A stretch of DNA of 64,000 bases from a bacterium (GTDB lineage Bacteria; AUK180). Position 1 is the first letter of the stretch; each line of letters starts with the position of its first letter. The notes beneath the pieces were generated by a model. That model worked only from the letters and a program-made list of their open reading frames with translations, ran no database searches and had not been told where the DNA came from. Of the stretch, positions 1 through 64,000 are shown piece by piece. The DNA is taken from the NCBI GenBank assembly GCA_023144005.1, contig JAGLGN010000020.1, positions 10,941 to 74,940 of the forward strand, written 5' to 3'. Both the position numbers and the translations under genes were made by a program.

Positions 1-420
1 CCCGCAAATTTCTCGTCGTATCTCATAAAGAGCCCCCTTTATGTTTAAGTATAAAACTTTTAAGTGAATAAATCAAACTTCACTATATTTATATTTTCTA
101 CCATAAACGACTTTAATGCTGGAGAAGTACTATAACTTCGCCAACATTGGGGGTGATCGACCCTCACTCTATTTGAATGCTTCCATGACATTCAAAGAGC
201 ACTGGCTTTGTTGCATATACATTTCTTCCAATAAGGAAGGTATATCAGTGATCATCCCTGAGTGCGCCGAAAAAGAACGGTTTCTTATCTCTATCCGGGG
301 TCGAGCTGCTCTTGAAGAATTTACCGCCTTCAAGAGACCTCTTTCTCAGATAGCAGGCCAAAGTAAATAAAAAGAAATGGAAAAAGGTCAATACCAAAAG
401 GATACTGATCTCGTACACAG

Positions 421-1215
421 CTATTTCCCTATACCGAAAAAATTCAATACACGCTTCATGCGGGATTTCCTGACATTTTTATATGGAAAAGGATAGATGA
501 TCTCACCCGCAAGCATCCTTTTTGGGTATGTTTCAAGGATGATATCTTTCAATTCGGGATTTACACAATCCTCAAATACCTCAAGCGCATCTTTGATATA
601 ATTGCCTCTCTTCCCGTCACAGTGACAATCCGTCCCGATGAAATGTATCATATCCGATTGCAGCAGATGCTTTGCCGTATGCTGTATCCTTCCGCCGAAT
701 TGCCCGGCAAGACTGCCGAGGTTCATCTGCGTAAGGACATCCAGATCAATATAAGTTTTCAATATTTCGGGATTCTCACATATCTTGGTATTCCTCTCCG
801 GATGAGCCCAGATAAGCATGTATCCATTGTGCTGAAGGACCTTTATCATTTCCTCGAGATTAGGCAGAATAAATGAAAAATCCGTTTCAAATAATATGTA
901 TCTGCCATTATTGTTCATGGTCAGAACCTTCTTCTGCAGTATCAGGTCTAGCGTTTCCTCTGAAAGGTAAACCTCGGTTCCCGGGAAAAATTCCATCGAA
1001 TCCTGAAAGTATTTCTTCATATAAGAAGCGATCTCTTTGGTCAATTTAAGTGTTTTTTCAGGTGATGTTTCAAAAAAACCAGGATAAAAATGCGGCGTAA
1101 GGACCACGCCTTTGAAACCCAATTGCTTAAAAGTTTTCAGGTATTTAAAGCTCTCGCCCAGACTCTTAGACCCATCATCAATACCGGGAATAATGTGGGA
1201 ATGAATGTCTATCAT
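421..1215 (-). CDS. CpsB/CapC (YwqE)-family PHP-domain protein-tyrosine phosphatase
   Basis: N-terminal MIDIHSHIIPGIDDG, followed by LTPHF and AHPER metal-binding motifs typical of PHP-fold CpsB phosphatases. Its start overlaps the rnfB stop by 4 nt. Confidence 0.7.
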   Translation of the reverse strand: MIDIHSHIIPGIDDGSKSLGESFKYLKTFKQLGFKGVVLTPHFYPGFFETSPEKTLKLTKEIASYMKKYFQDSMEFFPGTEVYLSEETLDLILQKKVLTMNNNGRYILFETDFSFILPNLEEMIKVLQHNGYMLIWAHPERNTKICENPEILKTYIDLDVLTQMNLGSLAGQFGGRIQHTAKHLLQSDMIHFIGTDCHCDGKRGNYIKDALEVFEDCVNPELKDIILETYPKRMLAGEIIYPFPYKNVRKSRMKRVLNFFGIGK

Positions 1216-2273
1216 CTCTTCACATACTCTTTATTTGTCCTATTATACTTCTTATCCTTATAAAATTCAATTGTTTTCGGCCTTTCTTTCACAAGGTCGA
1301 TGGCATCGAAACGGCATACATCATAACATTTCAGACAGCCGATGCACTGCTCTTCCTTTATCACATGCTTTTCTTTGGGTTTACCCCCGATTATAGCATC
1401 TACCGGACATTTCCTGTAACAAAGGGTACAGCCGTTACATTTCTCCTCATTGATCACCGGGATCTTTCTCTCTTGTGACCTTTTATCCGTGATACTGTTC
1501 TTGGGACAGACCTGAGCGCATATTCCGCAATCGACACATTCCTCATAATGCATTATCGCCAGATTGTCTTCCATTGTGATCGCGCCGTCGATCGGGCATG
1601 CTCGGAAACACATCGAACAGGAGATACAGCCGACCTTACATTCCTTCATCACATCCTTGGCGGGCTCATGATTGACACAGCGGATCAGGACCTCTTTACC
1701 CAATGGCTGAAGTATCAATACATTCTGAGGACAGGCGACAATACATTTTCCACAGGCCGTACACTTCTGCTCATCCACCTCGGGAAGGCCGTTTTCCATG
1801 ATATGAATGGCATCGAACGGGCAGACATCTTCGCAGTCACCGTAACCGAAGCACCCGTAAGAACATGATTTATCGCCACCGCCGACAAGTTTAACCTCTG
1901 CGCACGACTTAACACCCGTATATTCTGACCTGCGTGGTGCGAGTTCGCGATCTCCCTGACATATAAGATACGCGATCCTGCGGGTCTTTTGTTTACCGGC
2001 TTTCTTGCCCATGACCTCGCTTAGAGCAGCAATAGCGTCCTTACCTCCGGGAGTACATTTATCGATTTCCTCTCCCTTGATAACTGCTTCCGCATAGGCG
2101 GCGCATCCGGGATATCCGCACGCTCCGCAATTGGCTCCCGGAAGGGACTCCTCTATCTTCGCGATGCGGGGGTCTTCCTTTACATAAAATACCTTGTTCG
2201 CGACACCGAGAGCAATTCCGAAGAGCACTCCCAGCGAAACAAGTACCACTATGGATATTAGTATAAGTGTCAT
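1212..2273 (-). CDS. rnfB: Rnf electron-transport complex subunit B (poly-ferredoxin)
   Basis: N-terminal membrane anchor plus the CGACGYPGC Fe-S motif characteristic of RnfB. Multiple CxxCxxCxxxCP 4Fe-4S ferredoxin motifs follow. It is the last gene of the rnfCDGEAB order. Confidence 0.85.
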   Translation of the reverse strand: MTLILISIVVLVSLGVLFGIALGVANKVFYVKEDPRIAKIEESLPGANCGACGYPGCAAYAEAVIKGEEIDKCTPGGKDAIAALSEVMGKKAGKQKTRRIAYLICQGDRELAPRRSEYTGVKSCAEVKLVGGGDKSCSYGCFGYGDCEDVCPFDAIHIMENGLPEVDEQKCTACGKCIVACPQNVLILQPLGKEVLIRCVNHEPAKDVMKECKVGCISCSMCFRACPIDGAITMEDNLAIMHYEECVDCGICAQVCPKNSITDKRSQERKIPVINEEKCNGCTLCYRKCPVDAIIGGKPKEKHVIKEEQCIGCLKCYDVCRFDAIDLVKERPKTIEFYKDKKYNRTNKEYVKR

Positions 2274-2276
2274 TTT

Positions 2277-2879
2277 CTACTCCGCGATCAGACCGGAAAA
2301 ACCGGTGAAGGACAGCGACATAAGCGCCGCGACTATCAGAGCGATGGCAATGCCCTTGAATACCTTAGGCACCTTCGCCGACTCAAGCCTTTCACGAATG
2401 CTCGCCATCATCAAGAGCGCTAATGTAAAACCGACTCCAGCGGAAATACCGAATACGATCGATTCTATCAGATTGTAATCGTTCTTGATATTCAGCAAAG
2501 TCACGCCGAGTATCGCGCAATTGGTCGTAATAAGCGGAAGATAGATACCCAATGCCTTATAAAGGTCCGGCATCGCTTTTTTCATAACTATCTCAACGAA
2601 TTGCACCAATGCGGCTATGGTAAGAATGAAAGCAATGGTCTGAAGAATATCTGTGAGATCATACTTCCCGGATGGCGGGGCAAGCAGAAAATGCTGAACT
2701 ATCCAGGTAATGAAGGAAGCAAGCGTCATAACAAATATTACGGCAATTCCCATTCCCAAAGCTGAATCCCACTTCTTTGAAACACCAAGATACGGACAAA
2801 TACCAAGGAATCTGGCCAGAACAAAGTTGTTCACAAAAATTGCGGATATGGCGATAACGAATAATCTTCCAAAATCCAT
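2277..2879 (-). CDS. rnfA: Rnf complex subunit A (RnfA/NqrE-type integral membrane protein)
   Basis: 200-aa polytopic membrane protein. Paralogous to the adjacent RnfE-like ORF and in the fifth position of the operon. Confidence 0.8.
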   Translation of the reverse strand: MDFGRLFVIAISAIFVNNFVLARFLGICPYLGVSKKWDSALGMGIAVIFVMTLASFITWIVQHFLLAPPSGKYDLTDILQTIAFILTIAALVQFVEIVMKKAMPDLYKALGIYLPLITTNCAILGVTLLNIKNDYNLIESIVFGISAGVGFTLALLMMASIRERLESAKVPKVFKGIAIALIVAALMSLSFTGFSGLIAE

Positions 2880-3479
2880 TTATGCCTCCTTTTTCCTTGA
2901 TGAGATCCAATTGAAAAATGCCAGAAGAACTCCCATGGTAAAGAAGCCCCCAGGTGAAAGAATGAAGAACAACATGGGTTTATAGCTCTGCGGCAGAACA
3001 AGATATCCGAAGAAGGTGTTCGAGCCGAGAATTTCTCTGACACCGCCGATCAATGTGAGAGCAAGTGTAAATCCGATACCCATCGCTATGCCATCAACCG
3101 CAGCAAGGAAGGTGTTATTCTTGCTGGCAAAGGCCTCTGCGCGGCCCATAATGATACAGTTGACAACTATGAGCGGAATAAACAGGCCCAGACTCTTGTT
3201 GAGTTCGGGAAGAAATCCAGCCATAACAAATTGAACGATAGTAACAAATGTCGCTATTACAACGATGAACGCTGGTATGCGCACCTTCGCGGGAATGAAT
3301 CCCTTGATCATTGAAACGATGACATTCGACATGACAAGAACAAATGTTGTGGCAAGCCCCATACCGATGGCATTATTTGCCGAAGTAGTTACAGCAAGCG
3401 TGGGACAAAGTCCCAGCAGCAGACGGAAAACCGGGTTTTCCGATAATATTCCATTCTGTATTATCTTTAAGACCTTCAT
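2880..3479 (-). CDS. rnfE: Rnf complex subunit E (RnfE/NqrD-type membrane protein)
   Basis: 199-aa polytopic membrane protein carrying the LLLGLCPTLAVTT motif of the RnfE/NqrD family. Sits between rnfG and rnfA. Confidence 0.8.
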   Translation of the reverse strand: MKVLKIIQNGILSENPVFRLLLGLCPTLAVTTSANNAIGMGLATTFVLVMSNVIVSMIKGFIPAKVRIPAFIVVIATFVTIVQFVMAGFLPELNKSLGLFIPLIVVNCIIMGRAEAFASKNNTFLAAVDGIAMGIGFTLALTLIGGVREILGSNTFFGYLVLPQSYKPMLFFILSPGGFFTMGVLLAFFNWISSRKKEA

Positions 3480-4093
3480 TTGCTTCCCTCCCTTTCGAGA
3501 AGTTTCCCGATACCGGCCTTAATTGCGTCCACCGCGGCCTGAGAGGAGATCGTAGCGCCGGTCAGCGTTTCGATCTCTCCACTCCCCTCCTTGGGGGGTT
3601 CTTTTACTACTCTTAATTCACCATAGGATTTCCCGAAGAACTGCTCCTGGAAAAAGGGAATAGGTGAAACAGCTTCTCTCTTTTTGCCTGTTATAAAATC
3701 CCATATGTATTTATTGGTCTGGACAACTTCCATATTCGCGCCCAATCCCGGGGTTTCCGCCTGGTCGATGACCTTTATCTTAATGATCCGGCCGTCTTCG
3801 GTGCATCCCGCGATGATCTTAATAGTGCTGGAAAAACCGGGTGCCTCACAGAGAACGGCGTATCCGGAAAAAACACCTTTATCATCAGTGCCCTTCCAGT
3901 ATTTCAGGCCGTCTTCTTCAAATTTCTCGATCTCAGCGGGATCATCGAGAACGAAATTAATAGCGTCATTCTCCGCCGCTTTTTTCTGTGCTTCTATCTT
4001 ATCCTGTACCTTGGAATAAAGAAATGACAGCACAAAGGCGGAGATCAGTGTTACCAAAAGCAAAGTGATCACAAATTTCATGGTATCTTTCAT
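3476..4093 (-). CDS. rnfG: Rnf complex subunit G (FMN-binding)
   Basis: N-terminal TM anchor and an FMN-binding domain with the conserved TGATISS flavin-attachment motif. 4-nt overlaps with rnfD and rnfE. Confidence 0.8.
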   Translation of the reverse strand: MKDTMKFVITLLLVTLISAFVLSFLYSKVQDKIEAQKKAAENDAINFVLDDPAEIEKFEEDGLKYWKGTDDKGVFSGYAVLCEAPGFSSTIKIIAGCTEDGRIIKIKVIDQAETPGLGANMEVVQTNKYIWDFITGKKREAVSPIPFFQEQFFGKSYGELRVVKEPPKEGSGEIETLTGATISSQAAVDAIKAGIGKLLEREGSK

Positions 4094-5166
4094 TTGCTCA
4101 CCTCCTTCACATAACCAAAGGGTTTGGGTTTCGTAAATCTATCAATTATAGGAACGAACGCATTCATTATCAAAATGGAATAGCAGACGCCCTCGGGGTA
4201 TCCGCCGTATCTTCTTATCATTACCACAAGCACACCTGCAAGAAATGCGTATATCATCTTGCCATTGCTGTACATCGGGGATGTAACGAGGTCTGTCGCC
4301 ATAAAGAAAGCGCCGAGAAATACACCGCCGGCAAAAATACTAAAGAGGAAACTCCCATCCATCAGTCCTTTTCCGCCGAAAACCCAGCTTAAAAGACCTA
4401 TTGTGAGAATATACACAACGGGAATATGCCAAGTAATGATCTTCTTCCAAAGAAGGTAAAGGCCGCCTATAAGCAGAAGCAATGCGGATATTTCACCCAG
4501 GGAACCGCCGATATTTCCAAGAAAGAGATCCAGTATGCTTTCCTTTGAAGATAGCGCACCCGTCACGGCATCCAATTGAGCGCCGTCGATAACTCCCTGA
4601 GTATTGAGACTGAAGGCCTGACCCAAAGCACCCAGCGGGGTCGCGCTTGTGATCGTATCAACGGCTTCCGCTGGAATAGTAGAGGTCAGGGTACCCGCGG
4701 CTTCCGCGGAAATTGACGAAAGAGCGCCGACCGTGGGCTCTTTCCATGTAATGACGGCAACAGGCCATGAAGCCGCCAGAAAAGCCCGGCCTATAAGCGC
4801 GGGGTTGAATGGATTGTATCCCAGTCCCCCGAATACCGCTTTTCCGAAGCCGATAGCAAAAAACGCACCTACGATCAGGAAGATTATCGGCATTCCCGGA
4901 GGCAATGTCATTGACATCAAAAGTCCGGTCAAAAAAGCCGAACCGTCCCAGAGACGGATCTTCTGTTTAAACAATTTAGCAAAAAGCCATTCTGCGAGAA
5001 CAGCAGCGGTAATGGCGACGAGCATCGAAATGAACGCATCCATTCCAAATCTGAGGATCGCCCAGACAGCTGCAGGAAGAAGGGCAAGATTAACATTCCA
5101 CATGACCTTTTTGACAGAATCCCGGGAGAATACATGAGGAGAGGTCGACATATAGAACTTTTTCAT
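4090..5166 (-). CDS. rnfD: Rnf complex subunit D (RnfD/NqrB-type membrane protein)
   Basis: 358-aa polytopic membrane protein of the NqrB/RnfD family. In the second position of the operon. Confidence 0.85.
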   Translation of the reverse strand: MKKFYMSTSPHVFSRDSVKKVMWNVNLALLPAAVWAILRFGMDAFISMLVAITAAVLAEWLFAKLFKQKIRLWDGSAFLTGLLMSMTLPPGMPIIFLIVGAFFAIGFGKAVFGGLGYNPFNPALIGRAFLAASWPVAVITWKEPTVGALSSISAEAAGTLTSTIPAEAVDTITSATPLGALGQAFSLNTQGVIDGAQLDAVTGALSSKESILDLFLGNIGGSLGEISALLLLIGGLYLLWKKIITWHIPVVYILTIGLLSWVFGGKGLMDGSFLFSIFAGGVFLGAFFMATDLVTSPMYSNGKMIYAFLAGVLVVMIRRYGGYPEGVCYSILIMNAFVPIIDRFTKPKPFGYVKEVSK

Positions 5167-6482
5167 TTGGCCGCCTCCTTTCTTCTCTGCTCAGTGATCT
5201 TTGCTTTTTCCGCCTTTATGAATTGTATCATCGGGCGTTTGGAAGGGCATGTATAAACGCAGGAGCCGCATTCTATGCAGTCCATCACATTCCATTGCTC
5301 TGCCTCTGTGTACAGTTTCTGCTCGCCCAATTCAATGTATTTGTATGGCGAGAGGTACATGGGACATACATCGATACATTTACCGCATCTTATACATACA
5401 TCGTAATCTTCCTTCATCACCTCATTTTCAGTTAGGACCAAGATCCCTGAAGTACCTTTATTTACTGCGATCTTCAGATTATCGACTGAGAATCCCATCA
5501 TCGGGCCTCCCATTATGACCTTCGCCGCGTCATCTGTCAATCCGCCTGCCTGTTCGATGGCGAATTCTAATGTGGCGCCGACCGGGAAAATAAAATTGCC
5601 GGGCTCTTTGACACCGTTTCCGGTTACGGTCACTACCCTTTCAAACAGGGGCTTCCCTTCCGAAAAGAGTTCATCCACAGCAGCGGCAGTACCGGAATTC
5701 TGAACAACGACTCCGACATCCATCGGGAGTCCGCCGGCGGGAACCACACGTTTCAAGATCGCGTATATAAGCTGTTTTTCAGCACCCTGGGGATATTTGG
5801 TCTGAAGTAAAGAAACTTCCATGTCATCCCTGTCTTTCAAGAGCTCCGAAAATATACCGTGAACATCTTTCTTATTGGCTTCAATACCAATATAGCCCTT
5901 CTTGGCGGAAACAGCTTTCATAAATATTTCAAGGCCCGCGACTACTTTTTCAGGGGTTTCCAGCATAAGCCGGTAATCACTTGTAAGATAGGGTTCGCAT
6001 TCCGCCCCGTTTATGATAATGGTATCTATCGGTTTATCCGCTGGCGGAGAAAGTTTCACATGGGTCGGGAAGGTGGCGCCGCCCATTCCCACGATACCGC
6101 CGGCAAGAATACCGGGTACGATCGTTTCAACTGCGGATGGTTTCACCGGGTCAAGATAGGCCTTTTCATTCTTTCCGTCATTCTCTATTACAACCGTCTG
6201 CACCTTTGTTCCGAATACGGTGGGATGATCTATTACCGCTTTCACAATGCCCGATACAGGAGAATGGATATTTGTGGAAACAAATCCGCCTTTTTCTCCG
6301 ATCAGCGATCCTGCTTTCACCTCATCTCCCTTGTTTACGACGCATTTTGCCGGTGCTCCTATGTGCTGACTCATAGGCACATATAGCTCCTTTGGTGCTT
6401 CAATGCGCCGGATCTTTTTTTCCTTTGCCAGGAATTTCATATCCGGGGGATGTATTCCCTTTTTAAAAGTTAAGAGTCCCAT
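5163..6482 (-). CDS. rnfC: Rnf complex subunit C (NADH-binding, 2x[4Fe-4S])
   Basis: 439 aa. N-terminal RnfC barrel-sandwich region, a glycine-rich NADH-binding region (GGATFPTHVK), and two C-terminal ferredoxin motifs (CIRCGKCIDVCP and CIECGSCVYTCP). First gene of the operon. Confidence 0.85.
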   Translation of the reverse strand: MGLLTFKKGIHPPDMKFLAKEKKIRRIEAPKELYVPMSQHIGAPAKCVVNKGDEVKAGSLIGEKGGFVSTNIHSPVSGIVKAVIDHPTVFGTKVQTVVIENDGKNEKAYLDPVKPSAVETIVPGILAGGIVGMGGATFPTHVKLSPPADKPIDTIIINGAECEPYLTSDYRLMLETPEKVVAGLEIFMKAVSAKKGYIGIEANKKDVHGIFSELLKDRDDMEVSLLQTKYPQGAEKQLIYAILKRVVPAGGLPMDVGVVVQNSGTAAAVDELFSEGKPLFERVVTVTGNGVKEPGNFIFPVGATLEFAIEQAGGLTDDAAKVIMGGPMMGFSVDNLKIAVNKGTSGILVLTENEVMKEDYDVCIRCGKCIDVCPMYLSPYKYIELGEQKLYTEAEQWNVMDCIECGSCVYTCPSKRPMIQFIKAEKAKITEQRRKEAAK

Positions 6483-6525
6483 AAACGCTCCTTTTCCCTA
6501 TTAATATTTGAAAAATTACCGAATA

Positions 6526-6554
6526 ATTATAACCTATTAATATGGGAAAATCAA
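6526..6554 (-). promoter_or_regulatory. Candidate sigma70-type promoter of the rnf operon (-35 TTGATT, 17-nt spacer, -10 TATAAT)
   Basis: Read on the minus strand, ~40 nt upstream of the rnfC ATG. An AAGGAG RBS lies 8 nt before the start codon. Confidence 0.4.
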
Positions 6555-6821
6555 CAGATCAACTGCCTCAAATTGGGGACGGTGATTGCAAGAGTCGCAC
6601 CTTCACCAGCACTCTCCTCATACTGCCCCTTCATTGACACATTTAACACCTTTTTAAGTTTAACATTGAGATATTGCTCCATGTAGCTAATACCACCTTG
6701 TACTACATTCAATACCATACATATTCAAGCCAATATAATATGAATTATATCATCCTAAATCCAAATAATTTTAGGCCGTGCAACTTTCGCAACCTCCGTC
6801 CCTTTTTTCTCCCTATTACCT

Positions 6822-7526
6822 TCATATTCTTATTGCTCCTCTTACACCAAATTTAGTTCCTTGCCAAAAAGGTTCTATCACAAGCCTCTTGTATGAGAAA
6901 TAAAATGACATTTCCACTAATTGTTCGCCATAATAAGGAATCATAGGCACCAAATATCCAGAAAGAGAAATTCCAAAACAATCAAATATCAAATAACTAA
7001 CCTTTATAGATGTGAATACTAAGGGAAATGTAAAGCCCAAATGTATTTTTATATTTTGAAAATCGAAATTGAGATTGATCAATTCTGCTTGAATGTATTT
7101 AAGATCCATACTTCCATCATCGAAATATTGACGAGAAGGGAAGTATCTCATTTTGTATCGTAATCCTAAAGAAATGATTCTATTGATATTCCAGGTAATC
7201 GATGGAGTGAATCCAAAAAAGTGATCTTCACCAGATTCTTGATAATTTTCATAAGAAAAATACTTGCCGTTCAATTCAAGTTTTAGATTGAGTTTCTGCT
7301 CTATATTATGTGATAGAGTAAGTGTTATATCGGTATATGACTTGAACTCGACATAGCCTCTTAACCCATTGTCTCTTAAATGTTCTTCGAAACCAACAAA
7401 ATCATATTCTGAATTATCTAAATATCCAAGATCTAATTGGATATCAATACAGGTTGAAGAAATTGCTAGTAGCAATAACAGAATAATTCCTACTTTCTTC
7501 ATAGTTCTCCTCCGTCCCCTTTTCAC
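6822..7526 (-). CDS. Hypothetical secreted/outer-membrane protein (predicted beta-barrel)
   Basis: Signal peptide MKKVGIILLLLLAISSTC. Alternating hydrophobic/aromatic dyads consistent with a small OM barrel. Directly downstream of the STAND cyclase gene. Confidence 0.45.
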   Translation of the reverse strand: MKRGRRRTMKKVGIILLLLLAISSTCIDIQLDLGYLDNSEYDFVGFEEHLRDNGLRGYVEFKSYTDITLTLSHNIEQKLNLKLELNGKYFSYENYQESGEDHFFGFTPSITWNINRIISLGLRYKMRYFPSRQYFDDGSMDLKYIQAELINLNFDFQNIKIHLGFTFPLVFTSIKVSYLIFDCFGISLSGYLVPMIPYYGEQLVEMSFYFSYKRLVIEPFWQGTKFGVRGAIRI

Positions 7527-7529
7527 TTT

Positions 7530-10500
7530 TCAGAGAGATAAATGCTTCAATGCGAGACGGTATCTATAGGCTGAATGAGCCTTGTTCAGCTTGGTATAAA
7601 TGCGTATAGCCGCCTTTCTGCTCTTGTCATCGGCAGCTATTTCCCAGATCAGCTTATAAACGCTTGCAAGGTCTTCCTGATCCGTAGTCTCGTCCAGAAA
7701 TTTTGTTGCTCTTTTTACAGCATCGGAGACCTTTCCCTGGGTGGCCTCCAGACGCAATCTCAGCATATTGATCTGGAATATCATTCCTGATTGAGAAAGC
7801 TCTTTCGCAATAGAGCCACCCTCATTAATATCTTTCAATACCTCGTCATACTTTTTCAGATGTATGAGGCTCTCCCCGCGATGGCAATAAAGCGTCGGCA
7901 GCACTCCCCTGGCTCCCGCAATAGTTGCCATTTCAACGGCCTTGTCACAATATGCCGCCGCCTTTGTAAACTCACCAGCCTCTTTGAAGAGATTAGCCAG
8001 ATTATCAAAGCTGATGATCTGCGCCATTTTATTGCCTATTTTCTTTGCGATGGATATTACCCTTAGAAAATGCTCTTTTGCGGCGGGAATGTCATCCGAC
8101 TCGATGCAGGCTATCCCGAGATTGCCGAGAGCATATGCGATCTGGCCCGGGTCTTTGAGCTTTTCCGCGATACGCAGTTTTTCCTTGAGATACCCCACTG
8201 CTTTCTCATAATTGCCCCTTTGGAGATTTATCACGCCAAGATTGCCTATGGATATGCTTTCACCGTTCAGATCACCCAATTCCTTGGCGACCGTATGATA
8301 TTTCTGAAATGACCGCTCCGCCTGATCCAATTGCCCAAGCTCCCAATAGGCATTGCCCAGATGACCGACCGCACTGCTGATCCTGGAACGGTCACCTATG
8401 CGCTTTGAGAACTTGAGTTGTTTTTTGAATTGCGTCATTGCACCTTGAATATCACCTTGATCTAAAAGGACCAGGCCAAGATTGCCGATCGCGGAAACAC
8501 TGCCTGACAGATCACCCGACCTCTCATCCAAATGGATCTTTCGGCTGAAATTCTTATGCGCTTTGTCCAGATCTCCCTTCTTATAGAACACCAGTCCCAG
8601 ATTTCCCAGAGCGGTTGAAATGACGGCCTTATTATTCAATTTCTTCGCAATATCATATTCCTTCTCATAGGAAATGATCGCTTGCGCGTATTTACCCTTC
8701 TTATAATGAATTATACCAAGATTGCCTTCTGCTACCGCCTCCGCTAAGGGATCCTTACCGGTTTTCGCGTTCTTTAAGACCTTTTCATAAAGCGTCTCCG
8801 CTCTATCATACTCCCCCTTTGCTCGCAGCAGAGAACCTAGGTCGCTTCTCGCTTTATCGATAATCAAGAGTACATCATGTTTTTCTGCCAGCAAAAGGTT
8901 ATCCTCAAAGATCTCTTGCGCTCTTTTCCAATGTCCAAGTGTCTGATTGATATCACCTATCTTGGAGCGGATACCCAATTCTTCCCCGCGGTCTGCGACA
9001 AGCGGCAGAAGGTCGGAATAATGACCGAGCGCATCCTCGTTCTTGTATTTTGAAAGCGCATCATCAGCGGCCAGCAGTAAATACTTACGCGCCTTATTAT
9101 CATCTTCTCCCCTTTGATAGTGAAAAGCAAGAACAGAGTAGTATTCAGGCAGACGGGCTTTGTACTTTCTCTCAATGGAATGAGCGGCGAGCAGATGAAG
9201 CTGCTTCAAGGTTTTTTTCAATTGCATTTGATAGGCGGCATCACGGAAAAGAATGGACCTGAAAATGTAATTCAATTCATTAAGTGGCACCCATATACCG
9301 TACTGTTCGCCTCGTTCAAGGGAATCATCGTCAAATTCACCCCTGAGCATCAGAGAGAGTATATCCACCGGGAATTCTCTTCCCAATACAGCGGCGGTAT
9401 GCACCATATGTCTTATCTCATGCTCCAGGCGGTCCATTCGGGAAATAAGGATTGAGCTTATCTTATCGGGGATCTCAAGGTTTTTCTGCTTCAGGTACCA
9501 TACACTGCCGCGTTTTTCGATCGCATCAGTTTCCTGAATAAAGAGCGCGGTTTGCTCAAAGTAAAATGTATTTCCGGAGCTTCTTTCCTTAATCGATTTA
9601 AAGAGACGGTCGTCAACCTTTCCGCCGAGGCGGTCTTCCACTATTTTTCGGGCTTGAGACGCAGGCAAGCTTTCAAGAGACATCCGCTCGACCTGAGTAT
9701 CTCCCAGGTCAAAATCCATTGCCTGACCCTTCTCATCATACCTGCATTCCGAAATAACTCCCAGGGAGTTCTTTTGAGATGCCCTGAAAAGTTCTTTAAA
9801 GAAGTTCACAGTATCGGAATCTACCCATTGCCCGTCATCTAACTCTATAATGAGCGGCCTCATCCAGCTTATCGCCCTGAAGAGGCATTTCAAACCCGTA
9901 ATTGTGTTTTCACGGCGCGCTTTCGCGTCAATCTTCTCATAAAGCGTGCCTTTTGTGCTGATACCCAATAATGCGGCGACGAAGCTCTTTGTCCTTATCA
10001 GCTCTCTTCTCAATTCACCATCTTTTATTGAATCCGCGATCTGATGGAAGCGGTTTGAAAAATTACGGCCGGACGCGGCGGATGAGAGCGAACTCCTCAA
10101 GGAAAAATAATCCTTCAACCCGGATATGATCGGATTGTACCCATCTCTTATCATCTCATCGCACGGCATCTTGATCCACTGAATACCCTCTCCGTTCAAT
10201 TGCCTGAATCGATGGACTAAACGGCTCTTTCCTAAGCCGCCGGCGCCGTCCACATATAAGAAGCCCGGATCACTTCCTTCAATGACCCGTTTAAGCCATT
10301 GCTCCAATTGTTGAAGATGTGTCTCCCGGCCAAAGAAATTTCCCAGGAACGATCTGTCGGATGAAACCTTTTTCTCGAGTATCCGGCGAACCGTAACAGG
10401 CTCTGAAAACCCCTTGAATACGGTTTTACCCAGATCATCGGTAGAAAATTCTCCCTCGGATCTGCTATAGGCGTTTTCTCCGATCAGTATTTCACCGGCC

Positions 10501-11525
10501 TTGGCTGAGGCCATCAGACGGGCAGAGAGGTTTACTACTTTGCCAAGACAGGTATATTCACTTCTATCTTTACCGCCGACAAAGCCCGCATAAGCCTTGC
10601 CGAATGTAATACCCATCTTGATCGAAGGCATACGCGAGCGCAGCCTCAAAGCGAGATCAAACGCATGAGGGACAGGCTCCTCCACCGCGGTGGGTGCACC
10701 GAAAAACACCAGTATGGATATCCCCTTATTATCTATCAGAGCTTTGTTTAAGTATCCGCCGAATGCTTCTGTTTGTGATTGGATCTCCTTCAGGACCTCT
10801 TTCAGATCAATCCCCTTTTTCTCGGCTGAAATGAAGATCGAGACCACATTCCGGAATTCGCCCTGAGTAGTGAGCGTCATTACCGATGGTTCAATGAACT
10901 TCGATATTATCGGCAACGGCAAAGGAGGTTTTCTTTCTTGCTTGATCTTCACGGTGGAATTTCTGTATTTTTCAGCGACCGCGATCTCTACTTGCCCCGG
11001 TGCGCATCGATTCTGTGCTTTAAAACTCTCCAAGGCGGCCTTGCCTTTGAAATAATAATGATGACGCTTTGTACCGGGAATTATACCCCAATACAATCTG
11101 CCGCGGGAGATACCAATTCGAACCTGCAGAGAGATATTCTCTCCGGAAACCCGTATCATTTCGATCTTATTGAAATAATCCCTTATCCTGGAAGCCGCTG
11201 AATGTGCTGATGTAAATTTTTCTCCCGGAAACACGGCCATGAAAGCATCGCCGGCAAAACCGGCAACCCAGCCGCCGCAGGAATATATTATTGAGACCGC
11301 ATCGCCCAATTTTACATTTAAAATGTCGGAAAGCACCTCTGCGCCGGATGATCCTGAAGCCATTAATTTTTCAGTAAGCGCCGTAAAACCGGATATATCG
11401 ACCGATACTATGATACCACTGAAATATCCCTTCTCTTTCCCTTTAAGGAATTGTTCTCCGATAAATTGAGGTAAAAGATTTTTCTCATTCCTATATTTAT
11501 TCAAAATGATCGAGCACATCACCAT
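7530..11525 (-). CDS. Signal-transduction protein with 2x class III adenylate/guanylate cyclase domains, STAND P-loop NTPase and TPR repeats
   Basis: Two tandem cyclase homology domains: GIIVSVDISGFTAL...GDAFMAVF, and VVSIFISAEKKG...GITFGKAYAGFVGG. A Walker A motif (VDGAGGLGKSRL) follows. The C-terminal ~550 aa are TPR repeats. 1331 aa. Confidence 0.8.
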   Translation of the reverse strand: MVMCSIILNKYRNEKNLLPQFIGEQFLKGKEKGYFSGIIVSVDISGFTALTEKLMASGSSGAEVLSDILNVKLGDAVSIIYSCGGWVAGFAGDAFMAVFPGEKFTSAHSAASRIRDYFNKIEMIRVSGENISLQVRIGISRGRLYWGIIPGTKRHHYYFKGKAALESFKAQNRCAPGQVEIAVAEKYRNSTVKIKQERKPPLPLPIISKFIEPSVMTLTTQGEFRNVVSIFISAEKKGIDLKEVLKEIQSQTEAFGGYLNKALIDNKGISILVFFGAPTAVEEPVPHAFDLALRLRSRMPSIKMGITFGKAYAGFVGGKDRSEYTCLGKVVNLSARLMASAKAGEILIGENAYSRSEGEFSTDDLGKTVFKGFSEPVTVRRILEKKVSSDRSFLGNFFGRETHLQQLEQWLKRVIEGSDPGFLYVDGAGGLGKSRLVHRFRQLNGEGIQWIKMPCDEMIRDGYNPIISGLKDYFSLRSSLSSAASGRNFSNRFHQIADSIKDGELRRELIRTKSFVAALLGISTKGTLYEKIDAKARRENTITGLKCLFRAISWMRPLIIELDDGQWVDSDTVNFFKELFRASQKNSLGVISECRYDEKGQAMDFDLGDTQVERMSLESLPASQARKIVEDRLGGKVDDRLFKSIKERSSGNTFYFEQTALFIQETDAIEKRGSVWYLKQKNLEIPDKISSILISRMDRLEHEIRHMVHTAAVLGREFPVDILSLMLRGEFDDDSLERGEQYGIWVPLNELNYIFRSILFRDAAYQMQLKKTLKQLHLLAAHSIERKYKARLPEYYSVLAFHYQRGEDDNKARKYLLLAADDALSKYKNEDALGHYSDLLPLVADRGEELGIRSKIGDINQTLGHWKRAQEIFEDNLLLAEKHDVLLIIDKARSDLGSLLRAKGEYDRAETLYEKVLKNAKTGKDPLAEAVAEGNLGIIHYKKGKYAQAIISYEKEYDIAKKLNNKAVISTALGNLGLVFYKKGDLDKAHKNFSRKIHLDERSGDLSGSVSAIGNLGLVLLDQGDIQGAMTQFKKQLKFSKRIGDRSRISSAVGHLGNAYWELGQLDQAERSFQKYHTVAKELGDLNGESISIGNLGVINLQRGNYEKAVGYLKEKLRIAEKLKDPGQIAYALGNLGIACIESDDIPAAKEHFLRVISIAKKIGNKMAQIISFDNLANLFKEAGEFTKAAAYCDKAVEMATIAGARGVLPTLYCHRGESLIHLKKYDEVLKDINEGGSIAKELSQSGMIFQINMLRLRLEATQGKVSDAVKRATKFLDETTDQEDLASVYKLIWEIAADDKSRKAAIRIYTKLNKAHSAYRYRLALKHLSL

Positions 11526-11782
11526 CCTTGGCTAAGGACCGCATTCTTGCTACCGCTCCCGGTATTGATTGTAATTGATTTTTGCTATTATTGCAAGAGG
11601 CTGAGGCGTGCAACATTGCGAGAAATGAATAATTAAAGAGGGTGAGGATTGGGGAAAAAGGGGTGTGTGGAGTGGTAATAGGAGGGGATCCGTGTTCCCA
11701 CATCCACACGCCACATTGTACCATTATTTTTTATAATGTCAAATTATTTGCATGAACCGGCAAATTCTGGCGAATCAATGCG

Positions 11783-11990
11783 AGAATTAGAGGCTAGAGG
11801 CCTATGGAGAAGTGAATAGTGAACAATGAATAGTGAATATTGGGGAGGGGAATAAATACAATTGAAAGTTGACAATTAAAAGATGGAGCACAAAGAAATT
11901 CTTTTCTCAGACGGTTTTCCGGTTACGGATGTGTTTACTTTTCCTTTACACACTTGTGCCTTGTGCACTTGTCACTTGTTTCTTGTTTGC
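11783..11990. repeat. Cluster of intergenic short-period word repeats (GAGGCTAGAGG; TGAATAGTGAACAATGAATAGTGAATA; GGTTTTCCGGTTACGGATGTGTTT; CACTTGTGCCTTGTGCACTTGTCACTTGT)
   Basis: The same modules recur in either orientation at 13234-13269, 19794-19999, 25386-25507, 26270-26360, 34588-34690, 36590-36620, 43269-43288 and 52426-52588. Confidence 0.7.
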
Positions 11991-12012
11991 TATTTTCCCC
12001 ATAGGTGATATA

Positions 12013-13150
12013 ATGCAGAAGGCAATACAAATGAAAATACTCTCATATAAAAATCCTCATAGCTTTCTTAAAGCTTCGGAAGGGATACTCCTTGCTGATG
12101 AAGCTCTGAACAGCTTGATGATCGGCATCACCATGCGCCTTCAGAAAGATCCTTCGGCATATGAGAACCCCTATTTCACATGTGGGATTATTGACGGTAT
12201 CGTGACCACACCTGCATTAATGACCCCTCCTCATCCATTGATACTTGCAGGCAAAGCAGACCCCAAGATACTTTCTGCCATTGCAGAAGATCTATTGGAC
12301 AAAGACAGGAAAGTAAATGGCGTTGTGGCTTCACGGGCTTTATCAGATAGCTTTTCCACGATATGGAAGAAGCGGACGGGATGCAGCATTGTAACATCTA
12401 TGGAACAAGGAGTTTTTCAATTGACTCATCTTAATACGATCAATATATCTCCGGGATCTCTGCGAGTTGCTGAAGAAAAAGACAGGGAACTTTTGAATAG
12501 GTGGGGAAAGAATTTTCAGATCGACATCTACGGCGAAGAAAAAGGAGCCGGACTGGAAGCGAAAAAAATAGTAGATAAAGGGCTGCGGGAGAAAAGGATA
12601 CACCTGTGGACAATTGACGGCAATCTAGGTGATCTAATTCATAAAGACGGTAACAATGGAATGTTTAGATTTGAGTCAATTCCAACGAACAATGAGTGCT
12701 GTGTACCCTTCGTGGTACATAAGCGAAGAGAGAGGAATAAATTGACCAAAGATGATATTCCCTTCGGGCTGAAGCCATTTTTCTGTCTTCTGCGTTGCTC
12801 GTCCCTTACATACCGCTACGGGTATGCGGCGCTCCTCGCGCCTTGAATACGGAACAAAGTAGCATCAGCCATTGTTACCGTATTTATGAATCAGAACACT
12901 TGCATCAATGGCCGCATCGGCGAGGCCCACAATGAACGGCGTAGCGGTGAATTTTGTCTATACCCCGCCGGAATTCCGTAAGAATGGTTACGCCTCTTCC
13001 TGTGTATGGGCATTAAGCAAGAAATTACTACGGTCGGATCATAGTTTTTGTACTCTTTTCACGGATCTTTCAAACCCGACATCGAATGCCATCTATAAGA
13101 ATATCGGTTATCAGCAAATAGACGAATTTGTTATGTACAAATTTCTCTGA
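12013..13150 (+). pseudogene. GNAT-family N-acetyltransferase disrupted by a MITE-like insertion (frameshift)
   Basis: The 5' part (frame 1, MQKAIQMKILSYKNPH... through ...TIDGNLGD) and the 3' part (frame 2, ...NGVAVNFVYTPPEFRKNGYASSCVWALSKKLL, GNAT motif A/B) are separated by a ~269-bp element. That element is bounded by inverted repeats. The ORF-track start at 11869 (TTG) would translate repeat DNA. Confidence 0.5.
12634..12902. mobile_element. MITE-like element with ~26-34 nt terminal inverted repeats (CTAATTCATAAAGACGGTAACAATGG ... CCATTGTTACCGTATTTATGAATCAGAACACTTG) inserted in the GNAT gene
   Basis: The left and right ends are reverse complements (23/26 identical). A second copy of the same ends lies at 52403-52621. 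The stretch translates to a low-complexity, non-protein-like sequence. Confidence 0.5.
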
Positions 13151-13282
13151 ACTAAAACTCTCTTATCTTAGTGTTCCGGGTTCACAAGTTGAGAATATTT
13201 GTTGGAGATCAGAATTCTCTGTGTTATATTTTTAAATTGTCAACTGTCAATTATCCATTGTCAATTTCTCTTTTTCACTTCT

Positions 13283-14188
13283 CTACATCAACATTCCTAC
13301 AGAGAGTCTATGCCAATTAACAATCTCGCCGCCGTAAGAGTAATTGTAGTCCACTTTGATTATTTTACGGCTTTTCAACTTGAAGGTATATCCGAGGCCG
13401 CCATTGAGCTGAATACCTGAATTTATTCCTATTCTGATCATAAGGTTGTCATATACGCAATATTCCGTTCCTGTAAAGAACTTGAAATTCATTCCTTCGT
13501 TCTCATTGACATCATCTTTAATGGAAATATCGATCAGGAAATTACCATTAAACTTGCCTTTTACCTTGTGATATTTATACGCAAAGCCCAACTTATATAT
13601 CTCATCTATTTTTTCATCCTTAACGCCCGCAGCAATGTTCTGGGCCGTTATTCCGAGAAACAGCGGTTTCTTAAAAAGATATCTCCACTGGACACCAATA
13701 TCCATACCGAAGCCGGAACCGCTGCCCACTGTAGAATTAATGCTGAATCCCTTAAGGTTCAAGCCTAGAGCTATTTTTCCCGGGACAAGATACAGGCCAA
13801 ATGACAATCTGTATTCATTCTCGCTGAATGTACTGGTTGCTTCATCAGCACCTTCTGATAATTGGACGGATTTTCTCAACCAGCTCAATCCGATAGAGCT
13901 ATTGAGATTCTTAAAGGATCGCATAACAGCAATATAATCCACAAAATAGTTGCTCAAACCGGGCATTAATTGATGCATCAAAGTATATTCGGTCTTATTC
14001 ATATTCTGGGCTAATCCGGCGGGATTATAATAACCGGCGTAAATGTCATCGGCAAGCCCAACAAACGCTCCCCCCATGCCCTGAACCCTGGCGCCTATGT
14101 TCATATCGATCGATGCTCCGTAGGTACTTGTGACGAATACAAAAGCAAGTATAAGCAAAGTGATTCTCATTACATTTTTAAATTTCAT
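13283..14188 (-). CDS. T9SS-associated outer-membrane beta-barrel protein (PorV/PorP-SprF-like)
   Basis: Signal peptide present. N-terminal motif GARVQGMGGAFVGLADDIYAGYYNPAGLA resembles the conserved start of PorV/PorQ-type barrels. Lies immediately downstream of a giant T9SS-CTD cargo gene, as sprF does with sprB. Confidence 0.45.
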   Translation of the reverse strand: MKFKNVMRITLLILAFVFVTSTYGASIDMNIGARVQGMGGAFVGLADDIYAGYYNPAGLAQNMNKTEYTLMHQLMPGLSNYFVDYIAVMRSFKNLNSSIGLSWLRKSVQLSEGADEATSTFSENEYRLSFGLYLVPGKIALGLNLKGFSINSTVGSGSGFGMDIGVQWRYLFKKPLFLGITAQNIAAGVKDEKIDEIYKLGFAYKYHKVKGKFNGNFLIDISIKDDVNENEGMNFKFFTGTEYCVYDNLMIRIGINSGIQLNGGLGYTFKLKSRKIIKVDYNYSYGGEIVNWHRLSVGMLM

Positions 14189-14199
14189 ATCATTCTCCC

Positions 14200-17100
14200 C
14201 TATTTAACCACACCAATTGGCTCTTTTATTATCTCCACATCACCTGCGGAATTCGTTAATTCCAGTATATAAATGTATATTCCGCTGCCGACATAACCTC
14301 CAAAGTCATTCGTACCGTCCCATCTGGCTGAATTCTTTCCCTCTTCGAAAGATACATCCTTAATAACATTACGCACCAGATCCCCTGTAACATCATATAT
14401 TGAGAGATTTACCGTTCCTTTTTCAGGCAGATCAAATACGAATGAGGTGCCGCTCTCAGGAGTAAACGGGTTTGAAGTAAGATACGCCGTCAGATCAGAC
14501 CCTGATGAGTCGGAATCAAGTCCCAGACAGAAGAGACCAAAATGGTTTACATTGAAAGAGATTTTATTATTGATCAGGTCTCTTTGCTCACCACCGACTC
14601 TAACCCATTCAAAGCCGGTCCAGTGGAATGCAATAAGTTGCGTTTCATCCCATTCATCCACCTGGTCCTGATCCGGATCAAGCTCTGCGTCTGTATAAGC
14701 CAAAGTAATTGTGATCTGTTCGTGGAAAGTCAGGTGATCTGGTGAGAATTCATGAGCAGCGCCCATCAAAATATAATCAGCATTCAATGGCTTATAGAGA
14801 TCCTCTTTGGAAACTGACACGATACAGAGATTCTGCTTATCGATTAGCGCATCTTCAGGAATTACAGCACCGGATCCGTCTGGAGATGAAACCGCCCCGC
14901 CATCCGCATTTACCACGGCGCATCCCTGAGGTACAATATAAGTAAGAGTAAATGTTTCTGAGATAGTATTGTCCAGCACATCAATTGCCGTAACCGTAAT
15001 ATCGTTGTTGCCTTCGATCAAGCTAACAATGTGGCTGAATGAATTATCATCATTAAGGATTCCGATCGGACTGTTATTAACATGATCTCCGTTTTCATTC
15101 CGCACTTCAATAATGATATTCTCAACGCCGTTGGGATTCGGAAGATCGGACACGGTGCCTGAAATTATTACTTCATTTACATATACTTCTCCATCAAGAG
15201 GCCCTGCGATCGGCGCGGGACTGACCACAACGGCGATCCCTGGGGAAGTATTGTCTATCAAAAGGCCTGTAACCGTATCCTCGGAAATGAACACTCCCAT
15301 TTCATCATAGGCCTGAACACGGATCATGAAGCCTGTTGAGTCCGCTAAACCATCTGCTGTCGTATCCCAGTCCTGTTCCCAACCGTCGGCACCATTGATA
15401 TCGCTTGTTACGCCGATAACACCAACCAGATCATACCAGGTAATACCGTCAGGTGAAATAGAGAAATCCACTCTCGATGTATCATCCGGGGCAATTGCTT
15501 CGATCTTAATAATGTCATTCATGGAATAATCCGATAACGGTTGAATAATTGTTGTAGGTTCGGGTGTATTATCAAGCTCTACACTTGTATTTGCGCTTGA
15601 AATATTTCCCGCTGAATCCTCCGCAGCAACCTCAAGCGAATATGAGCCGTCAGGTATTGTATTAGCCGCATTGATGGTATATGTGATGGTATATGTCGTA
15701 TCGGTATTATCCAATACCACCTCATCACCCGCATTATACTCACTGTCAATCGTACTGAAATCGGCAGTCACGGCCAGACCTGCTGCGTCCAGATCAGCGG
15801 TGATCGTGATAATATCACCGTCAGCATATGCACTTTGATCAGCACCGACCGAAGTAAATATCGGAGCTGTATTATCTAAAGTTATGCCGAAGTTAGAATT
15901 CACAGGGCCGTTTCCAATCTCATCCAGCGCGCTGATCACAATAATTTTCGCGCCGTCTACATTTGCATTTCCTTTAGAGATCGTATATTCTATTGTGTAA
16001 GTCGTATCGCCGTTGTCGGTTACTGTTTCCGAACCAGATACATAATTTGAGTCCACATTAATAAAGTTGGCGGTGATCAGATACCCGATACCGTCCCAAT
16101 CCGTAACCAATGTGATGGTCTCTTCATTTCTGTAGATCGTATCACTATCCGCTTGAAGAGTGGAAGTATGGGCGGGCGCGGCATTGTCCAATTCAATTCC
16201 TGCTTCAGGATTGAAGATATTCCCGACGCCATCTGTAACTACTGCAGTTAACGTCTTGAGGCCATCAGCAATCGTATTTGCTGGAGAAATAATATAATTC
16301 GCCGTGTAAATACTGTCATTGGCCGTTATATCGGGAGCAACGCCATTATCAAGAAGACTCAGATCTCCGGCTGCTGTATCGTCAAGCAGCAGGAGCTGAG
16401 CAAGAGGCATGACTACCGATAGTCCATTCTCGTACCCATAATATTTGAATTGAACCGTATCGGAATCCTTAAGTTTTGAAGGTGATGCAATTAATTCGCC
16501 AAGGGCATTTGTGTTGTCCAACCCGATACTGGTGGCTAAATTGGAAGAATTGCCTGCTGTGTCCTCTGCACCTATCAAAATTGAATATGAGCCGTCAGGT
16601 ATTGTATTGGCCGCATTGATAGTATACGTGATGGTATATGTCGTATCGGCATTATCCAATACCGCCTCATCACTTGTATTATATTCACTGTCGATCGTAC
16701 TGAAATCGGCAGTCACGGCAAGACCTGCTTCGTCCAGATCCACTATGATCGTGATGAGGTCACCATCAGCATATACGCTCTGATCTGCATCAACCGATGT
16801 AAACACAGGCGCAGTATTATCGACTATAATTGCATTATTCTCAATAGATGGTATTGGTGTGTTATCGCTCTCATCGGTAACTGTCACTCTGATCTCATAT
16901 TGAAGTTCAGCGGCAGAACCCGCGATCGAGATAATATCTGTTCGGGATACAGCGGCGCCGCCGGTAAGTCCGCTGGAGATCGTCTTTTTACCTATCTCAG
17001 TTGCGCCATCGTAGATCTCGATCAGAATAACTCCAGGATTTAATTCCGTATATGTGTAGTTTACAGAAACAGTAGAACCCGCTTTTACCGTGATCGGTGC

Positions 17101-19548
17101 AACTCCAGTCGGAGAGTTGATCGAAGTTACCTGCGGCGCAGTATTATCGGTAGTGATCTTGTCATTTACATCTTCTGCGATCAGGGCACCATATGCATCG
17201 TAAGCCCGGGCACGGACCTGATAGGCTGCACCATCGGCTAAACCGTCATTTACACTGTCCCAGTCATACTTCCAACCGTCGGACGGAGTATTATCTGTAG
17301 TAACCAGTCCCAGAACGGCCGGAGTAGCAAGATCATACCAATTAGCACCACCGTCGGGAGAAATTTCGAAAGTTACTTCCGCCGTATTATCAGGAGCCAC
17401 CGCTTCGATCGATTCTGTTCCCGAAATTGTTGTGATAGGGAGAGGAGTAATGATTGTCACGGTAGTGCTGTTATCAATATAGAAAAGTCTCAGATCGGAA
17501 ACGCCTACATTGCCATTTTCATCTACTGCTTTCACCTGGACAATGTGCGATCCGTCACTCAATAAGGTAGTGTCCAGAGAGTAGTCTCCGGCACCGCCGG
17601 TAATCGGTGGCTGTGTATCGACAGGAAGCCATACACTTCCGTCAACGGATATTTCGCAACTGTCAGTATTGAGATCCGCGCCACCCTGGGGCGTCGCAGT
17701 AAATTGAAACAGGACTGTGCCGCTGATGATCTGGGCAATTGTAGGTGAAACCATCGCAACTACCGGATCATTAGCGCTACCGCCAACATTGACTACGGTA
17801 ACTGTAATTATCTGTGTTGTATCTCTCGCAGGAATGTTGTCATCCGTGGCGCGTATGCGTATTTCATAGACACCATCAGCTTTCAGAGTAGAATTCCAAT
17901 TACCGAACCACCATTCTGTGTCTGCTACCTGAGTCATGGCAGTCCATCCCGCCTCGCCTTCAATCTGATATTCTACAGAATCAATATTCGCTCCACCAGC
18001 TGGAACTACCCATGCATCAATCGGAACAGTCCCCTGAACGGTGGTACCGTTCTCCGGATGGATCACCTGTACATAAGGTGCTCCCAAGCGAAGTAATGGC
18101 CAACCGATGGAAAGGTTGATATTACCGGTTGCATCAACATATTCTACATCAGTATTGGTACCATATTCCCAATAGAAATCTCGGCCGGTAGCATCATCAT
18201 AATATTTGATCAGAAAACCGATCAGTGAATCGGGGCCAAGCTGGTCGAGATCATAAGGATCCGGACCACCTGAGTTATATGATACCTGAAATTCATAATC
18301 CCAGTAAGTACCAATGTAAGTGGAATCTCCAATAGCATCATTAGCATCTGCAGCGGATGTATCGTCAGCCCATATCCCACCGCCGCCGGGGTTGTCAAAA
18401 TACCAATCGGTAGCAACACCACTTGTTATTCTGATCGCATTTTCCTGATTGTCATCCAGTACGTAGTCTCTGATAGAAGTAGGCCCTGGATTTTGCTGCT
18501 CTTGATATATTTGACAGTAATCCGCTGCATCTTGAACCAGGTCATGAACCCGTATGCCGAAATAGAAATCATCGGCAGCAGAATCATTTATTGAATATAT
18601 AGTGGCATCAATAGTATTTCCCTGAAAATCGGTAAAGATAATATCCCTTTCATAACTACCACGCCAGGCATCTTCTGAAATATCACCGTCAATCGTGGGA
18701 TTTCCGTTTGCATTGGTCGTTGCGGAAAATGTCATGAATTCTTTTGGCTTTCCCAGTATGATATCGGCCCAGCCTACTCCGGTACCGGGATCGATTGGTT
18801 TCGGCTCATCGGATGCTCCGGCACCCGGATCATTCAGACCATTTAGTTCATCCCAATATCTCCATTGGTCACCATTATTGAATACTGCTAAAAAAAAACC
18901 CAGCTCATCTCCGGTGAATATGCTGTCTCCGCCGTCAACCAACAGGTCAAATCCACCCAGCGTGATGGGTATCCTGAACTCCCATGTGTATATATTGGTG
19001 GCATAAGTTTCAAGCACATCGAAATCCGTATCTCCTGCCACTGCGTCATCGTCATCGCCGCTTGCATATCCAGCTCCGTCCTTCCAGCCGGTACCCGTCC
19101 AATAAAGGTCCCAGGGAGCTGCTGCTGCACGGTTTGAGGATACTGCATTCTCTTCACCGGCAGTTAGTATATCGTCATGCGTTCCCCCGCCGACACCTTC
19201 GTCAAAGTACATGATAACCCTGTTATTCGCCGAATTGTTTCCTGCAAGGCCATAAACGACACTGATATACAGATTAGATGCATCATTCATAATGTAAAGA
19301 TAGGCAGGACTTCCATTGTCCAGATATATCTCTCTACAGAAGGCGTCATCCCATTCAGCAGGGTTGCCTGTAATGTCACCGTCGATCGTCGGTGGACTAT
19401 CACACCATGCGCTATGAAGCTGTAATGCTTCTCCGTTGCCTTCCGGGACATGACCCCACATTTGACTTGGTATAAAAACAATTGCCGTTAATACCAGAAG
19501 CAAGAGAAACTTAGCAATTCCTAATTTCGAACACGCCTTTCTTTCCAT
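14200..19548 (-). CDS. Giant secreted surface protein (1782 aa): two CBM9/DOMON-like carbohydrate-binding domains, Ig-like/Big repeats, and a T9SS C-terminal sorting domain
   Basis: Signal peptide present. Two PTIDGDI...W..A modules typical of CBM9-like domains. Internal duplicated ~95-aa segments (NTAPVFTSVDADQSVYADGD... x2). C-terminal ...GIYIYILELTNSAGDVEIIKEPIGVVK is a Por-secretion CTD. Confidence 0.7.
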   Translation of the reverse strand: MERKACSKLGIAKFLLLLVLTAIVFIPSQMWGHVPEGNGEALQLHSAWCDSPPTIDGDITGNPAEWDDAFCREIYLDNGSPAYLYIMNDASNLYISVVYGLAGNNSANNRVIMYFDEGVGGGTHDDILTAGEENAVSSNRAAAAPWDLYWTGTGWKDGAGYASGDDDDAVAGDTDFDVLETYATNIYTWEFRIPITLGGFDLLVDGGDSIFTGDELGFFLAVFNNGDQWRYWDELNGLNDPGAGASDEPKPIDPGTGVGWADIILGKPKEFMTFSATTNANGNPTIDGDISEDAWRGSYERDIIFTDFQGNTIDATIYSINDSAADDFYFGIRVHDLVQDAADYCQIYQEQQNPGPTSIRDYVLDDNQENAIRITSGVATDWYFDNPGGGGIWADDTSAADANDAIGDSTYIGTYWDYEFQVSYNSGGPDPYDLDQLGPDSLIGFLIKYYDDATGRDFYWEYGTNTDVEYVDATGNINLSIGWPLLRLGAPYVQVIHPENGTTVQGTVPIDAWVVPAGGANIDSVEYQIEGEAGWTAMTQVADTEWWFGNWNSTLKADGVYEIRIRATDDNIPARDTTQIITVTVVNVGGSANDPVVAMVSPTIAQIISGTVLFQFTATPQGGADLNTDSCEISVDGSVWLPVDTQPPITGGAGDYSLDTTLLSDGSHIVQVKAVDENGNVGVSDLRLFYIDNSTTVTIITPLPITTISGTESIEAVAPDNTAEVTFEISPDGGANWYDLATPAVLGLVTTDNTPSDGWKYDWDSVNDGLADGAAYQVRARAYDAYGALIAEDVNDKITTDNTAPQVTSINSPTGVAPITVKAGSTVSVNYTYTELNPGVILIEIYDGATEIGKKTISSGLTGGAAVSRTDIISIAGSAAELQYEIRVTVTDESDNTPIPSIENNAIIVDNTAPVFTSVDADQSVYADGDLITIIVDLDEAGLAVTADFSTIDSEYNTSDEAVLDNADTTYTITYTINAANTIPDGSYSILIGAEDTAGNSSNLATSIGLDNTNALGELIASPSKLKDSDTVQFKYYGYENGLSVVMPLAQLLLLDDTAAGDLSLLDNGVAPDITANDSIYTANYIISPANTIADGLKTLTAVVTDGVGNIFNPEAGIELDNAAPAHTSTLQADSDTIYRNEETITLVTDWDGIGYLITANFINVDSNYVSGSETVTDNGDTTYTIEYTISKGNANVDGAKIIVISALDEIGNGPVNSNFGITLDNTAPIFTSVGADQSAYADGDIITITADLDAAGLAVTADFSTIDSEYNAGDEVVLDNTDTTYTITYTINAANTIPDGSYSLEVAAEDSAGNISSANTSVELDNTPEPTTIIQPLSDYSMNDIIKIEAIAPDDTSRVDFSISPDGITWYDLVGVIGVTSDINGADGWEQDWDTTADGLADSTGFMIRVQAYDEMGVFISEDTVTGLLIDNTSPGIAVVVSPAPIAGPLDGEVYVNEVIISGTVSDLPNPNGVENIIIEVRNENGDHVNNSPIGILNDDNSFSHIVSLIEGNNDITVTAIDVLDNTISETFTLTYIVPQGCAVVNADGGAVSSPDGSGAVIPEDALIDKQNLCIVSVSKEDLYKPLNADYILMGAAHEFSPDHLTFHEQITITLAYTDAELDPDQDQVDEWDETQLIAFHWTGFEWVRVGGEQRDLINNKISFNVNHFGLFCLGLDSDSSGSDLTAYLTSNPFTPESGTSFVFDLPEKGTVNLSIYDVTGDLVRNVIKDVSFEEGKNSARWDGTNDFGGYVGSGIYIYILELTNSAGDVEIIKEPIGVVK

Positions 19549-19635
19549 GAGAATATACCTCCTCGTTCATTTAATAATAGTTTTCAGATCATTATAATTT
19601 TTGAAGATTAAATCTGTAAAATAATGTTGTGAATG

Positions 19636-19664
19636 ATAATATTTCATCCCCCCCCTTATGGCAA
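19636..19664 (-). promoter_or_regulatory. Candidate sigma70-type promoter (-35 TTGCCA, 17-nt spacer containing a G8 homopolymer, -10 TATTAT) for the 1782-aa surface protein gene
   Basis: Minus-strand read: TTGCCA-TAAGGGGGGGGATGAAA-TATTAT, ~85 nt upstream of the ATG. A GGAGGT RBS lies 9 nt before the ATG. The poly-G tract spans 19648-19655. Confidence 0.4.
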
Positions 19665-19793
19665 GATTTGTGCCGCAAAGCGAATTGCTTTGATATTGGA
19701 AAAAGTCTAAAACAGCAGAACAGAAATTACATAATTTTACATTATTTTACCTATAAATATATAATATTCGATGGTAAGTTGATAGGATGGTAG

Positions 19794-19999
19794 GTGCACA
19801 AGCGCACAAGCGCACAAGGCACAAGTGTGTAAGGGAAAAGGAAACACATCCGTAACCGGAAAATTGTTTAGGATAAGAATCTCTTTGTGTTCTATCTTTT
19901 AATTGTCAATTGTCCATTGTCAATTATGTTTAGTCCCTTGTCCCTTGAGCCTTGAAACTTGTCCCCTGTCCACTTGTGCCTTGTACCTTGTGCCTTGTC
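19794..19999. repeat. Intergenic word-repeat cluster (GCACAAGC x3; AAACACATCCGTAACCGGAAAA; TTAATTGTCAATTGTCCATTGTCAATT; CCCTTGTCC/CACTTGTGCCTTGT arrays)
   Basis: Tandem 8-bp-period units. Same module family as 11783-11990 and 25386-25507. Confidence 0.7.
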
Positions 20000-21181
20000 T
20001 TACTGTCCATTCTTTGGAATGAAACTATAAGAATTGAATTTCTTATCGACGATCAATCCCTCTTTAGGGATTTCTTTATGCAGGTCATGAGGATAGACAA
20101 CGATATCGTAATCGTCGTATTTGAGTTTTGAAGCCTTCCACATTGAAAAATACGAGTCAAACTGGTTCAGAGCAGCCGGATCACCCCAGTGAATTATCTT
20201 ATTGCCCTGAATTAACACTATCCCAAAAGGCAGCGTCTTTTTCCAAATTCCGTACCCATCACTTACATCTTCATCATCAGAAACGAAGTAGATCGCCTCC
20301 TTGGCAAGGAGGGATAGGTAATACTTAAAGGAATTTCGTTCAGTTCTCGATAGCTTAATAAATTCATTGGTCAGATTCTCGACCGGCTGTGCTTTTTTAA
20401 CAAGCGCGGTGAGAGAATGTATATTTTTCTTATAATCCGCTTTGATCGCATCCAATCCGGTAAATGTAAGAAAACGAACGGGCAAGAGCGGTTTCCCGAC
20501 TAGTCTATCTCCACGCTTTACAAATCTGCATAGCATCTCGAGTCCTCTTGTGAGAAGCGGTATAATAATAGTTCCACCATCCTGTAATTGATCAAACCAT
20601 GGAATGTCAGGAGTAGCACAGGTAACGATTATCGCTTTGTAGGGGGCATAAGGCGAAAATCCCATTCCACCGTCCCCGGTAATAACTGCGATCTCTTTGC
20701 CTGCCCTTTCAAGGTTCTTTTTAGCTATTTCCGCTACTTCACTCTCAATCTCAATGCTCGCGATATTCCCTTCCCCTACGATCTCGGAGATGATCGCCGA
20801 ATTGTATCCGCTTCCGGTACCGATCTCAAGAACATGATCACCTTCTGCGATATCTGCAATATCTATCATGTAGAGGATCAAACATGGCTGAGAACAGGTT
20901 GTCAATAGTTTATTGTCCCTGATCGCGACGACGAGTGCTGAATCAGTGTAGATCGCCTTTAACATTTCCTCATCCGGTGCACTGTAGTTCAACTTAGAGG
21001 AAAACCATTTACCCGTTCCTTCATCATAACTCCATCGGAAAGGAATGAAATCCGCTCTGAATACTCTTGAATACGCCGTTATGGTCGCAGGTTTCAACGC
21101 CTTGTGGCAGATCTCCTGCACTTTCTCTTCTATTTTTACTAATAATTCCTTTTGATAACTCTCGATCATCATCTTAGACAT
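20000..21181 (-). CDS. Protein-L-isoaspartate O-methyltransferase (PCMT)-domain protein with N- and C-terminal extensions
   Basis: Central VLEIGTGSGYNSAIISEIVG (SAM motif I) and ...AIIVTCATPDIPWFDQLQDGG match the PCMT fold. At 393 aa it is roughly 180 aa longer than canonical Pcm. Confidence 0.65.
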   Translation of the reverse strand: MSKMMIESYQKELLVKIEEKVQEICHKALKPATITAYSRVFRADFIPFRWSYDEGTGKWFSSKLNYSAPDEEMLKAIYTDSALVVAIRDNKLLTTCSQPCLILYMIDIADIAEGDHVLEIGTGSGYNSAIISEIVGEGNIASIEIESEVAEIAKKNLERAGKEIAVITGDGGMGFSPYAPYKAIIVTCATPDIPWFDQLQDGGTIIIPLLTRGLEMLCRFVKRGDRLVGKPLLPVRFLTFTGLDAIKADYKKNIHSLTALVKKAQPVENLTNEFIKLSRTERNSFKYYLSLLAKEAIYFVSDDEDVSDGYGIWKKTLPFGIVLIQGNKIIHWGDPAALNQFDSYFSMWKASKLKYDDYDIVVYPHDLHKEIPKEGLIVDKKFNSYSFIPKNGQ

Positions 21182-21437
21182 ATCTTATCCTTCTTGTATC
21201 AAACATGCTTTCTCCTGTCTCTTCTGTACAGGTATTCCGTTTTTCAATGAACTTGGAAATACCGTGATTTGAAAAGACAGCATCGGTATGAGAAAACCTT
21301 CTTTATAGCAGTATGGTACCACACAAAACAAATATTTTCAATTCCTTGACAGTGGTCAAACAGTTGTTTAAATGTTTTATTATTACTTCCATCCCCAATT
21401 TATCACATAAAGGATATTGACCAGGTACCTCATATTA

Positions 21438-22346
21438 CTAATTCCTGAATCTTTTGATCTTGTAGCCCTTGGTCGCTAGCATTTTAAGCAGACCGTCATC
21501 TCCCATAATATGACCACCGCCAACTATAACAAAGCGGGTTTTATCCTCTTCCAGGTAGCCTTCCATTTTATCCAGCATTGCAAGAGTTCTCGTACCATAG
21601 AGGGTTGCCATCAGATCCTCTACTTCGAATCCTGCTCCTTCTTTCATAAACAGCTTATAAATTCTGTCAACATCGCCGTTATCCCAGCTTTTAAAAAGTT
21701 CCTCAAGATCATCTTCTAATTCATTGATATTTTTATACGAATCCTGAAGAAATGTCATTTGCTCTTCTTTTGAAAGGGAATCCAGCAATTCGAACAGGAA
21801 TTTATAACCTTCCAATACTTCAAGCTCCTTATTATCTCTTTTCGCTTTAAAGTAGAAGTAGGTTTCTATCTCAAAACCGGGGGGATATCCTATGTTTGAG
21901 ATCTTCTTTTCGGTTATCATAATTGCAATAACCCAGGGCTTAAGGGTCTTATGCTGTTCATAATCAAGGCCGATCTCACCCATCTCTTCTTTTAATTGCC
22001 ATAGTTTCTTATATGAAAGTACATCTTGAAGGGTTTTTCCTTTTTCAAACCTTCCGATATAGGAATACCGTCGTATATTTTCGGAATCAATATCCGCTTC
22101 AAGAACAAGGGAATCGGCATCATCATAGGCTTTTATTATACTTTCTGCAAGCGGGTACATTTCTTTTCTGCCAACATGTGTGGAACCCAGCAAATACACC
22201 TTTCCCGTACCCTCAATTTCCCATAATAGAGGCTCATTCCCGAAAGCGCTGCTGCAAAGCAGAAAACCCAATGCAAATACTACACTCTTAATACTCATTT
22301 TCATTTTCAAATCCTTTCCTCTACCCATTATTTTGTTATCCTTCAA
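21438..22346 (-). CDS. TraB/GumN-family protein (secreted)
   Basis: Signal peptide, then LLWEIEGTGKVYLLGSTHVG, the hallmark N-terminal motif of TraB/GumN (PF01963). Confidence 0.65.
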   Translation of the reverse strand: MKDNKIMGRGKDLKMKMSIKSVVFALGFLLCSSAFGNEPLLWEIEGTGKVYLLGSTHVGRKEMYPLAESIIKAYDDADSLVLEADIDSENIRRYSYIGRFEKGKTLQDVLSYKKLWQLKEEMGEIGLDYEQHKTLKPWVIAIMITEKKISNIGYPPGFEIETYFYFKAKRDNKELEVLEGYKFLFELLDSLSKEEQMTFLQDSYKNINELEDDLEELFKSWDNGDVDRIYKLFMKEGAGFEVEDLMATLYGTRTLAMLDKMEGYLEEDKTRFVIVGGGHIMGDDGLLKMLATKGYKIKRFRN

Positions 22347-22783
22347 TCCGGAACTTGCGAGTTTTCCAAGGCTCTTTTATATTTCGCTTTACCTGCTAAT
22401 CCCGCGATCATATCAATTACTCCAAAGAGTACGGCTCCCCAGGCGAATACATAAGTTCCGCCCTCCGAGGTGTTCACATAAGTGATCACCGTGACGGCGG
22501 TTCCAAGAACTGCCCAGATGATTCCGGTTATGATCTTTTTAGAGTTTTTCTTCACCATTTCCTTCAAATATTCGGGAGAGCTTTTATACTCTATCAATCG
22601 GCGTTCGGTTTCCTCTACAAATGGAAATGCTTCGCTCTCTTCAATACCGCGTTTCATCAGGAATTTAACTATACTTTTCTTTTTTTTCTTCTTTTCCAGT
22701 CGCTCTACTACTGCAGCAGTTATTGCTTTCCACGCTTCATCATATTTACCGGGATCAGTCGATTTCCCCTGCTTCTCGATCAT
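22343..22783 (-). CDS. Small hypothetical membrane protein (2 C-terminal TM helices, K-rich linker)
   Basis: ORF of 146 aa. 4-nt overlap with the downstream gumN-like gene. Contains an A8 run encoding a KKKKKK stretch. Confidence 0.35.
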   Translation of the reverse strand: MIEKQGKSTDPGKYDEAWKAITAAVVERLEKKKKKKSIVKFLMKRGIEESEAFPFVEETERRLIEYKSSPEYLKEMVKKNSKKIITGIIWAVLGTAVTVITYVNTSEGGTYVFAWGAVLFGVIDMIAGLAGKAKYKRALENSQVPD

Positions 22784-22812
22784 AATATTCCCTCCGTATT
22801 CTATTGTTCACT

Positions 22813-25359
22813 TCACTTATCATTGCTCATTATTGATTTTAATTTAGCAGCAAGGTCCTGGATCTTGTATGGCTTTGGCAGGAACTCCATAAACCCCAGA
22901 TCTTTGTAATTAGAAATAGCGGGGTCATTTGTATACCCGGTAGAGACTATTGCTTTGACATTAGGATCAATCTCCTGAAGGCGCGTCATAGTTTCTTTAC
23001 CGCCCATGCCGTCGGGGATAGTAAGGTCCAGTATCACCCCATCAAACGGTTCTCCGGCAGAAAGGGATTTCTTATATTCCTCAAGTACTCGTTCACCGTT
23101 ACATGTCATCATGGTTTCATACCCCAGGCGTTTCAACAGACGCGCCAGAAGGTCACGGATAGGTTTTTCATCATCCATAATAAGTATTTTACCTGAACCG
23201 ATGGGAAGTGTGAACTCTTCCTGTATCTGATCCGATTCTGAGAGATTTGAAGCAATGGGAATAATTATTCTGAATTCCGTACCTTCTTCGGGAACGGAAT
23301 CGACCGCGATATACCCGCTATGCCGTCTTATGATGGAAAATGAGGTGGCCAAACCAAGGCCGCTGCCTTTTTGCTTGGTGGTAAAAAACGGATCGAATAC
23401 GCTTTTCAGATGTTCTTTTGAAATTCCATGCCCGCTATCTTTTATTGATATCTGAACATACTCCCCGTCTTTCAGAGGATAAAGTGACTGCAATCCGATC
23501 TCGATATTTGAGATCGCTATTTTAAGTTTTCCGCCTCCCGGCATCGCCTGAATCGAGTTAATGATAATATTATTGATCACCTGATTTATCTGCCCGGGAT
23601 CCACTTCAACATGCAGTATGTCATTTGGAATATCATATTGGCATTTTACTTTCGTTCCTCTCAATACAAAATCAGCCGATTCCCTTACAAGAGCGGTGAT
23701 ATCAGAGCTCTCTTTTACAGGAACGCCACCCTTGGAAAAGGTCAAAAGCTGCTGTGTCAGATTACTTGCATTGAGAATCGCATTATTAGCCTCTTGCAGG
23801 ATATCATAAGAATTATTATCTCTTCCGAGATTCATCTCAACCAATTGGAGATTGCCGAAAATAACCGTTAGGAGATTGTTAAAATCGTGGGCAATACCGC
23901 CGGCCAGGATGCCGAGGGACTCCAATTTCTGCACCTTGAGAAGTTCGGCCTGCATCTTTTTCTCATCTGTGATATCGCTCATAGTTCCTATTATTCCAGA
24001 AGGTTTTCCGTCTTTCCCTTTGATCAATGTATTATGCATCTGCGAGGGGAAAGTACTTCCATCCTTTCTCATATGCCACACTTCACCCATGAATTCACCC
24101 GTATCAAATATCTGTTTATTTGCTTTTTGCACCAGAGGTAATTGCTCTTTTGTGTGAAATATACTCAGGTTTTCTCCATATATATCTTCAGGTTCATAGC
24201 CGTGCATATTGGCAAATGCCCGATTGATATAAATGACATCTCCCTTAAGATCCACAAGGCATAGGCCTTCGTGACTCTGATCAACAGTGGTCTTTAAAAG
24301 GCGGAGCGTCTCCTCCGATACTCGAATATCAGTGATATCAAGTGACACCACTATCATTCCAACAATATCCCCTTTCTCATTCTTCAGTGGTACCTTGTCC
24401 GTTTTCCACCATTTCTTCCCGCTTGGAGTGTCTAACTCCCTGATAATGTTCAATTGGGATTTTCCCGTATTAAGGACCTTCATGTCGCTTTCAAATATTT
24501 CTTTCCCATGATTGGGAAATGTGTCAAAGGGCGTTGAACCTATGAGCTCCTCTTCAGTTTTCCCGATATTCCGGCATAGTGCGCGGTTAACTCTGACGAT
24601 CTTGTCCTCGGTATCCTTGTAAGAGATCATCGTGGGTACGGTGTCAAGAATGTTTTGCAGTTCATCCTTCTGTTGTTTTAACTTCTTCTCGAAACTGTTT
24701 CGGCTTTGAAGGGTTTCGAAGAACCTTAATCCATATCCTATTTCCTCTCCGAGAGCGACCAGAAGGGAGAGCTCCTCCTCATGGAATTTCCCTGTAGCTT
24801 CGGAATAAATATTCAGGGCGCCGAATATTTTATTTGCATATCTTATGGGGATCGCTATAGAAGAACGGAAGCCGCAATTACGGGCCTGTTCGCGCCATAT
24901 ATTGTAAGAATCCCCCTTTTCAATATCCGCTTGAACTACCGGCCTGTTTTCCCTGATCGCTGTTCCAGTCGGGCACATCCCGGATTCCGATTCATCCCAT
25001 GTAATCTTGATTGAAGAAAGGTGCTCTGTATCACAACCGAATTGAACCTCGGGTTCAACGTCCATGCACGGAGGCGGCTTTTTCAGGCCAACCCATGCCA
25101 TTTTATAGTCACCCTGCTCTACAAGGAGACGGCAGATCCCCATAAGGAATTTTTTCCTGCCCTCCATGTTAAGAAGTGTTTTCATGGAAAGGCTCATAAC
25201 CTTCCAGCCCCTGTTTAAGCGGGCCAAACGCCTTTTGAGTTCTTCATTTTCTTTGATAAGCTCCGAGTTGCGGATATCGATATTTTTCTGATTTCCCATT
25301 CGTAATTTTAACACTTTTGCAGTTTTCGTACAAATTTGTTGGAAATTACTTGTAAACAC
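22813..25359 (-). CDS. Hybrid sensor histidine kinase (GAF + PAS domains, HisKA, HATPase_c, C-terminal receiver domain)
   Basis: HisKA region AGGIAHDFNNLLTVIFGNLQL with the phospho-accepting His. HATPase motifs follow (GGKLKI..., DSGHGI, GSGLGL). The C-terminal REC has KILIMDDE...DLTIPDGMGG. The N-terminal region has GAF/PAS features. Confidence 0.8.
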   Translation of the reverse strand: MFTSNFQQICTKTAKVLKLRMGNQKNIDIRNSELIKENEELKRRLARLNRGWKVMSLSMKTLLNMEGRKKFLMGICRLLVEQGDYKMAWVGLKKPPPCMDVEPEVQFGCDTEHLSSIKITWDESESGMCPTGTAIRENRPVVQADIEKGDSYNIWREQARNCGFRSSIAIPIRYANKIFGALNIYSEATGKFHEEELSLLVALGEEIGYGLRFFETLQSRNSFEKKLKQQKDELQNILDTVPTMISYKDTEDKIVRVNRALCRNIGKTEEELIGSTPFDTFPNHGKEIFESDMKVLNTGKSQLNIIRELDTPSGKKWWKTDKVPLKNEKGDIVGMIVVSLDITDIRVSEETLRLLKTTVDQSHEGLCLVDLKGDVIYINRAFANMHGYEPEDIYGENLSIFHTKEQLPLVQKANKQIFDTGEFMGEVWHMRKDGSTFPSQMHNTLIKGKDGKPSGIIGTMSDITDEKKMQAELLKVQKLESLGILAGGIAHDFNNLLTVIFGNLQLVEMNLGRDNNSYDILQEANNAILNASNLTQQLLTFSKGGVPVKESSDITALVRESADFVLRGTKVKCQYDIPNDILHVEVDPGQINQVINNIIINSIQAMPGGGKLKIAISNIEIGLQSLYPLKDGEYVQISIKDSGHGISKEHLKSVFDPFFTTKQKGSGLGLATSFSIIRRHSGYIAVDSVPEEGTEFRIIIPIASNLSESDQIQEEFTLPIGSGKILIMDDEKPIRDLLARLLKRLGYETMMTCNGERVLEEYKKSLSAGEPFDGVILDLTIPDGMGGKETMTRLQEIDPNVKAIVSTGYTNDPAISNYKDLGFMEFLPKPYKIQDLAAKLKSIMSNDK

Positions 25360-25385
25360 TTAAGAATCTTTTTGAATTCTAATTT

Positions 25386-25507
25386 TTAATTGTCAATTTC
25401 TCTATAATCACTGCGAAGCGTCATTCTTCATTGTATTTTCCCACTTTACACTTCACACTTTCTTTTACACTTGTCCCTTGTACACTTGTGCCTTGTGCCT
25501 TGTGTTC
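25386..25507. repeat. Intergenic word-repeat cluster (TTAATTGTCAATTTC; CACTGCGAAGCGTC; TGTATTTTCCCACTTTACACTTCACAC; CACTTGTCCCTTGTACACTTGTGCCTTGTGCCTTGTG)
   Basis: A 40-nt core (TGTATTTTCCCACTTTACACTTCACAC) is shared with 26295-26340. Both lie in upstream regions of minus-strand genes. Confidence 0.7.
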
Positions 25508-26196
25508 TACTTTGCTTTCTCTACAATAGTACTATAGTATTCCAAGCCCCATACATAAGAGTATTCAATGATCTGATTAATGATCTTCTGTGCTTCGCCG
25601 TCCAATTCCTTGCTGAATTTCTCATTCGGTTTAGGGTTTGCATCACTGATCACGACCTGCAAGTAATATGTTTCCATCGATTGCCCCCGTTCATCAAGCG
25701 CTAAACTCGCCGAGCCTTTTCTGAGTCCTTGGAACGGCAAATAGCCTTCAGCCTTAACACCTACGGATATGACTATATTTGTCTTGTCGTCTTTTTTGAA
25801 ATAATACGGCCCAAGAGAGCGTGTATTGCGGATCTTATATCCGTTCTTGCATGCCCATAAATAAAAGCTGCGCTCAATTATCGTAGCTAAATGTTCAACA
25901 TGATCTAGTTTCTTTGCTTTTATTTCGGCAATTTCGATCTTTGCTTCGGCTACTATGGAAGAAAGATTCCATTTCTTTGTTTGATACTTAATTACCAGCG
26001 CCTCGGCTTCCTGCTTGGCTGTACTGTCATGTATGCAGGGGTCTTCAATAAGCGGTACCTTTCCGCCATGCCTAAGCTCGATGTATTCAACATCAGCTTC
26101 CGGTTTGACATTCTCCGCATTCAGATAAACCAAAGTGCTTACAAGTAGTAAGAGCACACTTAATTTCAACGCTGCAAGTAATACGCTTTTCTTCAT
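25507..26196 (-). CDS. Hypothetical secreted protein
   Basis: Signal peptide MKKSVLLAALKLSVLLLLVS. No recognisable domain. Confidence 0.4.
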   Translation of the reverse strand: MKKSVLLAALKLSVLLLLVSTLVYLNAENVKPEADVEYIELRHGGKVPLIEDPCIHDSTAKQEAEALVIKYQTKKWNLSSIVAEAKIEIAEIKAKKLDHVEHLATIIERSFYLWACKNGYKIRNTRSLGPYYFKKDDKTNIVISVGVKAEGYLPFQGLRKGSASLALDERGQSMETYYLQVVISDANPKPNEKFSKELDGEAQKIINQIIEYSYVWGLEYYSTIVEKAK

Positions 26197-26269
26197 AACA
26201 ACCTCCTGTAATTAAAATATAGTTATCTCATTCCTCTTTTTCTCTTCTCTAATTCTTCATTTCTTAATT

Positions 26270-26360
26270 CTTCATTGTTCATTATTCATTGTTCATTGTT
26301 CACTGTATTTTCCCACTTTACACTTCACACTTCACACCTCACACTTTCTTCTGCACCTGT
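26270..26360. repeat. Intergenic word-repeat cluster (TTCATTGTTCA x4 tandem; CACTTCACAC x3 tandem)
   Basis: Period-8 tandem units. TTCATTGTTCATT is the reverse complement of the AATGAACAATGAA module at 11811-11841. Confidence 0.7.
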
Positions 26361-29300
26361 CTACTTGAGTATAACACACTTACCCTGGATCTGCTCGCCT
26401 GCTTCGTCGGTAATAATGTATATATATACCCCTGAAACGACCTTTTTTCCTCTGCGTGTCCTAAGGTCCCAGGTGTGATCGATCAATTCCGGCTGCATTT
26501 TAATTACAAATTCTCCTGAAATACTGTATATCGCAATACTTGAATTCTCAGTGAGATTGGCAAATGTGATATGTTCAATACCCATATTGCTGCTCCACGG
26601 AACGGGATAAACCACGACATCGCCAAGGCCTTGAGCATAATTGTTCACCGCATCAAAATCCTGTACCTGGCTTATCGTCAGGTCAATGAACTGAGCCGTC
26701 TCCGGAGTATATTTATAAAGCCCTACTTCAGGAGTAACCGTATATGTCGCGCCTGCATCAAGGTCCGTAAACAAGTAATATCCTGAAATATCAGTATAAA
26801 CTTCCGTTGTGGAAGCACCCGTAAGAACAACCTTGATATCCGCCAAAGGAGTTATCCCTGACATAATATTTCCGCTTATCGACCATGAATTCAATGTTCC
26901 GGTGAAGTCCACATCAGAAACATTCGCACTCAAAACAGTACAATTGGTATTTGCGGGGCTGAATTCATAATGCGTATGCGAAGGCGTGACCGTATAATCT
27001 TTGCCCGCATCAAGACCGGCAAAGGAATAATTACCGCTGCCGTCAGTCGTCGTTGATGCTGTCGCATAACCGCTCAGATCCACGGTAGCACCGCTTATCG
27101 GATTTGTGCCGTCGGTGATGTTCCCTGAGATATCCCATGTATTCAGAGTTCCCGTAAAATCAGAGCTCGAGATATCCGAGCTGATATTATTATACGAATT
27201 GCTGGGAGCCGCAAAGGTGTAATGCGTCATTGACGGTGTAACCGCAAAGTCCTCACCCGCATTCAAACCGGCAAAGGAATAGTTCCCACTGCCGTCTGTC
27301 GTAGTTGTAGCAGAGGCATAGCCGCTCAGATCGACCGTAACACCGCTTATCGGGTTCGCGCCATCTGTTATCGTGCCTGAAATGGTCCATGTATTCAATA
27401 TGGCAGTGAAATCAGTTGAGGTTTCATCCGCGCTCAAATCTGTATGCTCTGTACTTGTAGGAGCAAAGGAATAATGCGTGAGTGATGGAGTAACGGTATA
27501 ATCTCCGCCAGCGTCAAGGCCGGCAAAGGAATAATTGCCGCTGCCGTCGGTAACAGCAAAGGTAGTCGCTGAGCCGGTGAGATCCACGGTGACACCAGAA
27601 AGCGGGGTAGCCCCATTAGTAATGGTGCCCGAGATATCCCAGGTTTTCAATGTACCGGTAAAATCATTTCCGGTATCATTCGCGCTGAGATCCAGGATCG
27701 AAATATTCACGGGAGCAAATATATAATGCGTATGAGATGGTGTCATGGTATAATCACCACCTGCGTCAAGATCGGCAAAGGAATAATTACCGCTGCCGTC
27801 AGTAACAGTCGTGGCGGTAGCCGAGCCAGAAAGGTCGACTGTAACGCCGCTTATCGGGTTAGTGCCGTCGGTGATCGTCCCAGAAATGTCCCATGTATCG
27901 ATCGTCCCTGTGAAATCGGTATTGTTGCGATCGCCTCCCAAATTAAAATGGGTGGTCCCTGAAGGTACGAACATGTAGTGTGTGTATGACGGTGTAACCG
28001 TATATGTCGCTCCCGCGTCAAGCCCGGCAAAGGAATAATTACCGCTGCCGTCGGTCGTAGTTGATGCTGACACATAACCGCTCAGATCGACCGTAACTCC
28101 GCTTAACGGATCAGTGCCGTCTGTGATCGTGCCTGATACATCCCATGTATTAAGAGTTCCAGTGAAATCGGTCGCGGTTTCATCCGCGCTAAGATCGGTA
28201 TATGTGGTACTTATAGGAGCGAATGTATAATGCGTGAGTGACGGCGTGACCGTATAATCACCGCCCGCATCAAGCCCGGCAAAGGAATAATTACCGCTGC
28301 CGTCAGTTGTCGTTGTAGCAGTTGCCGAACCCGAAAGATCGACAGTAACTCCGCTTAACGGATTAGCGCCGTCCGTGATCGTTCCCGAGATATCCCATGT
28401 ATTAAGGGTTCCTGTAAAATCAACTGATGTCTGATCGCTGTCCAATGAAGCGATATCCGTAAATGACGGTGAGAACGAATAATGTGTAAATGATGGGGTG
28501 ACAGTATAGCTTTCACCATGAGGGACATCCGCGAACGAATAATTTCCGCTGCCATCAGTAACGGTGGAAGCCGAACTGTATCCGCTCAGATCAACCGTAA
28601 CTCCAGCCATCGGAACTGCACCATCGGTTATCGTGCCCGAGATGGTGTGCGGAAGAGATTTTGTGATTACATCAAGCTCATCCGAAGCATCCCTTGAAAG
28701 AGGGATGCAATTCTTGGCTACGACCAAGTAAAAATATCCTGTCGCGGGTGTCAAGCCAGAGTCAGCAAATGTCAAAGCATTGGTATCCGAAGCGAGCAGA
28801 GTCGCAGTAATAGTATCCACCGGCGTCGTGCCGCTTCTGTAAAGATCGTATATAACCTCTTCTATCGTCTGCTGGGCATCTGTTGCCGCATCCCAGACAA
28901 TAGTTATCGCATTGTAAGTAACAACAGTCGAATCTATATTAGAAATACCTGAAACAGCCCAGTCTGGTGCGGTTGTATCCGCAGGATCACATGCAGGCAA
29001 AGTTGCAATCGCTAGCTCGTCCGATGCCTCCCTTTCAAGCGGCACACAATTGCGTACGACAACTTTATAATAATATGTCGTCTCCATTGTCAGTCCCGTA
29101 TCCAGATATGTATTTGCTTCAGTATCTTCAACTATCGGTGTCAATGAACTTGTGTCAGAAATTGTAACGGTATCTCTGTACAGATCATAGGTAAGAGGCA
29201 ATGTGTCGTTCTCAAGATCAGAGGCCGCATCCCATTCCAAGTCAATAGATGTGTGGGATATTGCCGTTGAACAGATATTCGAGACCCCTGAAACTGTCCA

Positions 29301-32300
29301 ATCCGCAGCGGTAACATCGGCGGGATCGCAGATGACAGGTAGCGGAGCGGTATTTATATCGGCTACTGAACGGGGGTTCAATCTATAATAATCGTATCCG
29401 TATAATAACACACCCGTTAATTGACTTATCGTCTGGCCTGCCGTCATCTCGGCATGGTAAAAAGCATCATCACAGCCGAGTATCTTGGTTCCAGCGGAAT
29501 CCCTGAACTCCCAATAGCCGTGATTTCCGGTGGTCGAACTCACCACAACATCATAGAATGTCACAAGGACACCTTCATACGCTTCAGGTACGAGATCGCA
29601 ATTGGCGCCTTCCGGATCATTGTCTCCGATCTCTTCCACAGTTGTAGTGGTCGCATTTGTGGAATTGCCGGAAGAATTCACGGCATAAGCTGTAATCGTG
29701 TTGATCTGAGAAAGCCCGAAATACTCGTCAACCGTACCGGTAATGGTAATATTATCCCCTATAACAGGGAAATTTGTGAAGTCATAGACATAAATACCGT
29801 TCCAAGCGCCATCGGCATCGGTAATAATATATTTATTCGTACCGACCGCAGTAACATTCCCCGTCAAGGTAACTTCTTCCGCTTCTCTTGGAGAATCGTA
29901 GCATTCCGATCCGACGCTTCCTGTAAATTGTATACTGTAGATAGTATCAACCGGAACGGCCGGCGTAATAACGGTCAGCTCATCAGAGGAATCCCTTGAA
30001 AGCGGAACACAATTGGAAACCGTGACAAGATAATAATATGTATTGGAAGCGGAAACCGTATTGTCAGCGTATGTAGTAAGAACCGTATTATTGGCAAGTA
30101 ATGTTGCGGTTGTCGTATTGAGCGGCGTTGAATTACTTCTATAAAGATCGTATGTCAATGCCTGCGTATTGTTATCACTGTCGGATGCGGCATCCCATGA
30201 AAGCGCAACGGATGTCTGCGAAACAGAAGTGCTATCCAGATTGGAGATCCCTGAGACAGTCCAATCAGGCGCTGTAGTATCCGAATCATCACAAAGAGAA
30301 GCCCCGGAAGTGTCAATATCGGCTGCTGAGCGGGGGTTCAATCTATAATAATCGTATCCGTATAATAACACACCCGTTAATTGACTTATCGTCTGGCCTG
30401 CCGTCATCTCGGCATGGTAAAAAGCATCATCACAGCCGAGTATCTTGGTTCCAGCGGAATCCCTGAACTCCCAATAGCCGTGATTTCCGGTGGTCGAACT
30501 CACCACAACATCATAGAATGTCACAAGGACACCTTCATACGCTTCAGGTACGAGATCACAATTGGCGCCTTCCGGATCATTGTCTCCGATCTCTTCCACC
30601 GTTGTTGTAGTGGCGTTTACAGGATTACCGGAAGAATTCAAGGTATATGAAGTGATCGTAGTAAGTTCAGTCAAACCGAAATACTCATCTACCGTGCCGG
30701 TAATAGTAATATTATCCCCTACCGTAGGAGTGTAATTGGAGTCATAAACATATAAGCCGTTCCATGCACCATCCGCATCGGAGATAACATATTTTCCGGT
30801 TGCGATTGCCGTAACAACACCTGTAAGGGTGACCTCTTCCGCATCCCTGGGAGAGTCATAACATCCGGATCCAAGAGTTCCTGTAAATTGCACACTGTAG
30901 ATAGTATCCCCTGCCGGGCCGGCGGGAGTTGTAGTTTTAACCTCATCGGAAGCTTCCTTTTCAAGAGGCACACAGTTCTTTGCCGCTATTTTGTAATAGT
31001 ATGTATTTTCAGGAACCACTGTGCTATCCGCATATGCTGTACCCGTAAGATTCGATGCGACAACGGTAGCTGTAGATGTATCGACAGGCGTAGAACCGCT
31101 TCGGTAAAGGTCATAGGTCACGGCTTCTGTCGTATTTTCAGTATCCGCGGCAACTCCCCAACTGAGAGTTATCGAGCTTGATGCGGTATTTGTAACGGCG
31201 ATATCCGATACTCCGCTCACCGTCCAATCTGGAGGTGTCGTGTCACTGTCATCACAGGCAGCAAGCGTCTCCCTCTGAATAAATTCATCCCAATTGCTTG
31301 TAGTAGCGATCAGCGTCGAGTCATAATACGCGTCATAATCCAATTCATCTAAGGGATAATAGATACCGGTCCCGTAACAATCATTTCCCGTCTCGGCAAA
31401 ATTATTTGTGACCGCATTAGTAATGGCCGTTCTAACTGCTGCAGAGCTGTCCTTCAAAGATTGCGGTACCGCCTGGGCCTCTAATTTCAAACAGAAATCG
31501 TAAAGATCTATCTGATCGTAATAAGGGTAAGAAGAGTCAAGTTCAAAGGTATTGGCTCTTGCGTTTTGTATCTGCGTGCCATATGAGCTCAAATTCTGTC
31601 TGAGCTTGATCGCGAAAGAATTGATCGCGGGTGTCAGGCCTGAAGATACCTGCGCGAGGTCCAGGGCAGATTGTGTCCATCCGTTTGATCCACTTTCTCC
31701 CGCAGCATATGCGTCAACTACCGAATTTGCCAATGCCACAGGTGTAATTGTCCCTCCACTGCTCACAATATCATTCAGAAACGGTGTATAAGACCATCCG
31801 TCAAGCCACTCCGACATCTCTGATGCCACCATATAATCAAAATACGGAGCTGATTCCGCATTATTTTCCCACATCTGGTCAAGACATACATCATAACCCA
31901 CTATGTCGAGTTTTGAGCCGTAATAAGTATATATCTCTTTAAAAGCCGTACCAAGTTCACCGAGCATACCCGGAGTGCCTGAAGTGAAATATAAGTAATC
32001 GCCACTTGTATCATCCGAGGAAGCGCCCTTGTAAGAGGCAAGATTATCCTCGACTTTCCGCCAGCCGTCACCATGATCCCAGATCACCAGCATATAATGC
32101 TCGGCGGGGTAATTATCCCTCACCCATTTTCCGAAGGAGACCAATGTATCGCCATCTCCCATATTTGCCTCTCCGATATCCGAAACAGCGTTTGCAATTG
32201 TCGGAGTCATCCCGGAGGTAATATAATATCTCTTAGTTGAGGTCCAGTCGTCGTATAATGAAGAATAACCACCGATCCTGTCCATCTGGACAACGATATT

Positions 32301-34532
32301 CAGATTAGCATCAGAACCGACAGCGGACATTTCCAGAAAATCATCAATGCCGTCTGCTTCAAGATTATTGTCACAGTTAAGAAACACCGCGACGGTCCAT
32401 TTCGGCAATACGCTTTCGGGGGTATTTATCTCTACTTCATCGGAGGCAGTCATAGAAAGCGGAACACAATTGGATGCCACTACTTTATAATAGTAAGTGG
32501 TGCCGCCGGAAAGAGAGCTGTCCGTATAGGAAGTTGAAGTGATCCCTGCGGTCATCAATATCGCCGTTGTAGTATCCACAGGTGATGTCTCACTTCTATA
32601 AAGGGCATAAGTTATGGCCTCTGTATCATTTTCCGCATCCGTTGCGGAATCCCAGGCCAATGCCGCGGATGATGATGTGATCAAGGTTGAATCGATGTTT
32701 GAAACACCTGAGACCGACCAATCCGGAGCAGTTGTATCTCCATTATCACAAGCATTCACTGAAGGGCTGGTATCTATATCCGAAGCGGAGCGGGGATTCA
32801 ATCTGTAATGATCATAAGTGTAAAGGAGAACTCCCGTGATCTGTGAAATAGTCTGGCCGTTCGCGAGATCGGCAAGGTAGAAACTATCGTCACAGCTCAA
32901 TTCAAGGGTTCCCGACTGATCCTTGATCTTCCAATATCCGTAAGTACTTAAAGGCGAGCTGACAACAACATCATAAAGCGTCACAAGAACACCCTCATAC
33001 TCCTCCGAGTCGGCATTACAGTCCGCTCCCCATTGGGAAGAGCCGCCGATACTTTCACATGTAACGGTAGCAGGAGTTACAGAATTTCCCGAAGAATTCA
33101 AGGTATATGAAGTAACAGTCGCGATCTCGGTAAGGCCGAAATATTCATCCACTATACCGGTTATTGTAATATTGTCTCCAACGGATGGGGAATAATTGCT
33201 GTCATAAATATAAACCCCGTTCCATGCGCCGTCAGCATCGGCGAAAACATATTTTCCAGTGCCTATTGCGGTAACGATGCCTGTCAGGGTAACCTCTTGT
33301 GTTTCTCTGGGGGAATCGTAGCATTCACTTCCCACAGTCGCCGTGTTCTGAACACTATATATCGTATCTGTGGTCTCCGCGGGAGTTGTTATCTCGATCT
33401 CGTCTGAAGCGGTTCTGGTCACAGGTACGCAATTTGATGCCACGACCTTGTAGTAATATGTTGTTTCTGCTGAAACAGTATTATCCGTAGCACTGGTGGA
33501 TGTGGTTCCAGAAGCTACCAGAGTTGCCGTAGCGGTATCAACAGGAGATGTTCCACTTCTATACAGGTAATATGAAATTGCAAATGTATCATTCTCAACT
33601 TCGGAGGACGCGTCCCACATAAGCGTGACCTGATCCGCCAGAAGTGAGGATGTCTCAATGTTTGACACTCCTGAGACCGCCCAGTCCGGAGGTGTCGTAT
33701 CGGAATCGTCGCACCCGGCGCATGTACCGCCCCATACATCACATACCCATTCGGGGTGATCTATATACGGATTTCTGTTGCCCTGGATCGCGTAAACCGC
33801 GTCGTTTCTGTCTATTTCCTTCTGGCTGACCGGATCTGCGTTATGCCATTCCAGGAACATATCATACGCCCAGGCCTGAAATCCGGGATATGATGTACCG
33901 TTGAAGCTGGTATCGGTCGTGTCCCAGGAATCGATCCGGTCTTCGTACCTTGTCACAGTATAGAAATAGGTTCTTGCAAAATCGCCCTTATATTCATCAA
34001 TGGGTTCAAATATCGCTCCAGAATAACCCGCGTATGAACAACTTCCGACCTTCGAACCATTCGTCGATGTCCAGGTCGGGCTTGAGGTTTCACCGAAGGG
34101 GTAATTTGATCTTCTCCCGTTGACATATCCATCGGTCGGATATACCATAAAAAGATCAGTGTACATGGGAGAAGAGCTCCCGAACCAGCTTGAAGGGATA
34201 GAATGCTCTCTATTATAGCAATCCGCTTCACTGTTATAGGTTCCGCATTGATTCGAACCATGTGTATAAGTGTATGCGGGAGTGCCGCCGGGAACAGTGG
34301 AGTACATATCCCATACGGTATTCGCGCCCGTATTATCAGTGGTCTGATAGGCGATATAAAGGGAATCATAGCTCTGACTGGAATGTCCGTCAATAATATA
34401 GTGAAGATTCGTCTTTAATGTAGCTCCGGTACCCGTAGCTGTATCATAATAGCCTGCGGGAATAGCCGCAAACAGAAGCTGTGAAAACGCGAAAAATGCA
34501 AGAAAGATCAACTTGGTAACTTTCATAGACAC
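26361..34532 (-). CDS. Giant T9SS-secreted multidomain protein (2723 aa): N-terminal Endonuclease I (EndA/Vvn family) nuclease, Fn3 and beta-sandwich repeats, clostripain-like (peptidase C11) domain, ~10 CarboxypepD_reg-like repeats, and a Por-secretion C-terminal domain
   Basis: Endonuclease I motifs: NREHSIPSSW (cf. EWEHVVPAW), VNGRRSNYPF (cf. VNGDRSNFNF), KGDFARTYFYT (cf. RGSIARTYLYM) and GNRNPYIDHPEW (cf. GNHNPFV). C11 motifs: NCDNNLEADG, VIWDHGDGW (catalytic His) and VGYDVCLDQM (catalytic Cys, near nt 31885). Repeated ISGTITDG...GVTVDLSG...TDGSGNYSF units. C-terminal ...VSGVYIYIITDEAGEQIQGKCVILK. The likely true start is the ATG at 34526 (MKVTKLIFLAFFAFSQLLFA signal peptide); the ORF-track start at 34532 is GTG. 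Confidence 0.8.
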   Translation of the reverse strand: MSMKVTKLIFLAFFAFSQLLFAAIPAGYYDTATGTGATLKTNLHYIIDGHSSQSYDSLYIAYQTTDNTGANTVWDMYSTVPGGTPAYTYTHGSNQCGTYNSEADCYNREHSIPSSWFGSSSPMYTDLFMVYPTDGYVNGRRSNYPFGETSSPTWTSTNGSKVGSCSYAGYSGAIFEPIDEYKGDFARTYFYTVTRYEDRIDSWDTTDTSFNGTSYPGFQAWAYDMFLEWHNADPVSQKEIDRNDAVYAIQGNRNPYIDHPEWVCDVWGGTCAGCDDSDTTPPDWAVSGVSNIETSSLLADQVTLMWDASSEVENDTFAISYYLYRSGTSPVDTATATLVASGTTSTSATDNTVSAETTYYYKVVASNCVPVTRTASDEIEITTPAETTDTIYSVQNTATVGSECYDSPRETQEVTLTGIVTAIGTGKYVFADADGAWNGVYIYDSNYSPSVGDNITITGIVDEYFGLTEIATVTSYTLNSSGNSVTPATVTCESIGGSSQWGADCNADSEEYEGVLVTLYDVVVSSPLSTYGYWKIKDQSGTLELSCDDSFYLADLANGQTISQITGVLLYTYDHYRLNPRSASDIDTSPSVNACDNGDTTAPDWSVSGVSNIDSTLITSSSAALAWDSATDAENDTEAITYALYRSETSPVDTTTAILMTAGITSTSYTDSSLSGGTTYYYKVVASNCVPLSMTASDEVEINTPESVLPKWTVAVFLNCDNNLEADGIDDFLEMSAVGSDANLNIVVQMDRIGGYSSLYDDWTSTKRYYITSGMTPTIANAVSDIGEANMGDGDTLVSFGKWVRDNYPAEHYMLVIWDHGDGWRKVEDNLASYKGASSDDTSGDYLYFTSGTPGMLGELGTAFKEIYTYYGSKLDIVGYDVCLDQMWENNAESAPYFDYMVASEMSEWLDGWSYTPFLNDIVSSGGTITPVALANSVVDAYAAGESGSNGWTQSALDLAQVSSGLTPAINSFAIKLRQNLSSYGTQIQNARANTFELDSSYPYYDQIDLYDFCLKLEAQAVPQSLKDSSAAVRTAITNAVTNNFAETGNDCYGTGIYYPLDELDYDAYYDSTLIATTSNWDEFIQRETLAACDDSDTTPPDWTVSGVSDIAVTNTASSSITLSWGVAADTENTTEAVTYDLYRSGSTPVDTSTATVVASNLTGTAYADSTVVPENTYYYKIAAKNCVPLEKEASDEVKTTTPAGPAGDTIYSVQFTGTLGSGCYDSPRDAEEVTLTGVVTAIATGKYVISDADGAWNGLYVYDSNYTPTVGDNITITGTVDEYFGLTELTTITSYTLNSSGNPVNATTTTVEEIGDNDPEGANCDLVPEAYEGVLVTFYDVVVSSTTGNHGYWEFRDSAGTKILGCDDAFYHAEMTAGQTISQLTGVLLYGYDYYRLNPRSAADIDTSGASLCDDSDTTAPDWTVSGISNLDSTSVSQTSVALSWDAASDSDNNTQALTYDLYRSNSTPLNTTTATLLANNTVLTTYADNTVSASNTYYYLVTVSNCVPLSRDSSDELTVITPAVPVDTIYSIQFTGSVGSECYDSPREAEEVTLTGNVTAVGTNKYIITDADGAWNGIYVYDFTNFPVIGDNITITGTVDEYFGLSQINTITAYAVNSSGNSTNATTTTVEEIGDNDPEGANCDLVPEAYEGVLVTFYDVVVSSTTGNHGYWEFRDSAGTKILGCDDAFYHAEMTAGQTISQLTGVLLYGYDYYRLNPRSVADINTAPLPVICDPADVTAADWTVSGVSNICSTAISHTSIDLEWDAASDLENDTLPLTYDLYRDTVTISDTSSLTPIVEDTEANTYLDTGLTMETTYYYKVVVRNCVPLEREASDELAIATLPACDPADTTAPDWAVSGISNIDSTVVTYNAITIVWDAATDAQQTIEEVIYDLYRSGTTPVDTITATLLASDTNALTFADSGLTPATGYFYLVVAKNCIPLSRDASDELDVITKSLPHTISGTITDGAVPMAGVTVDLSGYSSASTVTDGSGNYSFADVPHGESYTVTPSFTHYSFSPSFTDIASLDSDQTSVDFTGTLNTWDISGTITDGANPLSGVTVDLSGSATATTTTDGSGNYSFAGLDAGGDYTVTPSLTHYTFAPISTTYTDLSADETATDFTGTLNTWDVSGTITDGTDPLSGVTVDLSGYVSASTTTDGSGNYSFAGLDAGATYTVTPSYTHYMFVPSGTTHFNLGGDRNNTDFTGTIDTWDISGTITDGTNPISGVTVDLSGSATATTVTDGSGNYSFADLDAGGDYTMTPSHTHYIFAPVNISILDLSANDTGNDFTGTLKTWDISGTITNGATPLSGVTVDLTGSATTFAVTDGSGNYSFAGLDAGGDYTVTPSLTHYSFAPTSTEHTDLSADETSTDFTAILNTWTISGTITDGANPISGVTVDLSGYASATTTTDGSGNYSFAGLNAGEDFAVTPSMTHYTFAAPSNSYNNISSDISSSDFTGTLNTWDISGNITDGTNPISGATVDLSGYATASTTTDGSGNYSFAGLDAGKDYTVTPSHTHYEFSPANTNCTVLSANVSDVDFTGTLNSWSISGNIMSGITPLADIKVVLTGASTTEVYTDISGYYLFTDLDAGATYTVTPEVGLYKYTPETAQFIDLTISQVQDFDAVNNYAQGLGDVVVYPVPWSSNMGIEHITFANLTENSSIAIYSISGEFVIKMQPELIDHTWDLRTRRGKKVVSGVYIYIITDEAGEQIQGKCVILK
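29364..30610. repeat. Internal tandem duplication inside the 2723-aa gene: ~290-bp blocks at 29364-29650 and 30324-30610 are >99% identical (960-bp period)
   Basis: Antisense shadow ORFs 29421..29999 and 30381..30650 share identical N-termini. The encoded segments (ATTTTVEEIGDNDPEGANCDLVPEAYEGVLVTFYDVVVSSTTGNHGYWEFRDSAGTKILGCDD...) are repeated almost exactly. A third, ~75% identical copy lies near 32770-33060. Confidence 0.75.
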
Positions 34533-34539
34533 CTCAATT

Positions 34540-34568
34540 AGTTTATCTTATTTGAATTAATATATCAA
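34540..34568 (-). promoter_or_regulatory. Candidate sigma70-type promoter for the 2723-aa gene (-35 TTGATA, 17-nt spacer, -10 TAAACT)
   Basis: Minus-strand read immediately upstream of the GAGGTG RBS and the ATG at 34526. Confidence 0.3.
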
Positions 34569-34773
34569 TACCGATTAAGCAAAAAGAAGTTCCAGGTTCA
34601 AAGGTTCACAAGTGTTAACGTATGATGTGTAGCGTGTCAAGTGAAATGTAATAAATATTCACACCCGTAACCGGAAAATCGTTATTTCGTTTCTTTCATT
34701 AAAATCACCCGTTATAATAATAGAACGCCGGAGCGAAGTAAGATGTGGGACACGCCGTACTCCGCAGGAGTTC

Positions 34774-34913
34774 GACTGTCCCGATGTAAAAGTTCCAAGC
34801 AAAGAGTTGACAGGAAGCGAAGCGTGTAAACTCTTTGCCCCGTTAGAATCAAACGGAAACATTCTCCACACATCTTTGAATGTTATCCCCTTTCTCTTTA
34901 GTCATTCCCGTGC
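34774..34913. repeat. ~125-bp conserved intergenic element, copy A (contains 10-bp inverted repeat GCAAAGAGTT...AACTCTTTGC)
   Basis: About 90% identical to copy B at 36661-36779 (GACTGTCCC...CCAAGCAAAGAGTTGACAGGAAGCG[A/T]AGCGTGTAAACTCTTTGCCCCGTTAGAATCA...TTGAATGT..CATTCCCGTG). Copy A carries a 16-nt indel. Confidence 0.6.
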
Positions 34914-34990
34914 AGTTTACCCCGATTACATCGGGGATCGGGAATCCATCTTACTCCACCTTTCAACTTTTGAACTTTTGAACATTCTTT

Positions 34991-35863
34991 TTACAGATTG
35001 GCCAGGAAAAGAAGGGAGCCGATCGCTAAAATGAAAAGCGCACCGATGATCTCCAGGATTTTCTGCAGGAGATTCATTGTTTTGCTCTGACTTGACGCGA
35101 GTTTCATTGCGCTCTTCTTTGAGAGCACGGTCGCTACACCGACCAGGGAAATAGTAGTGCCCATCCCTATGCCCATTGATAGGACCGCAGCGACACCAAG
35201 AAGCAGAAGCCCGATCGAGACGCAAAATATCATTATAAGGATCCCACCGGTACATGGAATTATTCCGATCGCGATGATTAGAGGTAAAACGCTTTTCTGG
35301 GATTCGTGTTCAATGTCAGCTGTCGATTCTTTGACAATCCGTTTTTTCAAGGCGAATCTCACGAGCAGAGCAAATCCGATGAGTGCGATGACGCCGTAAC
35401 TGATCAACTTTATTATTCTTTCAACATTCTGTATCGAATGAAAGAACGCCGCTTTCAAAAGAAAGTACATCAGAAGAACTACCACTATCGAAGAGATCGA
35501 GTGAAGGACGCCAATGGACCCGCCGCTCAGGATCCCTTTTTTTATCGACCCTTCCTCTGAAAGAAAGTATGAGAAGATCAGGGTCTTGCCGTGCCCCGGC
35601 CCTACCGCATGTATTACGCCGTATAGAAAGGAAAGCAGCAGGATTATAATAATGGTCTTGGGAGACTTGTCCTCCTTGATCTTACGGGCCAATATAGCTA
35701 TCTTGTCGTTGATCTTTTTCTGTACGGGAGCGATCGTTTCTACGATCTTTCTGATAAATGTTGGATATATCGATTTTTTCTTCTTTGGGAAATACTGCTT
35801 GTTCTGAGCAAAAACAGGCAGGAGCATCATTAATAAGATTATAGCAATAATGATCTTCTTCAT
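34991..35863 (-). CDS. NicO/RcnA-like metal (Ni/Co) transporter permease (COG2215-type)
   Basis: Membrane protein with HAVGPGHGKT, the signature motif of the NicO nickel/cobalt efflux family. 4-nt overlap with the upstream DUF1007 gene. Confidence 0.6.
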   Translation of the reverse strand: MKKIIIAIILLMMLLPVFAQNKQYFPKKKKSIYPTFIRKIVETIAPVQKKINDKIAILARKIKEDKSPKTIIIILLLSFLYGVIHAVGPGHGKTLIFSYFLSEEGSIKKGILSGGSIGVLHSISSIVVVLLMYFLLKAAFFHSIQNVERIIKLISYGVIALIGFALLVRFALKKRIVKESTADIEHESQKSVLPLIIAIGIIPCTGGILIMIFCVSIGLLLLGVAAVLSMGIGMGTTISLVGVATVLSKKSAMKLASSQSKTMNLLQKILEIIGALFILAIGSLLFLANL

Positions 35864-36501
35864 TTAACTCCTGACAGTATCACAAAGATCTCCTGCAATC
35901 GTTCTTGGCCTTTGTAGGATTTTCCGGTAATCTTATCGTAGATCGTGTACTCGCGTTTTATATTCTGACCACCCTCGAAACTCACAGTATCCACGCTTGA
36001 AAGTGTAAACGCTACAAAAATAGTTTCGTCATACATAAATAATCGGATCTCCACTTCTTTCCCAAGTGCGTTGATCTCGCAGGGAATGAGGAATTCAAAA
36101 ACAACTCGATCACCCTGATAATATGCAGTGAAATCCTTTGCTTTCTTGAACTTGAAAAATTCTCCGTTAATGTATATATATGTGTAACAGTCGTATTGCT
36201 GGATGTTTTTAAAGATACTGCTTTTGATCTCCGCGATCTCCTTTTTTTCAAATTGCGAATTCTTGTTCGTGTCAAAGTCGTCGCTGACCGTGATACTGAA
36301 GAATTCGTCAAAGACCCATTTTACTTTTATGCCTGTAAGTCCGGCCTCATCAAAAACGAAATGAGCCGAATAGTCGATGAAGAGATGCGGGTGAGAAGAA
36401 GGGAGTAATTTTGCGGACAGGAAGAAGAGGAGCACAAGGGGCAATATGATAATTACCCTTTTGAAATTTGCGTACTTTAACAAGGCATGAAAGATTTTCA
36501 T
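35860..36501 (-). CDS. DUF1007-family periplasmic component (COG3683) partnered with the NicO-like permease
   Basis: Signal peptide. 213 aa. Conserved operonic pairing with COG2215 permeases. A candidate promoter (TTGGAC-17-TAAAAT) ends 7 nt before the ATG, so the transcript may be leaderless. Confidence 0.5.
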   Translation of the reverse strand: MKIFHALLKYANFKRVIIILPLVLLFFLSAKLLPSSHPHLFIDYSAHFVFDEAGLTGIKVKWVFDEFFSITVSDDFDTNKNSQFEKKEIAEIKSSIFKNIQQYDCYTYIYINGEFFKFKKAKDFTAYYQGDRVVFEFLIPCEINALGKEVEIRLFMYDETIFVAFTLSSVDTVSFEGGQNIKREYTIYDKITGKSYKGQERLQEIFVILSGVK

Positions 36502-36660
36502 TTGTTGTATTTTACATCATTTACCGGAATTGTCCAAATATGGGACAAGCTTCGCAGTGCACCAGTGGACCCAGGGACAAGTGTCCCAGTAGTGAAGGAA
36601 AAGAGAAACACACCCGTAACACAAGAAAAGAGGGACATGCCGTCGACAACTTATTGGCAC

Positions 36661-36779
36661 GACTGTCCCGGATAAAGGTACCAAGCAAAGAGTTGACAGG
36701 AAGCGTAGCGTGTAAACTCTTTGCCCCGTTAGAATCACACGGGAACATCCTCCACACATATTTGAATGTCATTCCCGTG
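36661..36779. repeat. ~125-bp conserved intergenic element, copy B
   Basis: See copy A at 34774-34913. Located ~160-280 nt upstream of the DUF1007/NicO operon start. Confidence 0.6.
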
Positions 36780-36865
36780 AAAGAGGAAATTCATCCCTCT
36801 CTACCTTGTGTTTTTGTTTCTTGTGCACTGCGAAGCATACCCACCTCGCACATCACACATTTGAC

Positions 36866-38227
36866 TTATTTAAGAAGCTCCTTTATTAGGCCTTTGACTT
36901 CCGGACTGGCGTTCTTTTTCAATTTGATAGTACCGGAGGTTTCTATTCGTGATGTCTCGACATCCACTATCTTTGCCCGTATATAATACATATTGTTTAT
37001 TAATGATATCTTGCCGATGACCATCTTGTTCACGGCAAGTATTTTACCTACTTCTACCGCGCATTCGGCTGAAACACAACCGGTTTTCTGAAACTCGACT
37101 TCATCCATTATCACTTTTAACGCGCTTCTTTCTATTACGGTGTATTTGCCGGTATCAAGGAGTTCGTCGCTGATCATATCCTCTATTACATCGCTGTAAC
37201 TTTCCGGAACCTCAGGTGCCTCAAATTCCATTATGGCGATCGAGATCATCTTTTTCGGTACTTCCTCTGCAAAAGATCTCTTTTTCTCCTTTTTGGGTTT
37301 TGATACATATTTTCTTTCAGGCATTGAAAAATCAAGGCCTGCTGAAATAAAGTGAAACCCTGTGAGATCTCCCATAGCAAAGGTATAGTCCACTTGATAG
37401 TTAGCATACATTACTCCAATACCAGCGCTTAAGCCCGAAGCCAGCTCATTTCTGTCAAGCTGATAGGCAGCACGCAGGGAAATGATATTATTAATGATGT
37501 ATTCCGCTCCAAGGCCGAATTTCATCGGTGAATCCGCCGGACCCAGGAAATATGTGCCAGCGGCGTTTATCTTCAGCGTACCGTCCAGAAAGTCCTTGCC
37601 CACACTGAGTCCAAGCCGTCCCGGCGTCATTGAGTCATCCCCTGAAGAGATAGCAATGATATCATTCAATGATAATCCCACCTTGAGAATGTCAAGTGCA
37701 TACTCCATTCCCATGGAGAGGTAGGCATAGGAGAACTTCTCCTCCGCAATATCCCCTGTTTCGGGTAATGTCTGGGACAATAATGAAAAACTGATCCCGG
37801 CCGTAAGCGCCGGCATGATCTTTCTTACATATCCCGCTCTTATTATGCTATCTCCGGTAAGAGAAGCGTTTTCATCGAGGATCTCTCCAAATTCATCTAC
37901 CGCGATATAATCAGGATTCGCGATCATCTGATAAGAGACAAAAGCGAAATTGTCCTCTCCAATGGTCATTGCAAGTGAAGTCTGATTATGAGCCCTGCCG
38001 CTGAATACACCGGGGAAATATGAAAATCTCAACGAGAACTGATCTTTGATCCTCGCGGCAGAGGCACAATTAAAGCTCAGATAAGCCAAGGGCCTGTCTG
38101 AAGTTATCCCGCCCGGAAGCGCGAGCGTCAAGCCGTCAACGGGAGTGAACATTTCGGAATACCCGAGATCACCTGCGGAAGCGAATACGCATAGAATAAC
38201 GGCACATGATAATATCATCCGCTTCAT
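36866..38227 (-). CDS. Outer-membrane protein: N-terminal predicted beta-barrel plus a C-terminal ~120-aa periplasmic alpha/beta module (CsgG/LpoB/TolB-N-like)
   Basis: Signal peptide. A K-rich linker (KPKKEKKRSF) follows the barrel. The C-terminal module has ISIAIMEFEA...GCVSAECAVEVGKILAVNKMVIGKI. Lies downstream of the LVIVD T9SS cargo gene. Confidence 0.4.
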   Translation of the reverse strand: MKRMILSCAVILCVFASAGDLGYSEMFTPVDGLTLALPGGITSDRPLAYLSFNCASAARIKDQFSLRFSYFPGVFSGRAHNQTSLAMTIGEDNFAFVSYQMIANPDYIAVDEFGEILDENASLTGDSIIRAGYVRKIMPALTAGISFSLLSQTLPETGDIAEEKFSYAYLSMGMEYALDILKVGLSLNDIIAISSGDDSMTPGRLGLSVGKDFLDGTLKINAAGTYFLGPADSPMKFGLGAEYIINNIISLRAAYQLDRNELASGLSAGIGVMYANYQVDYTFAMGDLTGFHFISAGLDFSMPERKYVSKPKKEKKRSFAEEVPKKMISIAIMEFEAPEVPESYSDVIEDMISDELLDTGKYTVIERSALKVIMDEVEFQKTGCVSAECAVEVGKILAVNKMVIGKISLINNMYYIRAKIVDVETSRIETSGTIKLKKNASPEVKGLIKELLK

Positions 38228-38230
38228 CTT

Positions 38231-41200
38231 TTACTCCTCGCCTCTTCTGAAATACACGGTCAGCACTATTGCTTCAGAACCGTCCACTGGACGGACCACA
38301 AGGAAATACACACCGGAGAGCAATTTATTACCTGACTCGTCTTCGGCTATATTCAACAGCATAGGCCCGTTTTCGGCAGATTCCCAGCTCATTAACTCTG
38401 AACCTCCCGCATCATATAGAGAAAGACCGTCGTCAGCCGCAAGATCGGTTACGCGGATAGTTCCCGTTGTGGGATTGGGGATCACGATGCATTGGTCATA
38501 TGTTTTAAAAGCGGTAAAATCACAATCGATAATTCCCGCGGAAAGATCAGTATATGTTCTGAATGCCGGGGTGTAGCTATAACCGGGAGCTGCGACCGAA
38601 ACCGTATATGTCTCTCCGGCATCAAGACCGGTGAATGTGAAAACACCCAGAATATTTGTCGAGACATTCATTTCCGCGCCACCTGTGACGGTGACAATTA
38701 GATCCGAAATGACGGAATCCGACAATTCATCGGTAACTTTTCCCTGTATGTCCCACTTATCGACCTGACCGGTGAAATCCGCATTTGATACGGATGAGGA
38801 AAGCTCGGTATAATTATGTGAGGCAGGGGTGAAAGTATAATGCGTGAGTGAAATAGTAACACTGTATGTCTCACCGCCGGGAAGATCGTCAAATCGATAG
38901 TACCCGGTGGCAGAAGTTAACAAGGATCCTGTAGAAAATCCCGACAGATCCACGCTTGCAGAAGAAATGGGATCACCCACACCATCCTCAACAATACCGG
39001 ATATGGTCCACTTGTCGTAAGCAGCCGTGAAATCGTTGGCTTCTGAATTATTGCTGAGATCAGGGACCGTTCTGGATGCCGGGACAAATGAATAATTTGT
39101 AAGTGAAGGAGTTATCGTATATGGGGACCCCGCAGGAAGATCACTGACAATGTAATATCCTGAGGCGTTCGTAGTCGTCGGCGTATCTGTAGTACCGTCT
39201 GAAACCGTTACAGTTACACCGGAAAGAGGCGAACTGTCTTCGGTGATGGTGCCGTCGAGGTACCATGTATTGATCACTGCGACATAGTCATCATCCTGGT
39301 TCGCGCTCGTATCCGAAAATGTCCTGGAAACCGGATCAAAAGTATAATGTGTCTTTGACAGTGTAACGGTATAAGTGGCATGGACAGGAAGGCCGGTGAA
39401 TGAAAAATTCCCGGAAGCATTTGTTACAGTGGTTCCGGTCGAATCACCCGAAAGGTCTGCAGTCACCCCTTCCAGAGGTGTGCTCATCGAATATCCGTCC
39501 CAAACGGTACCAGCGATGTTCATCGTCAACAGAGTCGCGTCAAATGGAGGGAAGATTAAATGATTTGTAATAAGATCGGAAATTTCCACTTCCGTTGGCG
39601 AAAACGAATACTGTAGATGAGAAGGTGTAAAGGTATAAGTGCCGCCCGCAGACAGATTTTCAAAAATGAAATATCCTGCTCCATCGGTTATTCTGCTTCC
39701 AGTGGAATCTCCTGTAAGATTAACGGCTATACCGGAAAATGGCGATCCATCAAGCTCTACATTACCTTCTACTTGGTAAAGGTGAAGCGTTCCTGTAAAA
39801 TCCTGATTCGTCATATCCCCGGAAAGATCGGGAAGTGTCCGTGAGGAGGGCGCAAAACCGTAATAAAGAGGATCAGGAGTAATAGTAAATGTTCCGCCCT
39901 GAAGAAGATTTGCGAACTCATAATAACCCGAAGCGTCAGTAATAGTGTTTCCCGTGGAATCTCCGCTTAGGGAAACCGAAACACCCTCAAGAGCAACTAC
40001 CATTGAATCCGCTATCGAGCCCGAGATCGTTGCGACGGGATCGGAAAGGGTACAGTCAAGGATGAAATACCCTCCCAGTTTGTCGCCTACAAAAATATAT
40101 TCCGAGTCGGCGTAGATGCAGTACGCCGAACCTGTAGTTTCATAATAACCCACTTCGGAAGGAGATGTGGGGTCAGAAACGTCCAGGATCCTGAGGCCGG
40201 CGGTATTGGCCGCTACATACAAATATCCGTTCTGATACCACACATCCACCGCTTCACCAAGTGTATTGTGGTAGGTTTCCAGAGACGGCGCAGAAGGGGT
40301 GGTGATATCTATTATCGCGACACCCGAATTTCCATCGGCGACAAAGGCATGATTTCCGTAGACTGCAACCCCGTTGGAAACACCGGTTGTATTATAATCT
40401 CCGACCTCAGTAGGTGAATCAGGATTTGAAACATTGAGGACCTTGAGGCCGTCAGCGCCGGAAGCCACATAGGCATAATCATTTACAACATACACATCAT
40501 ATACATACGATGGAACGGTATAAGAGCTCCGTTCCGTAGGAGAATCAGGAGTGGACACATCTATGATCCTCAAGCCGCCGGCCATATCCGCATCATAAAT
40601 ATCTGTTCCGTAGAGAAATATTTTAGTTGCCTCGTCCGGTGTATCGCACACTGCTAGGGCGGTCATTGAAGACGGATTACTGATATTCCAGACCCGGACC
40701 CCACTAATGTAGTCAGCTATATAGAGGTAATTTCCGGAGACGATAACATCCCTGGCATACCATCCGGTCGCCTTACTTTCAAGTACCTCTGGGTTATATG
40801 GGTCGGTAATGTCTACTGAAGTGATCCCCATGGAATCATTGGCAACATACAGATAATTGCCCTGACGCCAGATACCGTAAACATTTCCGGGAACATCAAG
40901 AACCGCTTTTTCAGAAACATTAGAGATATTTGTTACATCAAGAACTGAGAGTCCCCCTCTGCCGGCGGCAACATAGAGGTCGTTTCCGTTTACCGCCACG
41001 CCCCACGAGTAGCCATTCGCGTAAAATTGGTCCTCCTCCTGCATAAGGAACATCGCCATGGAATCATCCCATGTTTGTGAATAGGTCCTTATTCCGCCTG
41101 TATAATCGGCAACGAATGCCTCACTGCTGGAATTGTAAACGACATCTTTTGAGCTACTGGTAGTAAAGAAGTCCTCAACCATTGGGAAGCTGGGCACACT

Positions 41201-41884
41201 CACTATCTTACTCAGTTGGGAACCCGAACAAACCAATACAGGCTCAATACTGGCCGGATCATGTGTAATGCTCACTGCACTGCCTGGTACGGGAACACTA
41301 CCGGAATGAGTAATAGCGTAGGGATCTGAAATATCAAGACAATACATTCCGTCGGGACCGCCTGCCACATACAGCGTATTGGAAGCGAGCGATAGACTGA
41401 CGCCGTATCCTTCCTTAGCGGTATACTCGTCGGTCAGTGTAGGCGTATCGGAAGCGGTCACATCAAAGACCTTGACCCCATTGGCGGCAAAGCCGACATA
41501 GGCATAATTTCCGCTTGCCCAGACTCTCTGCGAGCTGGAAGCATAATATTCTCCCACATATGAGGGATTAAGCCGATCTGTAATATCAAGGACTACCAGA
41601 CCGTCATACAGATCAGTATAATAAAGACGGTTGCCGTCAACATAAACGTCATTTACTCTTTGAGTAGTGTCGTAGTAATTGACAAGCGCAGGATCCGTCG
41701 GAATTGATATATCATAGATACCTATGAATCCGTATGCCGCGGTATAAAGATATGTATCTGAATACGCTACTTTTTTGGGATCGCCTTCGAGCACAAAAGA
41801 TATCAGATCTACATTGGACGAGGCACCAGATACATAAGAAACACTCAGTAACATCAATATAACAAAAATAAATAATCGCTTCAT
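38231..41884 (-). CDS. T9SS-secreted LVIVD-repeat beta-propeller protein (1217 aa) with CarboxypepD_reg-like repeats and a Por-secretion CTD
   Basis: Signal peptide. Repeated ~45-aa units of the LVIVD type (...YDGLVVLDITDRLNPSYVGEY..., GLRILDVSDPTSPSEVGYY..., GVAIIDITTPSAPS...). Then six units of the form ISGSIADS...GVSVSLSGDSTGNTITDASGYYEF. C-terminal ...LLSGVYFLVVRPVDGSEAIVLTVYF. Confidence 0.7.
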   Translation of the reverse strand: MKRLFIFVILMLLSVSYVSGASSNVDLISFVLEGDPKKVAYSDTYLYTAAYGFIGIYDISIPTDPALVNYYDTTQRVNDVYVDGNRLYYTDLYDGLVVLDITDRLNPSYVGEYYASSSQRVWASGNYAYVGFAANGVKVFDVTASDTPTLTDEYTAKEGYGVSLSLASNTLYVAGGPDGMYCLDISDPYAITHSGSVPVPGSAVSITHDPASIEPVLVCSGSQLSKIVSVPSFPMVEDFFTTSSSKDVVYNSSSEAFVADYTGGIRTYSQTWDDSMAMFLMQEEDQFYANGYSWGVAVNGNDLYVAAGRGGLSVLDVTNISNVSEKAVLDVPGNVYGIWRQGNYLYVANDSMGITSVDITDPYNPEVLESKATGWYARDVIVSGNYLYIADYISGVRVWNISNPSSMTALAVCDTPDEATKIFLYGTDIYDADMAGGLRIIDVSTPDSPTERSSYTVPSYVYDVYVVNDYAYVASGADGLKVLNVSNPDSPTEVGDYNTTGVSNGVAVYGNHAFVADGNSGVAIIDITTPSAPSLETYHNTLGEAVDVWYQNGYLYVAANTAGLRILDVSDPTSPSEVGYYETTGSAYCIYADSEYIFVGDKLGGYFILDCTLSDPVATISGSIADSMVVALEGVSVSLSGDSTGNTITDASGYYEFANLLQGGTFTITPDPLYYGFAPSSRTLPDLSGDMTNQDFTGTLHLYQVEGNVELDGSPFSGIAVNLTGDSTGSRITDGAGYFIFENLSAGGTYTFTPSHLQYSFSPTEVEISDLITNHLIFPPFDATLLTMNIAGTVWDGYSMSTPLEGVTADLSGDSTGTTVTNASGNFSFTGLPVHATYTVTLSKTHYTFDPVSRTFSDTSANQDDDYVAVINTWYLDGTITEDSSPLSGVTVTVSDGTTDTPTTTNASGYYIVSDLPAGSPYTITPSLTNYSFVPASRTVPDLSNNSEANDFTAAYDKWTISGIVEDGVGDPISSASVDLSGFSTGSLLTSATGYYRFDDLPGGETYSVTISLTHYTFTPASHNYTELSSSVSNADFTGQVDKWDIQGKVTDELSDSVISDLIVTVTGGAEMNVSTNILGVFTFTGLDAGETYTVSVAAPGYSYTPAFRTYTDLSAGIIDCDFTAFKTYDQCIVIPNPTTGTIRVTDLAADDGLSLYDAGGSELMSWESAENGPMLLNIAEDESGNKLLSGVYFLVVRPVDGSEAIVLTVYFRRGEE

Positions 41885-41910
41885 CCTCTTCCTCCGGAGT
41901 TTGTTCTTTT

Positions 41911-41939
41911 ATTATATAATTCTTAAAGGGATTTGTCAA
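41911..41939 (-). promoter_or_regulatory. Consensus sigma70-type promoter (-35 TTGACA, 17-nt spacer, -10 TATAAT) for the LVIVD cargo gene
   Basis: Perfect hexamers on the minus strand. A GGAGGA RBS lies 8 nt before the ATG at 41884. Confidence 0.5.
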
Positions 41940-42050
41940 AACGGGCAAAGAAAAATATAGAGTTTGAGGTTAGTGCTGAGAAGAGATAAGACCCGATCCC
42001 TTGTTCCACTGGTCCCCTGTCCCCTGCGAAGCGTAACCTGCGAACTTCTT

Positions 42051-42761
42051 TTATCTTTTCACTTTGCCAGTCAGATATCTCTGCTGCTCTTCTTCATCGA
42101 ATTTCTCTATCGCGTATCTCAGCATTGTTCTCGGCATTTTTTGATAATGCTTTTTTAAAAATTTAACTTCTACCGCATGATCACGATTGCCGATTTCTCT
42201 AAGCATCCATCCGACTGCTTTATGGATCAGATCCTCTTTATCATGCAAAAGCTGCTTTGAGATACGCAGCGCATCGGCAAATTGGCCCTTCCTGATATAG
42301 TAATAGGTAGCTATCATTGAGATCCGGCGTTCCCATAAGGAATTAGAGCGTGATAGCTCATCAAGCACCTTTTTATCTTTGTCTTCCAGATAAGCACCCA
42401 CAATATAATGGGCGGAGGTATCGACAAGATCCCAATTATTCACATATTCGGTATTCTTCAGATACAGGTCATAGATCTTACTCTGCTCCTCTGGATCGGT
42501 TCTTGTAAAGCGGTGCACGAAAAACAGTAATGCGAATAATCTGATCTCATGATACTTGGACTGCAGAAGTTTTTCCGCCGTCTCTAATGAAGCATCTTTA
42601 AATTTTTTGACCGCTTGGCGGATGACAGGAACTCTGATACCAAGGAAGATATCTCCATATCCGTATCCGCCCTTTGCTGTTTTGAAAAATCTTTGACAAT
42701 TGGCAGCTCTTTCCTTATCACCTAGACTCAAAAGATAATCTACAATTTCCTTATATTTCAT
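42051..42761 (-). CDS. DNA alkylation repair enzyme (AlkC/AlkD-like HEAT-repeat glycosylase family)
   Basis: 236 aa. N-terminal ...LLSLGDKERAANCQRFFKTAKGGYGYGDIFLGIRVPVIRQAVKKF plus a helical-repeat architecture characteristic of PF08713. Confidence 0.65.
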   Translation of the reverse strand: MKYKEIVDYLLSLGDKERAANCQRFFKTAKGGYGYGDIFLGIRVPVIRQAVKKFKDASLETAEKLLQSKYHEIRLFALLFFVHRFTRTDPEEQSKIYDLYLKNTEYVNNWDLVDTSAHYIVGAYLEDKDKKVLDELSRSNSLWERRISMIATYYYIRKGQFADALRISKQLLHDKEDLIHKAVGWMLREIGNRDHAVEVKFLKKHYQKMPRTMLRYAIEKFDEEEQQRYLTGKVKR

Positions 42762-42834
42762 TCATATACCTTTCTTTTCTTTAGTGTACTGTTTCATCGT
42801 AGCATATTTAATCAGGATTTTCAAAGAGCGGGGC

Positions 42835-42863
42835 TTGACAAAGGACCAATAATCCGCTATCAT
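42835..42863 (+). promoter_or_regulatory. Candidate sigma70-type promoter (-35 TTGACA, 17-nt spacer, -10 TATCAT) for ORF 42901..43263
   Basis: An AAGGGAG RBS lies 7 nt before the ATG. Confidence 0.35.
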
Positions 42864-42900
42864 GTTAGTGAACATTAACTAACATTCAAGGGAGTGCTTT

Positions 42901-43263
42901 ATGGAATACACAAAATGGTCTATCAAAGAAGAAGACCTCAAAGATCTGACACTAATAGATGCTAGGAATCTCATCATCATTTGCTTTTACGAGGCCCAGA
43001 AAGAGTCGATCGCTTCAACTAAAAAAGACATGAACAGCAAGATCAATGACGGAGAAATGTATAACTCGGTATTGGCAAGAGTGAGATTCGCTTCGAAGCA
43101 ATGCGGAGGCGATTGGGAAAACCCCTCATTGGAATATCTTCTTAATATAGTGAAGTACCTTGAAAACAGTGCTTCTGCTGCAGGAACCCCTGATGACATC
43201 GTCGCTCATCATAAAAACCAGATTCTTAAAGTCCTTGAAGCATGCGATAAGCAGTGCGGCTAA
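42901..43263 (+). CDS. Hypothetical cytoplasmic protein (120 aa)
   Basis: ORF with a good RBS and an upstream promoter-like sequence. No recognisable domain. Confidence 0.4.
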   Translation: MEYTKWSIKEEDLKDLTLIDARNLIIICFYEAQKESIASTKKDMNSKINDGEMYNSVLARVRFASKQCGGDWENPSLEYLLNIVKYLENSASAAGTPDDIVAHHKNQILKVLEACDKQCG

Positions 43264-43287
43264 AGGAAAGAGGCTAGAGGTTAGAGG

Positions 43288-43815
43288 TTAATTCAGAGGG
43301 GAATATTTTTTATCGAGATAAATTGAGATGTGATTGCCTTCTATATCCCCATTTATTGTATGTATATCAACCTCTTCACCGCCATAAACAAATGCTTCAA
43401 TGATCCCGTCTTTGTCAGTATATACCTGGAAATAGGCGTATGCCATCAGAGTATTTCTACCATTATGTGTGATGGCTTCTTTTCCAATGCTCTCTTTTAT
43501 TTCATCCAAATCTCCTTCGTTTGCATGAACCCCCGCAAAGTAAGAGAGTTTTGAGCCATCGGTAAAATTTACGACAAGCTCAGGTTCGCCCCACTTTTCC
43601 GGCAGTGATTTCAATTCCTTCCCAGCCTCAAGGTCGCCATAGTGTCGATTTCGATATCTTTGAAGTTTAGTTCCAATTATTCTGGGATCCGTAAGATTAT
43701 TGTAGACTAGGAACCACACATATAACAATGGCACCGAAATTATTAAGCAAACAACAAGAAGACCGCTATCAAATTTCCGCTGTTTTCTCTTTCCGTTTTC
43801 CATATTATCGTTCAT
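43288..43815 (-). CDS. Hypothetical membrane-anchored protein (single N-terminal TM)
   Basis: ORF of 175 aa with the hydrophobic segment LLVVCLIISVPLLYVWFLVY. Confidence 0.35.
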   Translation of the reverse strand: MNDNMENGKRKQRKFDSGLLVVCLIISVPLLYVWFLVYNNLTDPRIIGTKLQRYRNRHYGDLEAGKELKSLPEKWGEPELVVNFTDGSKLSYFAGVHANEGDLDEIKESIGKEAITHNGRNTLMAYAYFQVYTDKDGIIEAFVYGGEEVDIHTINGDIEGNHISIYLDKKYSPLN

Positions 43816-43869
43816 ATTATTTTCCGTTTCCCCACTTATCCTTTGTCCCCTCTTAGTTCTTCCTTTTCT

Positions 43870-45057
43870 CTATTTCTTAATTATCTTGAAGTATTTGTTC
43901 AAATACTCCCATCTATCTTTATTTTGCGTCATCATCTCTCTCAGAGGATAAAGGGAAGGTAATGTAAAATCGACGCGTTCACCTTCATACTTCAATGACA
44001 CTAAATATTCTTGATCAGCAATTCTTGTAGGGCTGATCGGAATTCTATTTATTATAAGATATTCCATTACCATTGTACTTAGGTTCTCTCGTTTTAAGGG
44101 ATCATTTTCATTTTGTAGCAGATCCGTAAGATAAGAAATTTTGACATCTCTATCCATTTCTCCTGAATTTAGCATTAGCCTTATCAGCTCTTCTTTCTCA
44201 AAATAATACACTGACCCATCATATATAATATAGCAGAAATCACTATCCAGCTTCCGGATTTTAACCTCGGATAGAAGTTCTCCCGAAGACATAAGAATAT
44301 ACAGAAAGTAATAATCGAAACAATACACACCAATTCTGTTATCTTTAAATACTTTGATCATAGGTTCCATTCCCGGAGCGTCTGGAAATTCTCTCTCAAG
44401 GACTACACCACCATCAAGGTTCAATACTTTCAGTATCGGGTACTTATAATCGTTATATACATAATTAATTTCCTTCTTAGAATTCTTGGTTCTACCTACA
44501 AATTCTTTTCTTTCTACTTTTGAACATAAGGCATAAAGAAACAATCCTGATGAATCAAATTCTATCTCCTGATTTATAACTCCAAATCGGCTCGGGCGTG
44601 AATATTTAAACCCTTGATCGGGTGGAAGTATATACTTCCCTAGTGTTTTGCCGTTAACATCCATAATCGCAAGCCTGTTTGCCTTGGTCATTATCGCAGT
44701 TGTACCGCTATTCGCTACCGTTGGAGGGAAATAATCGGGAATTCTTCTTTTCCATCTCACACGACCGCCATTATCTACAAAGGAGTACCTGCAAATTGTT
44801 ATCGGATCAAGTTCTCTGAAATAGTACTTCCTCCTCGAAGAATACAGCGTATATTTACCGTTTGGGGATTCATATTTTCTGTATCGATTCAAATGATCCT
44901 TTGAAGAATTTATCGAGTTAAGTGCTATAAATTTAGATATATGCGGCCTTAGCTGCTCACGGAAATAATACGAGGCAGATAGCATAGTAACAAGGATCAT
45001 CGAGATGATGAAACCCTTGCTAAATCTTATTTTGAAATCGTCGCTCCTCTTTTTCAT
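43870..45057 (-). CDS. Hypothetical membrane-anchored/secreted protein (395 aa)
   Basis: N-terminal TM/signal segment (FIISMILVTMLSASYYF). No recognisable domain. Confidence 0.4.
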   Translation of the reverse strand: MKKRSDDFKIRFSKGFIISMILVTMLSASYYFREQLRPHISKFIALNSINSSKDHLNRYRKYESPNGKYTLYSSRRKYYFRELDPITICRYSFVDNGGRVRWKRRIPDYFPPTVANSGTTAIMTKANRLAIMDVNGKTLGKYILPPDQGFKYSRPSRFGVINQEIEFDSSGLFLYALCSKVERKEFVGRTKNSKKEINYVYNDYKYPILKVLNLDGGVVLEREFPDAPGMEPMIKVFKDNRIGVYCFDYYFLYILMSSGELLSEVKIRKLDSDFCYIIYDGSVYYFEKEELIRLMLNSGEMDRDVKISYLTDLLQNENDPLKRENLSTMVMEYLIINRIPISPTRIADQEYLVSLKYEGERVDFTLPSLYPLREMMTQNKDRWEYLNKYFKIIKK

Positions 45058-45218
45058 TGCTCCTTCTTATATGACTGTAACACTTTGCTCCAAGATATAC
45101 AAATATTACCGATGACGCAATCCAAGCACAAAGGTCCAGCTCTGCATATCCGATCCCCCTCTCAATCCATCATCCTATTATCCATTCCCACACCTCACAC
45201 TTCACCCTTTATTTTCCA

Positions 45219-45566
45219 CTACTTAGTTCCGACAAATATGGTTTTCTTGATCGGGGTTGGAGCTTTTACGACTAGAACCCGCAATACATCATTGCTCTCA
45301 TTGTACCAGCAGTGCACGATATCCTTCGGACTTTCTATTAAGGTATCCTTCGTGACTTCAATCTTCTCATCGCCGACCTCAACGATCCCCACACCTTCAA
45401 GTACATAGAACGCTACATCAACAGGCGTGATATGACGCTTCAATGACTGCCCGGGTTTCAAGGTGATGATTGTTATCATCGCCGTTTCCTTTTTGTACAG
45501 ATTGCGGGCGTCCACATCATGTGCATTTTCCATAATTCCAACTTCAGACAGCTTCTTCGTTATCAT
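45219..45566 (-). CDS. Cupin-domain protein
   Basis: 115 aa. ...ITIITLKPGQSLKRHITPVDVAFYVLEGVGIVEVGDEKIEV... matches the two-motif cupin beta-barrel pattern. A tandem TTATCAG x3 lies immediately upstream. Confidence 0.5.
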   Translation of the reverse strand: MITKKLSEVGIMENAHDVDARNLYKKETAMITIITLKPGQSLKRHITPVDVAFYVLEGVGIVEVGDEKIEVTKDTLIESPKDIVHCWYNESNDVLRVLVVKAPTPIKKTIFVGTK

Positions 45567-45600
45567 AGTTTTTCTCCTTATTATCAGTTATCAGTTATCA

Positions 45601-45716
45601 GGGACGTTGGTGAAGAGTGTGAAGAGTTTGAAGGTATTCAGAAAACAATATCCCCATAATTCCTATACTTATATAATATGGACTAAGCCAACTCTTCACA
45701 CTCTTCACCACCGTCC
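45601..45716. repeat. MITE-/REP-like element: 27-bp near-perfect inverted repeat (GGACG[T/G]TGGTGAAGAGTGTGAAGAGTT) around a ~60-nt loop
   Basis: Arms at 45601-45628 and 45690-45716 differ by 1 mismatch. Sits between the PP-loop gene stop and the cupin gene start. A 15/17-nt direct copy of the arm end (TTCTTCACCACCGTCCC) lies at 46784-46800, at the other end of the PP-loop gene. Confidence 0.55.
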
Positions 45717-46793
45717 TTAACTTTTAGTAAGATCCGAGAAAGTCAATCCAAGCTTTTTCAGAGTGTGTTTCATTACCTTTCTCGGAACAATGGCATTACC
45801 GATAAATAGTTTTGCCATGGCAAGCTGAACACGCCACGAAAAGCGGTTCTCCATACCCTTGCGGATCTTGAAACTGAATGAAGGGAGATGAGAATTATAC
45901 CCCAGATTTTTGTAATCCCTGTATATCATCAGCCAGTTCAATTTGCAATTCGTCACGAGCTGGCTCGAATTACCTTTGCTCAGAAGTCCACTGTCTTTCA
46001 ACTCCTGTCTGATCTTATCTGGAGAGTATTCAGGAAATACATGGAACGGCAGAAAGACCTCGGGAATGTCATCATCCTTCGTATCGGCACCATTCCAGAA
46101 TGTTTCAAGCTCGGGTCCTGTAAAGTCCTCTTTTTTCAGTAGTTCATCCGGAAACCAGTCGGATCTTAGCCGCGTATCAGCTATCTTGTAAAAATAATAT
46201 TCGATCTGATCAGGAGAATAACCGAGAATGATCATCGGGACCTTCTCTTCAACAGCGGTCTTCAGCAGGGCACTTTGCCAAATCACGGTACAGACCCTGC
46301 AAATACGGTCAACCGAATTCTTCTCATACTCCGATGTAAGAAGTTTACGATACACTTTCAAAGAGACCTGAACATGGTCTTTGAGCATACGATGATCTAT
46401 GGGAAGCAGTTCCTTTATTCTCTCTATATTCTTGAGGGCAACATCCGATTCCAGTCCATTGTCCACAGTTACGGCAAGTATCCTGAGATCACTGTTATCA
46501 AGCAGGAATTTCATAAGATAAGTACTGTCCTTTCCCCCGCTGTAAGCAAGTATACAATCGTATTTCCCCGACCCCTTCACATCCTTGAGCTTCTTCAGGA
46601 ATTCTGCGTAAAGCCGGTCTTTCTCTTCATATTGCTTTCGGACCTGAGGGTCCTTCAATACACCGAAATGGCTCTCTCCGGAACAAAATGAACATCTTCC
46701 GTCTTTATTGATCCGGACCTCCTCGATCGCGTCAACTGCCAGGCAGCTCTTACATCTTCTCATTATTCTACTCCTTCTCCATTTCTTCACCAC
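45717..46793 (-). CDS. PP-loop ATP-pyrophosphatase with N-terminal zinc ribbon (N-acetyl-sugar amidotransferase WbuX/PseA-like)
   Basis: Zinc ribbon CKSCLAVD...CSFCSG. PP-loop motif ILAYSGGKDSTYL. A second CRVC pair. The ~358-aa length fits the TIGR03573-type family, but the assignment is tentative. GTG start in the ORF track; an ATG lies 30 nt inside. Confidence 0.5.
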   Translation of the reverse strand: MVKKWRRSRIMRRCKSCLAVDAIEEVRINKDGRCSFCSGESHFGVLKDPQVRKQYEEKDRLYAEFLKKLKDVKGSGKYDCILAYSGGKDSTYLMKFLLDNSDLRILAVTVDNGLESDVALKNIERIKELLPIDHRMLKDHVQVSLKVYRKLLTSEYEKNSVDRICRVCTVIWQSALLKTAVEEKVPMIILGYSPDQIEYYFYKIADTRLRSDWFPDELLKKEDFTGPELETFWNGADTKDDDIPEVFLPFHVFPEYSPDKIRQELKDSGLLSKGNSSQLVTNCKLNWLMIYRDYKNLGYNSHLPSFSFKIRKGMENRFSWRVQLAMAKLFIGNAIVPRKVMKHTLKKLGLTFSDLTKS

Positions 46794-47754
46794 CGTCCCT
46801 AATTCCTTCTTCGGTAATAAAGGCAGTGATATTCTCCACAGGCACTATATCAAAGGCAGGATTATATACATTCGCGTTTTCAGGGACCATTTGCCTGTTT
46901 CCCGAGTAACGGATCTCTTCCTCTCTTCTGATCTCGATCTTAATATCAGCTCCCGACGGGCATTTATCATCAAATGTCGATAATGGCGCGGCAACATAGA
47001 ACGGTATATGGTGATATTTGGCAAGTACCGAAAGCGGATAGGACCCTATCTTGTTCGCTGCATCGCCATTGGCGGCGATGCGGTCAGCGCCGATTATGAC
47101 CAGATCCACTTTTCCCGCCGCCATTAGCGACCCCGCCATATTATCACAGATAACTGTATTGGGGATACCCTTTTCGCTAAGCTCCCACGATGTCAGGCGG
47201 GCACCCTGCAGCAGCGGTCTGGTCTCATCGACCCAAACATGAAGTTTCTTGCCGTCTGAATGCGAAAAGAATATCGGCGACAGCGCCGTGCCGTGATCCC
47301 CCGTTGCAAGCGATCCCGCATTGCAATGTGTAAGTACATTGGCACCCTCCGGTATCAGATCCCTTCCGTTGAGCCCTATATTTTCACATCTCTTTATATC
47401 ATCACGCTGAATAAAAAGAGCCTCTTTCAAAAAGGCATCGGTCCTATGATCTTTCTCCAGGAGCGTATAGAATCTCTCTACCGCCCAAGCAAGATTCACC
47501 GCAGTCGGACGCGCCGCGGCAATATCCTTCATTGCTTTTCTGAGTTCTTCAATATCAACGATCTCTTTAGATGCGAGATAACAGCCGAAAGCACCTGCGA
47601 TGCCAAGAGCGGGCGCGCCTCTGACCGCAAGCGTCTTAATGGCATCTATCATCTGTCTATGATCTTTTATCTCAGTGATGACCTTCTCTGAAGGCAATCT
47701 GCGCTGGTCAATTATCACAATTTTTCCTTCCGCGTAATCGATCGGCCTTACCAT
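46768..47754 (-). CDS. mtnA: S-methyl-5-thioribose-1-phosphate isomerase-like (eIF-2B-related MtnA/R15P isomerase family)
   Basis: N-terminal MVRPIDYAEGKIVIIDQRRLP and ...VRGAPALGIAGAFGCYLAS are typical of MtnA/eIF2B-like isomerases. 328 aa. Confidence 0.7.
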   Translation of the reverse strand: MVRPIDYAEGKIVIIDQRRLPSEKVITEIKDHRQMIDAIKTLAVRGAPALGIAGAFGCYLASKEIVDIEELRKAMKDIAAARPTAVNLAWAVERFYTLLEKDHRTDAFLKEALFIQRDDIKRCENIGLNGRDLIPEGANVLTHCNAGSLATGDHGTALSPIFFSHSDGKKLHVWVDETRPLLQGARLTSWELSEKGIPNTVICDNMAGSLMAAGKVDLVIIGADRIAANGDAANKIGSYPLSVLAKYHHIPFYVAAPLSTFDDKCPSGADIKIEIRREEEIRYSGNRQMVPENANVYNPAFDIVPVENITAFITEEGIRDGGEEMEKE

Positions 47755-48656
47755 CTGACTCCCCTTTTCATTCTCTTCACCATATATCCGGGCGATATCT
47801 TGATCTTCCTCTGAACAAAGATCCAGAAATGCACTCTTTCAAACATATTAAGATTTCGGTTCATTCTGAATATATGCCTGAAAAATCCATTATCCACTCG
47901 GTATTCTTTCAAATTTTCGTATAATGTCTCAGTGATATCAAGATCACGCCGGAATCCCATTTCTGAAAGCAACTCTCTGTCCGCTTGAGAAAATATCCCC
48001 TCATTTTTCATCAGCCCCCATTCAAGGATGTGATATACACGGTTCACATAATAATGATAGATTAGATGCAATGCCGCCAAAGCACCGGGCGACTCCAGCA
48101 ACTTCTGCTCCATATCTGTAGCGATCTCAAATAATCGCCAATGCAATTCGATCTGAAGCTTCATACCGCTTTTATTGCCTGAAAGGGTGATATGCGACCT
48201 TCCTTTTCTTTTTTCACCGCTGACGGATCCACTTGGAATAAACCCGTCGCTCTTTAATTTCATCAATAACGGGTCAATATCCTCCGGGGGGCATATCAGG
48301 TCAAGATCGGACATAAAGCGCATTCCGGAACGACCAGCATAGACCTTTCTAAGCAGAGAACCGCCCTTAAACGCCCTGACATTGGAGAAATCCTCGGCTA
48401 TCACATCAAGCATCTCCGAGATAATGGTGTTTCTCAGTAAGTTCACATTGTATTCATTCTCAAGGTAGGAGTACAATCGCGGACTGTCTTTCAGAAGAAT
48501 TCTGCCATCCTTGATATTTTGGAAAGCGATACCGCCGGTTTTATGAAATTCCATCATCTTCATGACCCCGATACCATCCTTTACCCTTAATTGTTCTCTT
48601 TCGCGTGGCAGGATCAGGCGGAGAAAATCACTCTCATAGTCTTTCCAGGAATTCAT
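47748..48656 (-). CDS. Pol-beta-superfamily nucleotidyltransferase (uncharacterised NTase family)
   Basis: FKGGSLLRKVYAGRSGMRFMSDLDLI matches the hG[GS]x9-13DhD NTase active-site pattern. 302 aa. 7-nt overlap with mtnA. Confidence 0.5.
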   Translation of the reverse strand: MNSWKDYESDFLRLILPREREQLRVKDGIGVMKMMEFHKTGGIAFQNIKDGRILLKDSPRLYSYLENEYNVNLLRNTIISEMLDVIAEDFSNVRAFKGGSLLRKVYAGRSGMRFMSDLDLICPPEDIDPLLMKLKSDGFIPSGSVSGEKRKGRSHITLSGNKSGMKLQIELHWRLFEIATDMEQKLLESPGALAALHLIYHYYVNRVYHILEWGLMKNEGIFSQADRELLSEMGFRRDLDITETLYENLKEYRVDNGFFRHIFRMNRNLNMFERVHFWIFVQRKIKISPGYMVKRMKRGVRW

Positions 48657-49437
48657 CTATATCCTTGACCGTCCTCCATTTAAATCGCATTGTCGACGCG
48701 AATGCACAGGGAAGCATTTCAATCCCCTCGGAGAAGTCCAGGGATGTATAGAACTCAAATGGGTGTATTATTGATTCCAGAGGCAGATCTTGCCCCCTTC
48801 TTGGCATTATAAGATGCAGGCTGCTGTCCTTGAACACCTCAACTTTTTTCGGACATTTCTCAAAAAGACAGATATCGCCGCCCATGATCTCCGAATACAG
48901 CGGTTGGACACACGGGTGATATTTCTGCGTCAGATAGAGGTCTCTCGGAATATATGAAAATCCTTCTGCTCCAATGAGAAGGTATTCGTCGGTGAAATAC
49001 TCAGCCCCTGATCTTATCATTCGCGCAGAAACCGTACTTTTACCGGAGCCGCTCAGCCCGCCGATCGCGAAAAACTTGTCTTTATACTTCAAAAGCGCTG
49101 AATGCAGGGCAAAAAACCTTTCTTTCAACCGTAGAGTTATATGATAACGGATCCAATTAGCGATTATCAGCTCCCTGTCAAAATCCAATTTCCCCGAATA
49201 GTATACATAATTAGCGTCTGAACTCTGATACAGCTCCATACCCATTATGGAAAAAAACCGACCGGCGAAACGCTCGGGGCGGCCATGGATAAAGAGGAGT
49301 GCGCCTTTATGATATGAGGGAATGCCTTCAGGGAAATTGCTTTTTACGGCAGAAACAAAACCACGGGGCCCCTGTATGGAAACAGGGACATTCAGAAGTT
49401 CAAAACCATAGTATTCTAATGCTTTAGCCATAACCAC
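48634..49437 (-). CDS. HPr-kinase C-terminal-domain-like P-loop kinase
   Basis: FFAIGGLSGSGKSTVSARMIRSGAEYFTDEY parallels the HprK Walker A region ([25 protein letters not shown]). 23-nt overlap with the NTase gene. Confidence 0.55.
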   Translation of the reverse strand: MVMAKALEYYGFELLNVPVSIQGPRGFVSAVKSNFPEGIPSYHKGALLFIHGRPERFAGRFFSIMGMELYQSSDANYVYYSGKLDFDRELIIANWIRYHITLRLKERFFALHSALLKYKDKFFAIGGLSGSGKSTVSARMIRSGAEYFTDEYLLIGAEGFSYIPRDLYLTQKYHPCVQPLYSEIMGGDICLFEKCPKKVEVFKDSSLHLIMPRRGQDLPLESIIHPFEFYTSLDFSEGIEMLPCAFASTMRFKWRTVKDIDEFLERL

Positions 49438-50954
49438 ACCAGTCCTAATAACGCGATTATCATCGCGGGAAGGGTCGAGAAGGGGTGAACACTATTTCGG
49501 GGAAACTTCTTCTTCTCGCCCTCACGGGAAAATTTCCGAAGAATTGTTTGGTATTTCTCTTCATTGAATCCCGAGTTAAGCTCCTCTATAAGCGGCGAGA
49601 GCGCGAAATACTTTCTCTTGACAGTAAAGGCGGTATTATTTCTGACACATTCCATCTCCACTTCGATCTTATCCTCGCGCGGCGTGAAGGAAAAGCCATT
49701 TTCTAATTTTCTCGCTTCCCCGCCGGAGATCTTGATATTCCTGATCTCCATATCAGATGAAATGAATACCTCTTCCCCTATATGAGGGATCACTTGTGAA
49801 AGTTCCACTCTGCGGTCCATTTTTAATTGAGTGACGAATACCTCAAGAGCCATTGTGAGTTCTTCCAGCAATGCTGAATCGGTATTTTTGATCTCATCCA
49901 CATGAAAGCCGGTCTTTGAGAAATAATAAAAATGATCGTACTTTCCGAAGATATCAAGGCCGGCAAGAGTGAATTCGCTCTTTATCTTCATATCTCCGCC
50001 GGAAACACAAATGGCAGACCTATGAGTTTCTGCCAAACCCGACATTCCTATGTGCATGACGGGAATTCTTGATCTCATTGCTGCGGGAAGATCGTAATAG
50101 ATGATCCCATCAGCGTTCTTGGGAGCTGCCTTGCCGATATATGTCGGCAGAGGTTCGCAGCCCAGATACTTCAATGTTCTGGAAACTGTACCGATATCCG
50201 CAGAGGGATATCTATAGACAATAACGACCTCGGGTTTAGCTTTGAGAACAATGATGTCCCTGTTCGCACCGTCATCGCCCGAAACTTCGTCTCCGGTATC
50301 CAGAAATACCTGAAGATTATATGTACCCGGAGCAAGCGGCCGCAATTTCAGATCACGCAGGTTCATGCCCTCAATAAGGTTCCAACTGCCCGTCTCGAGC
50401 ACCGCGCCGTCCAGATAGGATCTGTATGTGACCTCCTTATCTTCTTTTGAAAAGATGCTTATGATGACCGGGGCCATCGCATCATATATCATGCTTCCCG
50501 GCGAAAGTGAAAAAACTGTAATAGAGTTCTTCATCACAGCGAAATTTTTCTCGGGTATCAATTTCACAGGGAAGTTCCCATTATAAAGCACTTGATCAGT
50601 AAAATTAAAATCTGAATTGTATGAGACCTTTTTCCCGGACAATCCCGAATACAGACATAGGGTTATCAGGTCGGAATTGATCGGCGAACTTCCCCTCATT
50701 ATACCCTTGAATGTCTGGATCTGCCCATCTTCTATGACCTTGGATGATCTCATCCGATCCTTGTATCTGCTCATTGAATATGAATTATCGACGATCTCCA
50801 ACGCTTCTCCGGAGAAGGATCTGCTGATAATATAGAAATTGAAGAAAAGCATGGCAAGGATGATGAACGGGATCAAAGCGGGCAAACTCCGGATGTTTCT
50901 CCTGTGTGATATGAGGTAATATGTGATTACAAGCAGGAGGAATATTAGAAACAT
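49416..50954 (-). CDS. Membrane protein with von Willebrand factor A (vWA/BatA-like) domain
   Basis: N-terminal TM helices. MIDAS-like EIVDNSYSM (DxSxS). C-terminal TM (AMIIALLGLVWLWL). 512 aa. Confidence 0.5.
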   Translation of the reverse strand: MFLIFLLLVITYYLISHRRNIRSLPALIPFIILAMLFFNFYIISRSFSGEALEIVDNSYSMSRYKDRMRSSKVIEDGQIQTFKGIMRGSSPINSDLITLCLYSGLSGKKVSYNSDFNFTDQVLYNGNFPVKLIPEKNFAVMKNSITVFSLSPGSMIYDAMAPVIISIFSKEDKEVTYRSYLDGAVLETGSWNLIEGMNLRDLKLRPLAPGTYNLQVFLDTGDEVSGDDGANRDIIVLKAKPEVVIVYRYPSADIGTVSRTLKYLGCEPLPTYIGKAAPKNADGIIYYDLPAAMRSRIPVMHIGMSGLAETHRSAICVSGGDMKIKSEFTLAGLDIFGKYDHFYYFSKTGFHVDEIKNTDSALLEELTMALEVFVTQLKMDRRVELSQVIPHIGEEVFISSDMEIRNIKISGGEARKLENGFSFTPREDKIEVEMECVRNNTAFTVKRKYFALSPLIEELNSGFNEEKYQTILRKFSREGEKKKFPRNSVHPFSTLPAMIIALLGLVWLWLKH

Positions 50955-52009
50955 TACTCTTTCAGTTTAAGCACGCTTTTTAATATGATGGCTGCATTTA
51001 ATGCGAAATCCTGAAGTAAAACCTCGTCATCTCTGGAGAACTTATATTTCTCTACTGATTCCAGGTTGAGAACACCGATCACCTTAGCATCAATAATAAG
51101 CGGGGCGGCCATTTCCGAGTTCATCTTCGAATCCGCTTCAGAAATGTATCTCTTGTCATCCCTGACATTATTGATCCGAATTACTCTTTTCTCTTTTGCC
51201 GCCAAGCCGGTAACTCCGCTTCCAAACGGTATTTTGGTCGCCTTCACGAATTGGTCACTTGTTCCGTGCGCAGAAAAAATATCGAGACTGTCCTCCTTCT
51301 CATTGACCAGAAGGATCGCTGCGGATTCCGCGTTAAATATTTCGATGAGCTTCTTTACGATGAGGTCGATAACTCTTTTGGGTTCTAGATTAAGCAGCAG
51401 AAGACGGTCTATCCGGCGGAGATCTTCCAGTTCTTTCAACCTTTTCTTTTCTTTCTGATGCATCAAAGCGTTCTGAAGTATGAGCTTATAGAAGGGTATC
51501 ATGATCTCGTAAAGGCGAAGGTCATGTTCATCAAAATCCTGTCCGTCAAATCTGTCCGCGACGAAAAGATAGGCAATAACATCATTTTGAAGCATTATGG
51601 GTTCGAAGATACCGGAAAAGATATTGAAATCTGAAAACAATTTATTGAATACGGGATAATCCTTGATATTCTCCGGTGAAATGAGAAATCTCTTATTCTT
51701 CTGGAAAAGTTTTTTTATGCCTGCATTTCTTTCGGTAAAATGGGTGAATTCATTCTTGTCAATACCGAAAGTATACAGAGGCAGAAAGAGCTCTTTCTTA
51801 TCATCAAAATGATAGATAGCCGCTTTGCCGGCTCGAATAAGATGCATGACACTCGTTGCGATCCCCCATGTGGTGTCCAGAAAATTTTCAAAGGATTTCG
51901 GCAGAAGGGAATTGATCTCCTCCAATATGGCGACGATCTCCCGGGTATTGATCCTCTCTTCAAGGTCTTTTATATTAAGATTAAAAAGTTCCTTGAAGAA
52001 ATTTTTCAT
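50954..52009 (-). CDS. Tandem GAF-domain protein (no output domain)
   Basis: Two GAF-like halves. The second has ...FGSGVTGLAAKEKRVIRINNVRDDKRY...MAAPLIIDAKVIGVLNLES. 351 aa. Confidence 0.6.
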   Translation of the reverse strand: MKNFFKELFNLNIKDLEERINTREIVAILEEINSLLPKSFENFLDTTWGIATSVMHLIRAGKAAIYHFDDKKELFLPLYTFGIDKNEFTHFTERNAGIKKLFQKNKRFLISPENIKDYPVFNKLFSDFNIFSGIFEPIMLQNDVIAYLFVADRFDGQDFDEHDLRLYEIMIPFYKLILQNALMHQKEKKRLKELEDLRRIDRLLLLNLEPKRVIDLIVKKLIEIFNAESAAILLVNEKEDSLDIFSAHGTSDQFVKATKIPFGSGVTGLAAKEKRVIRINNVRDDKRYISEADSKMNSEMAAPLIIDAKVIGVLNLESVEKYKFSRDDEVLLQDFALNAAIILKSVLKLKE

Positions 52010-52347
52010 TTTACCGCTTCCACTCCTGATTCCCCTGTTCTGATCCTGACAGCATCTTCAACATTCTCGACCCAGATCTTACCATCGCCCATACGGCCTG
52101 TTTGCAGAAATTCCTGCAATTCCAAAATAATATCCTCAACTTCTTCATCAAGGACAAGGGTCTCCATTTTCATCTTTGGAAGAAGGTTTATCTTGAATTC
52201 TTTCCCTGAAATGAGCTCTTTATGGCCATATTGACGGCCGAACCCCCTAACTTCGTTGAAGGTCGCGCCTTTTATCTTAGTACCTTTAATGAATTCCAAT
52301 AATTCCAATTCATCCCTCCTTTTGAATATTACAGTAACCTTTTTCAT
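52006..52347 (-). CDS. Nitrogen-regulatory PII (GlnB/GlnK)-family signal-transduction protein
   Basis: 113 aa. The T-loop RGFGRQYGHKEL, LPKMKMETLV and TGRMGDGKIWV...VRIRTGE align to the PII consensus (GFGRQKGH...LPKVK.E.VV...TG..GDGKIFV...RIRTGE). First gene of the operon, with a 4-nt overlap to the GAF gene. Confidence 0.75.
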   Translation of the reverse strand: MKKVTVIFKRRDELELLEFIKGTKIKGATFNEVRGFGRQYGHKELISGKEFKINLLPKMKMETLVLDEEVEDIILELQEFLQTGRMGDGKIWVENVEDAVRIRTGESGVEAVK

Positions 52348-52363
52348 ATGTTTCCCACGTTAT

Positions 52364-52392
52364 ATTATGCAGAATAATGGGCAAAAAGTCAA
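52364..52392 (-). promoter_or_regulatory. Candidate sigma70-type promoter for the PII-led operon (-35 TTGACT, 17-nt spacer, -10 CATAAT)
   Basis: Minus-strand read ending ~16 nt upstream of the ATG at 52347. Confidence 0.4.
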
Positions 52393-52402
52393 ATATTAAC
52401 CT

Positions 52403-52621
52403 AGTGTTCTGATTCATGAAATAGAGGCTAGAGGTTCGAGGTTGGTGAAGGGAAGATTGTTCAAAAGTTCAAGGTTAAGGTAAAATCTCTTTTTACTCTA
52501 TCTTATAATTGTCAACTGTCAATTGTGTATAATCATCCTTTAGTTTCCCACTTGTCACTTGTGCTCTTGTCACTTGTGCTCCTATCAACCATTGTCATCG
52601 TATTTATGAATCAAAACACTG
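52403..52621. mobile_element. MITE-like element (second copy of the TIR family that disrupts the GNAT gene), with internal word-repeat modules
   Basis: Ends AGTGTTCTGATTCATGAAATA (52403-52423) and CCATTGTCATCGTATTTATGAATCAAAACACTG (52589-52621) are inverted and match the ends of the 12634-12902 element. Sits precisely between two divergent predicted promoters. Confidence 0.45.
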
Positions 52622-52630
52622 TTAAAAAAC

Positions 52631-52659
52631 TTGAAAAAAAGTTGAAAATGGTATAAAAT
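52631..52659 (+). promoter_or_regulatory. Candidate sigma70-type promoter for the 3138-aa TPR gene (-35 TTGAAA, 17-nt spacer, -10 TAAAAT), possibly giving a leaderless transcript
   Basis: The -10 ends 6 nt before the ATG at 52666 and no SD sequence is present. Confidence 0.3.
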
Positions 52660-52665
52660 TCCTTT

Positions 52666-55600
52666 ATGGGGCAGAAAGAGGAACTTCAGATCTATTTGAA
52701 CCGAGTTCAAAGCAAGGTAGCCGGGGAATCCGATTATCTTAATGCGATCCAGATATTCGCGGATCTCAAAAATTTTCCAAGGGTTATCACATTATCACAG
52801 CAGGGATTGGAGAATTTTCCGGATGAAGGGATATTCCATTACTGGTACGCCTTCGCTTCCTTTTACCTTAAGAAGTTCGAAGCCGCGTTCACAAGTGTCA
52901 ATCTCGCGGTGAACAACAATACTGAACATCTGGATTCTATTCTGCTCGGATACAGGATATCTATCGAGTCCTCTGATCCCGACAACGCCTTGATCTTTTT
53001 GAAATTAGGCGCGGATCGTTTCCCCGACGAAAGCGAAATGCATCAGACCATATTTGATTTTTTTGATAATAACGGTGAATTCGTTTCCAATCACGTCAAT
53101 CTTATTACATCGGTTTATGCCAACGGAGAAAAACGGCTGGGAAAATTCCTTCTTGACACCTTCTACTCCGGCAAGATCACCACTGAACAGGCACTTGATG
53201 TATATATCGAGAATTTCTCCCAAAAAAGCGATGACAAAGACTTCTCGAGATTCGTCTGTAGTATCATCATAAAGGATGAGAGGACGGATAAACCCGCGTT
53301 ATCGGTTCTGCAGGGTGTTTATGACAGCGGCAATAAATCAAAGGCCGTGGTCGGATATCTCTCGGATGTCTCTGCTGCCAAGGGCGCTTGGGGAGATGAG
53401 AATCAGATACTTTATGAACATGCTGTCGAACTGAACTGCGCTACTTACTCCGTTTTCAAACTTCTGGCGAATAAATATATCTTACTGCAGCTCAAAGATG
53501 AAAATTCCCTTGATGTCATTTTTCAGTATTTCCTCTTTGAACCGGACAATAAAGACACCATAACATATCTGATCCCCTTTGTTCTGAAGAAGAAAACATA
53601 CACCGAGGATGAAAAGAATTTCCTGAAGATCGCATTTCGGCTCTTTCCCGATAATTTTGATATCTTCGCGAAGCTTGTCGAGAATATGCTCTTTGATGTC
53701 AACGAAGTCATTGACAATCTGACATTTCTCCAGAGGTATATAGAGGAATTCCCCCAGTCAGAAGCTGCCATAAAACTACTTGGCTCGGCCTATCTGAAAT
53801 TAGGAAGAAAGGACTCCGAGGCGCTTTTCATCTATGAAAAATTCGTAAGGTTCAATTCGGATAGCCTTGAGTTGATCTCTATCCTTACCGAATACTATCT
53901 CTCCGAGAACCGCCGCAGCCGATTGGCGATAATCATCTATGAGAAGGCGTTCCAAATGGGGCTTACTTCCAAAGGGCTTTTCGGAATACTCGCCCTTTAT
54001 TACCTTGACAATCAATCCATTACAGACAGCAACATACCGATCTTCATCAGCGTTTTCAACAATTTAAGAAAGGATCCCCAACCCTATTCCAATTTTCTGA
54101 ATACATTGTCCGGGGCGATCCTGAAGAAAAAGATCACTATCACGGAGAATGAGTTCTTCTTCGAATCCCTGAAAGACATTATCAAGATCCTTCAGCCGCA
54201 GGAGGATATATTCTATTCCGCATTCGTAAAACTGGGCATTTCACTCCATAAGATCGACAATGACTCATTTGAGATCTACAAAAGGCTGATCGCGAAGTTC
54301 AAGGCCTCTAAGAAATTCCTCATGCTTCTTTTCGATGCCTATTCCTCGCGTAATGTCGTGGATGAAGAGGGACGCTCCGTTATGGAAGCGATCTATGAGA
54401 AACTCTCTGAATCGGACAAGCAAAAGGCAACGCTTCTTCTATCCCAGTATTACATGGATAACAAGATAAAAGACGATTTTGCGGGCGGTATTATTTCCAA
54501 AGCGAATTCTCTTATTAAAGATGGTGTTAAACTTGAAGGGAATCTCGAAAAACTGGTACAGTACGCGGTAAAGAACGAGAAAAAGGATAGCGAGACCTTA
54601 GAGCTTTACTTCAGGTACCTTCAGATCAATCAGGAGAATCCTGCGGTGTTCAGATCAGCATGTGAGCTAATTGTGGATAAGGCGATCTTTGAAAAGAAAT
54701 TCCTTTCGATCATGAAGAAGGGAATGGAGCTCTTTGATGACTGGAGAGAACTGTTCAATCATTATGCGGTCGCCTTGGCGAAGAACAAGATCCGCGAATC
54801 GGATTCTTATCCAATCTGGGAAAGATTCATTCTCTCCGGGAACAAGGACGACTCCATCGTAATCGAACTCCTGTCACATTATATCAATAAAGGCACATTG
54901 GACAGAAAAGCAGAGAGAGTATTTTCTTTTGCCATGGGCATCGGATATAAGAACGCGGAGATACTTCTTCAATACTCCCGCATCCTTGCAAAGGACGGAA
55001 ATTATAATAAACTTATCAATGTCATCAGCGATCTGATAAAATTCGACATCAAGGAAGTGGAAGATATCAAGTTCATAGCGGATACATTGCTATTTTATGC
55101 CAAATTTGATGTCCTGGAGAAATTTCTCGGTAAATACTCAGACAAATCCGAATTCATCCTTCGCTATAAATTAAGAAATCTCTTTTATTCGAATAAGCTG
55201 GCGGATAATGAAGAATGCCTGGCACGTTTTGTCTCAAAATACAAGATCAAGGACAATAACGCCGATATCTACGAATTCTACGGCGACTTTTATTTCTACG
55301 AAAAACGTGACCTTAAGAAAGCCATTCACGGATACAGTGAGTATTTGAAAATGTCGCCCAATGACGCGCTGATCCTTTATAAAGCCACCATTTGTGTCCT
55401 GGAGATAGGAGATACCTACTCCGCCCTGAAGTATGTCAAGAAGCTGCTGCTTTTCAGAGAACATGATATTGAAGCTCAGAAGATTGCGGCGAATATACAT
55501 TTCAAGCTGGGGCAATACCCCGAAGCATCGGGCTTTTATAAGAGGATCATATCGGTTGGATACAAGGATACCGAGATACTGAAGAATTACGCATTAGCGC

Positions 55601-58600
55601 TTTTCTTCTCACAGCAGTATTACTCCGCCATTGACCTCTTCAGAGAGATCCTCACCGACGACCCGAATAATCAGGAACTCCTTCTTAACCTTGCATATGC
55701 CTATACCTATATTGATTTCAAGGAAGAAGCCGAAGATACACTGAGAAAGATCATTGACAATAACCCGCAGAATAAAGAAGCGCTCTTCGCGCTTTTCGCC
55801 ATATACCTTGAAGATGTAAGAGCTGATGAACATGCCGAGGGGCTCTTCAATCTCGTATTGAAAATGGACCCCGAAAATCTCGATGCCTTAAAAATGCTTT
55901 CAATGATCTACGGAAAGCTCGGCCGAAATGATGAGCGGGCAATAAGCATTTATGTCAAGATCCTGGATTACGGAGAACCTCCCCCGGAAATAATCAAGAT
56001 ACTGGCGAATAAGCTCAATGAAGAAGGCTCCGGACTGCATGGACAGTTCAGGATCAAGATATTCTCCAGGGCCGTCGAGTTCTTCCCTTCCAATGAGAAG
56101 TACTGGGTCTCTCTGATAGATCTGATCTCCGAAGAATTGGAATTAGAACCCTTTACAAAGATACTTGAAGCCGCATATGAAAAGAAGATCAGAATATCTG
56201 TCTGCGCGGAAAAACTCGCGAAACTGGCCTATGACAAGGGCGAAATTGACAAGGCCTTGATCTATGCGAAGACCGTGCTGGCGCATAATCCGTATAAGAG
56301 CGAAATATATAACCTGGTTGGCGAGATACTGATCGAAAAAGGCTCATTGGAAGAAGCAAAGGATGTATTGAATAATGCCTTGATATATGACTCGGGAAAT
56401 TTCTACGCTTATTTGAACTCAGCCAAGGTCATGCATTTGATGAAGAATTTCCCCCTCGCTCTTAAATATCTGGAACGATCACTTAATATAAACAAGTACT
56501 ATCTTCCGGGAATACTCCTCTACGCGGAAATTTCCGTGGAAAGGAATATTAATCTTGACAATGCGAAGAACGCGCTCAAATTCGTCAAAGATATCTATCA
56601 GTCAAATTGGGAAATATCCTACTGGCTGGCCGTGATCAACAATTTAAAGGGAGATTCAGAACTTGCTTTGATGCAGATCGACGAAGCTCTCGGTTTTGAA
56701 TTGAACCTGGAATCAGTTCTACTGAAGGCGGAAATTCTGAAGCAGGACGGAAAATACCAGGAAGCTTTGGATTTTCTAAATCAACAGAAAGATGAACTTA
56801 ACGCGCCTGAACTTTTCAACGCTTTGGGGCAATTGTACTTCGATTTGGACGATATAGAATCATCAAAGGAAGCTTATTCACTGGCGGTATCGATCGATCC
56901 TAATTTTATTCAAACCCAGATAGCTTTAGCGAAACTGCATTATTCTGTGGATAAGGACCTCGAGACCGCGAAGGTAGAATTCATGAATATTCTGGAATTC
57001 AACGCCGAAAATGAAGAGGCGCAGAGATTTTTGGGCAAGATCCATTACCGCAAGAAAGAATATAAAGAAGCATTAAAAGTTTATATGCGGGTTTTTGAAT
57101 ATCTGGATTATGAGGATCTGAAATACCTCACTTCGATATACTTCATGAGAGGGCTTTTTGATGAAGTCCTTGAATTAGCGGCGAATCTTATACAGCAGAG
57201 AAGTGACGACCTGGATGTTGTCACCATTCTTTTTGAAACCTACTGCGCATTGCAGCTCTATGACAAGGCCATTGACGCTTTCCAGACCTTGAGGATAAAT
57301 GATTCTGAAAGAGCTCAGGAGTATTTCGAGAAGTATTTCGGAATTCTTATTTCTTCAGGAAATTACAAGAAACTCCGTGAAGAATTGCAGGAACTCATTA
57401 AGGATCAGAGGTACGGGGCAAAGTATGCCGAGTACTTCTTCTTTCTTGAATACATACTCTTTAACACCAAATTCGAGGATATCAAATTCCTTCTGAAGTT
57501 CCTTCTCGACAAAAAACAGGATAAGATAGATTTCAAGAAGAACAGAGACCTTATGCTTTTCCACATCCTTCTTCAGGAAAACGCCTTCTCTTCGATCGAT
57601 ACTTTCATTCATATCTTTAACAAAGAAGATGATACCATTCGTTTCCTTACAGCCATGTATTATGTCAAAAGCGGCAAGGAAAAGGGCGCGTTGAATCTAT
57701 TGAAGAGTTTTCACGAATATTGGTCAAGGCCTTATTTCACTCCATTCCTAGGCTACTCAAAAAAGATATTCGTACACCTTAAGGAAAGGTACAGGTTCAA
57801 CCGGATCTGGGAAATGCTGGCTAATCAGGATATCAGAGATGAGAAAGATTATTGGTACAAGATCTTTCTTAAATACGCTGAAGAAAAATTAGGCGAAAAA
57901 TTCCTTGAGAAGAACAAGATCGACAAGGGACTGCATACATTACACTCCCGATTGGAAAGATATGAGCTGGCAAAGGGGAAAAAGGACTCTGATCTGAACT
58001 CGGATCTCTTTTTGAAGATGTATCAGTTGTATTTCTTCCTGGAGGGGGATTTCAAGGAATGTCAGAAGATCGCCAAGAAGAATGATCAGCTACCGGGACT
58101 CCTGTTCTCAAAGGACCTCTTTACCGAACTTGCCAAGAAAAAAACTGACAATAAGAAGATCATGACATTGGTTTCCAAAGAGCTCCTCATCGATGAGGTT
58201 CCCTATTTCATTGACTTCCTGTATGAATACAAGATACCTGAACTCGCTAAAATGACGATACTTGACGCTGACAAGAAAAAATTGACAGAACATCACTCTG
58301 AGATCCTCTACAATTTATATGAAAAGGGCCTTCTGGAGCCCAATAAAGAAATAGAGGCGATATTATCCAACTCAAGATCGTGCAATGCGCGCTTCCTCTT
58401 GCGCAACGGAAGATATGAAGAGGCCTATAAGACAGTCATGGAGATGAATTATCTGGAGTTCACATCCCCGGGTAATTGCAATAGCGTCATGGAAGCAATG
58501 AGGGTCAATGAGGATTACGATCAATTGCTGACCTATCGCTTTAGATATATCGACCCTTCATTCGCCAATGACAATACCAATCTGTATTCCGCTATCGCCC

Positions 58601-61600
58601 TTTCTAAATTCTCCTTTGAGGAGCGAGCACATACACTGCTCTCGGGAATACAATTCGACAATATCGAATTCCTGAACGCTACCAGGGATATTGCCACGGA
58701 AAATCAATATCCCGGGAAACAACGCATAGAGAACTTCCTCTCAACTTCTCCTCACCCGAAACAGATCTTAGAGCTCTTCGACCTTCTCAAGGATTATGAC
58801 CGGGATCTTCTGAAACAATTTGACGGGTCATTAAAAGAAATGCTCCCTGAGCCGATGTATCTTCAGTTACAAGGCAGGGTTATCTTCATTGAAGGCGATA
58901 TGACAGGGGCTCTTGATAAATTAAAGGATTCGGAAGATTATGAAGACCTGAAACTTATCGTTTCCCTCTCCTCGGGAATGGAGGCGAAGGATATCATCGA
59001 AAAAATGGTGGCCATAGTCAATAAGAAAAAAGAATATTACGAACAATACATTACTTTTCTCCCCTTCTCTTTCAAAGAGGTATTTCTTCACGCTGCCAGA
59101 GATGACCTATTCTCTCTTAAGACGCAGCTTTTTGAGCTTTTCGCAAATCTGCATGATCTTGAAGGGAAGCTCACCGTCGGGAAAGAATTGGTAAAATTCG
59201 ATCCCACTCAGATCTATATTTACAAAGAGATATTCTATATTCTCCGGGACTTCAAGCAGGATTATGTGGGATCATTGAAAATACTGAATAAAATGCTCAG
59301 CCTGAATCCCAAGGACGCTGATCTGATCCTGGAAAAAGGCAAGCTGCTCATTCAAGAAGGGCGTGAGGAATATGCCTTGAACTTCCTCCTTGAGAACAAG
59401 GGACTTTCAAGTAAGATACTCTCCTATATCGGCGAGATCAATGAAAAGAGAAAACGGCCGTCCGATGCCATCGAGATTTACGAACAGCTCTTTGATGCAA
59501 CGGAAGATCTCATGTACTACGAGAAGGTGATCCAGCTCAAATATTCACTGGAATTATATTCTGAAATACTTGAAATGAACGAAAAGGACAGGAGAAAATC
59601 CGATCTTATCAATTATTATCTCGGAATGAGCCTTTTCCACCTTAAAGAATACAAGAAGGCAAATGAATTCCTGTCCAGCATTAAATCACCTAAATTCCCC
59701 CACAAGGATGATGTAGTGGTAACGATGGGCCTCATTTTCTTTAATCTTGGCGATTTCCAGAGATCTCAGAGTTTCCTGGAAAAAGCCATTAAGAATAAGA
59801 AAAGAGAAGACATCGCATGGGCGAAATTCGCTGAGATCCTCTATTCCAAAAAGAATATCCAGAAAGCCGAAAAAACGCTGGAAACCGCTATCGCCAAAGG
59901 ATATACGGACCCATCTATACACCTTCTCGGCGCCGAGATCTACTTCACGATGAACAATAAGCAGAAACTGGTGAAGCAATTACGCATACTCTCCGGCGCT
60001 ACTCTTCCGGATACGGTACAGAATCACTTAAGATATGGAATAATCCTTCATAAGACAGGCAAGGAGGAAAAGGCGGAATCTGAATTCCTGAGGATAATCG
60101 AAAACCTTCAGCCTGATAATCCCACCGCTTTGAAATACCTCATAGATATATATTTGAAACAGGAGGCTTATACACGTTGTCTTCCCCTGGTAACACGGGC
60201 GTTCAAAAAGGAACCGAGAGGGAATGCTTTCACTTACGCCTCCGTTCTTTATGCCATGGGTAGATTCGATGAAGCGCGTGAGATCGCACGGAATATCAAC
60301 TCCGACACAATGGAGGTCGAGCGATTCAAAGGGAAATTGTATTACGAGTTGAAATCCTATGATGAGGCATTGGCGAGATTCAACGCCATACTTGAAAAAG
60401 AACCCAAGGATTTTGAGGCCTATCTCTATATCGGAAAGATCTACTACTCACTTTTTGATATACCCAAGGCGATCGAATTCCTGAAGATCGCGGAGAACCT
60501 GGACGAGAACGACTTTGAGGTCCTGAAATTCCTCGGCCTGGCGTATAATAAGATGAGCGATACCATAAACACGATCATCTTTCTAAAAAAAGCCCTGTCC
60601 CTTAATGCCAAAGATCATGAAACGATCAGGGAGCTGGCTCAATTGTACTACTCAAAGAAACGCTATAAAGAAGCCATAAAGGAATTCAGCCGTGTAATCG
60701 CAGTTAAGTTCAACCTTCCGTCCGTACACTTTCAAATGGCAAAAGCGTACCGTCATTTGGGAGATTATGATAATGCGGAGATCCATGTGAACAATGCCCT
60801 TGAATTTACACCGGCTGAAGAGGTGTTCCTTGAGGAGAAGATCAACATACTCCAGAATCTCGAGAGACATTCGGACATTGTAACAACGCTTCAGGATTTC
60901 TCCAAGAATGCCAGTTTAGACGCGAAACTTGTTCTTACAATGGTTGAGAGCTTGAGAAAACTCAATCGCTTCACTGCAGCTCTGAAGATTGCAGAGAATT
61001 ACAAGATCCCTGAAATGGCCGCTAACGATTTCAAGAAGGAAAAAGCAATTCTGCTTTATCAATTGAAAAAATATGATGAGGCGCTTCCCCTTCTGGAGGA
61101 ATTGCACAAGAATTCGGACAGTGATGAGGTATTCATTATCCTCTGTTTCACCTTAATAGAGATGAAGAACACACAGAGATTGAGAACACTCGTTAAGAAT
61201 TATAAGGGAGAATTGCTGAAAAGTGAATATATCCCGTATATCAGAGGTTTTATTGAGATCAATGATGGCAATAAGGAAATCGCCCTGAATTACTTCTATC
61301 AATCCATCACGATGAACAAGGCTTTCGTTCCCGCTTACAGGAGGCTCAGCGACATCTATATACAGAATTCCAATTATGTAATGGCAATCGACATTCTTCA
61401 CAAGGCATTGGCCTATGAAGATACCAAGAAGAACGATCTTTATTATTTCCTTGGATATTCCTATTTGCAGCTGAACGACCTCTTCAATGCTCTCAAATAC
61501 ATCAAAGAAGCTCTGAAGTGGGATTATCTCAACTCAGCCGAACTTACCGCGGAGATCTACAAAGCACTTGGATTATTCGGATACGGGCTCATCAGCATGA

Positions 61601-62082
61601 AGAAGCTGTGGATGGAGGAAAGGGTGAATTCCGCATTCGCCTGGAAATCCATTATTTACTGCTTATTCAAATTGAACCGTGACAGGGATGCGGTCATTGA
61701 ATCATTCTACAATCTGGTCGATATCGATTCTGATATACTCATCATTGAATTCGCAAAAACACTTTTACACAAGGATAAAAAACCCTATGCGGCATATGAA
61801 GTGATCAAGGACCGCATAGATAAGGACAAGCCTAATATTGAACTCCTCTACTTGTACTTAAGTGCCGTGGGAGAAGTGAATCTTGATGTCGATATTTCAT
61901 CAATGATAAATTGGATCAAGGAGATAACAGATAAGGAGCAGAATCCCAAACTACTGGAAGCGATGGGGATCTACTACTATAAAAAGGGTAATTACATTTC
62001 AAGCTCGTCCTATTTGCAGAAGGCGATAACAGTAAATCCTGACTCCGATACTGCCATCTATTACCTCTCCCTTCTTAAATGA
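52666..62082 (+). CDS. Giant cytoplasmic TPR-repeat protein (3138 aa)
   Basis: No signal peptide. A single uninterrupted ORF. It is composed essentially end to end of TPR-like helical repeats (W-LG-Y/A-F-A-P patterns, e.g. ...ALILYKATICVLEIGDTYSALKYVKKLL...). No enzymatic motif was recognised. Confidence 0.75.
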   Translation: MGQKEELQIYLNRVQSKVAGESDYLNAIQIFADLKNFPRVITLSQQGLENFPDEGIFHYWYAFASFYLKKFEAAFTSVNLAVNNNTEHLDSILLGYRISIESSDPDNALIFLKLGADRFPDESEMHQTIFDFFDNNGEFVSNHVNLITSVYANGEKRLGKFLLDTFYSGKITTEQALDVYIENFSQKSDDKDFSRFVCSIIIKDERTDKPALSVLQGVYDSGNKSKAVVGYLSDVSAAKGAWGDENQILYEHAVELNCATYSVFKLLANKYILLQLKDENSLDVIFQYFLFEPDNKDTITYLIPFVLKKKTYTEDEKNFLKIAFRLFPDNFDIFAKLVENMLFDVNEVIDNLTFLQRYIEEFPQSEAAIKLLGSAYLKLGRKDSEALFIYEKFVRFNSDSLELISILTEYYLSENRRSRLAIIIYEKAFQMGLTSKGLFGILALYYLDNQSITDSNIPIFISVFNNLRKDPQPYSNFLNTLSGAILKKKITITENEFFFESLKDIIKILQPQEDIFYSAFVKLGISLHKIDNDSFEIYKRLIAKFKASKKFLMLLFDAYSSRNVVDEEGRSVMEAIYEKLSESDKQKATLLLSQYYMDNKIKDDFAGGIISKANSLIKDGVKLEGNLEKLVQYAVKNEKKDSETLELYFRYLQINQENPAVFRSACELIVDKAIFEKKFLSIMKKGMELFDDWRELFNHYAVALAKNKIRESDSYPIWERFILSGNKDDSIVIELLSHYINKGTLDRKAERVFSFAMGIGYKNAEILLQYSRILAKDGNYNKLINVISDLIKFDIKEVEDIKFIADTLLFYAKFDVLEKFLGKYSDKSEFILRYKLRNLFYSNKLADNEECLARFVSKYKIKDNNADIYEFYGDFYFYEKRDLKKAIHGYSEYLKMSPNDALILYKATICVLEIGDTYSALKYVKKLLLFREHDIEAQKIAANIHFKLGQYPEASGFYKRIISVGYKDTEILKNYALALFFSQQYYSAIDLFREILTDDPNNQELLLNLAYAYTYIDFKEEAEDTLRKIIDNNPQNKEALFALFAIYLEDVRADEHAEGLFNLVLKMDPENLDALKMLSMIYGKLGRNDERAISIYVKILDYGEPPPEIIKILANKLNEEGSGLHGQFRIKIFSRAVEFFPSNEKYWVSLIDLISEELELEPFTKILEAAYEKKIRISVCAEKLAKLAYDKGEIDKALIYAKTVLAHNPYKSEIYNLVGEILIEKGSLEEAKDVLNNALIYDSGNFYAYLNSAKVMHLMKNFPLALKYLERSLNINKYYLPGILLYAEISVERNINLDNAKNALKFVKDIYQSNWEISYWLAVINNLKGDSELALMQIDEALGFELNLESVLLKAEILKQDGKYQEALDFLNQQKDELNAPELFNALGQLYFDLDDIESSKEAYSLAVSIDPNFIQTQIALAKLHYSVDKDLETAKVEFMNILEFNAENEEAQRFLGKIHYRKKEYKEALKVYMRVFEYLDYEDLKYLTSIYFMRGLFDEVLELAANLIQQRSDDLDVVTILFETYCALQLYDKAIDAFQTLRINDSERAQEYFEKYFGILISSGNYKKLREELQELIKDQRYGAKYAEYFFFLEYILFNTKFEDIKFLLKFLLDKKQDKIDFKKNRDLMLFHILLQENAFSSIDTFIHIFNKEDDTIRFLTAMYYVKSGKEKGALNLLKSFHEYWSRPYFTPFLGYSKKIFVHLKERYRFNRIWEMLANQDIRDEKDYWYKIFLKYAEEKLGEKFLEKNKIDKGLHTLHSRLERYELAKGKKDSDLNSDLFLKMYQLYFFLEGDFKECQKIAKKNDQLPGLLFSKDLFTELAKKKTDNKKIMTLVSKELLIDEVPYFIDFLYEYKIPELAKMTILDADKKKLTEHHSEILYNLYEKGLLEPNKEIEAILSNSRSCNARFLLRNGRYEEAYKTVMEMNYLEFTSPGNCNSVMEAMRVNEDYDQLLTYRFRYIDPSFANDNTNLYSAIALSKFSFEERAHTLLSGIQFDNIEFLNATRDIATENQYPGKQRIENFLSTSPHPKQILELFDLLKDYDRDLLKQFDGSLKEMLPEPMYLQLQGRVIFIEGDMTGALDKLKDSEDYEDLKLIVSLSSGMEAKDIIEKMVAIVNKKKEYYEQYITFLPFSFKEVFLHAARDDLFSLKTQLFELFANLHDLEGKLTVGKELVKFDPTQIYIYKEIFYILRDFKQDYVGSLKILNKMLSLNPKDADLILEKGKLLIQEGREEYALNFLLENKGLSSKILSYIGEINEKRKRPSDAIEIYEQLFDATEDLMYYEKVIQLKYSLELYSEILEMNEKDRRKSDLINYYLGMSLFHLKEYKKANEFLSSIKSPKFPHKDDVVVTMGLIFFNLGDFQRSQSFLEKAIKNKKREDIAWAKFAEILYSKKNIQKAEKTLETAIAKGYTDPSIHLLGAEIYFTMNNKQKLVKQLRILSGATLPDTVQNHLRYGIILHKTGKEEKAESEFLRIIENLQPDNPTALKYLIDIYLKQEAYTRCLPLVTRAFKKEPRGNAFTYASVLYAMGRFDEAREIARNINSDTMEVERFKGKLYYELKSYDEALARFNAILEKEPKDFEAYLYIGKIYYSLFDIPKAIEFLKIAENLDENDFEVLKFLGLAYNKMSDTINTIIFLKKALSLNAKDHETIRELAQLYYSKKRYKEAIKEFSRVIAVKFNLPSVHFQMAKAYRHLGDYDNAEIHVNNALEFTPAEEVFLEEKINILQNLERHSDIVTTLQDFSKNASLDAKLVLTMVESLRKLNRFTAALKIAENYKIPEMAANDFKKEKAILLYQLKKYDEALPLLEELHKNSDSDEVFIILCFTLIEMKNTQRLRTLVKNYKGELLKSEYIPYIRGFIEINDGNKEIALNYFYQSITMNKAFVPAYRRLSDIYIQNSNYVMAIDILHKALAYEDTKKNDLYYFLGYSYLQLNDLFNALKYIKEALKWDYLNSAELTAEIYKALGLFGYGLISMKKLWMEERVNSAFAWKSIIYCLFKLNRDRDAVIESFYNLVDIDSDILIIEFAKTLLHKDKKPYAAYEVIKDRIDKDKPNIELLYLYLSAVGEVNLDVDISSMINWIKEITDKEQNPKLLEAMGIYYYKKGNYISSSSYLQKAITVNPDSDTAIYYLSLLK

Positions 62083-62507
62083 TGAGATCATACAGGATTT
62101 TTGCTCTCATCATCATGCTGATGATCTTTACATTGAACGGCCTGCCGGGAGATACCGTCGGAAGCAAGGGCGTGATACGAATGATGTACGCCGTCATGGC
62201 ATTTGAGAGAGCTCTTTCCCCATTGGGGTTCGCTTCTTTCCTGATCCCGATGGACGAATCCGCCGAAATACCGGAGAATGCGGATAAGCTGGTTCACTTC
62301 ACCTTATACTTTATTCTGTCGATCTTCTTCTTTCGGGGATTCTTCCGGGGAGACAAACAGGCGGCGGCCCTTTGGCTCTTTGCTATTGCGGATGAACTGC
62401 AGCAAATTCCGGTAATGGGGCGCAGTTTTTCCTTATTGGACCTGATGTTTGACACATTGGGCATAATTTTTGTATACTATTTACTGGATGAAAAGCATAA
62501 AAATTAG
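62079..62507 (+). CDS. VanZ-like family membrane protein
   Basis: LVHFTLYFILSIFFFRGF...LFAIADELQQIPVMGRSFSLLDLMFDTLGIIFVYYLL matches the VanZ (PF04892) helix pattern with the conserved D-E-xxQ...GR motif. 4-nt overlap with the TPR gene. Confidence 0.6.
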   Translation: MMRSYRIFALIIMLMIFTLNGLPGDTVGSKGVIRMMYAVMAFERALSPLGFASFLIPMDESAEIPENADKLVHFTLYFILSIFFFRGFFRGDKQAAALWLFAIADELQQIPVMGRSFSLLDLMFDTLGIIFVYYLLDEKHKN

Positions 62508-63894
62508 AATTCTCCTTATATTTCTCCTGCCGTCGATCTTCATGATACTGACTCAATGGTATTTTATAAATATTTTCATAAAGGATGCATTAGAAAAACA
62601 ATTAATAAAATTCATCACGCATGTAGGGGAATCAGCAATAAGGGACATCTCCCCCGGAGAGATGCAGGTCTTCCCGAATTACCCTGAGACCGAGACCTAT
62701 AAGAACCTGAGAGAGCGCTTATCGGGATACAGGGATAACTTCGCTATTGATAATATTCTTCTTCTGAACAGCGATAAAAGAGTCATACTTGACCTTTCCG
62801 ACATGTTCAGAAACGGCGAAGAATTCCTGATGATGGATATAAACGACAAGCAATTCCTGGCCTTGAAGAACGGACAGATCAAAAAGTCGTCTCTCTATAA
62901 GAATATGCAGAACATATACAGCGAAAATGTATATATTCCAATTATCGGGAAAAACGGAGACTTCCGGGGAGTGCTTGTGCTCTATGCATCGGTAAAATAT
63001 TTTACGAGCATCATGAATTTTCAAAGGAAGCTCATTTCTTTCTTTTTAGCAATGGTCATAATTCTGATCTTTGTTGTTTATTGGCTCGCCTCTACGATCT
63101 CCAATCCCGTTATTCGACTCTCAAAGGTCGTTGACCGTATAGGAATGGGAGAAATGGACATACATGTCCCCTACAAGACGCGCGCTGATGAGGTCGGCCA
63201 TCTGGCAGAAAATATTCAGTCCATGATGACAAAGATCGAGAACAGGGATATGTACATGCGTCAAATGTCCGCCGGCATAGCTCATGAGATAAGGAATCCC
63301 CTCACCTCGATCAAGGGCAATCTCATGCTCATTAAGCGGCGGGTGGACAATGATGATGATACCATGGAGATGCTTGAGGATAATCTGCGCGAGGTAAATG
63401 CATTGGAGAACCTTGTAAATGATTTCATGAATTACGCAAAATCGATCAAAATAGAGCTCAAGACCGGAGAGCTCTCAGATATTATATCAAGAGCTGTCGG
63501 GGAAACAATGCCGTTCATGCAGCAGAAGGAGATCGTCCTTTCACAGGATATCTCTACTTGTGTTCTGGCAGCGGACCAAGACCACCTGAAGCGGGCTTTT
63601 GTCAATATCATTAAAAACAGCATTGACGCGGTCCCCATCGGAGGGGAGATCCGCATCAGTTCAACTCTGAAAGACGGGCTGGTCAGAGTATCTTTCAAGG
63701 ATTCCGGTGAAGGCATCCCCAAGGATGACCTGATGCAGATATTCGAACCATTCGTAACCTCGAGGTCCACGGGAACAGGGTTGGGACTCACCATAGTTAA
63801 AGAAATAATAGAGAAACATAAGGGAAATATCAAGATAGCTTCGGCTGAAGGCAAAGGCACGGAAGTTACCGTCTCATTACCCTTTAGGAGATAA
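62470..63894 (+). CDS. Sensor histidine kinase (2 TM + HAMP, HisKA, HATPase_c)
   Basis: HisKA MSAGIAHEIRNPLTSIKGNL. HATPase N/G boxes (NIIKNSIDAV, DSGEGIP, GTGLGLTIVKEI). An alternative start ATG lies at 62488. Confidence 0.8.
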   Translation: MYTIYWMKSIKIRILLIFLLPSIFMILTQWYFINIFIKDALEKQLIKFITHVGESAIRDISPGEMQVFPNYPETETYKNLRERLSGYRDNFAIDNILLLNSDKRVILDLSDMFRNGEEFLMMDINDKQFLALKNGQIKKSSLYKNMQNIYSENVYIPIIGKNGDFRGVLVLYASVKYFTSIMNFQRKLISFFLAMVIILIFVVYWLASTISNPVIRLSKVVDRIGMGEMDIHVPYKTRADEVGHLAENIQSMMTKIENRDMYMRQMSAGIAHEIRNPLTSIKGNLMLIKRRVDNDDDTMEMLEDNLREVNALENLVNDFMNYAKSIKIELKTGELSDIISRAVGETMPFMQQKEIVLSQDISTCVLAADQDHLKRAFVNIIKNSIDAVPIGGEIRISSTLKDGLVRVSFKDSGEGIPKDDLMQIFEPFVTSRSTGTGLGLTIVKEIIEKHKGNIKIASAEGKGTEVTVSLPFRR

Positions 63895-63896
63895 TA

Positions 63897-64000
63897 TATG
63901 GAAAAGATCCTTCTCGTTGACGACAATCAACCGATCCGCAGGATGATAAAGAGGCTTTTTGCAGACAAGAAGTATCTCTTTCATGAAGCGGAGACCTTGA
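63897..64000 (+). CDS. Response regulator receiver domain (5' partial, runs off the window)
   Basis: MEKILLVDDNQPIRRMIKRLF... is a canonical REC N-terminus (DD pair). It begins 3 nt after the kinase stop. Confidence 0.55.

Follow-up and report, generated by a model that had tools for sequence, protein, structure and literature searches.

Bacterial intergenic DNA harbors several kinds of mosaic elements, including the BIMEs, REPs and REPINs of enterobacteria and Pseudomonas, the NIMEs and Correia elements of Neisseria, and MITEs; iteron-type binding sites, such as the 8-bp metboxes of MetJ, are known as well. Heptameric SSRs have been described as the STRR sequences of Calothrix, Nostoc and Anabaena, as GGGAATC in Xanthomonas and as GGGGAYT in Nostoc (PMC4692102). 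The Xanthomonas and Nostoc heptamers lie near ORFs, on the non-coding strand upstream and the coding strand downstream, form convergent inverted pairs and differ in repeat length between related species (Rehm et al. 2015, PMC4692102). TAACTGA repeats occur in marine Beggiatoaceae, some Cyanobacteria and some Bacteroidetes, reaching up to 43 copies in some members of the latter two groups (MacGregor 2015, PMC4679880). For the general heptamer excess of bacteria, a polymerase-footprint slippage idea is credited to Mrazek et al. (2007) in the summary given in PMC4679880. Contiguous, spacerless 7-bp units, at least four per site and both direct and inverted, also make up the parS and operator sites of omega/ParB of pSM19035 (PMC9499535).

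The arrays analyzed here come from a window of 64,000 nt (contig JAGLGN010000020.1, GCA_023144005.1) of an uncultured UBP15-related cold-seep bacterium. Like the Xanthomonas, Nostoc and STRR heptamers, they consist of 7-nt head-to-tail units, are almost only intergenic, occupy many dispersed loci and sit tightly at ORF ends. With those of Xanthomonas and Nostoc they also share a G/purine-rich strand that is the coding strand after stops and the non-coding strand before starts, frequent convergent inverted pairs, and lengths that differ among related genomes. However, they draw on dozens of words in each genome, not on one or a few, follow a fixed block order within an arm, are A/G-rich without G-runs (0/152 arrays are G-quadruplex capable), are tied to a 19-nt core and hairpin bodies, and belong to a host from an uncultured candidate phylum. 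TAACTGA likewise is an intergenic heptamer with typically 2 to 6 copies at many loci and no functional theme among its neighbors, but it is one word, concentrated directly ahead of start codons, for which a translational role was proposed (PMC4679880), whereas the many words found here flank starts and stops equally, in mirror orientation. The pSM19035 sites have one conserved word, a few promoters of one plasmid and a known cognate protein, while the words described here vary freely, genome-wide, and evolve fast. The elements resemble BIME, REP, NIME and MITE mosaics in being small, non-coding, intergenic and multi-copy, with modular palindromic units in both directions, nested and partial copies, and one true TIR-bounded MITE. 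They differ in that the arms are tandem heptad arrays, not unique sequence; moreover, no transposase, RAYT or other mobilizing gene was found in the window and about 420 kb of related loci, and no clear target-site duplication was seen at the MITE copies.

Results

Extent of the heptad arrays

The short-period repeats that an earlier note had reported from intergenic DNA are real. In a lag-match scan of the window (threshold, at least 15/21 matches), period 7 covers 476 of 4411 intergenic bases (10.8%) but only 22 of 59589 coding bases (0.04%), and each of the other periods from 3 to 12 accounts for at most 1.8% of intergenic DNA. The 11 modules named in the note behave in the same way, with 31 matches in 4.66 kb of intergenic and 3 in 59.3 kb of coding sequence. 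The array total of 430 nt compares with 2.7 +/- 9 nt in mononucleotide shuffles (maximum 48, n=200) and 8.5 +/- 16 nt in dinucleotide-preserving shuffles (maximum 69, n=50). Autocorrelation of the whole non-coding fraction peaks at lags 7, 14 and 21, and that of coding DNA shows a period of 3 only.

The claim that nearly every intergenic region carries such repeats went too far. Of the 18 non-coding segments that are 40 nt or longer, among them the MITE inside the GNAT gene, 8 pass a strict period-7 test, and four more bear weaker or 8- to 9-nt arrays. No array was found in segments 1-420, 6483-6821, 21182-21437, 42762-42900, 43816-43869 and 63895-64000 of the window. The reported absence from the rnf core holds for 6483-6821, although it is based on one or two intergenic regions, and the range of 11.5 to 52.7 kb is not special, being merely where the intergenic DNA of the window lies. 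The coordinates, including the rows obtained with Tandem Repeats Finder, are collected in Table 1.

TABLE 1 Repeat features of the window
Position	Strand	Feature	Remarks
11783..11843	+	Purine-rich arm: GAGGCTA/GAGGCCT units, then (AGTGAAT/AGTGAAC) x4	70% purine on + strand
11858..11936	-	S body and conserved core TTTTCCGGTTACGGATGTG (reverse complement of CACAYCCGTAACCGGAAAA)	
11937..11997	-	Arm, pyrimidine-rich on + strand, (CACTTGTG/CTTGTNC)n	Ends at predicted -35 of GNAT gene
12629..12899	.	271-bp MITE, 31-nt terminal inverted repeats	Inside GNAT gene; without heptads
13173..13267	-	GTTCCGGGTTCACAAGT module, right half of S body, (AATTGTC)n arm	Abuts stop codon 13283
19757..19825	+	Purine-rich arm: GATAGGKT-type 8-mers, then (GCACAAGC) x3.9	
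19826..19863	+	Spacer GTGTAAGGGAAAAGGAAA and core CACATCCGTAACCGGAAAA	
19864..19925	+	S body (TTGTTTAGGATAAGAATCTCTTTGTGTTCTATCTTTT), then (AATTGTC) x3.6	
19933..19999	-	Arm, pyrimidine-rich on + strand: 9.4 degenerate heptads (GTCCCTT/CTTGTGC)	Up to stop codon 20000; complementary to 19796-19825
25363..25506	-	Single arm: S-body fragment -> AATTGTCAATT -> CTGCGAAGCGT -> TTCATTG -> ATTTTCCCAC -> (TTCACAC)n -> (CTTGTNC)n	Up to stop codon 25507
26245..26352	-	Single arm, ~14 heptads, one phase, word drift TTCATTG -> TTCACAC	Abuts stop codon 26361
34588..34612	+	GTTCCAGGTTCAAAGGTTCACAAG, 8-mer-type outer-arm module	
34657..34890	+	Core and L body, conserved ~220 nt, two hairpins	At least 26 copies in relatives
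34893..34985	-	REP-like palindrome (GTCATTCCCG...CGGGAATCC, inner CCCCGAT/ATCGGGG stem), then 8-mer arm (CAACTTTT/GAACTTTT)	
36540..36625	+	L-body fragment joined to AGCTTCGCAG -> (GTGCACCA/GTGGACCCA/GGGACAA) arm -> degenerate core	
36626..36860	+	Second L body, 3' part, then pyrimidine-rich arm with CTGCGAAGC	89-91% identity to locus copies
41995..42047	-	Pyrimidine-rich arm (CCCTTGT, GTCCCCT x2) and terminal module CTGCGAAGCGTAACCTGCGAACTT	Abuts stop codon 42051
43258..43291	+	(AGAGGTT) x3	Fills 24-nt gap of convergent gene pair; provides a stop codon
45150..45216	-	Pyrimidine-rich arm (CCACACCTCACACTTCACC)	Abuts stop codon 45219
45581..45711	.	(TTATCAG) x3 and inverted 9-mer arms GTGAAGAGT x2.7 / ACTCTTCAC x2	Possible ~20 bp stem
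52404..52619	.	216-bp composite: GTGTTCTGATTCATGAAATA -> purine arm (GAGGYTN x3, then GTTCAAAA/GTTCAAGG) -> half S body with (AATTGTC)n -> (CACTTGT)n arm -> ...TATTTATGAATCAAAACAC	MITE-type terminal inverted repeats at ends
11811-11839, 11951-11979, 19901-19925, 19933-19999 (9.4 copies), 25438-25460, 25470-25504, 26245-26346 (three overlapping rows), 42012-42026, 43269-43290, 45581-45601, 52549-52577		Period-7 rows	Tandem Repeats Finder
19796-19825, 34961-34983		Period-8 rows	Tandem Repeats Finder
45610-45633, 45691-45708		Period-9 rows	Tandem Repeats Finder

Beyond the window, period-7 arrays run across the genomes of two related MAGs, one of them placed in candidate phylum UBP15, and account for 10.0% and 7.9% of the non-ORF sequence of their loci, compared with 0.55% in 15 unrelated genomes. 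These loci (about 420 kb) were found through the core motif, so that the sample is biased to repeat-rich regions; removing the intergenic regions by which they were found, a partial correction, still leaves 5.8% and 3.8%, and roughly 20-30% of the other intergenic regions bear an array. The median array is 41 nt long, about six units.

Anatomy and orientation of the elements

In a full element, a unique center is flanked by two arms that are inverted relative to each other. The note had described a vocabulary of separate words in shuffled order; instead, each arm is a single long degenerate period-7 array, locally of period 8 or 9, whose purine-rich strand (~71% A+G, skeleton nnnnnAA) reads 5' to 3' toward the center. 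In this direction, the blocks follow the order (AGAGGYT)n -> (GTTCAAAR)n -> GGTTAYGCTTCGCAG -> (GCACAAG), (GGACCCA) or (GATAGGKT)n -> (GTGTGAA) or (GTACGAR)n -> core CACAYCCGTAACCGGAAAA, after which comes either a short ("S") body or a 220-nt hairpin-bearing long ("L") body. This order, which was defined post hoc on data already viewed, is strongly directional: 135 transitions run forward and 12 backward, and no block comes after the core in its own orientation. Many copies are only half an element, or are truncated or nested, and in four copies the loop of the L-body hairpin contains a nested unit made up of a purine arm, a REP-like hairpin and a pyrimidine arm. In a set of 818 heptad units, conservation is limited to positions 6 and 7 (A in 86% and 72%, respectively); about 40 different exact words occur per genome, and the AA at these two fixed positions is all they have in common. 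A single 7-nt phase is held over 13 consecutive units at 26245-26352.

On the + strand, purine-rich arrays outnumber pyrimidine-rich ones by 36:12 in the left half of an intergenic region, and in the right half the ratio is 8:39 (Fisher p = 1.2e-8). The purine strand leads away from the nearest gene whichever end of that gene lies next to it (starts, 34:7; stops, 41:13), arrays adjoin stop codons as often as start codons, and between co-directional genes sense and antisense arrays are equal (25:26). Because the same rule applies at starts and stops, the orientation speaks for a feature of the DNA with inverted arms and against a signal at the promoter or RNA level. The earlier placement of several arrays just upstream of -35 elements is not supported: only 11951-11986 directly abuts a predicted -35, and at 19794-19999 the arrays lie at least 130 nt upstream of the best predicted promoter.

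The 271-bp MITE is part of the same intergenic repeat system, though heptad-free. It splits a GNAT gene, and its removal in silico restores a 288-aa ORF with a GNAT domain across the junction, which aligns end to end with full-length homologues among the matches listed (more than 1000 matches). The left end of the composite at 52404-52619 is weak, matching the TIR at only the first 14 of 26 positions.

Turnover between relatives

Arrays are the fastest-evolving and least conserved sequence class. In orthologous regions they show 73% identity with 21.5% gap columns; the values are 81.5% and 13.5% in the remaining intergenic DNA, and ORFs reach 91.8% with 0.9%. Among relatives they differ by roughly whole units, and whole modules are gained, lost, swapped or nested; in the handful of indels compared, which are unpolarized (no outgroup), loci L066 and L058 differ by 21 nt (three heptads), and comparison of the window with L053 (93% identical) shows +7 nt, -15 nt, one swapped module and a ~190-bp composite indel. 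The arrays are the same in five assemblies of one species, so slippage is not rapid on a population time scale. L-body copies have a mean identity of 82-85% within and between genomes alike (maximum 97%); most of them are thus old, and current mobility cannot be claimed on that account.

Of the 185,579 species genomes scanned, just 2 carry multiple copies of the 19-nt core by which the arrays are anchored, and the metagenome collection yielded nothing but chance matches inside genes. The narrow distribution of the core, the near-whole-unit changes and the module turnover all fit the lineage-specific repeat-generating mechanism that had been suggested as one origin of the pattern.

Discussion

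In this UBP15-related cold-seep bacterium, many of the regions between genes contain elements of this kind. We consider it probable, with some reserve, that the arrays are STRR-like heptameric SSRs within lineage-specific small non-coding mosaic elements of the MITE/BIME/NIME type, grown by slippage and largely selfish or neutral. Slippage together with element turnover is the most likely mechanism: slipped-strand mispairing would lengthen or shorten arrays in steps of ~7 nt, as in the polymerase-footprint idea of Mrazek et al. (2007), and point mutations that are then amplified locally would supply new words. The elements may have spread mostly long ago, through some transposition or recombination activity, and would persist at sites that tolerate insertion, which could be why they abut gene ends. 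They would then be largely selfish or neutral passengers and not dedicated regulator sites. However, slippage alone leaves the inward-reading purine strand and the retained AA skeleton unexplained, and another constraint could be at work.

Alternatively, the arrays might be contiguous 7-bp sites of a heptad-reading DNA-binding protein that loads from the center and covers both arms symmetrically. The elements' own transposase would be one candidate; others would be a nucleoid-associated protein and a ribbon-helix-helix protein of the omega/ParB kind. The common word TTCACAC/GTGTGAA resembles the omega heptad, WATCACW. Inverted arms about a center, a median of about six units, a phase kept over 13 units and AA at fixed positions all suit this idea, and contiguous heptads (at least four, direct and inverted) are a proven protein-binding architecture in parS of pSM19035 (PMC9499535). 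We nevertheless regard it as unlikely, since five of the seven positions are nearly uninformative among the ~40 words per genome, this least conserved of sequence classes has no preferred relation to promoters, periods 8 and 9 are intermixed with period 7, and the neighboring genes are functionally unrelated. In the Pfam scans, none of the window's genes was recognized as encoding an RHH protein or another candidate binder. Several of these points also speak against iterated sites of one DNA-binding family, one of the two origins put forward in the earlier note; a protein that reads just the 7-bp period or the AA skeleton may still exist.

A role of the transcribed arrays at the RNA level seems improbable. 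Several arrays, for example those at 26197-26360 and 25360-25506, lie between co-directional genes with no strong promoter in between and are therefore probably transcribed, and such a role was proposed for another heptamer (MacGregor 2015). The complementary arms of two intergenic regions could also fold as long hairpins (z = -4.2 and z = -7.4), but single arms are essentially unstructured (z -0.9 to +1.8). Moreover, the orientation is symmetric on the DNA, so that a transcript would carry purine words after stop codons and pyrimidine words before start codons, and sense and antisense arrays balance between co-directional genes. No intrinsic-terminator-like sites were found within the arrays, and Rfam gave no matches.

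It is similarly improbable that the arrays were written, not by slippage, but by a dedicated element-linked enzyme that copies a 7- to 8-nt template reiteratively during propagation, in the manner of telomerase (a reverse transcriptase or polymerase). Such an enzyme would account for a period of 7 (or 8) held across dozens of unrelated words, for arrays that always run in the same direction relative to the element center, and for their adjoining hairpins, where some words resemble the neighboring hairpin arm (GAACGAG, then GTACGAG units). Yet the sampled DNA (the window and related loci) showed no such enzyme, the same geometry exists in Xanthomonas and Nostoc with no enzyme implicated, and copy number changes at orthologous sites that do not move. 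Finally, although public contigs of the species often end at arrays, which are therefore hard to assemble, chance, low-complexity composition or an assembly artefact can practically be dismissed, because shuffles yield about 3-9 nt against the observed 430 nt, five independent assemblies agree exactly, and the array families recur in two further MAGs that come from separate studies.

With STRR-like heptads in mosaic elements as the preferred reading, the 7-base tandem repeats, which make up about a tenth of this bacterium's non-coding DNA, are a new and dense case of a bacterial repeat class that is known but unexplained.

Period-7 arrays occupy the intergenic DNA of the window

Tandem Repeats Finder recovered essentially all the repeats located by the earlier note as period-7 arrays, together with a few of period 8 or 9. 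By scanning the window for self-matches (at least 15 of 21 positions matching at a given lag), we found that period 7 covers 476 of the 4411 intergenic bases (10.8%) but 22 of the 59589 coding bases (0.04%), while each of the other periods from 3 to 12 takes up at most 1.8% of the intergenic DNA, leaving period 7 dominant. Shuffled intergenic segments gave 2.7 +/- 9 nt in period-7 arrays when mononucleotide composition was kept and 8.5 +/- 16 nt when dinucleotides were preserved, against 430 nt observed. The autocorrelation of all non-coding DNA of the window peaks at lags 7, 14 and 21, and that of its coding DNA shows the codon period alone. The eleven words first described behave likewise, with 31 matches in 4.66 kb of intergenic DNA vs 3 in 59.3 kb of coding DNA. 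The arrays do not, as had been claimed, lie in nearly every intergenic region, since several lack them. Their absence upstream of the rnf operon stands; however, setting an rnf core apart from an accessory part depends on one or two regions, because the intergenic DNA of the window happens to fall in the 11.5-52.7 kb range.

Coordinates of the arrays and other features of the window
Feature	Position	Remarks
Period-7 arrays (Tandem Repeats Finder)	11811, 11951, 19901, 19933, 25438, 25470, 26245-26346, 42012, 43269, 45581, 52549	
Intergenic regions without arrays	1-420, 6483-6821, 21182-21437, 42762-42900, 43816-43869	
Array-free region upstream of the rnf operon	6483-6821	Folds far better than shuffles (z = -4.4); no Rfam match at E <= 1
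Heptad arm	26245-26352	One 7-nt phase held across 13 consecutive units
Heptad arm	11937-11997	Crossed by the spurious ORF
Array abutting a predicted -35	11951-11986	
Short body	19864-19925; 11858-11914	Second copy reversed
Long body	34657-34890; 36626-36790	
REP-like palindrome	34893-34948	GTCATTCCCG...CGGGAATCC
Stop codons reached or supplied by arrays	19999/20000, 25504/25507, 43269-43290	
Strongly folding regions with complementary arms	19780-20000; 45567-45716	z = -4.2; z = -7.4
Inverted repeat upstream of the cupin gene	45607-45711	Perfect, ~20 bp; 9-mers GTGAAGAGT x2 and ACTCTTCAC x2; 58-nt AT-rich loop with a TATAAT-like sequence; fold z = -7.4
GNAT acetyltransferase gene	12013-13150	Interrupted by the MITE
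MITE	12629-12899	271 bp; 31-nt terminal inverted repeats, 90% complementarity; fold z = -7.3
Spurious ORF	11869-12846	325 aa, TTG-started
Array-bearing composite	52404-52619	216 bp
Gene of a 2723-aa protein	26361-34532	Predicted secreted; Endonuclease I, clostripain and CarboxypepD_reg domains
Tandem repeat within the 2723-aa protein gene	26967-28421	252-nt unit, 5.8 copies, 68% identity; protein-domain repeats, unrelated to the heptads
Giant ORF	52666-62082	3138-aa protein, TPR repeats almost throughout

A conserved core links heptad arms to one of two bodies

When 85 copies of the conserved 19-nt core were placed in a common orientation, the sequence to the left was almost always a purine-rich heptad array whose word varies from copy to copy (GTGTGAA, GTACGAG/GTACGAA, GCACAAG, GAACAAT, GGACAAT, GAAGAAT, GATAGGTT, GGACCCA, AGAGGTT), and to the right stood either a short body, TYGTTTRAGATAAGAATCTCTTTGT...CTTTTAATTGTCAAYTGTCAATTGTCCATTGTCAATT, or a long body of about 220 nt. 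The long body has two hairpins, in which three base pairs show compensatory changes, and at least 26 copies were found in loci retrieved for comparison, such as L018, L058 and L003; it may represent either a non-coding RNA gene present in many copies or the structured portion of a mobile element. It begins at the core, contains a TACAAT/TATAAT-like box, and is followed by variable sequence on its 3' side. One copy of core plus long body (retrieved locus L062, 33-263) is found 38 nt past a tRNA-Pro/tRNA-Arg gene pair, on its downstream side, and may be an insertion beside tRNA genes.

Each genome has about 40 different exact heptamer words. Across 818 heptad units aligned by phase, no positions but 6 and 7 are informative (A in 86% and 72%), the other five carrying 0.2-0.5 bit each, and the median purine content of the richer strand is 71%. 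Along the 13-unit arm of the window the word drifts from AGTGTGA through AGTGGGA, AAATACA, GTGAACA and ATGAACA to ATGAAGA within a single phase, so that the modules originally described as separate are stretches of one long degenerate heptad array. Nor is their order shuffled, as the same description had it. On the purine strand the blocks follow a fixed order, namely (AGAGGYT)n, (GTTCAAAR)n, GGTTAYGCTTCGCAG, GCACAAG/GGACCCA/GATAGGKT, GTGTGAA/GTACGAR and then the core, with 135 forward vs 12 backward transitions, counts that depend on our having chosen the order after inspecting the data; this analysis found no block of the same orientation after the core. At GGTTAYGCTTCGCAG (module CTGCGAAGCGT of the earlier note) the GTTCAAAR 8-mers are always on the outer side and the heptads on the inner side.

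Palindrome halves CTGCGAAGCG...CGCTTCGCAG are found at the ends of arms. REP-like palindromes, of which GTCATTCTGAAG...GAAGAATCC is the form seen in the retrieved loci, were observed at the centre of units in the window and in loci L012, L055, L067 and L069, with a purine arm and a pyrimidine arm on either side; an informal comparison revealed no sequence similarity to known REP families.

The purine strand of the arrays points away from neighboring genes

In the left half of intergenic regions the arrays are purine-rich on the plus strand at a ratio of 36:12, while the right half shows 8:39, being pyrimidine-rich on that strand (odds ratio 14.6, Fisher p = 1.2e-8). Read 5' to 3', the purine strand thus leads away from the gene closest to it, 34:7 beside start codons and 41:13 beside stop codons, and stop codons are often reached or supplied by the arrays themselves. 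Between co-directional genes, sense and antisense arrays are equally frequent (25:26), the purine-sense ones near the upstream stop (median 50 nt) and the purine-antisense ones nearer the downstream start (median 112 nt). The equal numbers, together with the mirrored orientation, point to an architecture at the DNA level, consisting of two inverted arms on either side of a centre, and not to a property of a strand-specific transcript.

The arrays were also considered as hairpins or terminators in general, and this was rejected: arms on their own show no structure (MFE -6 to -11 kcal/mol over some 150 nt, z from -0.9 to +1.8), strong folding is found only where arms are complementary, and no intrinsic-terminator-like site lies within any array. 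Rfam gave no matches for the whole window at the gathering threshold and none at E <= 1 for 34400-37000 and 6400-6900, and a tRNA scan of the window found no tRNA genes. From its predicted folding, the array-free region ahead of the rnf operon is a possible site of an undescribed leader or regulatory RNA. The inverted repeat upstream of the cupin gene may either occlude a promoter or form a cruciform.

The composite is confined to one lineage

Among the 185,579 species genomes scanned, the non-tandem core CACAYCCGTAACCGGAAAA is multi-copy in exactly two, JAGLWT01 (MAG RS_12.bin.30) and JAIVYW01 (Candidatus Atribacteria by its submitter's label); the remaining matches, about 14 in number, are single and due to chance. 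RS_12.bin.30, a 3.1-Mb MAG of 42% GC and 96.6% completeness placed in GTDB phylum UBP15, was recovered from Site-F, a cold seep of the South China Sea (PMC9357000 supplement). Its locus L053 shares synteny and about 93% identity with window 23029-30831, and the contigs with proteins identical to those of the window belong to these same cold-seep metagenomes or to GCA_030671845.1. Period 7 makes up 10.0% and 7.9% of the non-ORF DNA in the loci of the two MAGs, where the runner-up, period 8, reaches 2.9-4.7%, and 0.55% in 15 unrelated genomes caught by the same search. As these loci had been retrieved through the core, the count was repeated on core-free intergenic regions, of which arrays form 5.8% and 3.8%, with an array present in 14 of 49 and 7 of 37 regions, respectively. 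Hence the repeats do extend beyond the window.

In JGI metagenome contigs, all 16 matches to the core 19-mer lie inside genes and are chance. (GTGTGAA)n arrays are found in four IMG/VR viral contigs, so this word is not unique to the lineage, whereas the composite is. Long intergenic arrays are present on unrelated IMG/VR contigs: L102 (1335-1358) carries (GTGTGAA)6 followed by (GGGTGAA)9, with a short inverted copy after the array just before a gene start, and L103 (8169-8192) carries (GTGTGAA)4 followed by (GGTTCAAG)8. A metagenome search for orthologous regions with the array-flanked 229-aa protein returned no relatives; its only six homologues are all on contigs of at most 2.6 kb, too short for synteny. 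For extension of the window through its end proteins, one protein was absent from the record and the contigs of the other end within 2 kb.

Arrays change fast, by whole units and modules

In five independent assemblies of the same species the arrays are identical, so they are not hypervariable contingency loci. Between relatives they change in unit steps, seen in few cases compared without an outgroup: L053 carries one TTCACAC unit more than the window (+7 nt), its CTTGTNC array is 15 nt (7+8) shorter, and an orthologous (GTACGAR)n array differs in length by exactly 21 nt between JAIVYW and JAGLWT. Modules change as well. Downstream of the shared core at the JAIVYW/JAGLWT array the body variant differs, and L053 has a (CCACTGGG)n block in the place of the window's AATTGTC/short-body block. 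L053 also contains a composite of about 190 bp (end module, (GCACAAG)n, core, short body, (AATTGTC)n) that is missing from the window at 26215/26216.

Divergence by sequence class in six syntenic pairs (a small sample, with 340 array columns)
Class	Identity	Gap columns
Arrays	73.0%	21.5%
Other intergenic DNA	81.5%	13.5%
ORFs	91.8%	0.9%

Nesting was found in four copies, where a purine arm, a REP-like hairpin and a pyrimidine arm sit within the loop of the first hairpin of a long body. Mean identity among long-body copies is 82-85% within and between genomes alike (maximum 97%), so most of the spreading is old.

A related MITE disrupts a GNAT gene

The GNAT acetyltransferase gene of the window is disrupted by insertion of a related MITE, which has 14 near-full copies in the retrieved loci, among 45 BLAST hits. 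Deleting the MITE in silico yields a 288-aa ORF free of stop codons, in which the Pfam GNAT domain crosses the junction and about 90-100% of the length aligns to the full-length GNAT proteins among the matches listed, of more than 1000 in all. Neither an intact close orthologue nor an empty orthologous site was found in the database, where only the interrupted version is present. The split gene leads a mechanical ORF list to report the misleading TTG-started ORF, which also crosses a heptad arm.

The flanks of the 14 MITE copies show no consistent target-site duplication, several flanks being repeats themselves. Searches of the window and of about 420 kb of related loci turned up neither a cognate autonomous element sharing the terminal inverted repeats nor a transposase, and the only multi-copy ORF in the loci is a spurious one within the MITE. 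No RAYT or other dedicated recombinase was seen in the sampled loci. The composite at 52404-52619 appears to be bounded by the inverted repeats of the MITE, its left end matching the terminal repeat over the first 14 positions only; most other array-bearing regions have no recognizable terminal pair.

Relation to known repeats and probable origin

Heptamer tandem repeats are described as the most overrepresented long simple-sequence repeat in many bacterial genomes, with slippage tied to a 7-nt polymerase footprint as the proposed cause (Mrazek et al. 2007, as cited in PMC4679880 and PMC4692102). Rehm et al. 2015 (PMC4692102) reported GGGAATC in Xanthomonas and GGGGAYT in Nostoc, 0-50 bp from ORFs, on the non-coding strand upstream and the coding strand downstream, sometimes overlapping the stop codon, often as convergent plus/minus pairs, and varying in length between related species. 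Like this STRR/GGGAATC class, the arrays described here consist of head-to-tail 7-nt units in several copies per site, are restricted to intergenic DNA at many scattered loci, and have their purine strand coding after stops and non-coding before starts, in convergent inverted pairs; they also vary by whole units between relatives, in the few cases compared without an outgroup. They therefore share all the defining features of the heptameric intergenic simple-sequence repeat class that were tested. Unlike the Xanthomonas and Nostoc heptamers, this lineage has many words in ordered blocks, and its arrays are joined to hairpin-bearing bodies by way of a conserved core. Unlike the G-quadruplex subclass, none of 152 arrays has four G3+ or C3+ runs, so G-quadruplexes cannot explain the shared geometry. 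The modular, nested and palindrome-containing organization resembles that of BIME/REPIN, NIME and MITE mosaics.

The arrays are probably STRR-like heptad microsatellites that form inverted arms in mosaic elements, non-autonomous and belonging to one old family specific to the lineage. Such elements would change through unit-step slippage, while gain, loss and nesting of modules would reshape the mosaic. We infer that slippage is the generator, that transposition is the means of spreading, and that the arrays have no dedicated function. The lineage-specific repeat-generating process offered as one option by the earlier note is thus supported, given that the core is multi-copy in two genomes only and the composite lineage-unique.

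It is improbable, in our estimate, that the inverted arms are the working ends of an undescribed mobile or chromosome-organizing element served by a period-reading protein or a reiteratively copying polymerase. On this reading the arms would be more than passive microsatellites or junk. A protein might read the 7-bp period and the AA skeleton, not a particular word, and polymerize along both arms starting at the hairpin or core, or an element-linked polymerase might deposit heptads by reiterative copying. As the orientation rule of Xanthomonas and Nostoc is kept here without G-quadruplex potential, the lineage could, if this were so, be the system that accounts for the 7-nt preference of bacterial intergenic tandem repeats and for their pointing away from genes.

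The other option of the earlier note, iterated binding sites for one DNA-binding protein family, is not supported, whether as promoter sites or as iterons. Contiguous heptads are a proven protein-binding architecture, as in parS of pSM19035, to which the RHH protein omega/ParB binds (PMC9499535), and the arrays do contain at least four contiguous 7-bp units, direct or inverted. However, in place of one consensus word only the AA at positions 6-7 is common to the many words, and in place of promoter or centromere siting with a nearby binder gene the arrays lie equally at stops and starts; no RHH or partition gene occurs in the window. The placement of arrays just upstream of -35 elements holds for only one array, which abuts a predicted -35, and fails for 19549-19999, where the best predicted promoters lie at least 130 nt downstream of the arrays. 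The genes flanking arrays have no common theme: their products include a GNAT enzyme, a 301-aa protein of no assigned family, large surface proteins with FlgD-Ig, CarboxypepD_reg or LVIVD domains, a PCMT methyltransferase, a hybrid histidine kinase, NicO, a CsgG-like protein, a DNA alkylation repair enzyme, a cupin, a P-II protein and the TPR protein. The word diversity, the fast evolution and the missing promoter association all argue against omega/ParB-like binding. (TTGACAA)n as stacked -35 boxes was not supported, there being no adequate -10 at the right spacing; at 13236-13264 the predicted sites face the 3' end of a convergent gene.

Significance

The intergenic excess of heptamers has been recognized since 1990 and 2007, and we know of no accepted mechanism or function for it. 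This lineage, with about 10% of the window's non-coding DNA in arrays and dozens of words, is an unusually dense and diverse case, and as far as our literature search went the repertoire of intergenic repeats is described here for the first time in a member of candidate phylum UBP15. Several public contigs that belong to the species of the window (L080, L081, L084 and L085) stop inside or beside heptad arrays, so the repeats fragment short-read assemblies of the organism; in practice they break metagenome assemblies and create spurious ORF extensions such as the 325-aa ORF from 11869. Because the published orientation rule holds where G-quadruplexes are impossible, the popular G-quadruplex explanation is not general, and what now calls for attention is the 7-nt period, together with the asymmetry of the strands and the architecture of inverted arms.

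Follow-up and report, generated by a model that had tools for sequence, protein, structure and literature searches.

Several groups of short bacterial repeats resemble the element described below in one respect or another. Correia elements (NEMIS or CREE), which are confined to Neisseria, are about 100–160 bp long, carry inverted ends of about 26 bp and are present in hundreds of copies; they duplicate a TA target, sometimes lie inside or beside genes, and form hairpins in transcripts, and we know of no transposase for them. The BOX repeats of pneumococci and the BIMEs of enterobacteria are without long terminal inverted repeats, and they do not usually insert exactly into coding genes. REPINs pair two short REP sequences that have a conserved 5′ GTAG-type motif, and go together with a linked single-copy RAYT gene. 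Among the DNA transposons, the ends of IS5-family members usually begin with GG or GA, and TWA duplications of 3 bp characterise the Harbinger-type transposons, which are relatives of the IS5 family found in eukaryotes.

In the 64-kb stretch of DNA analysed here (the window), a gene for a GNAT acetyltransferase of an uncultured bacterium is divided by a 271-bp segment (Table 1). The segment is very probably a non-autonomous element of the MITE kind that inserted into the gene and split it. The original prediction of a mobile, non-autonomous element bearing terminal inverted repeats is thereby supported by the ends themselves, by intact homologues of the gene, by additional copies and by a homologous repeat found both filled and empty. 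The inverted ends are real (GTGATCTAATTCATAAAGACGGTAACAATGG on the left, CCATTGTTACCGTATTTATGAATCAGAACAC on the right), and the span first proposed, 12634–12902, is corrected to 12629–12899, with ends reaching 5 nt further outward. With up to three mismatches allowed, the 31-mer end occurs at three sites in the window (12629–12659, 12869–12899 and 52589–52619) and at none in 100 shuffles, and a looser scan of the whole 64 kb recovers four ends only, two at the GNAT locus and two bounding a second element. The same ends had been predicted at this second locus and are indeed present there, at 52404–52619 (216 bp) instead of 52403–52621 (219 bp). On its right, 28 of 31 positions agree with the 31-mer. 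The left end is recognisable over only about 20 nt (GTGTTCTGATTCATGAAATAG, 17/21 to the core GTGTTCTGATTCATAAATACG), and the shorter core recovers it at 52404–52422, in the orientation opposite to 52589–52619. The interior is assembled from short repeat modules, among them a CACTTGT array and a TTGTCAA array; this genome also has such modules near the GNAT gene and in further intergenic regions, and the second locus is an end-bounded element of a mosaic type.

Table 1. Positions of the interrupted gene, the inserted element and its parts, and the second end-bounded element in the window
Feature	Position	Strand	Description
GNAT 5′ part (FR47/Acetyltransf_1-type)	12013–12628	+	ATG at 12013 or 12031; aligns with residues 1 to ~200 of intact homologues
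Chimeric ORF of public assemblies	12031–12846	+	271 aa (277 aa from 12013); GNAT N-terminus plus 72 codons of the element
MITE-like element, non-coding	12629–12899	+	271 bp; whole length forms a long imperfect hairpin
Left terminal inverted repeat	12629–12659	+	31 nt
Right terminal inverted repeat	12869–12899	+	31 nt; 28/31 complementary to the left
Module A	12629–12800	+	Element positions 1–172; duplicated alone in related MAGs (A-A-B arrays)
Module B	12801–12899	+	Element positions 173–271; tandem in related MAGs, usually with 4-nt spacers (A-B-B, A-A-B-B-B)
GNAT 3′ part	12900–13150	+	(V)ASMAASARPTMNGVAVNFVYTPPEFRKNGYASS... to the stop codon; acetyl-CoA-binding motif region
Second element, intergenic	52404–52619	+	216 bp; left end ~20 nt (52404–52424), right end 31 nt (52589–52619)

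The N-terminal part of the GNAT reading frame had been assigned to frame 1 and the C-terminal part to frame 2, and both assignments stand (12013/12031–12628 and 12899/12908–13150), with a shift of one base between them. The coding 5′ part runs as far as ...IHLWTIDGNL and the first base of the codon after it, and exact deletion of the element yields an 867-nt ORF in which the halves are in frame and whose 282-aa product matches Pfam FR47 and Acetyltransf_1. This rejoined product has 233 homologues, of which the intact ones are 281–305 aa long and share 35–40% identity with it. In an alignment with 14 intact homologues, the junction (...HLWTIDGNL/VASMAAS...) sits without a gap inside a conserved W-x-D-G-x-P-V-S-M-A-A block, the segment occurs in none of the homologues, and 37 of 37 invariant columns are kept by the rejoined sequence. 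The split is therefore derived, which disposes of the case, raised with the original prediction, that intact orthologues naturally contain the segment. Apart from the split, the gene bears no further signs of decay.

Insertion of the element at codon ~206 of the ~282-aa acetyltransferase gene has produced a truncated chimeric ORF, in which GNAT residues 1 to ~205 are joined to an element-encoded tail of 66 aa that ends at the stop at 12844–12846, and has left the 3′ fragment detached and in a different frame. The enzyme is most likely inactivated as a result. The chimeric ORF of public assemblies is an annotation artefact caused by the insertion: it is the best database match to the rejoined product (P0001, 100% identity over 71% of the query) and is present in another MAG as well (accession MCK5599197.1), and the 3′ part is annotated separately, as a 72-aa FR47 protein. 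The insertion is found in six of six GNAT-carrying contigs, those retrieved being 99.8–100% identical to the window over the locus. It is not an assembly artefact, since four independent contigs have it in identical or 99.9% identical form and two further assemblies carry it as well. The interrupted allele is the only GNAT allele observed in the sampled population. A search for an empty allele was negative, because there is no close intact orthologue among 5.8 billion protein clusters: after the six interrupted contigs, the best GNAT match is only 40% identical.

The ends recur well beyond this gene. A scan with ANCGTNTTTATGAATNANANCAC, limited to one genome per species, returned at least 106 stretches (loci). 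Two related MAGs, 'bacterium RS_12_30' and 'Candidatus Atribacteria bacterium SFP3_UM_09_14', hold at least 13 full-length copies (269–275 bp, 83–91% identical to the window copy) together with many partial copies, several of them located at contig ends. The window's own species contributes at least three additional copies (L118 978–1248 and 1469–1740, between hisS and fusA; L119 1469–1740), giving at least five end-bounded elements in that species (two in the window, two in L118, one in L119). Across 17 copies the 31-nt terminal inverted repeats are conserved, and the mean column identity of the 271-bp family is 90%. The earlier suggestion that the family is defined mainly by its ends thus applies to mosaic elements with other interiors, such as the second locus, and fails for the 271-bp family, which is conserved throughout.

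Public databases hold many translations of these copies. A 71-aa peptide read from the element matches 52 protein clusters (P0243–P0294), all of them short 'hypothetical proteins', many exactly 61 aa long and at least 14 from the KAI78 MAG, one of the carriers of the interrupted GNAT gene; two of the clusters led to the three additional copies in L118 and L119. These clusters are spurious ORFs across element copies. That the internal 61-aa ORF might be a gene was considered and rejected: the 61-codon frame is open in just 10 of the 17 copies, and substitutions are spread flatly over the three codon positions (40/32/38).

The GNAT copy differs from the 17-copy consensus at 19 positions, five of them private (1.8% of 271 bp), whereas pairwise divergence among the copies in the same alignment is 9–17%. 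The insertion is consequently young relative to the family, and the word 'recently' in the original prediction can be retained in this relative sense only; such an age is compatible with both GNAT halves remaining open. At 13 element sites that were checked, the GNAT copy alone has a long frame to either side of it (81 codons or more, against fewer than 50 at the others), and selection against genic insertion is indicated because 12 of the 13 sites fall outside any long ORF. Searches elsewhere gave little. The literature (MITEs in Desulfobacter; 14-mers of the end) contained no description of this family that we could find, and neither the element nor a Desulfobacterales relative had a blastn match among 72,556 plasmids. 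The strict 31-nt end pattern matched nothing in JGI metagenome contigs, so that the lineage is absent from that collection, and the end pattern had seven matches to viral contigs, all unrelated and at chance level. The MtnA protein, used for taxonomic placement, has its nearest relative at 62% identity and gave no assignment to a phylum.

The element folds end to end as a single long imperfect hairpin with a minimum free energy of −95.8 kcal/mol, compared with −63.5 kcal/mol for shuffled sequences (z-scores of −7.6 on one strand and −6.8 on the other). RNAalifold applied to 14 copies gives the identical foldback, with 80 pairs and no compensatory changes, so that, apart from the palindrome, nothing suggests an RNA structure under selection. 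Rfam searches returned no match in the whole window at the gathering score and, in 12500–13000 at E ≤ 10, two chance-level matches only, with no intron or ribozyme family among them; a tRNA scan found no tRNA. With no Rfam match and compensatory changes at 0 of 80 pairs, the element does not belong with group I or group II introns or with catalogued RNA elements. Nor does it belong with the in-frame palindromic elements of the Rickettsia type, since its 271 bp break the host frame and bring in the stop at 12844–12846.

These data bear on the possibility that the GNAT enzyme is still functional, the segment being removed after transcription in the manner of an intron or the two gene parts giving cooperating products. 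Such an arrangement would fit two halves that are both open and keep every invariant residue, and an insertion that appears fixed in all sampled contigs. It is nonetheless extremely improbable, given that searches up to E ≤ 10 match the segment to no intron or ribozyme family, that the predicted pairs lack compensatory changes, and that none of the other 12 sites checked falls within a long ORF; with a private divergence as low as 1.8%, moreover, the halves could have stayed intact by chance.

The interior of the element is modular. The same ends also flank elements of 143–680 bp, inside which lie either A and B with deletions or mixtures of other short repeat modules. Half-element arrays with the orders A-A-B, A-B-B and A-A-B-B-B are found in relatives, with B units usually separated by exactly 4 nt (TATA); the junction in L072 (TCAT) is less clear-cut. 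Unequal arrays of A and B occupy L103 3381–4026, L106 3312–3753, L025 1–400, L047 1–281 and L072 780–1051, and neither simple cut-and-paste nor nested insertion gives an account of them.

Independent duplication of A and B and the shuffling of other short modules between the same ends are what would be expected of a palindromic modular repeat, similar to BIMEs or BOX, that spreads by recombination or slippage and entered the GNAT gene by illegitimate recombination. The failure to find either a duplication or a transposase would also follow. We nevertheless regard this origin as very improbable, because the GNAT gene lost no sequence to an insertion that is exact over its whole length, and full-length copies stay at 269–275 bp at many unrelated sites in three genomes. 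The terminal 26 nt are, furthermore, shared with elements of a different phylum that have unrelated interiors, which points to an enzyme that recognises the ends. In the preferred reading, that of a MITE-kind insertion, the element at 271 bp is too short to encode a transposase, and a transposase encoded elsewhere would recognise the conserved ~26–31-nt ends (GTGYTCTRATTCATAAATACGRTRAC). Such an enzyme would be able to move anything lying between two inverted ends, which would explain mosaic elements like 52404–52619.

Mobility of the element is evident from homologous sites with and without it. These sites belong to a second repeat family, built of a 10-bp stem (GCAAAGAGTT...AACTCTTTGC) around a loop of ~20 nt and 75–93% identical between genomes. 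The hairpin repeat is empty of the element in the window (34690–34950 and 36600–36800) and in L006, L031 and L038, and it carries the 271-bp element in its loop in L038, L061, L067, L103, L106 and L025, so that one empty and one filled repeat lie on the single contig L038. Divergence between the paralogues prevents the junctions from being placed to the base.

Further repeats occur throughout the window. The GNAT gene is closely preceded by a 115-nt sequence (11858–11972) that recurs, inverted and 87% complementary, ahead of the gene for a 1782-aa protein (19806–19920); partial copies are found at 13215–13263, 25369–25416 and 52484–52535. The intergenic regions are dense in tandem arrays of period 7–8, often arranged as inverted pairs about a core (11811–11839, 11951–11979, 19796–19825, 19901–19999, 25438–25504, 26245–26346, 34961–34983, 43269–43290, 45581–45633, 45691–45708 and 52549–52577), with the units AGTGAAT, CACTTGTG, GCACAAGC, AATTGTC, GTCCCTT, TTCACAC, ATTGTTC, TTTGAACT, TTATCAG and GTGAAGAGT. 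Similar arrays lie within end-bounded elements of related MAGs and within elements of Desulfobacterales (AAGTTTGA / AAGTGCCT). In coding sequence, two large minus-strand proteins (26361–34532, 2723 aa; 38231–41884, 1217 aa) contain 252-bp (84-aa) tandem repeats and repeats of ~960 bp.

Target-site duplications and a transposase with matching ends had both been looked to as companions of the element; no consistent duplication came to light in this lineage, and no such transposase in the window or at the loci among the matches listed. The GNAT copy has no clean duplication (flanks TAG/TTG), and other copies of its own genome are flanked by ATG/TTG, CTA/TAT, TAA/CGA and CTA/TGT. For 23 end pairs with usable flanks, no duplication scheme with lengths of 2–5 and offsets of 0–2 exceeded chance, identical flanking 3-mers being present in two or three of the 23 (TAG/TAG in L060, TAA/TAA in L097, TAAGT in L056). 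At the GNAT site, the frame is restored both by removal of 271 bp, which gives NLVASMAA and implies no duplication, and by removal of 274 bp, which gives NLASMAA and implies a 3-bp duplication with one mismatch; against a profile of the intact homologues the two excisions score 306.8 and 308.8 bits, respectively, and so lie 2 bits apart. The predicted sequences of the empty site are ...GACGGCAATCTAGTTGCATCAATGG... and ...GACGGCAATCTAGCATCAATGG... (or CTTGCATC).

The search for an enzyme covered the window and the loci among the matches listed. Pfam analysis of 20 ORFs of the 64-kb window found no transposase match of any kind, Y1 included, and six unannotated window ORFs, read by eye, resemble membrane or secreted proteins. 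At 106 loci among the matches listed, no transposase adjoins the ends except for an IS110-like fragment in L012, and among end pairs up to 6 kb apart at these loci none is spaced by more than 700 bp. The L012 fragment, assigned by eye to the IS110 family, lies ~430–1230 nt inward of the end of a Desulfobacterales element and may represent an IS110-type insertion into or beside the repeat.

Elements with closely similar ends, 127–362 bp long, are carried by at least about 20 Desulfobacterales MAGs (loci within L005–L110, for example L019, L074, L110 and L081). Their left end, GTGCTCTAATTCATAAATACGATGAC, matches the consensus end of this family at 24 of 26 positions, the right end repeats it imperfectly in inverse orientation (...CGTATTTACGAATACATGTAC), and the interiors are unrelated to the 271-bp family. 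They are flanked on both sides by TTA or TAA, and TWA-flanked pairs are identical in 14 of 16 cases, which constitutes a 3-bp TWA target duplication within CTWAG. Isolated single matches to the ~26-nt end occur in MAGs of Ignavibacteria and Bacteroidetes. The Desulfobacterales elements often lie 20–60 nt upstream of a start codon. Another small element was seen in the same group: two orthologous Desulfobacterales contigs that are 93% identical (L065 at ~1325–1575 and L018 at ~1345) differ by an insertion of ~250 bp with inverted ends of its own (GTAATAGTTTAGTCCTTTGAAAC...) and heptamer arrays (ACGATTG, TTTACTG), and form a clean filled/empty pair.

The duplication in the Desulfobacterales relatives helps to decide among possible modes of movement. 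A hairpin element could travel in single-stranded form under the action of an HUH (Y1) enzyme, as do REPINs with RAYT and palindromes derived from IS200/IS605, which insert without a target duplication. This would suit an element that is one long imperfect hairpin over its whole length on either strand, a lineage in which no consistent target duplication was found, and the failure to find a DDE transposase in the window and at the loci among the matches listed. The structure of the ends argues otherwise, as the 31-nt ends are true terminal inverted repeats up to their tips, unlike those of IS200/IS605, and no conserved 4–5-nt target was found adjoining one end only. The 20 window ORFs scanned offer no Pfam match to a transposase of any sort either, and the 3-bp duplication of the relatives is one that HUH transposition does not produce. 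Movement by an HUH enzyme is therefore improbable.

For the preferred MITE-kind insertion, the near-identical ends of the Desulfobacterales elements and their 3-bp TWA duplication point to an enzyme of the IS5/PIF-Harbinger (PHIS) type. To judge solely from that duplication in relatives, a DDE transposase of this type is the most likely enzyme class, and it would presumably act by cut-and-paste. Harbinger-related transposons are reported to make duplications of 0, 2 or 3 bp (PMC12730594). A broader proposal, which we consider doubtful, is that the ~26-nt end marks a widespread superfamily of foldback elements, of which we found no description and which is present at least in Desulfobacterales and in this lineage; no autonomous partner is seen at the loci among the matches listed. 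If it were true, the elements would be orphans like the Correia elements, their mobilisation would fall to an enzyme of the host, to one so far unrecognised or to a duplication-free mechanism in this lineage, and the interiors made of inverted period-7/8 arrays would be functional, for example as arrays of protein-binding sites, rather than junk.

A MITE that splits a gene is an ordinary event; of this family we found no description. Two distant lineages have almost identical 26-nt ends, yet no transposase was found in the window or at the loci among the matches listed. Discovery of that enzyme would establish a group of insertion sequences at work in uncultured bacteria of sediments, and would explain the repeat-crowded intergenic regions of these genomes. 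The family also has practical consequences, as public annotation of the lineage contains dozens of false 'hypothetical proteins' and one GNAT-element chimera (MCK5599197.1), and the element and its relatives break MAG assemblies, with many copies at contig ends.

Among the systems introduced above, REPINs are like this family in being hairpin-forming, intergenic and multi-copy, and they make no target duplication, of which the copies of this lineage show none that is consistent; they differ in that the ends here are 31-nt terminal repeats rather than REP doublets and that the Desulfobacterales relatives do make duplications. Membership of the REPIN/RAYT system is also spoken against by the 20 window ORFs scanned, which include no Y1 gene, and by the lack of REP doublets and of a GTAG-type motif. 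BOX and BIME repeats share with it modules in variable number and order, as in the A-A-B-B-B arrays and the mosaic interiors. Correia elements have an end, TATAGTGGATTAACAAAAACCGGTACGG, which presumably bears a loose resemblance to the TA-GTGTTCTGATTCATAAATACGGTAAC of this family, and they differ from the element here, which is longer and modular. MITEs of the IS5/PIF-Harbinger (PHIS) group differ in that the ends of this family begin with GTG, that no transposase with these ends was found, and that the copies of the window's lineage are without a consistent duplication. They are like it in being small, non-coding, bounded by terminal inverted repeats, multi-copy and mostly intergenic, and the Desulfobacterales relatives share with them the 3-bp TWA duplication typical of Harbinger.

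Follow-up and report, generated by a model that had tools for sequence, protein, structure and literature searches.

The gene described here lies on the reverse strand of a 64-kb window (the whole 64,000-nucleotide stretch of DNA that was analysed) and most likely encodes a Sec-exported protein of ~290 kDa that carries an Endonuclease I (Endo I) domain and a clostripain-like C11 protease on a single chain. The host appears to be an uncultured anaerobic sediment bacterium, and Rnf complex genes within the window are consistent with an anaerobic lifestyle. The product would be secreted or located at the cell surface, and extracellular breakdown of DNA and protein for nutrition is the role that we consider on balance probable.

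Gene and domain architecture

The open reading frame proposed in the first-pass annotation (26361..34532, reverse strand) is uninterrupted, but its length of 2723 aa is replaced by 2721 aa, counted from the likely ATG at 34526. The GTG at 34532, which is the mechanical start of the frame, is embedded in a Shine-Dalgarno-like GAGGTG, and translation probably begins two codons 3' of it. A product of 2721 aa is also the length of GenBank protein MCK5599206.1, which is annotated as 'endonuclease [bacterium]'. All residue numbers below are counted from the ATG at 34526. The six motifs on which the initial domain assignment had been built were all found in the translation, four in the nuclease (NREHSIPSSW at 105, VNGRRSNYPF at 135, KGDFARTYFYT at 180 and GNRNPYID at 249) and two in the protease (VIWDHGDGW at 814 and VGYDVCLDQM at 876). 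A scan for promoters and terminators around the gene gave counts no greater than those in shuffled sequence. The features are listed below from the N-terminus to the C-terminus.

26361..34526 (-): whole gene, 2721 codons plus stop, probable ATG start
34467..34526 (-): Sec signal peptide, aa 1-20 (MKVTKLIFLAFFAFSQLLFA followed by AIPAGYY), read from the sequence
33732..34466 (-): Endonuclease I domain (EndA/Vvn-type beta-beta-alpha-Me nuclease), aa 21-265, from Pfam, hhalign and PDB matches
34203-34208 (-): codons of catalytic E107-H108
34119-34121 (-): codon of metal ligand N136
33372..33731 (-): Fn3 module 1, aa 266-385, opening with the linker motif CDDSDTTPPDW
32757..33371 (-): tandem OB-fold module 1, aa 386-590, from NCBIfam/Pfam, AF2 and Foldseek
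32403..32756 (-): Fn3 module 2, aa 591-708
31263..32402 (-): peptidase C11 domain (clostripain-like, clan CD), aa 709-1088, from Pfam, the clostripain alignment and AF2/Foldseek
32073-32075 (-): codon of H818
32028-32060 (-): R823-K833, within the putative activation loop (aa 819-854)
31884-31892 (-): codons of D879-V-C881
30912..31262 (-): Fn3 module 3, aa 1089-1205
30297..30911 (-): tandem OB-fold module 2, aa 1206-1410
29952..30296 (-): Fn3 module 4, aa 1411-1525
29337..29951 (-): tandem OB-fold module 3, aa 1526-1730
28653..29336 (-): Fn3 modules 5 and 6, aa 1731-1958
26628..28652 (-): eight CarboxypepD_reg (transthyretin-like) repeats, aa 1959-2633, with an 84-aa / 252-nt period
26364..26627 (-): C-terminal T9SS type A sorting domain, aa 2634-2721, from TIGR04183

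The Endonuclease I domain

Profile searches recovered both catalytic families, Endonuclease_1 and Peptidase_C11, at full length, and the catalytic residues of nuclease and protease alike are intact on alignment, in line with the first-pass annotation. For the nuclease, the Pfam Endonuclease_1 profile (PF04231) is matched from position 1 to 235 of 235 (E=8e-86, 288 bits against a cutoff of 25), and the four conserved blocks seen earlier are confirmed together with E107, H108 and N136. Alignment with hhalign to E. coli EndA (from NC_000913.3) gave a probability of 97.6% and paired REH with WEH, YVNGRRSN with EVNGDRGN, ARTYFY with ARTYFY and GNRNPY with GNHNPY (ours/EndA). PDB matches were obtained to 2pu3, 1oup and 2g7e, and the local alignments to Vibrio EndA, although weak, agree with the pairing of catalytic residues. 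The Glu-His pair and the Asn of the VNG motif are invariant in all eight homologues compared; their counterparts in the Vvn structure are E79/H80/N127. Searches with phmmer and hmmsearch against the Vvn/EndA structures left the N-terminal half of the domain unaligned because of an 18-residue insertion in the gammaproteobacterial enzymes. The domain is predicted to act as a Mg2+-dependent, nonspecific DNase.

The peptidase C11 domain and its predicted activation

The C11 module is equally complete, with Pfam Peptidase_C11 matched over profile positions 1-356 of 359 (E=2.5e-36, 126 bits against a cutoff of 25.8). The His/Cys dyad that had been reported as intact corresponds to H818 and C881, and Asp879 is present at the S1 position. 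In the alignment with clostripain (9cip), H818 falls on H176 and D879-V-C881 falls on the D-A-C of the clostripain FDACL motif, a triplet that includes Asp229 and Cys231 (numbering from the literature, not from the alignment). The AF2 model of the domain also matches clostripain best (Foldseek, 9cip; TM 0.72, E=4e-19), and its best PDB matches comprise clostripain, thetapain, iotapain and the P. distasonis C11 enzyme (E 4e-19 to 1e-12). The clostripain equivalog model TIGR02806, however, gives only 59.9 bits against a cutoff of 550, and by sequence the domain is a member of the C11 family but no orthologue of clostripain.

The loop that follows the catalytic His is a putative self-processing site. 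C11 enzymes activate themselves by cleavage at a Lys or Arg that follows the His by 13-15 residues, the P1 Lys/Arg is bound by an Asp located two positions ahead of the Cys, and in the characterised enzymes the light and heavy chains remain associated after cleavage (bioRxiv 10.1101/522870). Here, R823 and K833 occupy the aligned positions of clostripain R181 and R190, between which the linker is excised; residues 819-854 have pLDDT below 50 in the AF2 model, i.e. predicted disorder; and the H, D and C residues as well as K833 are invariant in all nine members of the subfamily. The domain is probably activated by cutting its own loop at K833.

Secretion signals and accessory modules

The predicted mature N-terminus fits the Q/A-IPxGYY pattern with which homologous Endo I proteins begin. 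At the other end, the sorting domain scores 24.5 bits when the whole protein is searched and 32.9 bits with the tail alone against a TIGR04183 cutoff of 23, and the protein thereby combines the two hallmarks of a type A cargo, a sorting domain and an N-terminal Sec signal peptide. The Por-secretion C-terminal domain (CTD) proposed earlier is supported in this TIGRFAM/NCBIfam version only, as the Pfam model Por_Secre_tail (PF18962) remains under its cutoff (18.9 vs 27). Otherwise the tail most resembles those of PorZ and PorU, and similar tails occur on two other large proteins encoded in the window. A PorV/PorQ-like gene lies 2.3 kb upstream (36866-38227), below its family cutoff (45.9 vs 90), and no other component of the T9SS machinery was found within the window and a few loci. 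From these signals, we infer an export route through the T9SS.

Between and after the catalytic domains lie three types of module, all of which had been anticipated in outline. Fn3 modules are present, six in number, and the linker motif CDDSDTTPPDW is repeated at each of them. The three ~220-aa beta-sandwich modules are indeed three copies, of ~205 aa, but their fold is instead a tandem OB fold. Similarly, the CarboxypepD_reg family is well supported (Pfam 189 bits), but the repeats number eight with an 84-aa period and not ten; they presumably act as a stalk or spacer. The C-terminal half of OB module 3 shares 97% DNA identity with that of module 2. OB module 1 matches positions 31-125 of NCBIfam ExeM_NucH_DNase in addition to Pfam BOF and DUF6359, and its AF2 model (pLDDT 85, pTM 0.85) has its best Foldseek matches in HIN-200, YgiW, RPA and CST, with those to DNA-binding OB proteins being weak (E ~1e-3, TM ~0.4). 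A general role of such modules as Endo I accessories was rejected, since they were found in only 2 of ~226 other Endo I homologues.

With a net charge of -21 to -23, the OB modules are strongly acidic, which is atypical of a simple DNA-binding surface. However, the mature protein as a whole contains only 81 Lys and Arg in 2701 residues (3%), and the three CTD proteins of the window lie at 3.1-3.4% compared with 7-18% for its other ORFs. Depletion of Lys/Arg as self-protection against the protease was considered and rejected, as Endo I and C11 homologues are likewise low (median 4.8-5.3%) and most of them are without a fused protease. Such a composition is general in these secreted proteins, and the acidity of the OB modules is therefore a weak argument against DNA binding.

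Rarity and relatives

The first-pass annotation had called the pairing of DNase and protease unusual, and this is borne out, as no second, unrelated Endo I plus C11 protein was found. Among the matches listed from 1.84 billion representative proteins, the two domains are combined solely in this protein and in orthologues nearly identical to it, and 162 loci of related C11 genes, from genomes or metagenomes, contain no such protein. The top-120 list of the word-indexed search with the C11 domain is without the protein's own cluster or P0001 and hence is non-exhaustive, so that it is chiefly the index-free search that supports the claim of rarity. On the available data, the fusion occurs in a single species-level lineage only. 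Each of the two domains is well known, as are the secretion tail and the giant modular architecture, and the protein represents no new enzyme class or mechanism; its distinguishing features are the C11 protease and the three tandem-OB modules placed between Fn3 spacers.

By its overall layout, the protein belongs to the same class as the giant T9SS-type Endo I proteins of Bacteroidota and allied uncultured lineages (P0304, P0373, P0307, P0003 and P0004). Like the present protein, these have a signal peptide and, at the N-terminus, an Endo I of the long type (50-64% identity), together with Fn3 spacers, an extended accessory region and a type A sorting tail, and known examples of 2.4-3.1 thousand aa carry LTD/Fn3 domains and a T9SS tail. 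Unlike the protein described here, they contain no protease, and their accessory domains are LTD, DUF5689, PKD and others in place of C11 and tandem OB. For a T9SS-exported EndoI, that of Riemerella anatipestifer, Mg2+-dependent DNase/RNase activity has been reported (PMC12398890).

On the protease side, clostripain, PmC11, thetapain, iotapain and fragipain have in common with the present domain the His/Cys dyad, an Asp two positions ahead of the Cys, the fold and the basic post-His loop residues at the sites of linker excision in clostripain. Identity to the solved structures is ~14-22%, and the domain lies in the middle of 2721 aa, whereas clostripain-type proteins are enzymes or lipoproteins of ~400-500 aa. 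The nearest C11 relatives outside the orthologues (at most 59% identity) form the N-terminal part of CTD proteins of 750-1800 aa encoded in sediment MAGs, and the sister genome encodes at least seven related secreted C11 paralogues. The same core of Fn3-OB-Fn3-C11, with the module order found here, is seen in P0001, P0283 and locus L004, all three of which are N-terminally truncated at contig ends and known from incomplete sequence. P0001 and P0283 show 56-58% identity over the matched regions, and L004, which is in the same sister genome, has a C11 domain that is 74% identical; P0001 continues into LTD domains, not into a CarboxypepD_reg stalk.

The first half of each tandem-OB module, three times in the protein, matches ExeM_NucH_DNase positions ~31-125 and thus resembles part of the ExeM/NucH/Xds nucleases. 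The total for NF033681 (ExeM/NucH family) is, however, 120 bits against a cutoff of 300, without an EEP domain, and the protein is not a member. ExeM, NucH and Xds are surface-associated multidomain extracellular nucleases with an EEP catalytic domain instead of Endo I and with no protease. Their sorting signal is of the GlyGly-CTERM/rhombosortase type. In Xds, the OB domain is needed for nuclease activity (PMC6746945).

A different protease has been joined to the same nuclease in P0108, a protein from a JGI metagenome with Peptidase_M6 (78.6 bits) and Endonuclease_1 (290 bits) on one chain. Like ours, it combines a protease and a long-type Endo I in a single secreted polypeptide, but the protease is an M6 (InhA-like) metalloprotease, is N-terminal (reversed order) and belongs to a protein of 1171 aa without OB modules. 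No T9SS tail was found in its precomputed Pfam list or at E <= 1e-4. P0108 is clearly an independent fusion event, and the pairing of protease and DNase has clearly arisen more than once. Consecutive C11-CTD and Endo I-CTD genes also occur in two metagenome loci (L087 and L089); their adjacency was dropped as 'Rosetta stone' support, as it amounts to ~1 independent case in ~158 loci, roughly chance level.

Proposed role and mechanism

The first-pass annotation had suggested scavenging of extracellular DNA and protein or biofilm remodelling, and both are plausible. Extracellular breakdown of DNA and protein, as necromass or nucleoprotein, would most likely serve nutrition. In the mechanism predicted from the sequence, the signal peptide would carry the protein across the inner membrane and the C-terminal domain would direct it through a T9SS-type outer-membrane route, after which it would be released or surface-attached, extended on the stalk of eight transthyretin-like repeats. 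The C11 domain would be made as a zymogen and its own disordered post-His loop cut at K833, possibly also at R823/K824, the position where clostripain removes its linker peptide. This would yield an N-terminal chain (nuclease-Fn3-OB-Fn3-C11 light chain) and a C-terminal chain (C11 heavy chain-stalk-CTD), both held together through the C11 fold. Endo I, as a Mg2+-dependent and sequence-nonspecific enzyme, would cut extracellular DNA and probably RNA too, and the protease would cut after Lys/Arg, a specificity predicted because Asp879 stands two residues before Cys881. DNA and bound or nearby protein in dead-cell debris would thus be degraded to supply P, N and C to an anaerobic, protein-fermenting sediment bacterium. 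Foraging for DNA by means of extracellular nucleases is an established trait in sediments (PMC8289736).

The genes adjacent to this one encode a NicO/DUF1007 metal transporter, a hybrid histidine kinase and an orphan 229-aa protein. Genes for a nucleotidase, a phosphatase or a transporter of nucleosides or peptides are absent from the adjacent positions, and the neighbourhood does not point to nutrient uptake. Some near-identical neighbour proteins carry the label Candidatus Calescamantes.

Alternative readings

The two enzymes may be independent hydrolases on one shared export and anchoring scaffold. A dedicated nucleoprotein-degrading machine, in which C11 would strip DNA-shielding basic proteins, the OB modules would hold the DNA and Endo I would cut it, is a tentative and rather unlikely reading. 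The stripped proteins would be HU/Alba/histone-like proteins or viral core proteins, and self-cleavage at K833 would leave two chains joined non-covalently, the nuclease head being held to the cell only via the protease fold. If such a machine exists, P0108-type protease-Endo I fusions would be convergent solutions.

A similarly doubtful possibility is that the enzyme trims its own or its neighbours' biofilm matrix, both eDNA and proteins, and so controls attachment, dispersal or surface motility. Biofilm architecture and detachment are under the control of extracellular nucleases such as those of the ExeM/Xds/Dns type (PMC6746945, PMC6085458), the enzymes would sit within the pericellular matrix by virtue of the long stalk and the probable surface tether, and the kinase gene, a hybrid PAS/GAF type, is close downstream and syntenic in the sister MAG. 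Matrix-synthesis genes are not adjacent, however, and the same domains suit nutrition equally, the two roles not being mutually exclusive.

It is improbable that the C11 domain is instead a processing module that cuts the polyprotein in cis or trans and frees or activates the Endo I head from the anchored stalk. In such a role it would parallel the clan CD cysteine protease domains by which effectors are freed from large toxins. C11 enzymes do self-cleave, the predicted cut at K833 would part the nuclease half from the anchored half, and the low Lys/Arg content leaves few other self-cut sites. Against this, that content is general for such secreted proteins, the closest C11 relatives are stand-alone or N-terminal secreted proteases without a nuclease to free, and the chains of characterised C11 enzymes stay associated after the cut, so that a cut alone frees no head (bioRxiv 10.1101/522870).

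Still less probable, and in our view very unlikely, is a weapon, with the DNase and protease displayed at the surface against rival cells, vesicles or virus particles (capsid proteins and genome) on their way to the cell. All that speaks for it is the pairing of the two activities and their surface display on a long stalk, whereas no immunity gene, toxin-delivery domain or defence-island context was found around the gene, and DNA enclosed in intact cells or capsids is out of reach of Endo I.

Authenticity of the fusion

The same 2721-aa architecture is present in three assemblies (P0121, P0122 and P0123), and in the sister MAG it occurs on two differently assembled contigs. Compared with the sister gene, which is 93% identical and differs by no indels, dN/dS is 0.09 overall, with 0.057 in Endo I and 0.048 in C11, which shows that both catalytic domains are under purifying selection. 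Although 300-nt repeats at 97% identity and eight 252-nt repeats are a risk for short-read assembly, the idea of an assembly chimera, or of one catalytic domain as an inactive relic, is largely refuted and extremely improbable given the identical length and domain order in the three assemblies, junction regions colinear with the sister MAG without indels, dN/dS of ~0.05 in both domains and a full set of catalytic residues.

Significance

Dead cells leave behind extracellular DNA and protein, both major nutrient pools in anoxic sediments, and most environmental DNA is associated with protein. The public annotation 'endonuclease' misses the second catalytic activity predicted for this protein. 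As a natural bifunctional enzyme scaffold, it may be of use for breaking down biofilm or NET-like matrices. If active, it would be a compact example of coordinated necromass degradation in an uncultured lineage, by a nonspecific DNase and a Lys/Arg-specific protease.

The fusion gene and its product

The protein joining an Endonuclease I (Endo I) domain to a clostripain-like C11 protease is encoded by a single uninterrupted open reading frame on the minus strand (window 26361..34532). The first-pass annotation started this frame at the GTG at 34532, embedded in the ribosome-binding-like motif GAGGTG; the more probable start is the ATG two codons further on, at 34526, giving 2721 aa rather than 2723. 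The ATG-started protein is identical to GenBank MCK5599206.1, from a 1.44-Mb MAG contig, whose public annotation is 'endonuclease [bacterium]' and nothing more.

All six motifs originally quoted are found in the protein, and Pfam recovers both proposed catalytic families, Endonuclease_1 over the entire model (288 bits, E=8e-86) and Peptidase_C11 over 356/359 positions (126 bits, E=2.5e-36). CarboxypepD_reg matches are strong and fn3 matches weaker. The proposed T9SS sorting tail is upheld by the NCBIfam type A sorting model (24.5 bits in context and 32.9 for the tail alone; cutoff 23), but not by the Pfam tail model (18.9; cutoff 27). When each module was used as a query against the whole protein, the following layout emerged, with residues counted from the ATG.

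Modules of the fusion protein
aa 1-20, signal peptide
aa 21-265, Endo I
aa 266-385, Fn3
aa 386-590, tandem-OB module 1
aa 591-708, Fn3
aa 709-1088, C11
aa 1089-1205, Fn3
aa 1206-1410, tandem-OB module 2
aa 1411-1525, Fn3
aa 1526-1730, tandem-OB module 3
aa 1731-1958, two Fn3
aa 1959-2633, eight CarboxypepD_reg repeats of 84 aa each
aa 2634-2721, C-terminal T9SS-type sorting domain (CTD)

The CarboxypepD_reg repeats, previously counted as ten, number eight, with a DNA period of 252 nt.

The 90%-identity cluster of the protein holds three full-length 2721-aa sequences from separate assemblies and one fragment, and the sister MAG RS_12_30 (GCA_023133295.1) carries an orthologue in the same gene neighbourhood on two independently assembled contigs. 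The gene and this orthologue share 93% DNA and 95.6% protein identity with zero indels, and dN/dS (Nei-Gojobori) is 0.09 overall and 0.07-0.18 in the OB modules. Endo I (0.057) and C11 (0.048) are therefore both under strong purifying selection. Given the separate assemblies, the syntenic orthologue and the low dN/dS, it is very unlikely that the fusion stems from chimeric assembly or that either domain is decaying.

Catalytic residues

Direct PDB searches with the Endo I domain matched the Vibrio and E. coli-type enzymes over just its C-terminal half, as an 18-residue insertion in them interrupts the alignment. A profile of eight long-type homologues was compared with E. coli EndA (from NC_000913.3) and matched with a probability of 97.6%, pairing R-E107-H108 with W-E-H, Y-V-N136-G-R-R-S-N with E-V-N-G-D-R-G-N, ARTYFY with ARTYFY, and GNRNPY with GNHNPY. 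E107, H108 and N136 are thus not substituted; in the Vvn structure, the Glu-His pair and the Asn serve as general base and Mg2+ ligands.

For the protease, phmmer alignment with clostripain (9cip) places H818 on H176 and D879-V-C881 on the D-A-C of the FDACL motif, which in clostripain is Asp229/Cys231, so the His/Cys dyad is intact as first described. In the same alignment R823 and K833 coincide exactly with R181 and R190, which bound the linker peptide that clostripain loses on activation; across nine aligned members of the C11 subfamily, K833 never varies and R823 hardly does. An AlphaFold2 (AF2) model of the domain (pTM 0.85) has pLDDT <50 exactly at residues 819-854; of the PDB structures it resembles clostripain most closely (TM 0.72, E=4e-19), and after that thetapain, iotapain and the P. 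distasonis zymogen. In solved C11 enzymes the Asp two residues ahead of the Cys binds P1 Lys/Arg (bioRxiv 10.1101/522870), and since D879 is the equivalent residue, specificity for Lys/Arg is predicted here.

The tandem-OB modules

The three modules first called beta-sandwiches (~200 aa; e.g. window 32757-33371) are reassigned as tandem OB folds. [quoted passage not shown] The best Foldseek matches are HIN-200 domains, which are two tandem OB folds, YgiW, RPA and CST subunits, all weak (E ~1e-3; TM ~0.4 over the whole module, 0.5-0.6 over a single OB fold). These strongly acidic modules and their homologues have no Pfam family of their own; the homologues are mainly small stand-alone signal peptide-OB-CTD proteins from Cloacimonadota, Bacteroidota and similar MAGs (P0264-P0280). 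The Endo I protein P0361 gives a distant link to DUF5689.

The C-terminal halves of modules 3 and 2 (29356-29655 and 30316-30615) share 97% DNA identity over 300 nt and the N-terminal halves just 73%, a disparity that indicates recent gene conversion within the gene. The near-identical stretch is a hazard for short-read assembly.

Distribution of the combination

Thousands of Endo I proteins matched aa 1-1100 in a word-indexed search; among the best 120, the sole C11 carrier was P0001, a 1739-aa fragment truncated at the N-terminus, with the nuclease end absent and 59% identity to the fusion protein. With C11 alone, the 120 matches listed were C11 proteins (<=48% identity) that stood alone or had other accessory domains, and Endo I was in none of them; the query's own cluster was also missing, so this search was not exhaustive. 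The stronger test is an index-free HMMER search (aa 1-1098, 1.84 billion representatives) whose returned proteins were all re-scanned per module; among them, the protein's own cluster alone combined Endo I and C11. A long-type Endo I scores ~340 bits by itself, and any protein joining one to even a distant C11 would have come close to the top. Related C11 genes turned up at 162 loci in pattern scans of JGI metagenomes and 185,579 species-representative genomes, with Endo I in the same ORF nowhere but in the orthologue. The pairing is thus unusual, as had been proposed, and appears limited to one species-level lineage of uncultured bacterium; no description of it was found in the literature searched.

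The Fn3-OB-Fn3-C11 core is shared with P0001 and another protein, P0283 (56-58% identity in matched regions), and with the sister-genome paralogue L004, whose C11 domain is 74% identical; the upstream end is cut by the contig end in all three. The layout of L004 is Fn3-OB-C11-…-Fn3-OB-Fn3, and its 4.7-kb contig breaks off on either side of this. At least seven paralogues of the C11 subfamily (L003-L014), 41-96% identical to the domain in the window, are encoded in the sister genome, a set suggestive of a proteolytic lifestyle.

Protease and Endo I have been paired at least twice, since P0108, a 1171-aa JGI metagenome protein with an N-terminal M6 (InhA-like) metalloprotease (HEFSH) followed by long-type Endo I and Calx-beta, is an independent fusion. 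Other combinations found are Endo I with EEP, and tandem copies of either Endo I or C11. Adjacency of C11 and Endo I genes outside the lineage amounts to ~1 independent case in ~158 loci, about the chance rate. On a low-GC metagenome contig (L089 939-7012, and L087), an FG-GAP-like protein is encoded in a row with a C11 peptidase of 662 aa and an Endonuclease I of 368 aa, all three on one strand and all bearing a signal peptide and a T9SS-like tail.

Every component of the fusion protein comes from a well-known family, and its overall layout belongs to a known class of modular T9SS-type nucleases, giant Endo I-LTD-Fn3-CTD proteins of 2.4-3.1 thousand aa, from which the C11 and OB insertions distinguish it.

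Gene neighbourhood

Features around the fusion gene
Upstream, same strand: NicO/DUF1007 metal-transporter pair
25507-26196 (-), directly downstream: orphan exported protein, 229 aa, with signal peptide
Downstream, same strand: hybrid PAS/GAF histidine kinase
14200-19548 (-): large protein with T9SS-like tail
36866-38227 (-): 453-aa protein, PorV/PorQ-like N-terminal barrel and LpoB/CsgG-like C-terminal domain
38231-41884 (-): 1217-aa LVIVD-repeat and CarboxypepD_reg protein with T9SS-like tail

The transporter pair, orphan and kinase are all syntenic in the sister MAG. The orphan is 97% identical there, has no match in Pfam, NCBIfam or PDB and is absent from the other ~160 loci compared; a role as partner of the fusion protein (inhibitor, chaperone or anchor) would be speculative. 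The gene pair at 36866-38227 and 38231-41884 is missing from the otherwise syntenic sister locus (L001), and its first product scores 45.9 bits against NF033709, under the cutoff of 90. Rnf genes at 1.2-6.5 kb of the window fit an anaerobe.

The proteins with T9SS-like tails (14200-19548, 26361-34526 and 38231-41884) have 3.1-3.4% Lys+Arg and pI ~4, against 7-18% Lys+Arg in all other ORFs of the window. Such depletion was rejected as a fusion-specific trait, as T9SS-type Endo I/C11 homologues elsewhere have a median of ~5%, making it a class property. Two unusually large regulatory-type proteins also lie in the window, one of 3138 aa consisting nearly entirely of TPR repeats (52666-62082, +) and one of 1331 aa with adenylate/guanylate cyclase, AAA_16 and TPR domains (7530-11525, -).

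Function

The observation and core interpretation of the first-pass annotation hold once the start codon, the fold of the modules and the number of repeats are corrected. In Riemerella, an Endo I exported by the T9SS cleaves both DNA and RNA (PMC12398890), C11 enzymes self-activate at Lys/Arg past the His and cleave after Lys/Arg (bioRxiv 10.1101/522870), Xds nuclease activity needs its OB domain (PMC6746945), and in marine sediments, taxa that forage on DNA are marked by extracellular nucleases (PMC8289736). Here the C11 domain would self-activate in its post-His loop and so leave the chain as two non-covalently associated pieces.

The best-supported reading is that the protein would be an exported enzyme, surface-held or released, degrading extracellular DNA and protein for nutrition. 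Its weak points are the very acidic OB modules, their weak structural matches and a gene context devoid of uptake-related genes, with no nucleotidase, phosphatase or nucleoside transporter near the gene in the window. Matrix remodelling is a possible but unlikely role; that the C11 domain is purely self-processing is more doubtful still, and an antagonistic or antiviral role seems very improbable. An artefactual fusion is essentially excluded. Within the nutritional reading, it is attractive to infer that the two activities may cooperate on nucleoprotein, the Lys/Arg protease removing basic DNA-binding proteins.
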